Shown here: positions 1 to 34,716 of the stretch, one piece after another
Numbering within the stretch: the stretch's first letter is position 1
Layout: each line of letters starts with the position of its first letter
Assembly (NCBI GenBank): GCA_040758355.1
Contig: JBFLWF010000026.1
Location: 1-34,716 of the forward strand
Direction: 5' to 3'
Length of the DNA: 34,716 nt
Source: Nitrospirota bacterium
GTDB lineage: Bacteria; Nitrospirota; Thermodesulfovibrionia; Thermodesulfovibrionales; Dissulfurispiraceae
Notes under the pieces: model-generated
Told to the model about the DNA's origin: nothing
Seen by the model: the letters and a program-made list of their open reading frames with translations, nothing else
Databases searched by the model: none
Translations under genes and position numbers: made by a program

Positions 1-61
1 TCCGGACTGCTTCATCCTTAAACTGCTTGTCATACTTCCTCCGTCCATTTCCTTCTTGCAT
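1..61 (-). CDS. IS3-family transposase OrfA, N-terminal fragment (partial)
   Basis: Hand translation MQEGNGRRKYDKQFKDEAVR matches the 'RRKY..EFK.EAV' HTH_Tnp_1 start. A good RBS is present. Confidence 0.8.
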   Translation of the reverse strand, partial: MQEGNGRRKYDKQFKDEAVR

Positions 62-127
62 TTGACACCTCCCATGGTTATATTGTACCTAACCTTTCGG
101 TGTGTCCGTAATACCGGGGGACGTGCA
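1..127 (-). mobile_element. IS3-family insertion sequence, left end (continues beyond window start)
   Basis: Minus strand begins TGCACGTCCCCCGGTATTACGGACACA, a 5'-TG terminal-IR style typical of IS3. It is followed by RBS GGGAGGTG and an OrfA-like reading frame. Confidence 0.8.
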
Positions 128-251
128 TAGGTAGTATATTTATTATTGATTTGAGCAAATTTAACCAAAATTTAATGTCCGGTTGATACCGAGGAAATCT
201 TTATGCTTTAGTATTAGCCTATATAATTTTTAGAAATATCCATTCGTCCAA

Positions 252-279
252 TTGACTTTATCTGGATTTTGTCTAAAAT
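252..279 (+). promoter_or_regulatory. sigma70-type promoter of the activator gene
   Basis: TTGACT-N16-TAAAAT, upstream of RBS GGGGAGG and ATG 323. Confidence 0.55.
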
Positions 280-286
280 GAAGACA
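270..286. promoter_or_regulatory. TGT-N11-ACA site overlapping the -10 (putative autoregulatory operator)
   Basis: TGTCTAAAATGAAGACA, the same 17-bp motif found upstream of the sigma54 promoters. Confidence 0.6.
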
Positions 287-322
287 TATGCTTGACTTTA
301 AGAACTCTCGGGGGAGGATTAA

Positions 323-1774
323 ATGGCTCGTTTATATCCGCGCATTGCAAGGAATATTCCTGTGGAGGTAGATGCAAAGCATATAAGAACAGAAGGGATG
401 CTTGCCAACCTCGGCATGAATGGCGCTTTTCTGATCCCCGATAAGAAATTAACCGGGGACAATGATAATGTTCTGCTTAAATACAATCTTTCCGAATTTG
501 GAGGTTTTGAGCACAGCGGCAAGATTATCAGGAAGGACAGGAGTGGTTACGCCTTAAAATTTTACGATCTTGACATCACTGCAAAGGTTAAACTCTGGAA
601 ATATATAGCTGATAATCTGACTGCTATTAACGAATGTCCTTATTGCGGAGAGAAGTATAATAAAATGCCGATGGTCTGTAATGCCTGCGGCTGGGAGCTT
701 ACCTTCAATTCCCCGGAATATTTTGCATATCACGAAAAGCAGAGCCTTCTTAAAAAATTATATTCAGAGGCAAATAGTCTCACTATAGATTATTTACAGA
801 GACTGATTAATTTTATGGAAGTAGAAATCCTGAAGACAGGCGGCAGCGAAGGGTTTCAGGAGTTTGTTGGGGCGAGCAGTGTTATGTTAGAGGTATTCTC
901 AAAAATCAGGAAGGTGGCTCCAACAGACCTTCCGGTGCTTATACTTGGCGAAAGTGGCACCGGCAAGGAATTGACTGCATTGGCAATTCATGAGAGGAGC
1001 CTGAGAAAGGACAAGACTTTCGTCACCATAAACTGTGCTGCGATACCAGAAGGTCTGCTTGAGGCAGAACTCTTTGGCTACGAAAGGGGGGCATTTACCG
1101 GAGCGTATGCCAGCAAAAAGGGAAAATTTGAGTGCGCGGGTGGCGGTACTATTTTCTTAGATGAGATTGGAGACATGCCTCTAAGCCTTCAATCAAAGCT
1201 TTTGAGATTCCTTCAGGACAGGGTTATTGAAAGGATAGGGGCGATAGGCGGGAAAAAAGTTGATGTGCGGCTTATTGCTGCTACTAACCGTGACCTCGGC
1301 TCAGCCATTGCAGAAGGCAGGTTCAGAAACGACCTTTATTACAGATTGAATGCCTTCACGATAAGTCTTCCTCCGGTTAGAGAGAGGGGGGAGGATAAAG
1401 TAATACTTGCAAAGCATTTTCTTAACAGATTTTGCAGGGAGATGGGTTTAACAAAGACATTTACAGGAGAAGCAATAGAGGCTGTAAGGGCCTACCCATG
1501 GCCCGGCAATGTCAGGGAGATGATTAATAAAATAAGAAGGGCTATTGTGATGGCTGAGGCCAACTCCATAAGTCAGCGGGATTTGGATTTAGCTGCGCAA
1601 CAGACAATGGATGTATCGAAGGATACAGGCTTGCGGGATGCAATAGAAAAAATTGAAGTGCAGAAGATTAAAGAGACATTGAATACCTGCGGCAATAATA
1701 TCTCGAGAGCAGCCAGGCAATTGGGTGTGAGCCGCCAGAGCCTTTACAACTACAAAAAGAAGTACGGCATATAA
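323..1774 (+). CDS. sigma54-dependent enhancer-binding protein with N-terminal PilZ-like domain and zinc ribbon
   Basis: RLYPR (RxxxR) and NLGMNG PilZ-like motifs; CPYC/CNAC; Walker A GESGTGKE; GAFTGA; Walker B FLDEIG; WPGNVRE; C-terminal Fis-type HTH. Confidence 0.95.
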   Translation: MARLYPRIARNIPVEVDAKHIRTEGMLANLGMNGAFLIPDKKLTGDNDNVLLKYNLSEFGGFEHSGKIIRKDRSGYALKFYDLDITAKVKLWKYIADNLTAINECPYCGEKYNKMPMVCNACGWELTFNSPEYFAYHEKQSLLKKLYSEANSLTIDYLQRLINFMEVEILKTGGSEGFQEFVGASSVMLEVFSKIRKVAPTDLPVLILGESGTGKELTALAIHERSLRKDKTFVTINCAAIPEGLLEAELFGYERGAFTGAYASKKGKFECAGGGTIFLDEIGDMPLSLQSKLLRFLQDRVIERIGAIGGKKVDVRLIAATNRDLGSAIAEGRFRNDLYYRLNAFTISLPPVRERGEDKVILAKHFLNRFCREMGLTKTFTGEAIEAVRAYPWPGNVREMINKIRRAIVMAEANSISQRDLDLAAQQTMDVSKDTGLRDAIEKIEVQKIKETLNTCGNNISRAARQLGVSRQSLYNYKKKYGI

Positions 1775-1801
1775 GAGACCCGTTTCGCTCTGTTTTACAT
1801 C

Positions 1802-1818
1802 TGTCCATAGGTTTTACA
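1802..1818. promoter_or_regulatory. Upstream activator sequence (TGT-N11-ACA) for P1
   Basis: TGTCCATAGGTTTTACA, starting 71 bp before the GG of the -24 box. IHF-like AATCAAAGGAATT at 1853-1865. Confidence 0.75.
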
Positions 1819-1871
1819 CCGATTAATAATCCCGCCTTTATAACTTCAATAAAATCAAAGGAATTGCAGAC

Positions 1872-1886
1872 AGGCATATTCTTTGC
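1872..1886 (+). promoter_or_regulatory. sigma54 -24/-12 promoter P1
   Basis: AGGCAT-ATTCT-TTGC matches TGGCAC-N5-TTGC with correct GG-N10-GC spacing. Confidence 0.8.
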
Positions 1887-1936
1887 TCAATCAAGAATGG
1901 AATATTTTTTCAAAGGGGATGCAGGTGGGCAGGAAT

Positions 1937-2146
1937 ATGGCAGTGAATGCGATAAAAGGGGCGGGGGCATTTAACAAGACGGTCATAAGGTGCCCCCATC
2001 TAATAAAATGGGCCATACATACATGTAAGGCAGGAGATAAGCCTTATGCCCCGAGCCTTTTTGAGCTCATGGAATACTGCACAACCGGAGACCATAGAAA
2101 ATGCCCTTTTTATTTTAGAAATAAGGAATGTAGGGGGATTTCATAA
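1937..2146 (+). CDS. Small Cys-rich hypothetical protein (69 aa)
   Basis: First ORF after P1, with AGGA RBS. Pattern CPHL..C..YxPSxFELxEYC..HxKCPFY suggests metal binding. The TTG start at 1883 overlaps the promoter and is unlikely. Confidence 0.7.
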   Translation: MAVNAIKGAGAFNKTVIRCPHLIKWAIHTCKAGDKPYAPSLFELMEYCTTGDHRKCPFYFRNKECRGIS

Positions 2147-2168
2147 GGGGGACAAAGTCCCCCTTATG
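2142..2168. repeat. Perfect 12-bp inverted repeat (RNA hairpin, no U-tract)
   Basis: CATAAGGGGGAC-AAA-GTCCCCCTTATG. Confidence 0.85.
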
Positions 2169-2184
2169 CCAGGAGGAGATAAAG

Positions 2185-2259
2185 ATGGACTTGATTTCTA
2201 TTTTAATGCTCTTACTGCCTTTAGCAGGCTGCATATACGCCTTTAACTTTAAGGCTTAA
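2185..2259 (+). CDS. Putative 24-aa hydrophobic micro-protein with LAGC lipobox-like motif
   Basis: Strong RBS AGGAGGAG at 2171-2178. Hand translation MDLISILMLLLPLAGCIYAFNFKA. Confidence 0.55.
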   Translation: MDLISILMLLLPLAGCIYAFNFKA

Positions 2260-2332
2260 GGCCGATTAACGATATTTTGGTCTACAAAAAAGCGGCTCTA
2301 AATGCATACCGACTTCATGAAAGTGAATACCC

Positions 2333-4348
2333 ATGGATCTTGAATTTATCGATACACGCTCATTGTCCGCCATACAGGATTCCATTTCAGAAATAACCGA
2401 CCTGTCTTTCTCCACCTATGACAGCGGTGGCGCCCTGTTGGCTCCTCCAAAGAAAGAGGACAGGCTGCTTGCCCAGATAAAGTCCTATGCCTCCGGCAGA
2501 GAGGAATATGAAAGATTCATCCGCGATGGAATAGAAAGGGCAGTTTTAAGGAAGGAGACATCCGTTATTAAAGGGATTGCCAATCAGCACCATCTTTTTA
2601 TCCCCATTGATGTTAACGGCTTTAAACTTGTTCTTGTCAGCAGTCCATTTTACTTTATAAGAACAGAATTTGAGGATTTTTTGATTAAAAAGGGGGAATA
2701 TTTCGGTTTTTTGCTATCACATCTTGAATCATGGCTGGAGACAATTAATTTTAAAGACTACCCATCTGTTCAAAAAATATCGACCCATGTAAAATCCATA
2801 TTCGAAACATTCCTGCAGGGCAGTTACGAAAAGAATCTGAACCGCAGGAGGTACCAGATGGCCAAGACAATGATAGATCTCACATTCAATACCCAATTGC
2901 CGGTACCTGTAAAAGATTTTTACTCATCGTTTCTTGATGCAATACTCTTTCTCTTTAGTGTTGACACCGTCTCTGTAATGGTCAAGGAGAAGAATTTTTT
3001 TAAGACTGCCATAGCTTCAGGCAGGTCGCAGGATGATGTAAGGACTTTAAGAATGAAGGAAGATAATCCAATGGTCATCCGTTCTGTAGAAGGCTTTATT
3101 CCGGAATTCACAAATGATGTCATGGAAATCTCTAAGCTCGGTTTTCCGGAGAGCATAACATCACTGCATATCTTCCCTCTTTTGTGCAGGAACAACACCT
3201 ATGGTTTAGCGGTCATATACAACTCCGTTTTATCAAGGGAGGAATCCTACAGCATTTTAGAGTTCTGTAAGCTTTCATCGCTGGTACTTAAAAACCTTTC
3301 TTTACAAAATGCCCGTGAAAATTGCATCGATAAAATAACGGCACTAAACACAGCAGCAACAAAATTAACGCCAAAGCTTCATAATCTCGATATCCTTTAT
3401 GAGACCATTGTGGATACGGCCACAGAGCTTCTAAGGTCAGAAAAGGGCTCCCTCATGGTGCCAGAAGATGGCAGCTTACTGATAAAAGCTGTAAAGGGTA
3501 TAAACAAGTGGCTTATACAGGATATAAAGATAAGAATAGGAGAGGGAATTGCAGGAAAGGTATTTGAAGATGGCGAACCACTCCTTGTAAAAGATGTAGC
3601 AAAGGCCGGGATGCCGTATATCAAACCCCGAAGCCATTATAAAACAGGCTCCTTTGTCAGTGTGCCGATGAAATTTGCTTCCGAGACAATAGGCGTCCTC
3701 AGTATTTCGGATAAAATAACAGGGGAAGAGTTTACAGGACAGGATATGGATGTGCTCAACTACTTCTCGTCTCATGCCTCGATAGCTTTAAAGACTTCAA
3801 GTTATTACAACCTGGCTGAAAAAATGAAAGAGCTTTCTATTACAGACCCTCTGACAGGGGTCTTTAATAAACGATACCTTCAGGAGCGTTTCGAAGAGGA
3901 GATCCGCCGCTCGGAGCGTTATGATCTTGTTTTTTCCGTCGCAATATTCGATATTGATTATTTCAAGATCTTCAATGACACAGAAGGCCATCTCGCAGGA
4001 GACAATGCATTAAAAGGAATTGCCCGTATAGCCCACGGGTCTTTAAGGGCGAATGATATTTTAGCGAGATTCGGCGGCGAAGAATTCGCCATTTTAATGC
4101 CCCAGACAGACAATGAGAAAAAAGAGGCATTTGTCGTTGCAGAAAGAATAAGAGAGAGCATACGGGCGTCCCTCACCCGCAAGTGGGAAAAGTTTCCGTA
4201 TCCATCGATAACAGTGAGCATAGGCATATCATGCTTCCCCGACGATGGCAGGAGTATGGACGAACTGATAGAAAGCGCTGACAGGGCGCTTTACAAGGCA
4301 AAGGCATTGGGGAAAGATAGAACCGTTATATTTAAAAAAGAAGATTAA
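2333..4348 (+). CDS. Diguanylate cyclase (PocR-like sensor, GAF domains, GGEEF)
   Basis: SITDPLTG, DIDYFK, RAND (RxxD I-site) five residues before GGEEF, ADRALYKAK. The N-terminus resembles PocR; GAF motifs GEGIAGKV and FVSVPM are present. Confidence 0.93.
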   Translation: MDLEFIDTRSLSAIQDSISEITDLSFSTYDSGGALLAPPKKEDRLLAQIKSYASGREEYERFIRDGIERAVLRKETSVIKGIANQHHLFIPIDVNGFKLVLVSSPFYFIRTEFEDFLIKKGEYFGFLLSHLESWLETINFKDYPSVQKISTHVKSIFETFLQGSYEKNLNRRRYQMAKTMIDLTFNTQLPVPVKDFYSSFLDAILFLFSVDTVSVMVKEKNFFKTAIASGRSQDDVRTLRMKEDNPMVIRSVEGFIPEFTNDVMEISKLGFPESITSLHIFPLLCRNNTYGLAVIYNSVLSREESYSILEFCKLSSLVLKNLSLQNARENCIDKITALNTAATKLTPKLHNLDILYETIVDTATELLRSEKGSLMVPEDGSLLIKAVKGINKWLIQDIKIRIGEGIAGKVFEDGEPLLVKDVAKAGMPYIKPRSHYKTGSFVSVPMKFASETIGVLSISDKITGEEFTGQDMDVLNYFSSHASIALKTSSYYNLAEKMKELSITDPLTGVFNKRYLQERFEEEIRRSERYDLVFSVAIFDIDYFKIFNDTEGHLAGDNALKGIARIAHGSLRANDILARFGGEEFAILMPQTDNEKKEAFVVAERIRESIRASLTRKWEKFPYPSITVSIGISCFPDDGRSMDELIESADRALYKAKALGKDRTVIFKKED

Positions 4349-4350
4349 GG

Positions 4351-4367
4351 TGTAAGGTTTCTTTACA
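4351..4367. promoter_or_regulatory. Upstream activator sequence (TGT-N11-ACA) for P2
   Basis: TGTAAGGTTTCTTTACA, 82 bp before the GG (about one helical turn more than the others). IHF-like AATCAGCATTTTT at 4412-4424. Confidence 0.7.
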
Positions 4368-4431
4368 AATCGCAAAGAAATTATCCAAATCTTTTTAGAC
4401 TAATCCTTTAAAATCAGCATTTTTGCAAATC

Positions 4432-4446
4432 TGGCACATAATCTGC
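4432..4446 (+). promoter_or_regulatory. sigma54 -24/-12 promoter P2
   Basis: TGGCAC-ATAAT-CTGC. Confidence 0.8.
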
Positions 4447-4516
4447 TTAACAATTTAACAATAGGGGGTATCTGGCGATGGCATCTGATAGATGGTTGTT
4501 ATGGAGGATGTATTAC

Positions 4517-4711
4517 ATGAACAAGCACAGGGCAGAGACTCTTATCTCTATACTCATGGAATCGCCCATATATCTGACCCTTCCCATCGAGGCGAGGCGC
4601 TCTCTTCTAATAAGCCTGTTGGATAGCTATCCTTCCCTTTTCGATGCATGGGATTACGATGAAGAAGTCGAGTTCCGGTATGAGTTTGAACAAGCGGGAA
4701 ATCCTCATTGA
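4517..4711 (+). CDS. Small hypothetical protein (64 aa; alternative start 4478)
   Basis: Downstream of P2, RBS GGAGG at 4503-4507. Sequence MNKHRAETLISILMESPIYLTLP... with an acidic tail. Confidence 0.7.
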   Translation: MNKHRAETLISILMESPIYLTLPIEARRSLLISLLDSYPSLFDAWDYDEEVEFRYEFEQAGNPH

Positions 4712-4760
4712 GGTTACTGTAAAAAGCTTTTAACAGTTGATTAAACCCATTTAATACAAT

Positions 4761-4777
4761 TGTCCATCGTTTTGACA
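4761..4777. promoter_or_regulatory. Upstream activator sequence (TGT-N11-ACA) for P3
   Basis: TGTCCATCGTTTTGACA, 70 bp before the GG. Confidence 0.75.
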
Positions 4778-4829
4778 CATCTGAAAATTCAAACCATAGA
4801 AAACCTTGCAATTCCGCTATTGTTCTGAC

Positions 4830-4844
4830 AGGCATGTCTTTTGC
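4830..4844 (+). promoter_or_regulatory. sigma54 -24/-12 promoter P3 (glucan synthase operon)
   Basis: AGGCAT-GTCTT-TTGC. The context GACAGGCAT..TTTGCTCAA is nearly identical to P1. Confidence 0.8.
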
Positions 4845-4879
4845 TCAAATGACAGAAAACATATAAGGAAGAAATAATA

Positions 4880-7078
4880 ATGGCATCTGACAGGACTTTT
4901 CATATAGAGCGGGTAAAGGGAACAACTTTTATAGCACTGCTGTCTATAGTTGTGACTGCCTATTATCTCATATGGCGTTTTAACACACTCAATCCTGATG
5001 CGATGGGCTTCTCCATTGTCCTTTACTCTGCAGAGGTCTATGGTTTTATAACAACCCTGATGTTCTTCTTCATGATATGGAAGCCCAGAAAGAGGTTTTC
5101 TATTGCTCCGGAGCAGAGTCTCACAGTGGATGTATTCATTCCTACTTTAAATGAGGATGTGGAACTTCTGAGGAAGACGGTTTTAGGATGCCTCAACATG
5201 ACCTATCCCCATAAGACCTATATCCTTGATGACGGCAGGAGGCCGGAAGTCGAGACTCTTGCAGGGGAGCTTGGATGTGGATATATTGCAAGACCGGATA
5301 ACAGGGATGCCAAGGCAGGGAATCTCAACCATGCCATGGGAAGGACAGATGGTGAATTCATTGCTGTCTTTGATGCCGACCATGTGCCCCAGCCCGATTT
5401 TCTTGATAAGGTTCTGGGATATTTCAGGGACAGAAGGGTTGCCTTTGTCCAGACACCCCAGGATTTTTACAACATTGACTCCTTCCAGCACAGATTGACA
5501 AAAAGTAAAAAGCTCTGGACAGAGCAATCGCTCTTTTTCTCCTTGATACAGCCGGGAAAGGACAAATGGAATGCAGCCTTCTTCTGTGGGAGTTGTGCGG
5601 TTCTCAGGAGGAAGACATTGGAGGATATAGGAGGTTTTGCAACAGGAACAGTGACCGAAGACCTGCATACATCCATAAGGCTTCATGCAAAGGGGTGGAA
5701 ATCTATTTATCACAACGAGAGTCTTGCATACGGCATTGCTGCCCCTGTGCTTTATCCTTTCCAGCAGCAGAGGCTCAGATGGGGGCAGGGAGCAATGCAG
5801 GTCTTAACAAGGGATAACCCTGTTTTTATAAAGGGACTTACATTTCCCCAGAGGATATGCTATCTGGCATCCATAATCACATATTTTGACGGTTTTCAGA
5901 AGGCTGTTTATTATGTCTCTCCGATAATCGTACTTCTTACCGGTCTTTATCCGATTAAGGCCATTAATATGGATTTCCTCATCAGGTTCATCCCGCACCT
6001 CGGCCTTTCCCTCTGGGCTTATGAGGAGATGACAAAGGGCTTTGGCAGGATTTTTCTTATGGAGCAGTATAACATGATAAGGTTTAACACCTTTATCAAG
6101 TCTACTACGGGTTTCTTTAAGAATAAAAAACTGCGATTTAAAGTAACGCCGAAAACAGGATTCGAGAGAACACATATAAGAATGCTTATGTCCCAGGCGT
6201 TGATATTGTCTGTCGGCATTCTGTCCATTTTCTGGACAATCTCCGGACTTGCCCCTTATAAGATTGACAGGGGAATTATTGCTGCAAACATATTCTGGGC
6301 TTTGATAAATACGGGGATCGCATATACTGCGGTCAGATACGCATTAAGAAAAGTCCAGAGGAGGAAGGACTTCAGGTTCCCTGTCAATCTTCCCGCCCTT
6401 GCTGTTTTTCCAAATCCGGGGAGCCGCTTGATTGTAGCGGAGGATCTCCATGAAAGGGGGGCGTTAATACACAGCCCTGAGAGGTTTAAGTCCGGCTCTA
6501 TATTAACACTCCGTCTTCCCCTTGCTCACAGGACAGTTGAAATAAAGGGCAGGGTGCTTTATTCAAAAGAGGGTAGTGACCGTGGGATTCCAATTTTCCG
6601 TCATGGCATTGAGTTTGAGAAGGTATCAGGGGATGCGAGGGATGCAATAGTCATGTTCAACTTTTCCTATGCCGTCAATAAAATGATGAATAACCTTTCC
6701 ATTGCCGAAGAGACTCCTCTTTTAAAGATCCATCGAATGTTAAGGGGCACGGCAATTCAAAAACGGGGTGTAAGACACCACTTGCATTTGCCGGGAACCC
6801 GCTGGATTAGTGCAAAAGAGCAACTGCCATTTGTTACAGAAGACATAAGCGACTACGGTATGAGGATATTCACATACAGTGAAATCAAGGAGCCTTTTAT
6901 ATCCTTTGACCTTGTCTCCCATAATGGGTGGCCATTGCTTAAAGGGAGAATCATATGGCGTAAAGGTATGGATTTTCATGGTAATAAGGCATGGCAGTAT
7001 GGCGTGAAATTTTTGATTGAAACAGAGAAGGTTGTTCACAAGGAAGTATTGGGAGGGCTTGTACACGCCAATGCCTGA
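4880..7078 (+). CDS. bcsA: BcsA-like GT2 beta-glucan (cellulose) synthase catalytic subunit with two PilZ domains
   Basis: LDDG, AKAGNLN, FDADH, QTPQ, FFCGS, VTED and QRLRW motifs; multiple TM helices; PilZ RKDFR/DLHERG and a second PilZ with DISDYG. Confidence 0.88.
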   Translation: MASDRTFHIERVKGTTFIALLSIVVTAYYLIWRFNTLNPDAMGFSIVLYSAEVYGFITTLMFFFMIWKPRKRFSIAPEQSLTVDVFIPTLNEDVELLRKTVLGCLNMTYPHKTYILDDGRRPEVETLAGELGCGYIARPDNRDAKAGNLNHAMGRTDGEFIAVFDADHVPQPDFLDKVLGYFRDRRVAFVQTPQDFYNIDSFQHRLTKSKKLWTEQSLFFSLIQPGKDKWNAAFFCGSCAVLRRKTLEDIGGFATGTVTEDLHTSIRLHAKGWKSIYHNESLAYGIAAPVLYPFQQQRLRWGQGAMQVLTRDNPVFIKGLTFPQRICYLASIITYFDGFQKAVYYVSPIIVLLTGLYPIKAINMDFLIRFIPHLGLSLWAYEEMTKGFGRIFLMEQYNMIRFNTFIKSTTGFFKNKKLRFKVTPKTGFERTHIRMLMSQALILSVGILSIFWTISGLAPYKIDRGIIAANIFWALINTGIAYTAVRYALRKVQRRKDFRFPVNLPALAVFPNPGSRLIVAEDLHERGALIHSPERFKSGSILTLRLPLAHRTVEIKGRVLYSKEGSDRGIPIFRHGIEFEKVSGDARDAIVMFNFSYAVNKMMNNLSIAEETPLLKIHRMLRGTAIQKRGVRHHLHLPGTRWISAKEQLPFVTEDISDYGMRIFTYSEIKEPFISFDLVSHNGWPLLKGRIIWRKGMDFHGNKAWQYGVKFLIETEKVVHKEVLGGLVHANA

Positions 7079-7205
7079 CAAAAATCATTTAGAAAATTTA
7101 GAAATGGAGTCAAAAGTGAGGATTGTTTGTCTTGAATGCCTTTACTGTCATTTCGAAAACAACCTATCAGACTGCAAGGAATTTCAGGCCATACATTGCC
7201 TTTAG
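7071..7205 (+). CDS. Possible 44-aa Cys-rich micro-protein
   Basis: ATG overlaps the bcsA stop (ATGCCTGA), with GGGAGGG upstream. Contains CLECLYCH...C...C and fills the gap up to the next RBS. Confidence 0.35.
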   Translation: MPDKNHLENLEMESKVRIVCLECLYCHFENNLSDCKEFQAIHCL

Positions 7206-7224
7206 AAAAAACACAGGAGGGTAT

Positions 7225-7947
7225 ATGAGAAATAGAAAAGTGTTTTTTATATTTGTATTTGCGATCTTCGTGTTGTTTTCTTCCGACTCGAGGGCAGCTT
7301 CTTTCAGTTTGCTCTTCGGAGGAGAGGCAGACACAGAGGGACAGAGTTATATTTACGCAGGTGTAATCGGAGAAAGCCCGCTGCAGAAGAAGCTTTCCCT
7401 TATGTATAAGCTGTGGCTTGACCATCTCACATACGAATTTGAAAAGGACAACGATACGATTAAGGCAAAAGCGCCTGCCTTTCAGCCGGCCCTTGGCCTG
7501 AAATTTCTTGATAGTGGGTGCAGCACAACCCTCTGGGTAGGCTGGGAGCACAGGAATACAAATATAAAGCCCGTCAGGGAAAATGTGGAAGTAAGGGGTG
7601 TTACGGACAGCCTTGTGCTGCAGTTCGAATTTAATAAATGGACAGAGAAATCGACAAATTTTAATATCATTGCAAGCTACAGTACAGAGAACAGCTATGT
7701 CTGGACAAGGGGGAGAATAAAACAGGAGCTTTCATCTTACCCCCTCGGACGTGACCTTCCCTTGAGGATAGGGCTTGAGGTTGTCGGACAGGGGAATAAG
7801 GACTATAGTGCTTTTCAGGTTGGACCGCTATTAGAAATATATAGCCTCGAAAAAAATGCCTCCTTTGCAATCCGCGGAGGATATAAGCGCAGCTCAAGCA
7901 ATGACAATAGCGCCTATGGAGGCATTGAACTCTTTTTCGGCTTTTAG
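7225..7947 (+). CDS. bcsS: BcsS/YaiO-like outer-membrane beta-barrel protein
   Basis: RBS AGGAGG; signal peptide; amphipathic beta-strands ending in a C-terminal Phe (YGGIELFFGF); located between the bcsA copies. Confidence 0.7.
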   Translation: MRNRKVFFIFVFAIFVLFSSDSRAASFSLLFGGEADTEGQSYIYAGVIGESPLQKKLSLMYKLWLDHLTYEFEKDNDTIKAKAPAFQPALGLKFLDSGCSTTLWVGWEHRNTNIKPVRENVEVRGVTDSLVLQFEFNKWTEKSTNFNIIASYSTENSYVWTRGRIKQELSSYPLGRDLPLRIGLEVVGQGNKDYSAFQVGPLLEIYSLEKNASFAIRGGYKRSSSNDNSAYGGIELFFGF

Positions 7948-7949
7948 GT

Positions 7950-9803
7950 GTGCGGCGTATGCAGCCCGGTATGTCCTTCCAAAGGGCAAAAGGGGTTGGC
8001 TTTATTGCCCTTTTTTCCATTTCAGTCACTGCCTATTATCTCATATGGCGTCTCGACACATTTAATCCAGAGGCAATGGTTTTTTCCATTATACTTTACA
8101 GCGCGGAAATATATGGCTTCATAACAACCCTGATGTTCTTTTTCATGACATGGAAACCAACAGAGAGGATTCCCATGGCCCCTGAACAGGGTTTCACCGT
8201 TGATGTATTCATTCCAACACTGAACGAGGATGCGGAACTGCTCAGGAAGACGGTTTTAGGATGCCTTAATATGGGTTACCCTCACGGGACTTATATCCTC
8301 GATGACGGCAGGAGGCCGGAGGTTGAGGCCCTTGCAAAAGAACTCGGCTGCGAATATATAGCGAGGAATGTCAACAGGGATGCAAAGGCAGGGAATCTCA
8401 ACCATGCCCTCGGCAGGACAGATGGCGATTTCATTGCTGTCTTTGATGCAGACCATGTGCCGCAGCCTGATTTCCTTGAAAGGCTCCTCGGATATTTCAG
8501 GGATGAAAGTGTTGCCTTTGTCCAGACACCGCAGGATTTTTACAATATAGACTCTTTTCAACACAGATTGACAAAAGGCAAGAAACTATGGAGCGAACAG
8601 TCTCTATTCTATTCCCTTATACAGGCAGGAAAAGACAGATGGAATGCAACCTATTTCTGCGGGAGTTGTGCAATTTTAAGGCGAAAGGCATTGGAGGATA
8701 TAGGAGGATTTGCCACAGGCACGGTGACCGAAGACCTGCATACATCGATAAGGCTCCATGCGAGGGGATGGAAATCCGTTTACCATAACGAGAGCCTTGC
8801 ATACGGCATTGCTGCCCCTGTCTTTTATCCTTTTCAGAGACAGAGGCTTAGATGGGGGCAGGGGGCAATGCAGGTTCTGATAAGGGATAATCCCCTTTTC
8901 ATAAAGGGGCTTACTATTGCACAGAGGATTTGCTATCTGGCATCGATGACAACATATTTTGACGGCTTTCAGAAGGCTGTTTATTATTTCTCACCCATTA
9001 TTATCCTCTCTACAGGTCTTTATCCAATTATGGCATTCGATACGGATTTCCTCATCAGGTTTATCCCGCACCTCGGTCTTTCCATCTGGGCATACGAGGA
9101 GATGTCAAGGGGGTTCGGGAGAACCTTCCTCATAGAGCAGTATAGCATGATAAGGTTTTATACCCTCATCAGGTCTATTACAGGATTTTTAAAAAATAAG
9201 AGGCTGCGATTTAAGGTGACGCCAAAGACAGAATATAAAAAGACAGACCTTAAAATGCTCTTACCCCAGGTTTTGATACTTTCAGGAAGCGTTATAGCCA
9301 TCTCATATGCCATATCAGGGCTTGCCGCTTATAAAATTGAAAGGGGGATTGTTATAGCCAATATCTTCTGGGCTATTGTGAATACAGGCCTTTCATATGC
9401 TGCTGTTAAATACGCAATAGAGAAGATCCAGAGGAGAAGGGACTTCAGGTTCCCTGCCAATATCCTCGCAAGAAACCGTTTGATTGTAGTTGATGACCTC
9501 CACGAAAGAGGGGCGTCGATCCAGACAACCGAGAGGTTTGAGCTTGGATCCATATTATCATTACGCCTTTCCCTCGGTGACAAGACAGTTGAAATAAAGG
9601 GCATAGTCCTTTATATGAAAAAGAGCACTAATAGAAGAATCCCTGTCTACCACTATGGCATTGAGTTTGAGAAAAACGCAATGGATGTAAAGGATGCCAT
9701 TACTGCATATAATTTTTCCTTTGCCGTTAAGAAGATGATGACAGGCTTTTCTTTTGCGGGCATGACCCCTCTGGCAAACCTGCGGGCATATTTAAAACTG
9801 TAA
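7950..9803 (+). CDS. bcsA: Second BcsA-like GT2 glucan synthase (single PilZ)
   Basis: Same catalytic motifs (DADH, YFCGS, TED, QRLRW); long near-identical DNA stretches shared with 4880-7078; start uncertain (7950 GTG or 7959 ATG). Confidence 0.87.
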   Translation: MRRMQPGMSFQRAKGVGFIALFSISVTAYYLIWRLDTFNPEAMVFSIILYSAEIYGFITTLMFFFMTWKPTERIPMAPEQGFTVDVFIPTLNEDAELLRKTVLGCLNMGYPHGTYILDDGRRPEVEALAKELGCEYIARNVNRDAKAGNLNHALGRTDGDFIAVFDADHVPQPDFLERLLGYFRDESVAFVQTPQDFYNIDSFQHRLTKGKKLWSEQSLFYSLIQAGKDRWNATYFCGSCAILRRKALEDIGGFATGTVTEDLHTSIRLHARGWKSVYHNESLAYGIAAPVFYPFQRQRLRWGQGAMQVLIRDNPLFIKGLTIAQRICYLASMTTYFDGFQKAVYYFSPIIILSTGLYPIMAFDTDFLIRFIPHLGLSIWAYEEMSRGFGRTFLIEQYSMIRFYTLIRSITGFLKNKRLRFKVTPKTEYKKTDLKMLLPQVLILSGSVIAISYAISGLAAYKIERGIVIANIFWAIVNTGLSYAAVKYAIEKIQRRRDFRFPANILARNRLIVVDDLHERGASIQTTERFELGSILSLRLSLGDKTVEIKGIVLYMKKSTNRRIPVYHYGIEFEKNAMDVKDAITAYNFSFAVKKMMTGFSFAGMTPLANLRAYLKL

Positions 9804-9886
9804 ATCGCGCAACATGTTTTTACATATTTCATTTCTGGTTAAATGATTGATTTATCAATCGCTCATCGGATTCATAATTTTAAATA

Positions 9887-9903
9887 TGTCTAAAGGCTTT
9901 ACA
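9887..9903. promoter_or_regulatory. Upstream activator sequence (TGT-N11-ACA) for P4
   Basis: TGTCTAAAGGCTTTACA, 71 bp before the GG. Confidence 0.78.
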
Positions 9904-9937
9904 CTGGTCATAACCAATCCCCTTCCGAACCCAGCAA

Positions 9938-9950
9938 AATCAAGGGTTTA
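9938..9950 (+). promoter_or_regulatory. IHF-binding site
   Basis: AATCAAGGGTTTA is an exact match to WATCAANNNNTTR, between the enhancer and the promoter. Confidence 0.7.
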
Positions 9951-9956
9951 AAACTC

Positions 9957-9971
9957 TGGCATATCCTTTGC
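9957..9971 (+). promoter_or_regulatory. sigma54 -24/-12 promoter P4 (fap operon)
   Basis: TGGCAT-ATCCT-TTGC. Confidence 0.85.
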
Positions 9972-9984
9972 GTATTAATAAAGC

Positions 9985-10068
9985 ATGGAAACGATCGACA
10001 GATATTCAATAGCAGCTTTAGTCGCAGCAGTCTTTTATTTCCTGATAATGCTCGCTGCAGGCAGGTGA
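9985..10068 (+). CDS. Putative near-leaderless 27-aa single-TM micro-protein
   Basis: Hand translation METIDRYSIAALVAAVFYFLIMLAAGR. The ATG is about at the predicted +1 of P4, and the stop is 1 nt before the next ATG. Confidence 0.45.
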   Translation: METIDRYSIAALVAAVFYFLIMLAAGR

Positions 10069-10069
10069 G

Positions 10070-10447
10070 ATGAAAAGACCGATTTTGATAATCTGGCTCA
10101 TTATCTGTCTTTTGCCCTTAACGGTAAAGGCAGAAGAGCCAGTTAAAGCTCCGGCAGGGGAGGGTGCAATCCTTGCCTTATCCCCCCACAGGCCTTGGAT
10201 CAAATTTGAGCCCCCCCTGCAGGAGTGGGAAAGAGAAGGGATAAGAAGTATCAGTGCTGATGAGATGGCTGATATAAGGGGTCGATCCCTGAAACCAGCC
10301 TCTACGCCAACATCTTCGGATGTTCAGCCCTCGTCCAGGGTGTCTGCCATAATTCTCTGGGATGAGGCGCATATAAATACCAATATGAGCGTGTCCATTG
10401 GACACAACAATAGGATGGTTAACTCATTAACTGTCACGGACAGATAA
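10070..10447 (+). CDS. Secreted Fap-operon accessory protein (fapA position; FapE-like motif)
   Basis: Signal peptide ending VKA; internal ISADEMADIRG motif; lies immediately before fapB. Confidence 0.65.
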   Translation: MKRPILIIWLIICLLPLTVKAEEPVKAPAGEGAILALSPHRPWIKFEPPLQEWEREGIRSISADEMADIRGRSLKPASTPTSSDVQPSSRVSAIILWDEAHINTNMSVSIGHNNRMVNSLTVTDR

Positions 10448-10463
10448 AAAAGGAGGTGAGAAA

Positions 10464-11111
10464 ATGAAAAAGTTTCAGACCAATCTATTAGTATCCCTCA
10501 TGGCGCCGGCCATTATATCAACGGCCATTATATCAAGTGCCATTACAACTGTTGATGCCGGGGATGGTCTTATTATTAACCAGACCAATATATCGGGCAA
10601 TGCCCTCTCCGACTCAAGAGGTATTATCGGTGTAAACATGGCTGCCGGCGATGAAAACGCCCAGGTCAATGCAAGGGCAATAGTAATAGGTGAAGGGGTA
10701 CCGGTCTTATCAGACCTGAATATCCAGCAAAGGATTCACAATAAATTGACCCTCGGTTCACCTTCCTACAACCTCGATTATATTGGCGGCGATGCCTTTG
10801 CAGGAAGCGCAGGTATTATCTCCATTAACCAGACAGCAGGGAGCGGCACAGCACAGGCAAATCTTGTATCTATAGGCATTGGAGGCGGAAATGCTGTTCA
10901 GGCATCCCAGGCATCCATGGAACAACTGCTCATGTCCTATGGCAAGGTGGAAGGCAGTCTTGAGGGATACGAGGGGAAACGGTCTGACATCATCGATGGA
11001 AATGCCTTTTCAGGCAGCCATGGACTGGTTGTGGTAAACCAGTCAGCCGGATCAGCCAATCGTGTTTTTAACACAGTGGCTATCCAGTTTAAAGTTATTG
11101 AAATTCCATAA
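10464..11111 (+). CDS. fapB: FapB-like amyloid nucleator/minor subunit
   Basis: RBS AGGAGGT; signal peptide; three imperfect repeats of IxG(N/D)A(L/F)xxxxGxxx(V/I)NxxAGxxxxxxN. Confidence 0.82.
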   Translation: MKKFQTNLLVSLMAPAIISTAIISSAITTVDAGDGLIINQTNISGNALSDSRGIIGVNMAAGDENAQVNARAIVIGEGVPVLSDLNIQQRIHNKLTLGSPSYNLDYIGGDAFAGSAGIISINQTAGSGTAQANLVSIGIGGGNAVQASQASMEQLLMSYGKVEGSLEGYEGKRSDIIDGNAFSGSHGLVVVNQSAGSANRVFNTVAIQFKVIEIP

Positions 11112-11127
11112 AAAGGAGGAAAGAAAG

Positions 11128-12576
11128 ATGAAACGATTCATATTATCAATCGCTGCGATGGCTCTTACGCTGAGTCCATTTGTTGCACAGGCTGGTGACT
11201 ACAATCATGTCATCGACATCGAACAGTCCCTCGCTGTGAGCATCGAGAAGAATATCTATGAGAATACGAGTGTCGAAAACCATAAATACCTCGATGTGAG
11301 CATCGATGCTGATATCAAAATTAAAGGAAGCGAAGGGTATCGGCGTTGGAGGTACCTCACTGTGGACGGTCTTGCATCTGCCGAGATCAACAACAACCAG
11401 TTACTCAAAGAGAACATGGTTATTAACGAGGAGAACCCAAATACTGCAACTATCAGTGGCAGTGCACTTGAGGGCGCTGAAGGCAACATAGGTGTTAATA
11501 TTGTGGCAGGCGACAACAATGCCCAGGACAATCTGACAGCCATTGCCGCATCAGAGCAGGAAAAGTCAATGGCGGACGCTGAGATATTCAAGATACAGTC
11601 GAGCCTGTTGAACTTCACCTGCAACAAGGGAAGGACAAACAGCGCCTCTTTGGACGGCGATGCCTTCATGGGTGCAACAGGAAACATAGGTGTTAATGTT
11701 GCAGCAGGAAACAACAATGCCCAGTCCAATATGTTAGCCATTGCTGTCGCACCTTCAAAGGTCGGCATAGCAAAGGTGAGCATACACCAGGAATCAGCAG
11801 GAAACATGACCATGAACAAGCCTGTAAAGGTGGAAGAAGTGCAAAGAATACCTGTGAGCCTTAGACTCTCTGCAAACCTTAACGGCGGTTATGAAGGTGG
11901 ATATATCGGATTTGCAGGCGGCAGCTACAGCGGCAGAGAAAGCGGAACATACAGAGGCAGTGAAAGTGGAACAACGAGCGGAATGAGCTATCAGGCAAAC
12001 AACTTCTATCCTGACACATGGGTAGTTAATGAGAGATACCCTGCACATGACCAGCATCCGCACAGCCCTGAACAGATAGGACACAACGACATGGACTACC
12101 AGACACAGGGTGCCATGATCAATCCATACAGACCTGTTGGGAGTACACAAACAGTGTATGTAGTTGTTCCAGATGGTGAAGGTGGATTTAAAACAGAAGG
12201 AAGAGTAATAACAGTAGAAGACCCGGTTGGCGGCCTCGCATTTGACAACAGAGGCGAATACAGAGGCTCAGAAAGCGGAACATACTCCGGCTCAGAGAGC
12301 GGATCATACGGCGGAATGGAGATCGGCTATGAAGGCGGAGAACTCGGCGGCTCAATACTCGGCACGGTTAGCGGCAACATCCCTGTCGTGATAAGGAGAA
12401 ATGTTAACATGATTAACACAGCATCCCTTAGCGGAAATGCACTTAGGGGCGCAACAGGAAACATCGGTGTTAACATCGCAGCAGGTACAGGCAATCTCCA
12501 GGCCAATGCATTAGCAGTGACATACATTGCGCCTATTAATGGCGGCGGCAATGGCGGCGGCGAAGGTTTAAAGTAA
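11128..12576 (+). CDS. fapC: FapC-like major functional amyloid subunit
   Basis: RBS AGGAGG, ATG 11128, signal peptide ending AQA. Three N(T/S)AxxxGxAxxGAxGNIGVNxxAGxxNxQxN repeats at ~11440, ~11638 and ~12415, with a long second linker. Confidence 0.88.
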   Translation: MKRFILSIAAMALTLSPFVAQAGDYNHVIDIEQSLAVSIEKNIYENTSVENHKYLDVSIDADIKIKGSEGYRRWRYLTVDGLASAEINNNQLLKENMVINEENPNTATISGSALEGAEGNIGVNIVAGDNNAQDNLTAIAASEQEKSMADAEIFKIQSSLLNFTCNKGRTNSASLDGDAFMGATGNIGVNVAAGNNNAQSNMLAIAVAPSKVGIAKVSIHQESAGNMTMNKPVKVEEVQRIPVSLRLSANLNGGYEGGYIGFAGGSYSGRESGTYRGSESGTTSGMSYQANNFYPDTWVVNERYPAHDQHPHSPEQIGHNDMDYQTQGAMINPYRPVGSTQTVYVVVPDGEGGFKTEGRVITVEDPVGGLAFDNRGEYRGSESGTYSGSESGSYGGMEIGYEGGELGGSILGTVSGNIPVVIRRNVNMINTASLSGNALRGATGNIGVNIAAGTGNLQANALAVTYIAPINGGGNGGGEGLK

Positions 12577-12586
12577 AAAACTTGTT

Positions 12587-12623
12587 AAGGCACTGGCGCT
12601 CTGCGCCGGTGCCTTTCCTTTTT
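12587..12623 (+). terminator. Intra-operon hairpin/intrinsic terminator after fapC
   Basis: AAGGCACTGGCGC-TCT-GCGCCGGTGCCTT followed by TCCTTTTT. Confidence 0.75.
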
Positions 12624-12630
12624 AAAAACC

Positions 12631-13374
12631 ATGGCAAGTGGTGAAGACATGAGATCAAAGGTCATAAAATACAGCCTTTCCATCTTTATCCCCGGCTTTA
12701 TCCTGTTATCCGGCTTTTTGTGCGGTTGCTTGTTCCTATCTTCGGAAATCATGGCTGCTGAACTGTCTGTAAGGACTCCGTATGGAGCCCCCATCAATAA
12801 ACGGGTTATGAGCATGAAGGAAATGAAGTTCAGGAATATCATACGCCAGGAGACGGATTTCAGTTGCGGAGCTGCATCCATGGCTACCATAATGAGGTAT
12901 TTCTACGACGATGCCAATGCCTCTGAGAATGAGATTGTGGAGTGGTTGTTAAAAAACGGCGATGCAGAGAAGATCCAGGAGAGGGGCTTTTCCCTTCTTG
13001 ACCTCAAGATATATGCCCAGAATATAGGCTACAAGGCGGATGGGTATATGGTAAAGCCGGAGCAACTGCCTAAGATAAAGATTCCCACCATAGTGCTCAT
13101 GAATACAAACGGCTACTCCCATTTTGTTGTGCTGAAAGGTGTGCTGGATGGCACGGCATATGTTGCCGACCCTGCCCTTGGAAACAGGAGAGTGCCAATG
13201 GATGAATTTCTTAATGCATGGAATGGGATAGTATTTGTGGTTCATGGAAAGGAGATGTCATCCACATATGGCAGGTTTGATGGACCTTTGAGCGTAAACA
13301 AGGCTGAGATATGGAGGTTAAATGATCTCATGATGAGAAACCTATTTATGAATGCCATGGAATTTAGAAGGTAG
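12631..13374 (+). CDS. fapD: FapD-like C39 cysteine peptidase
   Basis: RQETDFSCGAA (Q/C), YSHFVV (H), VADPALG (D); hydrophobic N-terminal export signal; start may be 12649. Confidence 0.9.
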   Translation: MASGEDMRSKVIKYSLSIFIPGFILLSGFLCGCLFLSSEIMAAELSVRTPYGAPINKRVMSMKEMKFRNIIRQETDFSCGAASMATIMRYFYDDANASENEIVEWLLKNGDAEKIQERGFSLLDLKIYAQNIGYKADGYMVKPEQLPKIKIPTIVLMNTNGYSHFVVLKGVLDGTAYVADPALGNRRVPMDEFLNAWNGIVFVVHGKEMSSTYGRFDGPLSVNKAEIWRLNDLMMRNLFMNAMEFRR

Positions 13375-13384
13375 GAGGTTATGT

Positions 13385-14008
13385 ATGTTTATAGGAAGAT
13401 TAAATAAGGTCTTTGCCTTGCTGATAGCAGGCATGTTTCTGTTCCTGTCCCCTGCGCTGAGCTATGGGTTCGATGGATTGGGACTGAACCCAAAGACCGC
13501 TGAAAAGGTAAGCGATTCTGCAATGGATGAGATGAGGGGAAAATATTACGGTTTTTATTTCTCTATTAACTTCACAGGTTATTGGGATACCCTTGGCTCA
13601 ATACCAACGGCAAAAATTACCTACAATGCTGGTTTAGGCAGATCTAATACATCAGGCAGCGTAAATATTGTAGGCACTCAGGATAATATCAGTCTGTCCA
13701 CATCCTCTGTACCTGATAATTCATCCACTAATAATTCATCCAGCAACTCTGACTCTGTAATATCCTCATCCAGTAGCTCAGGGACTTCTGATTCATCCAG
13801 TTCATCCAATGAGCCTGCGGTAAAAACCACTGCGGTTATAGGTGGAAGTGGTCTGAACGGTTCAGGCGGTGTTATGCAGTTGACACAGGTTCCTGGAAGC
13901 CAGAATTTCGTCTACAGCGGGATTGTTATCAACCTCAGCATATTCAACATAAAAGACGCTGCTGATAGCAGTCTCAGGAGTGTGCTTTCGAGCATAACAG
14001 GTTTATAA
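13385..14008 (+). CDS. fapE: FapE-like secreted protein with Ser-rich linker
   Basis: RBS GGAGGT; signal peptide; VSDSAMDEMRG motif; C-terminal GVMQLTQVPGSQN..IVIN repeat-like segment; lies between fapD and fapF. Confidence 0.75.
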   Translation: MFIGRLNKVFALLIAGMFLFLSPALSYGFDGLGLNPKTAEKVSDSAMDEMRGKYYGFYFSINFTGYWDTLGSIPTAKITYNAGLGRSNTSGSVNIVGTQDNISLSTSSVPDNSSTNNSSSNSDSVISSSSSSGTSDSSSSSNEPAVKTTAVIGGSGLNGSGGVMQLTQVPGSQNFVYSGIVINLSIFNIKDAADSSLRSVLSSITGL

Positions 14009-14060
14009 CAATGTATACACTTACATATGTAAACAAAGATAGCGGCAATGAGTGAGATAG

Positions 14061-14098
14061 GGGGTTTAAGAGGTTCTATCACTTAAACCCCTTTTCTT
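14061..14098 (+). terminator. Intrinsic terminator-like hairpin between fapE and fapF
   Basis: GGGGTTTAAG-N11-CTTAAACCCC followed by TTTTCTT. Confidence 0.7.
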
Positions 14099-14215
14099 CA
14101 GCCAAGAAATACTTATCTTTAATATAATTGAAATTTTTTAATGCATTACCGGATATTGACACAGAATCACGAATAACCGGAAAGGGTTATAAAATTTCTA
14201 AGGGAGGATTTGAAA

Positions 14216-15229
14216 ATGAGAAGGAAATGGATTTTGTTTATGGTTGTTTCGTTGCTTGCCTTTGTATTGTCTGTACCCGCAATATATGCTGAGGAAAAAC
14301 AGGAGAAAAAAGAAAAAGAGCTGACATCCGGCCAGGAAACCATACTCATTGAAAAGGGAGGAATCCTGCTCTCTCCGGGGACATTCGTTGTTGAGCCCGG
14401 TGTCTCATACTCCCATACATCGCGGGCAAGGATATCCATCAGCGGTTTTACATTGCTTGAGGCCATAGTTATAGGCAGGATTATTACCGAAGACATAAAA
14501 AGGGATGTCGTTACCCCATTCGTAAATCTTCGATACGGTTTGGCTAAGGATCTCCAGATCGAGGTAAAAGTGCCATGGATGTACAGGAGGGACAAAGAGG
14601 TCTGGGTTTCTGGCAATTCCGAAATAGAAAGAACGGTTGATGATAACAACCTAGGCGATATAGAGGCTGCACTAAACTATCAGCTTTTAAGGGAAAGGGG
14701 TGCATGGCCGGATATCGTCTTGAATATAAGAGGGAAGTCCAGGACGGGTAATGACCCTTATGGCCTGAAAACAGAGTTAATTGACGGGAAACAGAGGCCT
14801 GTGGAATTGCCCACAGGAAGCGGCCATTACGGCCTTTCTGCAGGTCTTACATTTGTTAGATCAAGCGATCCCGCAGTGCTTTTTGCGACCCTCGGATATT
14901 TTTATAACTTTGAGAGGAATGTAGGGGTTGAAGGCGGTGTTGATTACGGAAAGGTAAAGCCTGGAGACAGCCTTGAGTTTGGTGTCGGCATGGCGTATGC
15001 GCTCAATGAAAAGCTCTCTACCAGCATTTCCTACCAGCAGAGGTTTACCTTCAAGACAAAACAGAATGGAAACAGGGTTGCCAATTCCGATGCGAATGTG
15101 GGAAGCCTGTTATTTGGTGTCAGTCATGCCCTGGGTGCCAAAACTTCCTTGAGTTTTTCCGTGGGGGTAGGACTTACAAAAGATGCGCCTGATGTAACGG
15201 TGGAACTGAGAGTGCCTATCACTCTTTAA
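14216..15229 (+). CDS. fapF: FapF-like outer-membrane beta-barrel amyloid transporter (COG4313/SphA-like)
   Basis: RBS GGGAGG; signal peptide; GDIE, TGNDPY, LPTGSG, SDPAVLF, PGDS and GLTKDAPD motifs typical of FapF. Confidence 0.88.
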   Translation: MRRKWILFMVVSLLAFVLSVPAIYAEEKQEKKEKELTSGQETILIEKGGILLSPGTFVVEPGVSYSHTSRARISISGFTLLEAIVIGRIITEDIKRDVVTPFVNLRYGLAKDLQIEVKVPWMYRRDKEVWVSGNSEIERTVDDNNLGDIEAALNYQLLRERGAWPDIVLNIRGKSRTGNDPYGLKTELIDGKQRPVELPTGSGHYGLSAGLTFVRSSDPAVLFATLGYFYNFERNVGVEGGVDYGKVKPGDSLEFGVGMAYALNEKLSTSISYQQRFTFKTKQNGNRVANSDANVGSLLFGVSHALGAKTSLSFSVGVGLTKDAPDVTVELRVPITL

Positions 15230-15280
15230 AAAAGACGAGGACTTGAGAATCTATTTATAACTGATAAGGAGGATTGCCAG

Positions 15281-15802
15281 ATGAGGTTGTTAAAGATATT
15301 ATGCCCGCTCGTGTTGTCCATTTTATTAATTGCAGGTTCTGTATTTGCGGCATCTAAGATATGTTTTATAAGCATCCAGCAGGTTATCGATGAATCCAGT
15401 GCCGGCAAAGATGCACAGACAGAGATGCAAAAGCTCCGCAATGAGCATCAGAAAATCCTTAAACAGAGAGTGGATGAGCTGAACAAACTCAACGAAGAGA
15501 TGAAAAAGCTCGGCTCTGCCGACCAAAAGGCAAAAAGGCTTCAGCAGGATTATCAGAAAAAACTCAGAGAATATAATGATTTGACAGTTAGGCTACAAAA
15601 AGAGGCAAGACAGAAAGATGTGGAACTCACAGAGAAGATTGCATTCAAGGTCAGGGAGTTGGCCGGCAAGATGGCAAAGGAGAAAGGGATAGATTATGTG
15701 TTTGAGCGTGTTGGAAGCAGCATCATAGTCTTTCCTTCTGAGGGCGATATAACAAAGGAAGTCATAAATAGATACGATGAAGAGTATTCAGGAAATAAGT
15801 AA
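15281..15802 (+). CDS. skp: OmpH/Skp periplasmic chaperone
   Basis: Signal peptide, KICFISIQQV, long coiled coil, GIDYVF and DITKEVI. Confidence 0.85.
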   Translation: MRLLKILCPLVLSILLIAGSVFAASKICFISIQQVIDESSAGKDAQTEMQKLRNEHQKILKQRVDELNKLNEEMKKLGSADQKAKRLQQDYQKKLREYNDLTVRLQKEARQKDVELTEKIAFKVRELAGKMAKEKGIDYVFERVGSSIIVFPSEGDITKEVINRYDEEYSGNK

Positions 15803-16054
15803 ATGAAAGGGTTTATAAAGATTGTCCTGTTTTTAGGCATCATTGTATTTGCCCTCTACATTGGCTGGGGATGGGGCAGAATAGATGCGTGGTCTGAAGG
15901 CTACAACCATGCAATTGATGAGGTAAAGATGGAATTGAAATCTGCCATTGAAGACGGTGTGCCATTCTGGTTCGGCGACATAAGATTCGTTCCGCGCAGG
16001 AACGGCACTGCCAAAGCAGTTATAGTAAAGGCAGAGGATGAAGGAGCAACGTGA
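15803..16054 (+). CDS. Small membrane-anchored hypothetical protein
   Basis: Abuts the skp stop; N-terminal TM helix. Confidence 0.7.
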   Translation: MKGFIKIVLFLGIIVFALYIGWGWGRIDAWSEGYNHAIDEVKMELKSAIEDGVPFWFGDIRFVPRRNGTAKAVIVKAEDEGAT

Positions 16055-16067
16055 AAATAAGTCCAGG

Positions 16068-16131
16068 TGTCTAAAAGTTTTACACTGAATAATCTCCTGT
16101 CCTGACAAACCTCAATAAAATCAGGGTCTTA
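16068..16131 (+). promoter_or_regulatory. Enhancer plus IHF-like site without a -24/-12 core (orphan or relic promoter)
   Basis: TGTCTAAAAGTTTTACA (16068-16084) and AATCAGGGTCTTA (16119-16131), at the same 51-bp offset as in P1 and P4. No GG-N10-GC follows. Confidence 0.65.
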
Positions 16132-16160
16132 ATTTAACTTACTAAAACAAGGAGGCGAAC

Positions 16161-17360
16161 ATGCAAAGGGAAAATACTTTTAAGAAAATCGCTTTTGTGT
16201 TTTCAATTCTGATATCGCTTGTCATTGTTCAATCCATATGGTCTCAAGACAATGATTGGCAAAAGCAATCTGTCCGGTTTGCCCCTGACCGGATTCTGGT
16301 TAAGTTTAAACCGGTCATGCCAGAAAAGGTAAGAGCCGCCGTGCATCAGAGGCAAGGGGGTATTGTTGTGGATATCATCCCGGAAATAGACGTCCATGTG
16401 GTGCAGATACCAAAGAATATGGTTAAAGAGAAGCTGAGTGCTTACTGGAAAGAGGCACCGGTCGAATTTGTTGAGCCTGACTATATCGCCTTTGCCATCC
16501 TCGCTCCGAATGACCCCTACTTTGGAAATCAGTGGGGTATGACTAAAATTAAAGCACCAGAAGCATGGGACATCACCAAGGGGTCACCTAATGTAAAGAT
16601 AGCAATACTGGACACCGGTATAGACCAGGACCATGAGGATCTTAGGGCAAAGGTCGTGGCTAATAAGAATTTCACCCGGAGCTATACAGTTGATGACAGA
16701 TATGGCCATGGCACTCATGTTGCCGGCATTGCCGCTGCCATTACCAATAATAGTAAAGGAGTGGCAGGTGCTGGCTTCAACTCAAGCCTCATGAATGTAA
16801 AAGTCCTGGGAGACAACGGCAGCGGGTACTATAGCTGGGTTGCAAATGGTATTATATGGGCGGCTGATAATGGAGCCAAGGTAATCAATCTCAGCCTTGG
16901 AGGCACCTCGCCCTCAACAACGCTGGAGAATGCCGTAAAATATGCATGGAGCAAAGGTTCTGTGTTGGCAGCGGCTGCCGGAAATGACAATGCCACCACC
17001 CCCCTTTATCCTGCGTATTATGAAAATTGTATTGCTGTAGCGGCAACAGACAAAAATGATGCAAAGGCAAGTTTCTCTAACTACGGTGACTGGGTAGATA
17101 TTGCTGTCCCAGGGGTAGACATATTCTCCACGATGCCCAATCACAGGAATAGAATTGGCATACGGAACTACGGGTATCTCAGCGGGACATCCATGTCTGC
17201 ACCCCATGTAAGCGGAGTAGCTGCCATGGTCTGGGCAACCGGGTACGGAACCAGTAACGCATCAGTTCGTAGCAGGGTTGAGGGCACTGCAGATGAGGCA
17301 GGCACCATGTGGTCAATTTACAAGATAAAGCGTGTCAATGCCTATAATGCCGTGAAGTAA
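16161..17360 (+). CDS. Secreted S8 subtilisin/thermitase-like serine protease (prepro form)
   Basis: ILDTG (Asp), HGTHVAG (His), AAAGN oxyanion, GTSMSAPH (Ser); signal peptide and propeptide. Confidence 0.95.
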   Translation: MQRENTFKKIAFVFSILISLVIVQSIWSQDNDWQKQSVRFAPDRILVKFKPVMPEKVRAAVHQRQGGIVVDIIPEIDVHVVQIPKNMVKEKLSAYWKEAPVEFVEPDYIAFAILAPNDPYFGNQWGMTKIKAPEAWDITKGSPNVKIAILDTGIDQDHEDLRAKVVANKNFTRSYTVDDRYGHGTHVAGIAAAITNNSKGVAGAGFNSSLMNVKVLGDNGSGYYSWVANGIIWAADNGAKVINLSLGGTSPSTTLENAVKYAWSKGSVLAAAAGNDNATTPLYPAYYENCIAVAATDKNDAKASFSNYGDWVDIAVPGVDIFSTMPNHRNRIGIRNYGYLSGTSMSAPHVSGVAAMVWATGYGTSNASVRSRVEGTADEAGTMWSIYKIKRVNAYNAVK

Positions 17361-17376
17361 AGAGGGCACTTGATAT

Positions 17377-17862
17377 ATGAATAGAACTTGGTTGCTGGTG
17401 ATACTCTTACTGATAGTATCAGGGGGTTATATGCCACTGCATGGTGAAGCAGCAAAACCCGTTGTTTTTCGCGCCATGCCAGACCCGGAGCAATGGGTTT
17501 TCAGTGATGAGCCTGCTTATCTTGTGGTCACAGAGAAGAATTGGTCCCGGTACTATATGAGTCAACCAAAGGGTTCTGATTTTGCAAACTGCATTTATAT
17601 TGTTGCCTCCCGTGGGGTGAAGCCTAATCCGGGTTATAGAATCAGGATTCTGCAAATCCAGCAACAGAAAGACACAATAACAATAAAAGTTGAACTCAGG
17701 GAGCCTGATCCGAAAAGGGTTTACCCTCAGGTTATAGTTCGTCCATGTGTTGTGGCTGAAGTTGTTAAGGCAGATTTGCAAAGATATGATCTATTGAGAT
17801 TTGTTTTCACGGATCAAAAAGGGCGCCAGATCGCTACAGCAAAGGCAGAAATTTATCGTTAA
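17377..17862 (+). CDS. Protease complex subunit PrcB-like secreted protein
   Basis: Signal peptide; GVKPNPGYRIRI..I and QVIVRP resemble PrcB_C; adjacent to the subtilase. Confidence 0.7.
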   Translation: MNRTWLLVILLLIVSGGYMPLHGEAAKPVVFRAMPDPEQWVFSDEPAYLVVTEKNWSRYYMSQPKGSDFANCIYIVASRGVKPNPGYRIRILQIQQQKDTITIKVELREPDPKRVYPQVIVRPCVVAEVVKADLQRYDLLRFVFTDQKGRQIATAKAEIYR

Positions 17863-17884
17863 CAGACAAGAAAGGCAAGATAAA

Positions 17885-19516
17885 ATGAAAAAGGAGATTC
17901 CTTTAGGCAAAATGCTCCTCCATAGTGGTCTAATTGGAGAAGATAAGCTTGAAGTAGCTTTAAAAGAGCAGCAGGTCAGCCGTCGACGAATCGGGGAGAC
18001 CCTGGCCGATCTCGGTTTTGTCTCAATGGAGGACATGCTCAGGGCATTGAGTTTTCAGCTTGGAATAAAATACCTTCCGTTTTCAGAGTTTACGGGGGTA
18101 ATCCATGACGGTTCATACCCATCTATAAAGTTCATGAAACAGTACAAAGTTGTTCCTTTGGGCAAAGATAATGGTGCTATAAGGATCGTAATGTCAGACC
18201 CGCTGGATACTTATGCATTAAATGCACTCCGTCTCTTTTTCAACAATGACCTTGAGGTATACCTGGGCAGCGAGAGGGACATAACCGAGGCTATTGAGCA
18301 ATACTTTGGAAATAGTACCCAGATGACATCCTTAATGGAGAGTATGAGAGAGGAACAAGATGACGTGGATGCCGGGATGCAGGAGGATGTCCACCACCTG
18401 AGGGACATTGCCCATGAGGCTCCTGTAATAAATCTCGTAAACATGTTCATTACAAAGGCGGTTGAAAGCAGGGCAAGTGATATCCATATAGAGCCATTTG
18501 AAAATAGGTTCAAGGTTAGATACAGGGTCGATGGGGTACTAATTGAAGCGCAGTCTCTTCCAAAGAGGCTTCAGTCAGCGGTTATATCGAGGGTTAAGAT
18601 AATGTCAAGGCTGAATATCGCTGAGAGAAGGCTGCCCCAGGATGGCCGTATAAAGCTGAGGGTTTCAGGCAGGGAGGTCGACCTCAGGGTCTCAACACTG
18701 CCTACCCTCTACGGAGAAAGTGTTGTGATGCGTATTTTAGACAGGGGCAGCACCTTGATTGACCTCGAGGAACTCGGCTTTACAGAGGGTACCTTTAACG
18801 AGTATGAAAGGCTCATAGCCATGCCTTATGGAATGATTCTTGTTACAGGCCCGACAGGCAGCGGGAAGACAACGACCCTTTATGCATCCCTCAGCCGTAT
18901 AAACTCCTCTGACAGGAAGATAATCACAATAGAAGACCCGATAGAATACGAGATAGAGGGGATTAATCAGATACAGGTGAAGCCAAAGATCGGGCTTACA
19001 TTTGCCAATGGCCTCAGGCATATCGTCCGCCAGGATCCAGACATTATAATGGTGGGAGAGATCAGGGACAGGGAAACAGCAGAGATAGCCATCCATGCAG
19101 CCCTCACAGGTCATCTCGTCTTCAGTACACTGCATACAAATGATGCGCCAGGCGCTGTAACAAGGCTTTTAGACATGGGCATCGAGGGATTTTTAGTGGC
19201 ATCATCCCTTGTGGGGGTTCTGGCCCAGCGTCTTGTGAGGGTAATCTGTCCTGGGTGCAAGGAAGAGTGTAAAGAGGGTGAGGGCTGTGAGAAATGCAGG
19301 CGCACCGGTTATATGGGAAGGACAGGGGTCTTTGAATTAATGGTAATGAACGAGGAGATAAGGCAATTGATCCTCGATAAGGCGAGTGCTGATATTATCA
19401 GGCAGAAGGCAATATCTCAGGGGATGCTTACCCTGAGGGAATGCGGCTGGCAGAAGGTAAGAGAAGGGATAACAACAGTTAAGGAGGTCTTAAGGGTAAC
19501 GAAAGGGGATATTTAG
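17885..19516 (+). CDS. gspE: Type II secretion ATPase GspE with MshEN-like N-domain
   Basis: ASDIHIEP, ERRLPQDG, GPTGSGKTT, TIEDPIE, VGEIRD, STLHTND and CxxC..CxxC. Confidence 0.93.
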   Translation: MKKEIPLGKMLLHSGLIGEDKLEVALKEQQVSRRRIGETLADLGFVSMEDMLRALSFQLGIKYLPFSEFTGVIHDGSYPSIKFMKQYKVVPLGKDNGAIRIVMSDPLDTYALNALRLFFNNDLEVYLGSERDITEAIEQYFGNSTQMTSLMESMREEQDDVDAGMQEDVHHLRDIAHEAPVINLVNMFITKAVESRASDIHIEPFENRFKVRYRVDGVLIEAQSLPKRLQSAVISRVKIMSRLNIAERRLPQDGRIKLRVSGREVDLRVSTLPTLYGESVVMRILDRGSTLIDLEELGFTEGTFNEYERLIAMPYGMILVTGPTGSGKTTTLYASLSRINSSDRKIITIEDPIEYEIEGINQIQVKPKIGLTFANGLRHIVRQDPDIIMVGEIRDRETAEIAIHAALTGHLVFSTLHTNDAPGAVTRLLDMGIEGFLVASSLVGVLAQRLVRVICPGCKEECKEGEGCEKCRRTGYMGRTGVFELMVMNEEIRQLILDKASADIIRQKAISQGMLTLRECGWQKVREGITTVKEVLRVTKGDI

Positions 19517-20628
19517 TGGAGATATTTTCCTATGAAGCAGCAACAAAGGAAGGGGACAACGGCTCATCTCACCTTCACTGGATTATTGGAGATAAGGTCA
19601 GAGAAAAGGATATTATGACCTTTACATGCCAGCTCGGCGTGCTGCTTGAGGCAGGTTTTACAATAGATAAAGGCCTTTTGATTCTATTGGAATTAACCGA
19701 AAAAAGGGCTATGAGGGAGGTCATCAAAGAACTCCTTTCCAGTATTCGTGGCGGTAAGTCCCTTTCGGCTGCCCTTTCGAAGTTTCCTTTAATATTTCCT
19801 GATCTTTACATAAACATGATAAAGGCAGGGGAGACAGGAGGGTTTCTTGAGGATGCCATTTTGAGACTGGCCAACCATCTTGAAGACTCTCAGAGACTAA
19901 GGGAGGATATGCATTCAGCCCTCATCTATCCTATCCTACTCGGCATTATAGGGGGGGTGGCTATTGCGGTGCTTCTGATCTTCGTTGTGCCGAGGTTTAC
20001 CATGATATTTTCTGATATGGGCCAGGCCCTTCCTCTTCCAACGTTAATCCTGCTTTCTATAAGTTCCGGAATCAAGTACTACTGGTGGCTGATTTTATCC
20101 ATTCTACTCGGATGTTTTCTGTTATTACGCTATTATTTAAGGAGCGCTGCCGGAAGACGTTATTGGGACACTTTGAGATTCAGGCTTCCGCTGTTTGGCA
20201 GGCTTTACAGACAGGCCGCTGTCTCACGCTTTGCAAGGACACTTGGTACACTTTTGCAGAGCGGGGTGCCGATCCTCCATGCCCTTCAAGCAGTTGAAGG
20301 GACACTGGGGAGCGACAGGATGGCGCAGATGATCTCTTCGGTCAGGGAATCCGTAAGAAAAGGGAAGAGGATCTCAGGTCCTCTAAAAGACAGCGATATA
20401 TTTCCTCCTATTGCCATCCACATGGTAACTATAGGAGAAGAGGCTGGCAAATTAGATGAGATGCTCCTTAAGATAGCCGAACAGTTTGATTCAGAGGTAA
20501 GGATTACTGTAAAGAGGCTCCTTTCCCTTCTTGAGCCGGGTATGATCCTTTTTATGGGACTCATAGTTGGTTTTATTGTTATAGCTATACTCATGGCCAT
20601 ATTCAGCCTTAATGAACTGCCATTTTAA
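19516..20628 (+). CDS. gspF: Type II secretion inner-membrane platform protein GspF
   Basis: GETGG, ALIYP, FVVPRF, GEEAGKLDEML and LLEP; shortened N-terminus. Confidence 0.92.
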   Translation: MEIFSYEAATKEGDNGSSHLHWIIGDKVREKDIMTFTCQLGVLLEAGFTIDKGLLILLELTEKRAMREVIKELLSSIRGGKSLSAALSKFPLIFPDLYINMIKAGETGGFLEDAILRLANHLEDSQRLREDMHSALIYPILLGIIGGVAIAVLLIFVVPRFTMIFSDMGQALPLPTLILLSISSGIKYYWWLILSILLGCFLLLRYYLRSAAGRRYWDTLRFRLPLFGRLYRQAAVSRFARTLGTLLQSGVPILHALQAVEGTLGSDRMAQMISSVRESVRKGKRISGPLKDSDIFPPIAIHMVTIGEEAGKLDEMLLKIAEQFDSEVRITVKRLLSLLEPGMILFMGLIVGFIVIAILMAIFSLNELPF

Positions 20629-20640
20629 TAGAGAATAAAA

Positions 20641-21060
20641 ATGAAAATTTTCAAAAATGACATGGGTTTCACATTGATTGAACTGATGGTGGTGATTGTT
20701 ATACTGGGACTTCTGGCTGCCCTTGTAGCTCCAAAGATGTTTGGAAAGGTAGGGCAGGCAAAGCAAAAAGCAGCAAAGGCACAGATAGAACTCTTTGGAA
20801 CAGCCCTTGATGCCTTCAGGCTTGATGTGGGCAGATACCCGACAACTTCTGAGGGGCTTCAGGCTTTAAGGACAAGACCAACTGGCGTTGAAAAATGGAA
20901 TGGTCCTTATCTCCCTAAAGAAGTCCCCCCTGACCCATGGGGGTATCAATATAATTATGTTTCTCCAGGCAGTCAAGGTGAGTATGACCTCTATTCCCTC
21001 GGAGCTGACAATGCCGAAGGCGGTGAAGTGGAAAAAATGGATATCGTGAGCTGGAAGTGA
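20641..21060 (+). CDS. gspG: Major pseudopilin GspG
   Basis: G|FTLIE prepilin site, GRYPTTSEGL, WNGPYL and DPWG. Confidence 0.95.
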   Translation: MKIFKNDMGFTLIELMVVIVILGLLAALVAPKMFGKVGQAKQKAAKAQIELFGTALDAFRLDVGRYPTTSEGLQALRTRPTGVEKWNGPYLPKEVPPDPWGYQYNYVSPGSQGEYDLYSLGADNAEGGEVEKMDIVSWK

Positions 21061-21067
21061 GATAGAG

Positions 21068-21430
21068 TTGATAAAAGAGAAAGGTTTTACACTCCTTGAA
21101 GTCATCGTTGCCATTACCGTAATGGGGATAGGCATTGTTCTGATAATGCAGCTTTTTTCTGGCGGGCTCAGGTCAGGGAAGGTTTCCCGTGACTATACTG
21201 TGGCTGTTGTTCACGCAAGGGAAAAAATGGAAGAGATGTTAATCAACCCTTTAGCAGGCACCGGGGATTTTGGTGACGGCTATAAATGGCAGACAGAGGT
21301 CATGCCCTACAGCCTGACAGGAGAAGATTTTGGGGTGTTAAAAATAACAGTAAAGGTATCATGGGCTACACTCAGGAAGGATAGGGCAATCGAAATAATT
21401 ACCCTGAAGACAAAGCCGGAGGAAAGATAA
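21068..21430 (+). CDS. gspI: Minor pseudopilin GspI-like
   Basis: G|FTLLE; short pilin ending in KITVKVSW. Confidence 0.75.
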   Translation: MIKEKGFTLLEVIVAITVMGIGIVLIMQLFSGGLRSGKVSRDYTVAVVHAREKMEEMLINPLAGTGDFGDGYKWQTEVMPYSLTGEDFGVLKITVKVSWATLRKDRAIEIITLKTKPEER

Positions 21431-22003
21431 GTGAGGGAAAGGGGCTTTACCCTTTTAGAACTTCTGATCGCAATGACAATCCTCGGCCTCATTGCTGTGA
21501 TAGTGGGTGCCGGTGTGAGACTCGGCATCAGGGCATGGGAAAGAGGGGAAACAGACGCTGATAATTCCAGGAAGATTAGATATTTTGTTGAAAGGATCGG
21601 TCAGCAGATAAAATCTGCTTATCCATATCAAATTGAGGGAGATGGTGAAAGGGCAGTGGCATTTCAGGGCAGGTCTGATTCCATTTTTTTTGTTACCTCT
21701 TCTGTGAAGGCTTCTGAAGGCGGGTTAAAATGGATCTCCTATTTTATAAGGGATGGCAAACTCATGATGCGGGAAGGCATACTCCCTGATAAAAGGGCTA
21801 TGGAAAGGATTTCAAAGGAAGGGCATGTTTTTGACATGGAGATATCCGGACTTAAATTCCAATATTTCTCCTCAAAAGAAAAAGAATGGAAGGAATCATG
21901 GGACTCAAAGACAGAACTTCCTGTGGCGATAAAGATTAATGCGGATAAAATCCCATCGGTTATTATCTCTATTCCATCAGGGTTTAAAGATGAGAAAGAA
22001 TAA
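21431..22003 (+). CDS. gspJ: Minor pseudopilin GspJ-like
   Basis: G|FTLLE; C-terminal W.ESW...ELPVAIKI. Confidence 0.8.
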   Translation: MRERGFTLLELLIAMTILGLIAVIVGAGVRLGIRAWERGETDADNSRKIRYFVERIGQQIKSAYPYQIEGDGERAVAFQGRSDSIFFVTSSVKASEGGLKWISYFIRDGKLMMREGILPDKRAMERISKEGHVFDMEISGLKFQYFSSKEKEWKESWDSKTELPVAIKINADKIPSVIISIPSGFKDEKE

Positions 22004-22886
22004 TCAAACAGGCGCTGCACTCATGCTCGTATTGTGGGTCATAGTCCTGCTTACGGCAATTGTAACGGGGTTTTCCCTTTTTATGAGAACAGAGGTAAAT
22101 ATTACGAAGAAATTCAAGGAACGGACAGAGGCATATTATGCAGCCATCGCAGGGATTGAAAGGGCAAAGGCAGATATCCTTTCTGTAAGAGAACAGATGT
22201 ATCTTGAAGAAAGTAAGGAATTGATGCCATGGGAGAAACCAAACAGGAAGGGTTTCCTCGGCAATGCTTCATATTCCTATACAATTATAGATGATGACAG
22301 AAAGATAGACCTCAATTCAGCAACCTCAGAACAACTAAGATACCTACTCATGGCTTCAGGCGTAGAAGGAACCGAACTTGACACAATAATTGATGCCATC
22401 CTCGACTGGAGGGACACTGATAACCTCCGCAGGCTAAATGGAGCAGAGGAGGATTATTATCAGTCCCTGCCAAAACCGTATAGCTGCAAAGATGGGCCTT
22501 TTGATACAGTCGAAGAGCTTCTCCTTGTGAGGGGCATTACACCGGAAATCTTCTACGGTTCAAAAAGGGAGAAAGAGCCGAAGTATAGGGGCATTGTCAG
22601 GTATCTAACAGCTAAAGGCCCTAACACTATTAATATAAACATTGCTGACAGGGTTGTGCTTGAGACGAGGTTCGGGACTGCTGTGGAAGAGAACACACTC
22701 ATGAAGAGGAGCGCCGGGCTGATATCGAGTCGCATGGTATACGGGGTTGAATCCAGTTGCTTTACAATAGTCTCCACGGGTAGCAGCTCTAACAACAAAC
22801 GGACTATCAGGACAATAGTGCGGAAGAGGAATGAAAATACGATAGAGATACTTTACTGGAATGATAACTGGCAGAACGCGGAGTAG
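21990..22886 (+). CDS. gspK: Minor pseudopilin GspK
   Basis: G|AALMLVLW, KIDLN, ILDWRD.D, GAEEDYY and EELLLVRG. Confidence 0.9.
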   Translation: MRKNNQTGAALMLVLWVIVLLTAIVTGFSLFMRTEVNITKKFKERTEAYYAAIAGIERAKADILSVREQMYLEESKELMPWEKPNRKGFLGNASYSYTIIDDDRKIDLNSATSEQLRYLLMASGVEGTELDTIIDAILDWRDTDNLRRLNGAEEDYYQSLPKPYSCKDGPFDTVEELLLVRGITPEIFYGSKREKEPKYRGIVRYLTAKGPNTININIADRVVLETRFGTAVEENTLMKRSAGLISSRMVYGVESSCFTIVSTGSSSNNKRTIRTIVRKRNENTIEILYWNDNWQNAE

Positions 22887-22890
22887 TACA

Positions 22891-23970
22891 ATGTTTAAAG
22901 ATAAACTCTTTAAGACGATTTTGGGCATTGATTTCAGGGATGACTCCTTAACGCTCACATGCCTTAAAAAAACTATATCGGGAATAAAACCATCCTCAGC
23001 AATAACCCTTCCATTTAATAATGGCAGGCATGAAGATGCAGTTTCAGGGATAAAAAAATTTATCAGCCAGCACAGGATTAATAAAAAAACGCTGTTTGCG
23101 AGTATTCCTGAAAGATGGGCAATCATCAAATTCATGGACATCTCTTCCACGGGAAGGGATAGCCTTAAGGGACTGATACAGTACGAGATTGAGCGGCATA
23201 TACCATTTAAGATAGAGGATGTGTTTTATGACTTCCATGTCCTTGGGAAGAATGGCAGCAGTCATAGGATTATGCTTGTAACTGTTCAAAAGGAAAAGGT
23301 AGAACATATAATGGAGTTCTTAAGAAAGATACCCCTTCAGCCTCAGGCCGTTAATGTCTCATTTTCTGCCGATGCGGAAAGCGCTGAAATGCAGGAGCTA
23401 TCCTCCAAAATAAATATCCTTCCCCACAGGAATACAGATAGGCAGATCGGCCCTTTAATTACAAAAATATTTCTGCCTGTTATTTTACTTCTCGGCCTTA
23501 CCATATTAGCATCGGAGGTGATCAATGAAAGTAGGTCCCTAAAGGCCGTTGAGGAAAGGATCAAGAAGAATGGGCCAGAGATGGCAGTGGTCGAGGAACT
23601 CTCTGCAGAGCTTAATGAGCTTTACAAAAAAAGGAGATTTCTCCTTAGCGTGAAAACTGATAATGTCAGCAAGCTCGATATGCTTGCTGAATTGACAAGC
23701 ATAATACCCGTCGATACCTGGATTTCAGAACTTGATTATAATGAACCAGAAAAAAAGAACGAGAAGCACGCTGGAGAGCTTACAATAAGTGGATTTGCTG
23801 CATCCTCCTCAAGGCTTATCTCATTACTTGAGGGTTCTATGTTTTTTGAAAATGTGGAGTTTGTAGGGCCGATTACAAAAAGCGGTGGAAAGGAGATTTT
23901 TAAAATCAAGGCAATGGTTGTTAAACCTGCTAAAAGAAAACCCGATAAAGAGGGTCTGCACAATCAATGA
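22891..23970 (+). CDS. gspL: GspL-like (PilM-PilN fusion type) assembly protein
   Basis: LGID actin-like start, ERHIPF, INILP before the TM helix, and a PilN-like periplasmic domain. Confidence 0.75.
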   Translation: MFKDKLFKTILGIDFRDDSLTLTCLKKTISGIKPSSAITLPFNNGRHEDAVSGIKKFISQHRINKKTLFASIPERWAIIKFMDISSTGRDSLKGLIQYEIERHIPFKIEDVFYDFHVLGKNGSSHRIMLVTVQKEKVEHIMEFLRKIPLQPQAVNVSFSADAESAEMQELSSKINILPHRNTDRQIGPLITKIFLPVILLLGLTILASEVINESRSLKAVEERIKKNGPEMAVVEELSAELNELYKKRRFLLSVKTDNVSKLDMLAELTSIIPVDTWISELDYNEPEKKNEKHAGELTISGFAASSSRLISLLEGSMFFENVEFVGPITKSGGKEIFKIKAMVVKPAKRKPDKEGLHNQ

Positions 23971-24545
23971 AGAGACTTTTAAAATTTAGATTGCAACACA
24001 GAGAAAAGAAGGTTCTTTTAATAGGGGGGTTATTTGTCACAATTTTAATAACATTCCATCTTTTTACATGGTATGATGGCATGAAGAGATCTATAGGTGA
24101 TTACGCAGAAGCCAAAAGAGTTTATCTGCTGAAACAGTTAAATAAGATTTCAGAAAAAGAAGCCATATCCAGAAGACTTGAAGCTACAAAAGGTGAACTA
24201 AGGGAGTTAGAGAATGGCCTTATCAAAGGGAATAAACCTCCCCTATCAGCAGCAGAGCTTCAGAGGCTACTCAAGGAAATGGCAAAGGCCTCAGGGGTTG
24301 ATATAAAGTTGGAACGGGCCCTGAGTCCGATTGATACGGAGATGTATTCTTCTATCCCTGTGGAAATAGGGTTTACAGCAATTACAAAAAAATTGAAGGA
24401 CATGCTCTTAATGATAGAGGCTTCACCGCTCCTGCTCACAATCTCAGAGATGAAAATTCGAGTTACCGGTTTAGAAGTGTATGTGACGATAACGGTGAGA
24501 GGGCTTATCAGGAAAGGGATTAAGGAGCATGCAGAAAGGGCATAA
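23967..24545 (+). CDS. gspM: GspM/PilO-like protein
   Basis: REK + TM helix, coiled coil, AAELQ and ferredoxin-like C-terminus; follows gspL. Confidence 0.72.
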   Translation: MKRLLKFRLQHREKKVLLIGGLFVTILITFHLFTWYDGMKRSIGDYAEAKRVYLLKQLNKISEKEAISRRLEATKGELRELENGLIKGNKPPLSAAELQRLLKEMAKASGVDIKLERALSPIDTEMYSSIPVEIGFTAITKKLKDMLLMIEASPLLLTISEMKIRVTGLEVYVTITVRGLIRKGIKEHAERA

Positions 24546-25019
24546 ATGAAGCGCAGTCATTTTTTATTAAATGTAATTCTCATTGCCATTGCAGGGTTTC
24601 TGGGTTTCAAGCTCTATAATTCACTATCGAGACCACCGGATATACCCTTTCTGGCTGTCCAGGGGCAGGCCACATCAGATGAAGAGGAGGTGCAAGCGAA
24701 GGTGAGAGTGGACGAGAGGTCTGATTTCCAGACAATTGTTAAGAGAGATATCTTCAGACCTGATAGAAAAGAGCCAGAGGATATCTTAAGATTATCTTCA
24801 CCATCCCTATTCCCTCTGCCGAGACTTGTTGGCATAGCAATTTTTGGCAATGAGAGCATGGCCTTTTTTGAGGATCCTATAACCAAGGCTGTAAAGGTAT
24901 GCCGCATAAAGGATTCTATAGCCGGTTTTACAGTGCATAAGATACAGCAGGACAGGGTAGTTCTCCTTAGAGGAGACGAAAGGGTGGAGGTGAAAATCAG
25001 GGAGATAAAAGAAAATTAG
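24546..25019 (+). CDS. GspC-like (HR domain) protein
   Basis: N-terminal TM, DIFRPDR, LVGI..A, and D.IAGF.V..I..DRVVL. Confidence 0.65.
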   Translation: MKRSHFLLNVILIAIAGFLGFKLYNSLSRPPDIPFLAVQGQATSDEEEVQAKVRVDERSDFQTIVKRDIFRPDRKEPEDILRLSSPSLFPLPRLVGIAIFGNESMAFFEDPITKAVKVCRIKDSIAGFTVHKIQQDRVVLLRGDERVEVKIREIKEN

Positions 25020-25026
25020 AATATCT

Positions 25027-26175
25027 CTACCACTCATATTTTAAAAGGCGCTTAAAAAATTTTAGATACGAAATGAGGGCGCTGTTTCCTGTCTCTTTTT
25101 TGAGCCATAACCTCATTGCGATTTCCTGCACCTCGGTCCTTTTATGAAGTGCTACGAACTTTTCAATGTGGGCATCGTTTTTAAAAAGGTAATTTCTTAT
25201 CTTGCTCATGAGCAGAAATCTGTTTCTGAACCTGCTGTTCCACAGTTTTTTGTAAACAGCGGGCCCGCCTTCGGCTATTGCCCGCGCTGCGAATTCTCCT
25301 GACTTCATCGCATAGTAAATGCCTTCATATGTTATCGGCATTACTATGCCTGCGGCATCTCCTGCAAAGAGGATATTGTTGATGTTAAAAAGGGTGCCGT
25401 TCCATTCCGGTATTTTGAACGCCCGTGGCTTATTTATAAGATTTTGGCCAAAAAATTTTTCAGCAGCAAAATTTTTTAAAGGCATGCCAAATCTCCTTCT
25501 GATAAACGTGTCCAGAAGAGGAGTGAGCTCTCTCGGATTTGAGCTTCCGGTTCCTATGGAGGAATAACCGCCGGACGGGAATACCCAGGAATAAAACTGC
25601 GATGCATGGCTTGATCCAAACCAGAACTCGCAAGCGTCGAAATCATCGGATGTTATATGTGCGCTTATGGTAGAAAGACAATCGGGCTTGGTGTGTCCGA
25701 TGCTGGATCCGGCCCTGAACGTTATTCCGTCGGATGCTATCACATAATCCGACTTTATTTTAATTTCCTCGTTGGTGGAACTTCTTCTTGCTGTTGAGAT
25801 GATTTTTTTTCCGATTTCTTCGAACCGCGTAAACTCTGCCTCCACTACCGATGCACCGCTGTTTTTAGCGATTTCCCTCAATTTTGCATCGAACGCGCCC
25901 CTTCCAGTAATGCAGAGATGTCCGCCCTTCAACTCGATCTCAACCTCTTCTCCCTTCGGGGATACTATCCGTATTTTCTTTATCTTTTTCTTGACAACGT
26001 CTTCAGGGATGCTCAATTCATGCAGGGCTGTGGAAGGGATCCCGCCTCCGCATGGCTTTACGTAAGACAGGTCTCTTTCTAAAAGGACAGTGTCTATACC
26101 GCTGTCAGCTAAAAAGCGTGCAGCCGTAGAGCCTGCAGGTCCGCCGCCTATGACAAGGACATGAGTTCGCAGCAT
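25027..26175 (-). CDS. Geranylgeranyl reductase family FAD-dependent oxidoreductase
   Basis: GGGPAG, KPCGGG, YSWVFP, GDAAG and EGIYYA. Confidence 0.9.
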   Translation of the reverse strand: MLRTHVLVIGGGPAGSTAARFLADSGIDTVLLERDLSYVKPCGGGIPSTALHELSIPEDVVKKKIKKIRIVSPKGEEVEIELKGGHLCITGRGAFDAKLREIAKNSGASVVEAEFTRFEEIGKKIISTARRSSTNEEIKIKSDYVIASDGITFRAGSSIGHTKPDCLSTISAHITSDDFDACEFWFGSSHASQFYSWVFPSGGYSSIGTGSSNPRELTPLLDTFIRRRFGMPLKNFAAEKFFGQNLINKPRAFKIPEWNGTLFNINNILFAGDAAGIVMPITYEGIYYAMKSGEFAARAIAEGGPAVYKKLWNSRFRNRFLLMSKIRNYLFKNDAHIEKFVALHKRTEVQEIAMRLWLKKETGNSALISYLKFFKRLLKYEW

Positions 26176-26194
26176 AGATATTTTAGAAAATTAT

Positions 26195-26244
26195 AAAAAT
26201 TGAAAATAGGGAATTAGTTTTAAGTTTCTAACTCCCCATTTCTC
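26195..26244 (-). terminator. Terminator-like hairpin downstream of usp
   Basis: Minus strand GAAATGGGGAGTTAG-loop-CTAATTCCCTATTTTC followed by AATTTTT. Confidence 0.55.
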
Positions 26245-26252
26245 AAATCTCT

Positions 26253-26699
26253 TTACTTCCTCGATCCTCTTACTGTCAGTACAGGGCATGATGCGTTCCT
26301 TACCACCCTTTCTGCAGTACTCCCGAACAAGACCCTGTCAATACCTTTTCTGCCGTGAGTTCCGATAACGATGAGGTCGATGTTTTTCTCCTCGGCAAAC
26401 TTCAGTATCTCCTCATACGGTATGCCTCTGATGACGGTATATTCCACATCCTTTAAGTCCATTCTCTTGTCTGCACCGAATTTCCCAAGCTCTTTCCGTG
26501 CGCTTGCATCAAGCTCCTTATACATCTCGTCAACAGAGATATGGGGCACGTATAGTCCAGATGCCGTTGCTATATCGTATACGACATGCAGCATGTGGAG
26601 CTTTGCTCCATAGCTCTTTGCCAGATCTACAGCGTACGGCAATGCATTTAATGCCCCTTCAGAAAAGTCTGTTGGGAAAAGAATCCTTTTGATCTCCAT
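26253..26699 (-). CDS. Universal stress protein
   Basis: ILFPTDFS, DLIVIGTHGR, GSTAERVVR and CPVLTV; RBS AAGGAGG before ATG 26699. Confidence 0.93.
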   Translation of the reverse strand: MEIKRILFPTDFSEGALNALPYAVDLAKSYGAKLHMLHVVYDIATASGLYVPHISVDEMYKELDASARKELGKFGADKRMDLKDVEYTVIRGIPYEEILKFAEEKNIDLIVIGTHGRKGIDRVLFGSTAERVVRNASCPVLTVRGSRK

Positions 26700-26703
26700 A
26701 ATA

Positions 26704-27729
26704 TTAGACCTCCTTGAGATATTTGGCTGCATCCTCCGGGGATGTAGTCAGTATATGAAATTCCGAGTCCCATTCAAAACCGCTTTTTGTTACGAGGTGC
26801 GGCATCACTTCCATATGCCAGTGGAAATCCTCTCCCAGCGTATGCCAGTGGTCTTTCCTCGGCATCCTGTTCGGCGCTGTATGCAGCACATAATTGTATG
26901 GTGGATTTTTAAAGAGGGTCCTCATTTTTTTAATTGTTGTCATCAGTATCAGGCTTAAGTCTTCCATCTCTTCGTCGCATATATCCTGAAAAGCGCAGTT
27001 GTGCCTTCTGGGCATTATCCAGTATTCAAATGGAGACCTCGGTGCGAATGGAGTAAATGCAACGAAGTGGGTTGTCTCCATGATTACCCTTTCACCGGTT
27101 CTCAGCTCCTCGTTCAGTATATCGCAGAATATGCACCGCTCTTTATAATAAAAATAGGCCTTTGCCCCATCGAGCTCTTCCTTGATCCCCTTTGGTATCA
27201 CGGGTGTGGCAATGACCTGGGAATGGGGATGGTGGAATAATTCTCCGGCTGTCTTCCCGCAGTCCTTATAGATAAGGGTATATCGCAACCGTGGGTCTTT
27301 TTCCAGTTCCGATACGCGGTTCTTGTAAGTTGTTACCACCTTGATTACTTGCGAGATGCCCAAATCCTCAGGAGGGGTATCATGCTTTGGGGATTCTATG
27401 ATTATCTCATTGGCGCCTATGCTGTTCATCTTGTCATACATCCCGGCCCCTCTTCTTCCCAGATCGCCTTCTATTTGAAATATGGGATTGATTCTCGGAA
27501 CTACCCTTGTCTGCCAGTTCGGTGCATTGGGAGGAGTGCCTGTTTCCCTTATGGCAAATATTTCAGGCGGGGTCTTATCTTCTCTCCCCTGACACAATAT
27601 GCAGTTGCTGCCGTCTGTATCCTGAATAATGTGTTCGATATTTTTCTCAAAATAGAAGGCAGGCGGTTTTGAATCTTTAAGCACAGCTACCCATCTGTTA
27701 AGTATGGGGTCTTTTCTTAGTTCGTGCAT
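26704..27729 (-). CDS. galT: Galactose-1-phosphate uridylyltransferase family protein
   Basis: ELRKDP, HPHSQ catalytic motif, RCIFCD and FHWH. Confidence 0.9.
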   Translation of the reverse strand: MHELRKDPILNRWVAVLKDSKPPAFYFEKNIEHIIQDTDGSNCILCQGREDKTPPEIFAIRETGTPPNAPNWQTRVVPRINPIFQIEGDLGRRGAGMYDKMNSIGANEIIIESPKHDTPPEDLGISQVIKVVTTYKNRVSELEKDPRLRYTLIYKDCGKTAGELFHHPHSQVIATPVIPKGIKEELDGAKAYFYYKERCIFCDILNEELRTGERVIMETTHFVAFTPFAPRSPFEYWIMPRRHNCAFQDICDEEMEDLSLILMTTIKKMRTLFKNPPYNYVLHTAPNRMPRKDHWHTLGEDFHWHMEVMPHLVTKSGFEWDSEFHILTTSPEDAAKYLKEV

Positions 27730-27771
27730 ATCTGCTCCTTAATACCTGAATTGAGCGACTTTAATCTAAAG

Positions 27772-27939
27772 ATATATGTCAGGTGCTGCGAAAAGACTTT
27801 AAACCACGCACTTGTAAATACATTTATCTTGTATCCGTCATCTACTACATTGAATACTTGTTGGATGATATATTTATTATCTCTCATATACAATTAAACC
27901 AACACTTTTTAAAGTCTTTGAGCAGTGCCTGACATATAT
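27772..27939. repeat. Palindromic repeat element copy 1 (arms separated by ~100 bp of AT-rich spacer)
   Basis: Left arm ATATATGTCAGGTGCTGCGAAAAGACTTTAAA; right arm TTTAAAGTCTTTGAGCAGTGCCTGACATATAT. Confidence 0.8.
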
Positions 27940-28715
27940 AAATAAATCAACCTTAGTCCCTCAAAGGTTAGGTTGGGAGCCAGGCTGTGATCCCTTTTAA
28001 TCAGAGGAGACACGAGTTTCGCATGTCCGCCTGTCAGGACTAATTTTAACCTAAAACCGAGTTCTTTCTCTATACTTTTTATCAGTGCTTCGACTGCACC
28101 TGCAGTCCCGTTTATAATCCCCGAAGTCATGGATGATGCTGTGTCTTTCCCCAGCACTGTTTTTGGCCTTTTGATGGAGACAGGAGGCAGTTTTGCAGTC
28201 CCTTCATGAAGGGCATGATGCATGAGGTCTATTCCCGGCATTATAGCCCCTCCCAAAAAGACAGGATGGTTGCAAGATTTTTTGGGGCTGACAACAGTTA
28301 TTGTGGTAGCCGTGCCCATGTCCACAACTGCAACGGGTTTCTTATAATAAGAGAAACCCGCCACGGCATCGGCAATCCTGTCTGCCCCTATCCTTTCGGG
28401 ATGCTTCACGTCAAAGGTAAGACCACAGGGTATTTTATGACTTACTATTATTGGTTTTCTGCTGCATATATCTTTTATTGCCTCAATAATCGATCTATCG
28501 GTGGACGGGACAACGGATGAGACTATAGAATCAATTCTGGGTGAATGTGTGAAATGCTCTATAATCTCAGCAATTATTTTTTTATATGCCTCTGCCGACT
28601 GTATCGGATGAGTTGGAATTTTTTTGATGAACAATTTTGTGTTTTTTATCGGGTTTAGAAATATGCCGAATCCAATGGTGGAGTTCCCGATGTCAACAGC
28701 AAGCAGTATGCTCAT
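27909..28715 (-). CDS. coaX: Type III pantothenate kinase
   Basis: AVDIGNS, SSVVP, IGADR, VDMGTATT, GGAIMPG and LTGG. Confidence 0.95.
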   Translation of the reverse strand: MSILLAVDIGNSTIGFGIFLNPIKNTKLFIKKIPTHPIQSAEAYKKIIAEIIEHFTHSPRIDSIVSSVVPSTDRSIIEAIKDICSRKPIIVSHKIPCGLTFDVKHPERIGADRIADAVAGFSYYKKPVAVVDMGTATTITVVSPKKSCNHPVFLGGAIMPGIDLMHHALHEGTAKLPPVSIKRPKTVLGKDTASSMTSGIINGTAGAVEALIKSIEKELGFRLKLVLTGGHAKLVSPLIKRDHSLAPNLTFEGLRLIYLYMSGTAQRL

Positions 28716-29689
28716 CTGAGTATTGTCACATCTCCTGCGCTTATTTTTTTCACTGTATTGTCAGGGAGCTTCAGCATCAGCATTCCTTCCTCATCTATAG
28801 TTCCTGCAATTCCCGTAAAAACATTGTTTCCCACGGTCACTTTCACGGCGCGGCCTATGGTGGATGATAGCTTCAGCCACTCCTCAATTACAGGTTTTTT
28901 CCCGCTGTTCAACAGCATGCTGTACCACCTGTCCAGTTCCTTTATTATTTCAATGGCAATAAGGGTTCTTGATTGAGCATCTCCTGATTCATTTTTAATG
29001 GATGTAGCACATGCCTTAATTTCATCGGGCATGTCGCCGGCTTCGAGATTTATGTTTATCCCTATGCCTATGACTGCATGGAATATCCTGTCCATATCAG
29101 CCTTTATTTCTGTTAGTATGCCGCCCAATTTTCTGTCAGAGACCATTATGTCATTGGGCCATTTTATGGAAGCAGGGACGGATGAAAGCCGTTTTATTGC
29201 GGATGCACAGGCAACCGCCGACATGAGTGTCAGTATCGCTGCGTCCCTCGGCAGGATTACGGGTCTTAAGATAATGCTCATATAGAGATTTTTCCCTTGA
29301 GGCGACAGCCATTTCCTTCCGAGCCTCCCCTTGCCGCCTGTCTGTGCGTCGGCTATGATGACCGTTCCCTCGGGATACCCCTTTTCTGCAAGTTCCATAG
29401 CGTATGTATTGGTAGAATTTATGGTGTCGAAAAATATTATTTCCCTTCCGATAATCATGGACCGGCCTGAAATAGAGTCTCTTATTTCTTCAATGGATAG
29501 ATCGGGCGATTTTAGTAATTTATATCCCTTTGCAGGTAACGCCTCGATTGTATAACCTTTTTTCCTGAGGATGTTGATCCTTTTCCATACGGCTGTTCTG
29601 GTGACTTTCAGGGTATTTGCTATTTCTGCACCAGAAATAAAATCTTCTTTTTCCTTCAGGAGCCTTATTATTTCCTCATTATTATTCAT
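28712..29689 (-). CDS. birA: Bifunctional biotin ligase/repressor BirA
   Basis: N-terminal HTH (ISG..RTAVWK), STN, QTGGKGRLGR, KWPND and KLGGIL. Confidence 0.95.
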   Translation of the reverse strand: MNNNEEIIRLLKEKEDFISGAEIANTLKVTRTAVWKRINILRKKGYTIEALPAKGYKLLKSPDLSIEEIRDSISGRSMIIGREIIFFDTINSTNTYAMELAEKGYPEGTVIIADAQTGGKGRLGRKWLSPQGKNLYMSIILRPVILPRDAAILTLMSAVACASAIKRLSSVPASIKWPNDIMVSDRKLGGILTEIKADMDRIFHAVIGIGININLEAGDMPDEIKACATSIKNESGDAQSRTLIAIEIIKELDRWYSMLLNSGKKPVIEEWLKLSSTIGRAVKVTVGNNVFTGIAGTIDEEGMLMLKLPDNTVKKISAGDVTILR

Positions 29690-29745
29690 AGGCAATACCG
29701 CTAACCCATTGGGTTATACCTAAAGTGAGTGCTTCTATTTTAGAA

Positions 29746-29800
29746 ATATATGTCTGGTGCGGCGAAAAGAGAGCGTCTTTGAGCCGTGCCTGACATATAT
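29746..29800. repeat. Palindromic repeat element copy 2 (compact)
   Basis: ATATATGTCTGGTGCGGCGAAAAGA-GAGC-GTCTTTGAGCCGTGCCTGACATATAT. Confidence 0.8.
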
Positions 29801-29818
29801 AAAATCGCCTATTTTGGA

Positions 29819-30442
29819 TTATCTTTTTTCCGGCCACTCGCATTCTTTATATAGAACACACTCTCCGCATTTAGGATTCTTCGCTGTGCATGTCTCTCTT
29901 CCATGCAGTATCAATGCAAGGCTGAATGATGTCCATTTATCATTTGGTATCTGTCCCATGAGTTCTTGCTCTACCTTTTCCGGATTGCTTGAATGTGCAA
30001 GCCCGAGGCGGTTGCTTACGCGCAGGACATGTGTATCAACAGGTATGGCCTGTTTTCCGAAAGAGCTTCCGAGTATGACATTCGCTGTCTTTCTGCCAAC
30101 TCCCGGAAGCGTTATGAGTTCCTCCATTGTTTGAGGAACCTTACCATGAAAATCCTTTACGAGTTTCTTGCAGCAGTCAATGATCATCTTTGCCTTGTTT
30201 TTGTAATATGTTATTGAGCTTATCTCACGTTCAAACTTGGTGGCGTCCGCCTTCGCGTAATCTTCGGGTATTTTGTATTTCTTAAAGAGTTCCTTTGTCA
30301 CGGCGTTTACCTTTACATCCGTGCATTGTGCCGACAGTATCGTGGCAACGAGGAGTTCAAAAGGATTTGTGAAATTAAGGGCGATCCTCGGATGGGGATA
30401 TTTCTTTAGAAGAAGCTCTGTTATTTTTTTAGCGTTTGCCAT
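29819..30442 (-). CDS. nth: Endonuclease III
   Basis: ILSAQCTD, LPGVGRKTA HhH, VDTH, and C-x6-C-x2-C-x5-C Fe-S motif. Confidence 0.96.
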   Translation of the reverse strand: MANAKKITELLLKKYPHPRIALNFTNPFELLVATILSAQCTDVKVNAVTKELFKKYKIPEDYAKADATKFEREISSITYYKNKAKMIIDCCKKLVKDFHGKVPQTMEELITLPGVGRKTANVILGSSFGKQAIPVDTHVLRVSNRLGLAHSSNPEKVEQELMGQIPNDKWTSFSLALILHGRETCTAKNPKCGECVLYKECEWPEKR

Positions 30443-31149
30443 TATTCTTCATTTAATATTACAACCTCGATTCTATTCTTTAATCCTTCTGCAAAACGCT
30501 TTGCATCATTCTTATCTCCCACGATGGAGCCGTAATGCATTGGTATTGCGATTTTCGGTTTGATATCAAGGGCTGCCTGAACAGCCTCATCCGCTGTCAT
30601 GACGTAGGTTCCCGAAACCGGAAGCAGTGCAATGTCCACATTTTTGAATGTCTTCATTTCTGGTATGTAATCTGTGTCGCCTGCAATGTATATCCTCTGT
30701 CCACTTACGCTGAAGATGTAGCCGACCCATCCCTTATCCTTTGTATGGAATTGTTTGTTGGTGTTATACGAAGGTACGGCCTCTATCTCGACTCCGCCTA
30801 CATTTATTTTATCTCCCGGTTTTACAATCTTAATATTTCCCGACAACTTCTTTGCACAGTCCGATGTTGTAACAATTATGGTATTTGGTGTTTGGATCTT
30901 TTTTACATCATCTGGAGAACAGTGATCGTAATGCTCGTGCGTTATCAGTATTATATCTGCCGTGTCCTTCTTTTTGATCTTGAACGGATCGGTGAAAATA
31001 ACCTTCTCGCCGGTTATTTTAAATGTGTCATGTCCAAGCCAGTGAATATTTTTGATCATGATTTTTGCCTCCTTTTTTTCTGAAAATATTGTTGCTGGCA
31101 TTGTGAAGATAAAGGTGACTATTAATATTCCTGAAAATAATTTCTTCAT
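30442..31149 (-). CDS. MBL-fold metallo-hydrolase (UlaG/UPF0173-like)
   Basis: WLGH, TDPF, THEHYDH, AGDT and IPMHY; N-terminal signal-like extension. Confidence 0.9.
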   Translation of the reverse strand: MKKLFSGILIVTFIFTMPATIFSEKKEAKIMIKNIHWLGHDTFKITGEKVIFTDPFKIKKKDTADIILITHEHYDHCSPDDVKKIQTPNTIIVTTSDCAKKLSGNIKIVKPGDKINVGGVEIEAVPSYNTNKQFHTKDKGWVGYIFSVSGQRIYIAGDTDYIPEMKTFKNVDIALLPVSGTYVMTADEAVQAALDIKPKIAIPMHYGSIVGDKNDAKRFAEGLKNRIEVVILNEE

Positions 31150-31498
31150 AGCCCCCTCCCGTGTTTTGTAAAGATTATATCATAAAAATTCCCACTTCCA
31201 TAATCAGTAATGATGTATATAGGGTATGCTTCAAAAGCCTTTACAAAGTGTTGTTCTTTATTCATGCCAGAGGTTATTAATGATTCATCCATGCGGCGAG
31301 CAATGTTGTAGATGACGGGTTCAAGACAAAATGAGGTTTAATATCCTGAAGTGTAAAGTCTTTTCAGCACACCCTATGTACATTTTTTTTCAAGATGTCT
31401 GGCTGCGGATTATGGCACTTTATTTTTTATAATTCGATATGTTATATTTGTCTTTCCCAGCTTATCGGGTTTGTGTATACAATACACTCTTAAAAGAC

Positions 31499-31527
31499 TT
31501 GACAAAAACAGAATTCTCTGGTAAGCT
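31499..31527 (+). promoter_or_regulatory. sigma70 promoter of the str operon
   Basis: TTGACA-N17-TAAGCT with extended -10 TG. Confidence 0.75.
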
Positions 31528-31609
31528 TAACGGGTTTTTCCGGTAAATCGGAAGTTTTTCGCTGGTAATAATTCATGCGTATTAAATTTAATGGAGGCCT
31601 TGAAAGAGA

Positions 31610-31981
31610 ATGCCTACGATTGCACAACTGATTAAGAACGGCCGCAAGAAGGCCGAGAGAAAGACGAAGAGTCCGGCCCTTAAGAACTGCCCGCAGAAGC
31701 GCGGCGTGTGCGTGAGGGTTTATACAACCACGCCAAAAAAACCGAACTCGGCATTAAGAAAGGTTGCAAGGGTCAGGCTTACCAACGGCATGGAAGTTAC
31801 TGCTTATATCCCCGGCGTGGGACATAACCTGCAGGAGCATTCAATAGTATTGATAAGAGGCGGAAGGGTTAAGGACCTCCCCGGTGTCAGGTATCACATC
31901 CTGAGGGGTACCCTTGATTGCGCCGGTGTTGCAAACAGGAGACAGGGAAGGTCCAAGTACGGGGCAAAGAGGCCCAAGTAA
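31610..31981 (+). CDS. rpsL: 30S ribosomal protein S12
   Basis: [17 protein letters not shown] and [10 protein letters not shown]. Confidence 0.99.
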
Positions 31982-31996
31982 TAAGAGGATAAGAAA

Positions 31997-32467
31997 ATGG
32001 CAAGAAGAAGAGTATCAGCAAAGAGAGAGATATTACCGGATCCAAAATACAACAGCAAGCTGGTAAGCAGGTTTATCAGCGTTATCTTAAGGGATGGCAA
32101 AAAGTCGACTGCCGAAAGGGCATTCTACGGAGCGCTGGACATCCTTAAGGAGAAGACAGGCTCCGATCCTTTAAAGGTGTTTAAGACAGCAGTTGAGAAT
32201 GTGAAGCCGCTCCTCGAGGTCAAGCCGAGAAGGGTTGGCGGCGCAACATACCAGGTTCCGATGGAAGTAAGGCCTCACAGAAAGGTGGCCCTTGCATTGA
32301 GATGGATTGTAGATTACTCAAGGGGTCGCAAGGAAAAGACAATGCGCGAAAAGCTCGCCGGAGAGCTTCTTGATGCTTATAACAATACAGGCAGTTCTAT
32401 AAAGAAAAAGGAAGATACCCACAGAATGGCAGAGGCGAACAGGGCCTTTGCGCACTACAGGTGGTAA
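31997..32467 (+). CDS. rpsG: 30S ribosomal protein S7
   Basis: [11 protein letters not shown] and [13 protein letters not shown]. Confidence 0.99.
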
Positions 32468-32482
32468 GGAGATTTTAGTCTG

Positions 32483-34561
32483 ATGTCACGATTCCCATTA
32501 GAAAAAACACGCAATATCGGTATTATGGCTCATATCGACGCTGGTAAGACCACGACTACCGAAAGGATACTTTACTATACGGGCGTTACATATAAAATCG
32601 GCGAGGTCCATGAGGGAACCGCTGTTATGGACTGGATGGTGCAGGAGCAGGAAAGGGGAATTACCATAACATCCGCAGCAACCACATGCTCATGGAAAGA
32701 CCACAGGATAAACATAATTGACACGCCAGGCCACGTTGACTTTACTGTCGAGGTTGAGCGTTCATTGAGGGTTCTTGATGGTGCGGTTGCAGTATTCGAT
32801 GCAGTTGCAGGTGTCGAGCCGCAGTCAGAGACCGTCTGGAGGCAGGCCAATAAATACGGCGTTCCGAGGATTGCCTTTATGAATAAAATGGACAGGGTCG
32901 GCGCCGACTTTTTTATGGCAGTGGATACGATGGTCGAGAAATTGGGCGCAAGGCCTGTTCCTGTTCAGATACCCATTGGAAGCGAAGATAAACTGAGGGG
33001 ATCTATAGACCTTGTGACTATGAGGGCATTCTTTTTTGATGACGAGACACTCGGTGCAAAGTACGTTGAGGCTGATATTCCCGAAGAATATATCGTCAAG
33101 GCTAAGGAATACAGGGAAAAGTTATTAGAGGCAATCGCCGATGTCGATGAGAATATAATGGAAAAATACCTCTCGGGAGAGGAGATATCCGTTAATGAAA
33201 TCAGGAACGCCATCCGCAAGGGTACGGTAGATATGAAATTTACACCTGTGCTCAGCGGCTCTGCATTTAAAAATAAAGGAGTTCAGTTGCTACTCGATGC
33301 CATAGTGGATTACCTGCCTTCTCCGCTGGAGATTCCTCCTGTAACAGGAGTAAGGCCATCGGATGAGGCAGAGGTTGTGAGGAGGGCATCTGACGACGAG
33401 CCATTTGCAGCCCTTGCCTTTAAAATAATGACAGACCCATTTGTTGGTCAGCTTACATTTGTAAGGGTTTATTCAGGCGTACTCAGTGCAGGCTCTTATG
33501 TATATAATTCCACAAAGGATGTAAAGGAAAGAATAGGCAGGCTCCTCAAGATGCATGCCAATAAGAGGGAAGAGATAAAGGAAGTAAGGGCTGGCGATAT
33601 AGCGGCTATTGTGGGATTAAAAAGTACATTGACCGGAGATACCCTTTGCGATGAGAACAACCCTGTAATTCTTGAATCAATACAGTTCCCGGAGCCTGTT
33701 ATAGCAGTGGCCATTGAACCAAAGACAAAGGTAGATCAGGAAAAGCTTTCTGTTTCTCTGGCAAAACTTGCCCAGGAGGATCCATCTTTTAAGGTCTCTT
33801 ATGACGAAGAGACAGGACAGACAATAATATCAGGAATGGGCGAGCTGCATCTGGAGATAATTGTCGACAGGTTGATGAGGGAGTTTAAGGTTGGTGCAAA
33901 TGTGGGCAAGCCACAGGTTGCATATAAAGAGACCATAAAGAGATCGGCAAAAGTAGAGGGTAAATTTGTAAGGCAGTCAGGCGGTCGCGGACAGTATGGC
34001 CATGTCTGGATAGATGTAGAGCCTCTGGAAAGAGGAAAGGGATTTGAGTTTGTCAATAAAATAGTTGGCGGCTCTATTCCAAGAGAATATATCCCGGCAG
34101 TAGAGAAGGGTATAAAAGAGGCTATGGACGGTGGCGTGCTTGCAGGCTATCCTGTTGTGGATGTTAAGACAACCCTATTCGATGGTTCCTATCACGAGGT
34201 TGACTCATCCGAAATGGCCTTTAAAATAGCAGGCTCTATGGCATTTAAGGAGGGCGCAAAAAAGGCGCAGATTACGCTCCTCGAGCCTATAATGAGCGTG
34301 GAGGTCGTTACCCCGGAGGAATACATGGGTGATGTTATCGGAGATCTTAACTCAAGACGTGGAAAGATACAGTCTATGGAAAAGAGGGGAAATTCCCAGG
34401 TGATAAAGGCAATGGTACCCCTTTCAGAGATGTTCGGATATGCCACAGACCTGAGGTCAAAAACCCAGGGAAGGGCTACATATACAATGCAGTTTTCCCA
34501 TTATGAAGACGTCCCTAAAGGCATAATGGATAGTATTGTTGCAAAGGTAAAGGGCGAATAA
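32483..34561 (+). CDS. fusA: Elongation factor G
   Basis: [30 protein letters not shown] and VDSSEMAF. Confidence 0.99.
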
Positions 34562-34599
34562 TTTTATAAAGGAATTATAAGAATTCAAGAGGAGGAGTT

Positions 34600-34716
34600 A
34601 TGGCCAAGGCAAAATTTGAGAGGGTAAAGCCGCATGTAAACGTGGGAACCATAGGGCACGTTGACCATGGAAAGACCACATTGACAGCAGCAATAACCAA
34701 GGTATTGGCAATAAAA
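34600..34716 (+). CDS. tuf: Elongation factor Tu (partial, 5' end)
   Basis: RBS GGAGGAG; hand translation [36 protein letters not shown]. Confidence 0.98.

What the first reader, a model, noticed from the sequence alone, without database searches (positions are those of the whole stretch)
250..25019. Self-contained c-di-GMP/sigma54 biofilm-matrix island: glucan synthases, Fap amyloid, protease and T2SS
Seen in sequence: about 25 kb of co-oriented genes combining a c-di-GMP source (GGEEF cyclase), several candidate c-di-GMP receptors (PilZ activator, PilZ synthases, MshEN-like GspE), a polysaccharide arm and an amyloid arm, all behind one repeated promoter architecture. Established: enterics pair cellulose with curli via CsgD, and Pseudomonas fap operons usually stand alone. 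Inference: this is an analogous amyloid+glucan matrix programme with its own dedicated regulator. I am not aware of this combination being described as one locus.
Basis: partly seen in the sequence, partly recalled or inferred. Interest (0 to 1): 0.92.

Follow-up and report, generated by a model that had tools for sequence, protein, structure and literature searches.

The report
Mobile biofilm island with swappable amyloid
A block of genes shared between two Nitrospirota species places sugar-polymer synthases and amyloid-fibre genes behind repeated promoters that a neighbouring activator likely switches on in response to the biofilm signal c-di-GMP, and the same activator and promoter turn up with different fibre genes in other bacteria, including a Gammaproteobacterium.

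Summary
Mostly confirmed. The genes are there, and four intact promoters (TGT-N11-ACA, 51-63 nt, sigma-54 site) stand before the diguanylate cyclase, a conserved 64-aa protein, bcsA-bcsS-bcsA and a Fap-like operon. The motif is not new: it is the PEP-CTERM box. Its likely reader here is new: a PilZ + zinc-ribbon sigma-54 activator from the PrsR clade, in a genome where PrsK, PrsR and exosortase were not found. The box follows this activator in 25 of 41 related loci. The block is an insertion: three congeners have the empty site and a fourth shares it at low synonymous distance, but with a different amyloid cassette behind the same promoter. Activator plus promoter also sit in a Gammaproteobacterium with a third cassette. 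Amyloid genes beside bcsA recur in Acidithiobacillus and a probable Aquificota. Corrections: the protease and type II secretion genes lost their sigma-54 site, the secretion system lacks GspD and GspH and has two large deletions, BcsB is absent, the block is a mosaic that extends left of the window, and a sigma-54 activator beside fap is already known (BrfA). c-di-GMP binding, DNA binding and expression are untested.

The parts
252..279 (+). sigma-70-like promoter candidate for the activator gene (10 of 12 match; weak evidence)
323..1774 (+). PilZ + Cys4 zinc-ribbon + AAA+ (GAFTGA) + HTH sigma-54 activator, PrsR clade
1802..1887 (+). promoter P1: box 1802-1818, 52 nt, sigma-54 site 1871-1887
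1937..2146 (+). 69-aa Cys/His-rich ORF, no family; paralog on C11; frame appears shifted in G044
2185..2259 (+). possible 24-aa hydrophobic ORF with a ribosome-binding site; untested
   Evidence: read
2333..4348 (+). PocR-GAF-GGDEF diguanylate cyclase, GGEEF site and RxxD inhibitory site intact; paralog of a chromosomal cyclase (64%)
4351..4447 (+). promoter P2: box, 63 nt, sigma-54 site
4517..4711 (+). 64-aa protein of no known family; its homologs directly follow the activator and a box in many relatives
4761..4845 (+). promoter P3: box, 51 nt, sigma-54 site
4880..7078 (+). BcsA-like GT2 synthase 1; DDG, KAGN, FDAD, TED, QRLRW motifs; two PilZ-like domains
7225..7947 (+). BcsS-family protein (PF17036), likely outer-membrane barrel (inferred)
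7950..9803 (+). BcsA-like synthase 2, 73% identical to synthase 1, one PilZ
9887..9972 (+). promoter P4: box, 52 nt, sigma-54 site; homologous in G044 and in Gammaproteobacterium locus L062
9985..10068 (+). possible 27-aa membrane peptide, kept in G044, not in L062
10070..10447 (+). FapA-position secreted protein; no family hit; IILWDE motif shared with first genes of four other cassettes
10464..11111 (+). FapB-like minor subunit, three repeats
11128..12576 (+). FapC-like major subunit, three repeats, long linker, no C-terminal CxxC
12587..12615 (+). 13-bp stem terminator after fapC
12649..13374 (+). FapD-like C39 peptidase (SCGAA, HFVV)
13385..14008 (+). FapE-position secreted protein, no family hit
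14216..15229 (+). FapF-like outer-membrane channel, 200 nt after a hairpin, probably its own transcript
15281..15802 (+). Skp/OmpH chaperone (not in the G044 island)
15803..16054 (+). 83-aa membrane-anchored ORF, two copies in G044
16068..16084 (+). orphan fifth box; its sigma-54 site was deleted relative to G044
16161..17862 (+). S8 subtilisin-like protease (catalytic motifs intact) and PrcB_C protein
17885..25019 (+). reduced type II secretion cluster gspE F G I J K L M C; no gspD or gspH; GspF lacks 35 aa, GspL about 150 aa, GspC is short

Best explanation
This is an inserted gene block in which a PilZ-domain sigma-54 activator of the PrsR clade likely binds c-di-GMP and switches on four PEP-CTERM-box promoters, and so is predicted to drive a glucan and an amyloid-like fibre for a biofilm matrix. 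Steps. (1) Shown: activator anatomy, four boxes with sigma-54 sites, one rpoN in the genome. (2) Inferred: the activator reads the boxes, from clade, recognition helix and conserved adjacency. (3) Inferred: c-di-GMP on the PilZ domain licenses the AAA+ domain. (4) Inferred: P1 raises the cyclase, closing a positive loop capped by the cyclase's inhibitory site. (5) Inferred from family knowledge: c-di-GMP also activates the two synthases at their PilZ domains; the beta-glucan leaves through BcsS without BcsB, BcsC or BcsZ; linkage type unknown. (6) Inferred: P4 makes Fap-like subunits in excess (terminator after fapC), exported through FapF with FapD. (7) Shown: the cassette behind P4 differs between genomes. 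The protease and reduced T2SS are passengers of the same insertion, not part of the intact promoter set.
For: Box matches Haft's description (17-mer ending TTTACA, mean spacer 62.8 nt; PMC1569441 passages) and precedes true PEP-CTERM genes beside prsK/prsR in the same class. Activator groups with PrsR at 100/97 (55 rows); its helix type SRx[ST][LV]Y is not seen in the 25 other activators of the genome that were compared. PrsK, PrsR over cut-off and exosortase not found in G000. Strict box: 4 in G000, all in the island, 3 in G044, 0 in three congeners lacking the island. Box within 330 nt downstream of the activator in 25 of 41 scorable loci against 1 of 25 other activators. G201 has one strict box, next to its 87%-identical activator, and no PrsR over cut-off. 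PilZ fold (pLDDT 84; best hits PilZ domains) with both arginines of RxxxR invariant in 16 of 16. Empty site in G007, G032, G074. dS 0.03-0.44 for shared island genes against 1.1-1.7 for pilMNO. Precedent: BrfA with RpoN drives fap (PMC9207406); BerB binds c-di-GMP (PMC5552954 abstract).
Against: No binding, expression or phenotype data. The second PilZ motif is non-canonical (NLGMNG here; S at the D/N position in most relatives). In most relatives the activator sits with only the small protein, unlinked from fap, bcsA and gsp. 16 of 41 loci lack a box right after the activator, and the 41 are close kin, not independent. The strict pattern was written from this window. All Fap hits are under the NCBIfam cut-offs. 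Fap genes lie beside bcsA in only 3 of 80 metagenome bcsA loci. The cyclase is a paralog of a chromosomal gene. A CsgD-like LuxR gene and an AraC-type response regulator at the island's left end could also regulate.
Confidence: 0.66

Rival explanations
1. Same island and regulon, but the activator's PilZ-zinc-ribbon senses something other than c-di-GMP (a partner protein such as the 64-aa product, metal or redox state).
For: Second PilZ motif is degenerate; the four cysteines are invariant; the same N-terminal module also sits on methyltransferases (2 of 2 checked); the 64-aa protein is the most constant neighbour.
Against: RxxxR invariant, PilZ fold kept; a cyclase and two PilZ synthases are behind its boxes.
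Confidence: 0.17
2. A hot spot where unrelated surface genes piled up; it is decaying and is not one working programme.
For: Mosaic origins; deleted fifth promoter; reduced T2SS; IS elements and a broken first cassette gene in G044; dN/dS 0.13-0.51 against 0.05-0.07 for pilMNO.
Against: All long frames are open, dN/dS is below 1 throughout, four promoters are intact, and the amyloid-plus-bcsA/bcsS pairing recurs with box-like promoters in distant lineages.
Confidence: 0.1
3. One reading: one programme that also includes the protease and a working type II secretion system gated by c-di-GMP at GspE.
For: Same insertion in two species, 84-98% identical proteins; GspE passes the NCBIfam c-di-GMP motif cut-off (59 vs 38 bits); the fifth box keeps a near-consensus sigma-54 site in G044; a PilQ secretin lies next to the island and might be borrowed.
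Against: No GspD or GspH in G000, only PilQ in G044; shared deletions in GspF and GspL; first MshEN arginine absent here and in 4 of 6 orthologs; no intact promoter in G000.
Confidence: 0.07

Closest known systems
Pseudomonas Fap operon with its adjacent sigma-54 activator BrfA (PMC9207406, abstract and passages; PMC3792158, parts 1-2 of 5)
   Same: fapA-B-C-D-E-F order, three-repeat subunits (FapC structure hit E 3e-16), -24/-12 promoter before fapA, neighbouring activator, fapF regulated apart.
   Different: Activator has a PilZ-zinc-ribbon input; glucan synthases and a cyclase share the promoter type; host is Nitrospirota, whereas the 2013 survey found Fap only in Proteobacteria and little horizontal transfer; cassettes are exchanged. 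BrfA itself was not placed on my tree.
PrsK-PrsR / PEP-CTERM box regulon (PMC1569441 passages; PMC9850573 passages)
   Same: Same enhancer and spacing; activator AAA+/HTH in the same clade; output is cell-surface material.
   Different: No receiver domain, no PrsK, no exosortase or PEP-CTERM target found; one-component input.
c-di-GMP-responsive enhancer-binding proteins BerB, FleQ, VpsR (PMC5552954 abstract; search listing)
   Same: Link c-di-GMP to matrix gene transcription; BerB uses sigma-54.
   Different: None is described with a PilZ domain in the listing I saw; that FleQ binds through its AAA+ domain is passages, the rest is recalled.
Bcs cellulose systems and enteric curli plus cellulose under CsgD (PMC8892547 passages)
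   Same: BcsA catalytic motifs and PilZ; amyloid and glucan co-regulated with a dedicated cyclase.
   Different: No BcsB, C or Z; BcsA-BcsS pair only; both arms in one locus; sigma-54 control; Fap-type, not curli.
Acidithiobacillus locus L153 (activator, phosphodiesterase, bcsA, cyclase, fap-like genes, bcsS)
   Same: Same set of functions in one locus; its activator is sister to the PilZ clade (96/85).
   Different: No PilZ-zinc-ribbon on its activator; different order; papers seen mention Fap and cellulose synthase there separately.

Membership tests
Fap amyloid system | fapA-F gene order with C39 peptidase and FapF channel | tested here: met
   A and E assigned by position only
Fap amyloid system | three Fap repeats in FapB and FapC | tested here: met
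Fap amyloid system | NCBIfam equivalog cut-offs for FapB, C, D, F | tested here: not met
   91/190, 161/195, 190/330, 205/700 bits; hence 'Fap-like'
Fap amyloid system | forms cross-beta fibrils | not testable with these tools
   needs ThT, EM or fibre diffraction
PrsR (TIGR02915) | receiver domain, cognate PrsK, score over 502.6 | tested here: not met
   397 bits, PilZ instead of receiver, no PrsK
PrsR clade of activators | AAA+/HTH groups with PrsR | tested here: met
   100/97 among the 55 sampled rows; sample limited to this class
PEP-CTERM box | 17-mer ending TTTACA, 32-92 nt before a sigma-54 site | tested here: met
   3 of 4 end TTTACA, one TTGACA; spacers 51-63
PEP-CTERM/exosortase system | PEP-CTERM proteins and exosortase | tested here: not met
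   exosortase not found; the PEP-CTERM search rang nowhere, controls included, so it is inconclusive alone
c-di-GMP-binding PilZ domain | PilZ fold and RxxxR | tested here: met
c-di-GMP-binding PilZ domain | (D/N)x(S/A)xxG motif | tested here: inconclusive
   NLGMNG here; variable in relatives; motif definition recalled
Bcs cellulose synthase complex | BcsA D,D,D,QxxRW motifs and PilZ | tested here: met
   453-456 bits, under the CelA cut-off 699
Bcs cellulose synthase complex | BcsB partner (and BcsC/Z) | tested here: not met
   BcsB family not found in genome; no C or Z in window; C and Z not searched genome-wide
Type II secretion system | secretin GspD, minor pseudopilin GspH, full-length GspF and GspL | tested here: not met
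MshEN c-di-GMP receptor | tandem RLGxxL motifs | tested here: inconclusive
   HMM over cut-off but first arginine replaced

The most novel reading that the evidence does not exclude
A portable c-di-GMP-to-sigma-54 matrix switch: a PilZ-zinc-ribbon activator of the PrsR clade, its box promoter and a FapA-like leader move between species and phyla as a socket into which different Fap/Fil-type amyloid cassettes and BcsB-less BcsA-BcsS synthases are plugged; PrsR, this activator and the fap-adjacent activators form one enhancer family that reads the same box with exchangeable sensors.
Probability: 0.5. Interest if true: 0.75.

Novelty: new variant of a known kind. Interest (0 to 1): 0.62.

Why it matters
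It would add a new type of c-di-GMP transcriptional effector (PilZ fused to a sigma-54 activator), found in dozens of Thermodesulfovibrionia genomes. It ties the long-predicted PEP-CTERM box to amyloid and glucan genes and offers a one-component activator with which to test that box directly. It extends Fap-like systems beyond Proteobacteria and shows cassette exchange and cross-phylum transfer, against the 2013 survey. It points to a minimal BcsA-BcsS glucan exporter (57 of 80 related metagenome loci) and to cultured Acidithiobacillus, where the amyloid-plus-glucan locus can be tested. The parts are all of known kinds and nothing is shown at the bench, so the score is moderate.

Tried and rejected
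Single-sequence fold of the whole activator failed (pLDDT 38) and was not used. No RNA holder was listed; no read mapping was done. First metagenome scan with BcsS found nothing. No Rfam match. No plasmid match for the activator N-terminus. Atlas: only unnamed clusters under 0.9 for the 64-aa protein, nothing usable for the large repeat protein. No solved relative of BcsS. The activator of loci L106/L107 could not be looked up. Earlier findings: none by words or place, one unrelated by sequence. Rejected: that the boxes belong to a genome-wide PrsR regulon; that all 64 of 201 N-terminal hits are activators (two checked are methyltransferases; one activator, L022, falls outside the clade); a proven join of the two G027 contigs (no overlap; both ends lie in repeated AMIN-like units); linkage of bcsA-bcsS with fap in Nitrospirota G070, G205, G246 (none within the 32-35 kb read). 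Romling and Galperin 2015 was not held and may describe BcsS operons like this one; supplements were not read.
Full report
Setting. The window is the start of contig C26 of a 2.77-Mb genome, 99% complete. Record titles of close loci and named homologs place it in Nitrospirota, class Thermodesulfovibrionia; a 97% partial hit is named Dissulfurispira sp.. This placement is inferred.

Observation. Four promoters of the form TGT-N11-ACA, 51-63 nt, sigma-54 site lie at 1802, 4351, 4761 and 9887. None of 1000 shuffles gave more than one. A fifth box at 16068 has no sigma-54 site. In congener G044 the same box is followed by a near-consensus site and a lipoprotein gene; a short repeat flanks the missing stretch, so the window has lost them by deletion.

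The promoter is known. Haft et al. describe a 17-mer ending TTTACA, on average 62.8 nt before a sigma-54 site, as the predicted PrsR site (PMC1569441, passages). In this class the same motif stands before PEP-CTERM genes, in two cases beside prsK/prsR. In G000, PrsK, a PrsR over cut-off and exosortase were not found. The strict pattern, written from this window, hits four times in G000, three in G044, and not in three congeners without the island; 56 of 201 class genomes have a hit and the reversed control none.

The activator. It has a PilZ domain, a four-cysteine ribbon, an AAA+ domain with GAFTGA and a Fis-type HTH. A model of residues 1-176 from 16 sequences (pLDDT 84) matches solved PilZ domains. 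Both arginines of RxxxR and the four cysteines are invariant; the second PilZ motif varies. On a tree of 55 activators, 18 of 19 PilZ activators form a clade (100/99) sister to five PrsR proteins (100/97). With ten near-copies dropped and three rows added, an Acidithiobacillus fap-locus activator joins as sister to the PilZ clade (96/85; bootstrap not fully settled). The recognition helix resembles PrsR's and none of the 25 other activators compared. The N-terminus hits 64 of 201 class genomes, 41 of 50 in one family but 1 of 35 in the own family; some hits are methyltransferases. All 45 genome loci from a scan of species genomes carry Nitrospirota-type or loosely assigned titles, one titled Pseudomonadota. 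In 25 of 41 scorable loci (4 of 45 dropped as cut short) a box follows within 330 nt, against 1 of 25 other activators; 23 of 41 then encode a homolog of the 64-aa protein at 4517. These loci are kin, so this shows conservation, not many independent events.

It is an island and a mosaic. G007, G032 and G074 have the tonB-like gene next to the reductase gene with none of the island between. In G000 the insertion runs from about C2:165984 through C77 to window 25038, by synteny with G044; the contigs do not overlap. Between G000 and G044, shared island genes have dS 0.03-0.44 and pilMNO 1.1-1.7, which points to transfer after the species split. The cyclase is a paralog of a chromosomal gene. The closest activator, synthase, BcsS and Gsp relatives outside the genus among the class genomes searched are in G027, another family, on separate small contigs.

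Exchangeable cargo. Behind an almost identical P4, G044 carries a different cassette: two 134-aa subunits, FapD 45% and FapF 46% identical, dS about 3. Trees put window, G044 and L062 FapD in three groups. L062 is a 45-49% GC insert with transposase-like genes at both ends in a 60-68% GC backbone whose genes cluster with Gammaproteobacteria; it holds the activator (87% amino acid, 86% DNA), a promoter 77% identical to P4 and a 1110-aa repeat protein. A chimeric assembly is not excluded, though a second 63,983-base contig length is listed for both a close activator and a clustered rnhA. The 2013 survey found Fap only in Proteobacteria with little transfer (PMC3792158, parts 1-2).

Does amyloid plus glucan recur? 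Yes, rarely. Of 80 metagenome loci with a related synthase, 57 show BcsS and 3 show fap-like genes (2 of 30 loci of 10 kb or more). L107 has box, cassette, box, bcsA, bcsS; L106, from the same metagenome, is similar; L107's GlyQ best matches PDB 5f5w, which I recall as Aquifex, so Aquificota is probable. L153 is Acidithiobacillus: activator, phosphodiesterase, bcsA, cyclase, fap-like genes, bcsS. In the class sample FapF is in 6 of 201 genomes and bcsA in 34; three have both, three have fap genes with no synthase hit.

Secretins in G000 are PilQ and one in an MSHA-like cluster; GspD and GspH have no match of their own. GspF lacks 35 residues and GspL about 150, in both G000 and G044, while six of the seven related clusters read carry GspD within the stretch or, in G050 and G027, right after gspC. 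The frames are open and dN/dS is 0.13-0.51, so slow decay or a reduced function are both possible. GspE lacks the first MshEN arginine. BcsB was not found. Fap hits are all under curated cut-offs.

Mechanism. Most likely: c-di-GMP binds the activator, which opens P1-P4; P1 raises the cyclase (positive feedback, limited by its RxxD site); c-di-GMP also turns on the synthases; BcsS exports the glucan and FapF the subunits. Anatomy, clade, adjacency and mobility are shown; ligand binding, DNA binding, export routes and phenotype are inferred.

What is in print. A sigma-54 promoter and adjacent activator for fap are known (BrfA; PMC9207406, abstract and passages), as is a c-di-GMP-binding sigma-54 activator of matrix genes (BerB; abstract) and the curli-cellulose pairing (PMC8892547, passages). 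Acidithiobacillus papers mention Fap and cellulose synthase separately (passages). Searches listed no title or abstract on a PilZ-type sigma-54 activator or a joint fap-bcs locus; the library lacks most subscription papers.

Verdict. Real, partly over-read, and more interesting in its regulator and its exchangeable cargo than in its size. New variant of a known kind; interest 0.62.

Noticed in passing
G000:C77 and end of C2; L001:2561-4476: Left end of the island: AraC-type response regulator, LuxR regulator whose best NCBIfam hit is CsgD (E 8e-19, far under cut-off) and a STAS-like protein.
   Followed up: partly
L019:10007-11410, L021:9566-10963: The same PilZ-zinc-ribbon module fused to a SAM-dependent methyltransferase: a second undescribed output for this sensor.
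   Followed up: partly
L062:4448-7780, L107:4760-7330, L106:2-1633: 850-1110-aa secreted proteins of Asn/Gln-rich repeats (23-25% N+Q) with no Pfam or NCBIfam hit, next to FilB/FilC-like genes: candidate new amyloid or beta-solenoid subunits.
   Followed up: partly
L001:15574-16426: Two 134-aa single-repeat subunits replace FapB/C in G044; an IS lies between fapE and fapF.
   Followed up: partly
L002:1570-2373: CsgG/LpoB-like lipoprotein behind the fifth box in G044, between two copies of the 83-aa ORF; deleted in the window.
   Followed up: partly
L003:6220-6851 and L010:3-1340: FapD in G027 is fused behind repeated AMIN-like domains.
   Followed up: no
L025, L026, L027, L028: Another BcsB-less synthase operon in the class: bcsA, a 470-aa membrane protein, a 144-aa protein and, in L025, bcsG.
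   Followed up: no
L004:112-16734: Run of very large secreted proteins upstream of a fapD-fapF cassette in G045.
   Followed up: no
window spacers of P1, P2, P4, P5: A shared AAAATCA word between box and sigma-54 site resembles an IHF site (consensus recalled).
   Followed up: no
window 25027-34561: Ordinary core genes: geranylgeranyl-reductase family, Usp, galT-like, type III pantothenate kinase, birA, nth, rpsL-rpsG-fusA (names by inspection except the first).
   Followed up: no
L030 about 5960-6180: A 170-210 nt element repeated on many G000 contigs (87-89% identical), possibly a MITE.
   Followed up: no

Follow-up and report, generated by a model that had tools for sequence, protein, structure and literature searches.

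Organization of the locus

The stretch of Nitrospirota DNA analysed here (the window, 34,716 nt) carries a gene for a putative sigma54 activator and four candidate sigma54 promoters, P1 to P4, interspersed with genes of the kind expected in a biofilm matrix pathway. The features are as follows.

252..279 (+), sigma70-like promoter of the activator gene (TTGACT-16-TAAAAT, consensus scan)
270..286 (+), TGT-N11-ACA palindrome overlapping the -10 hexamer of that promoter
323..1774 (+), sigma54 activator gene: PilZ, Cys4 ribbon, AAA+ with GAFTGA, Fis-type HTH (Pfam and NCBIfam)
1802..1887 (+), P1: enhancer 1802-1818, IHF-like site 1853-1865, sigma54 box 1872-1887
1937..2146 (+), 69-aa Cys-rich ORF after P1
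2333..4348 (+), PocR-GAF-GGDEF diguanylate cyclase with GGEEF and RxxD (Pfam and NCBIfam)
4351..4447 (+), P2: enhancer 4351-4367, IHF-like site 4412-4424, sigma54 box 4432-4447
4478..4711 (+), small ORF (77 aa at most) without a Pfam match
4761..4845 (+), P3: enhancer 4761-4777, sigma54 box 4830-4845, lacking a clear IHF site
4880..7078 (+), BcsA-like GT2-PilZ synthase (TIGR03030, below cut-off)
7225..7947 (+), BcsS, within the 4880..9803 stretch after P3
7950..9803 (+), second BcsA-like GT2-PilZ synthase (TIGR03030, below cut-off)
9887..9972 (+), P4: enhancer 9887-9903, IHF-like site 9938-9950, sigma54 box 9957-9972
10070..15229 (+), Fap-type amyloid operon: FapB-, FapC-, FapD (C39)- and FapF-like genes and two unassigned ORFs
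16068..16131 (+), fifth-promoter remnant: enhancer 16068-16084, IHF-like site 16119-16131, sigma54 box absent

What would these promoters drive? The predicted targets are the diguanylate cyclase, the small conserved ORF, the two BcsA-like synthases with BcsS, and the Fap operon. The 69-aa ORF behind P1 is frameshifted in congener G114 and has a paralogue on contig C11, where inspection by eye found no enhancer–sigma54 promoter. The cyclase gene may lie at the far end of the P1 transcript, and a scan from P1 to 2333 found no terminator-like site. Homologues of the small ORF after P2 lie 3' of the activator gene in three other genomes (G332, G348 and G211). The two synthases score 453 and 456 bits against TIGR03030, whose cut-off is 699, and the Fap assignments are best NCBIfam matches, every one below its cut-off. 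Pfam and NCBIfam reveal no PEP-CTERM gene among the genes after P1 to P4; a genome-wide search also gave no match, but its positive controls likewise gave none.

Promoter architecture

An earlier note on this DNA had described four sigma54 boxes, each preceded by a TGT-N11-ACA enhancer, and a re-scan returns the same starts, with the first G of GGCA-N7-TGC at +71, +82, +70 and +71 from the start of the enhancer (P1, P2, P3 and P4). The IHF-like AATCA(A/G) that it saw at three of the four is indeed found at +51 (P1), +61 (P2) and +51 (P4) and is absent from P3. Judged by the IHF consensus WATCAR-N4-TTR, the match is full at P4 and at 16119, partial at P1 and P2, and missing at P3. How does P2 accommodate its longer spacing? 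P2 is one helical turn (about 10 bp) longer than the other promoters, as claimed, with the difference confined to the enhancer side: the distance from the IHF-like site to the sigma54 GG stays at 20, 21 and 20 bp in P1, P2 and P4, so the extra length falls in the enhancer-to-IHF interval. The proposed consensus, TGTC(C/T)A-N5-TT(T/G)ACAC, does not cover P2, whose left half is TGTAAG. The enhancers end in TTTACA in three of the four promoters and in TTGACA in P3, and P1 and P3 have short flanks in common.

Is this layout unusual? A loose enhancer–sigma54 pair alone is not rare, with 49 pairs at 30–199 bp over 812 cores genome-wide, of which 11 lie at 65–90 bp, P1 to P4 among them. A strict pattern derived from the window and orthologous sites (TGTM-N7-TTKACA, N52-68, GGCA-N7-TGC) has four matches in the 2.77-Mb genome, all within the window, and none in the reversed control. 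The earlier note had called for a genome-wide motif scan, and with matrices trained on 18 enhancers and nine sigma54 boxes, all from other genomes, P1 to P4 take ranks 1–4 at 68–85 bp (31.2, 27.4, 26.5 and 24.0; next 21.2), a ranking that is not fully independent because the training sites were chosen with the window-derived pattern. Seven control spacing bands gave zero to two matches each with a score of at least 22. Of the 78 strict sigma54-like boxes in the genome, three have AATCAR 19–21 bp ahead of the GG, and all of these belong to the window. As for a wider regulon, in none of 14 candidates inspected outside the window is an intergenic enhancer convincingly followed by a sigma54 box at 68–85 bp; a loose match at +71 (C4:83127) lies 3' of another activator gene of this family. 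The fixed helical spacing recurs across the phylum, where 80 matches fall mostly at 69–72 (25) and 77–84 (52), with three at 73–76.

By its sequence, the layout of P1 to P4 is that of the PEP-CTERM box, known since 2006: a 17-nt motif ending TTTACA, a spacer of 62.8 +/- 10.6 nt and a sigma54 motif (Haft 2006, PMC1569441). The likeness drawn in the earlier note is correct; here the 17-nt enhancer ends TT(T/G)ACA about 53–65 nt before the sigma54 box.

The activator and its relatives

The protein encoded at 323..1774 has the features of a sigma54 enhancer-binding protein (bEBP), namely GAFTGA and Walker A/B motifs in AAA+ and a Fis-type HTH, preceded by PilZ (residues 3–96) and the Cys4 ribbon (C105–C122). 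Against the PrsR model TIGR02915 it scores 397 bits (cut-off 502.6) in a match that begins at model position 129. In an LG+G4 tree of AAA+/HTH regions (17 PilZ-clade rows, 12 of 30 PrsR rows and the 27 other bEBPs of this genome), the PilZ clade and PrsR are sisters (100/99), apart from the other 27; the activator's Nitrospirota clade is not nested within PrsR, and a rapid tree built on the full 30 PrsR rows recovers the same sister grouping. Duplicates (L001, L003) and loci with no AAA+ (L014–L016, L019–L024) were left out of both trees. The recognition helix [ST]R[PQT][ST][LIVF]Y is present in 17/17 clade members and 29/30 PrsR proteins and in 0/27 of the other bEBPs, so that among the 28 bEBPs of the genome only this protein carries it. 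Searching the PDB with the sequence of the first 180 residues gave no significant hit (best E 0.055, to ribosomal zinc ribbons), and the full-length structure model has a mean pLDDT of 50.7, falls below 50 over 124–359 and is poor outside PilZ and HTH.

Could a canonical PrsK–PrsR system be present as well? The genome is 99% complete in 93 contigs. A search of it gave no gene over the TIGR02915 cut-off, only kinase-core matches for PrsK (best 119 bits against a cut-off of 300) and no match for exosortase; rpoN and ihfA are over cut-off, and the best ihfB match is below it.

Do the sites travel with the activator? A complete enhancer and sigma54 promoter lies directly 3' of the activator gene in G000, G114, G264, G348 and G211, conservation in G114 being weak evidence because the locus is about 90% identical there. 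In G332 the promoter after the activator gene is split by an insert (spacing 304 bp), L002 has a P4-type promoter before a fap-like operon adjoining the activator, and the +82/83 spacing of P2 recurs after the orthologues L007, L011 and L012. Congeners G090 and G172 have neither PrsR nor the PilZ-type activator and no strict-pattern match; the single match in G013 was rejected as a promoter, as it lies inside a coding gene. The strict pattern occurs in only 3/7 genomes with the PilZ-type activator and without PrsR. Cellulose and Fap targets are seen only in G000, G114 and L002, and the stretches examined around distant orthologues hold neither cellulose nor Fap genes.

The left half-site tends to differ between the two sister groups. 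TGTCG begins 29/41 matches from PrsR-only genomes, as against 0/8 from genomes with the PilZ-type activator alone (counted by eye) and 0/20 sites adjoining PilZ-type activator genes; nor is it found in P1 to P4. Twenty PrsR-genome promoters examined in detail all have TGTCG, a biased figure because they were hand-picked from the 80 matches. In this hand-picked set a PEP motif is present in the first ORF in 7/20 and an IHF-like element at 19–20 bp in 12/20.

Reader and signal

Which protein reads P1 to P4? The earlier note had pointed to the adjacent bEBP, overlooking that it belongs to a PilZ-input sister clade of PrsR. Comparison of the helix, the tree and the company of sites and orthologues supports the assignment, and the activator is likely the reader. 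Another of the 27 bEBPs might be the real or a shared reader, for example the one beside a prepilin-like gene on C14, where a similar palindrome has a sigma54 box at +92; the genome also holds 41 enhancer-like sites scoring at least 12, and the strict pattern occurs in 19/283 genomes with neither PrsR nor the PilZ-type activator. Set against the exclusive PrsR-type helix and tree position of the local protein, and against sites that accompany its orthologues, this reading is improbable. Still less probable is that a lost or donor PEP-CTERM system left these sites behind as orphaned PrsR boxes, or that duplication of one promoter produced them, and that they have no working control. PrsR-like genes do occur in 10/34 genomes of the same family, the flanks of P1 and P3 are alike and the 16068 site is a real remnant, but the boxes are kept though the spacers differ, they fall on the other side of the TGTCG divide, and none of P1 to P4 precedes a PEP-CTERM gene.

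What, then, does the activator sense? Whether it responds to c-di-GMP as an activating signal is close to an even call. RxxxR is kept in 17/17 clade PilZ domains, the PilZ model matches the fold of the BcsA PilZ (Z 11.8, rmsd 2.7, 97 residues), and the genes predicted to be under its control include a cyclase and PilZ-gated synthases. In the activator, however, the second c-di-GMP motif is degenerate (NLGMNG), and strict [DN]hSxxG is found in only 4/17 clade members. The activator might therefore read the sites with a PilZ that no longer binds c-di-GMP and senses a partner protein, a metal or redox state, or c-di-GMP might inhibit it, as in FleQ. The invariant CxxC-CxxC of the ribbon and the fusion of the same N-terminal module to a methyltransferase, an AraC protein and an unrelated bEBP would fit such a role. 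The available part of 10.1101/814665 supplies arguments both ways, describing loss of binding within PilZ families and also PA2989, a tetramer-type PilZ reported to bind c-di-GMP with Ser in place of D/N. On balance we regard this alternative, an activator that reads the sites but is not switched on by c-di-GMP, as rather unlikely.

Our overall reading, which we hold to be probable, is that P1 to P4 are PEP-CTERM-box-type sigma54 promoters read by a PilZ-bearing sister of PrsR as a c-di-GMP-responsive biofilm-matrix switch. How might it work? An activator dimer would bind TGT(A/C)HA-N5-TT(G/T)ACA and IHF, acting about 20 bp ahead of the -24 box, would bend the DNA; this bend, we propose, lets the enhancer, at +70 or +81, reach sigma54 polymerase by looping. 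Binding of c-di-GMP to the N-terminal PilZ would free the AAA+ domain, in place of PrsK phosphorylation. The output would be a cellulose-like glucan synthase, itself PilZ-gated, with Fap amyloid and a diguanylate cyclase, whose presence among the targets would create positive feedback.

Comparison with known systems

PrsK–PrsR (TIGR02916/TIGR02915) also has a matrix or floc output, as far as the available parts of PMC9012009 and PMC9850573 go. It differs in using PrsK and exosortase, in the receiver domain that PrsR carries in place of PilZ and Cys4, and in its PEP-CTERM targets, whereas here a cyclase, glucan synthases and Fap are expected. BerB of Burkholderia cenocepacia is likewise described as a c-di-GMP-binding bEBP with RpoN-dependent activation toward exopolysaccharide, but works via a second regulator, BerA (PMC5552954, in part). 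FleQ, FlrA and VpsR are c-di-GMP effectors of the bEBP family that control biofilm matrix, but the available portions of PMC12564702 and PMC7288161 put their c-di-GMP binding in the AAA+ or REC region rather than in a PilZ domain, and have FleQ use sigma70 at pel. MrkH of Klebsiella is a PilZ-containing activator of biofilm genes which, according to the part of PMC12564702 available, has another DNA-binding domain and is no AAA+ sigma54 activator. PilZ on a sigma54 AAA+ activator would be a c-di-GMP effector architecture for which, as for this locus, a search of openly accessible papers gave no description.

More tentatively, and with somewhat less than even confidence, we suggest that the Nitrospirota clade arose by exchange of the PrsR receiver for PilZ and Cys4. 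This would have yielded a direct PilZ-type c-di-GMP-gated AAA+ activator that retained a modified PEP-CTERM box, here drives a biofilm switch that reinforces itself (cyclase, cellulose-like synthase and Fap; CsgG in a congener) and, where a genome has both regulators, is insulated from PrsR by one half-site position. As the boxes of the two groups differ mainly at half-site position 5, they offer a natural test of target separation in sister regulators, and the locus makes a regulator of biofilm matrix, with its operator and regulon, accessible to experiment in a phylum that has been little studied.

Two further sites

The inventory of four promoters stands, and two further sites, at 270 and 16068, had been overlooked. 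The site at 270 is likely autoregulatory and, in the reading above, would act in autorepression. It has a counterpart 5' of the activator's own gene, within 220 bp, in 11/13 orthologous loci, and such a palindrome lies that close upstream in 2/11 loci with the same N-terminal module on other outputs. The right half is TTGACA in 8/11 of the upstream palindromes; since TTGACA doubles as a sigma70 -35 hexamer, independent support comes from the left half alone. Sigma70-like consensus matches such as that at 252..279 are common by chance (six here, where shuffled sequence averages 10.9). At 16068 lies a decapitated fifth promoter: about 1.25 kb is missing between 10-bp direct repeats, and the counterpart in congener G114 is intact, before a CsgG-family gene (csgG).

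Promoter architecture

The earlier note had described four TGT-N11-ACA enhancers, and a pattern scan of the window recovers them at its positions, 71, 82, 70 and 71 bp from a GGCA-N7-TGC box; the three IHF-like AATCAR sites likewise stand where it had placed them. AATCAR is fixed relative to the sigma54 box, the extra turn of P2 lying upstream of AATCAR. The predicted promoters and the genes behind them are:

323-1774, + strand: candidate activator, a sigma54 enhancer-binding protein (bEBP)
1802, P1 enhancer: 69-aa Cys-rich ORF, then PocR-GAF-GGDEF cyclase with intact GGEEF
4351, P2 enhancer: small ORF without assigned function
4761, P3 enhancer: BcsA-like, BcsS and BcsA-like genes (BcsA matches below NCBIfam cut-offs)
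9887, P4 enhancer: FapB/C/D/F-like genes (Fap matches below NCBIfam cut-offs)

But how unusual is this arrangement? In the genome-wide motif check that the note had proposed, the strict pattern has four matches, all in the window, and the reversed control none. AATCAR lies 19-21 bp before the GG of only 3 of the 78 strict sigma54-like boxes in the genome, again all in the window. If the pattern is loosened, 49 enhancer-sigma54 pairs 30-199 bp apart turn up in the genome, so that significance rests on clustering and the fuller consensus. Matrices trained on other genomes, from sites picked by a window-derived pattern, rank P1-P4 first to fourth. Across the phylum the strict pattern gives 80 matches in 55 of 401 genomes (control, 6 matches), and of the spacings that it permitted (69-85 bp) two ranges dominate, 69-72 with 25 matches and 77-84 with 52, against 3 matches at 73-76. 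Both rpoN and ihfA are found in the genome, which the labels on homologues and loci assign to Nitrospirota, close to Dissulfurispira.

The 69-aa ORF (1937-2146), frameshifted in the congener G114, has a paralogue on contig C11. Downstream of it, 2185-2259 could encode a hydrophobic peptide of 24 aa with a strong ribosome site. At 4880-9803, BcsS sits between the two BcsA-like synthases, and the window has no match to BcsB, BcsC or BcsZ. Imperfect palindromes or half-sites seen by eye upstream of P3 (4718-4735, N12) and P4 (9799-9824, N10) are possible second enhancers. Elsewhere in the genome, another bEBP, perhaps PilR-like, has as its neighbour a prepilin-like gene that is preceded by a related palindrome (C14:31821) whose sigma54 box lies at +92. 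High-scoring intergenic palindromes lacking a sigma54 box (C20:36754, C12:36030, C7:88796, C77:258) may be repression sites or belong to other regulators.

The regulator and its clade

The genome has 28 full bEBPs. Among NCBIfam models PrsR matches the local activator (PilZ, Cys4 ribbon, AAA+, HTH) best, with a score under the cut-off and the receiver region unmatched. In a tree with 12 of 30 PrsR rows (another used all 30) the activator falls inside a clade of 17 rows whose sister is PrsR (each at 100/99), the 27 other bEBPs lying apart, and the PrsR-type helix is present in 17/17 clade members, 29/30 PrsR and 0/27 of those others. Its N-terminal module matches in 22 of 401 genomes, 12 with this clade; in the remainder (loci L014-L016 and L018-L025, other Nitrospirota) it is fused to a methyltransferase, an AraC HTH or an unrelated bEBP and so looks like a mobile sensory unit.

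The note's proposal that this activator reads the sites gains support from the palindromes and promoters accompanying clade loci. At 11 of 13 clade loci the activator's own gene has a palindrome upstream; among control fusions this holds for 2 of 11. The right half of 8 of those 11 clade palindromes is also a sigma70 -35 hexamer, which fits autorepression yet halves the evidence, and the window's copy at 270 overlaps a -10-like hexamer. A full promoter follows the gene in G114, G264, G348 and G211, and a P2-type ORF in G332, G348 and G211, so P2 seems to be the ancestral target. At L002 a P4-type promoter precedes a fap-like operon adjoining the activator. The distribution of the strict pattern counts against the proposal: of 7 clade genomes that lack PrsR only 3 have it, and so do 19 of the 283 genomes that carry neither regulator. 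The overall comparison is 36 of 118 versus those 19 of 283, kin being non-independent. Stretches fetched around distant orthologues revealed no cellulose or Fap genes.

L002 (3802-11458) is on a contig labelled Pseudomonadota, possibly through misbinning or transfer; its activator is 86% identical and its fap-like operon includes an unassigned protein of 1110 aa. In G332 (L056, 9338-9660) a ~220-bp inverted-repeat element separates enhancer from sigma54 box, 304 bp apart.

Relation to the PEP-CTERM box

The likeness to a PEP-CTERM/PrsR box, proposed in the note, is borne out by the accessible part of Haft et al. (PMC1569441). There a 17-nt motif ending in TTTACA, separated by 62.8 +/- 10.6 nt from a sigma54 motif, is described upstream of PEP-CTERM genes and ascribed to PrsR. 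RpoN dependence of a PEP-CTERM-type gene and a PrsK-PrsR role in floc formation are described in PMC9850573 and PMC9012009, as far as these were accessible. The promoter motif itself is already known. Nitrospirota with PrsR have the same layout upstream of PEP-CTERM genes, often with an IHF-like site; in a hand-picked set of 20 promoters, the IHF-like element is present in 12, and the first ORF bears a PEP motif in 7. In this genome neither PrsR nor PrsK exceeds cut-off and exosortase has no match; the PEP-CTERM search was blank and itself uninformative. The local system would work in the manner of the PrsR/PEP-CTERM box system, yet falls outside it for want of a receiver, of a kinase over cut-off and of an exosortase match. 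Counted by eye, 29 of the 41 matches that come from PrsR-only genomes start with TGTCG, versus 0 of 8 from clade-only genomes, a tendency only, because some PrsR-like genomes have TGTCA; the TGTCG start is found at 0 of 20 clade-adjacent sites.

Proposed mechanism

The activator would bind the enhancers, with IHF assisting DNA looping; c-di-GMP, via PilZ, may control the AAA+ domain, the cyclase product could feed back on the system, and the site at 270 would mediate autorepression. For c-di-GMP speak RxxxR in 17/17 clade members, the nature of the targets and a predicted fold that matches PilZ (Z 11.8, rmsd 2.7, 97 residues). Against it, the second PilZ motif (motifs as in the accessible text of 10.1101/814665) is degenerate in the local activator and takes its strict form in no more than 4 of the 17 clade members. 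The other bEBP adjoining a similar palindrome on C14 counts against the mechanism. By description in the accessible parts of the sources, the c-di-GMP-responsive bEBPs FleQ, FlrA and VpsR (PMC12564702, PMC7288161) and BerB (PMC5552954), as well as MrkH, differ in architecture; a literature search, with subscription papers and supplements outside its reach, found no report of a PilZ-bEBP.

A remnant fifth promoter

At 16068-16131 the window has a full IHF-like site downstream of an enhancer, but no sigma54 box. The same stretch in G114 (L070, 7366-8690) runs on, with a box at +70 and then a gene of the CsgG family. Between 10-bp direct repeats the window lacks ~1.25 kb that include the box, this gene and another copy of an 83-aa ORF, and csgG has no match in this genome; the simplest reading is that this lineage lost the segment. 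The truncated promoter now lies upstream of genes for an S8 protease and for type II secretion.
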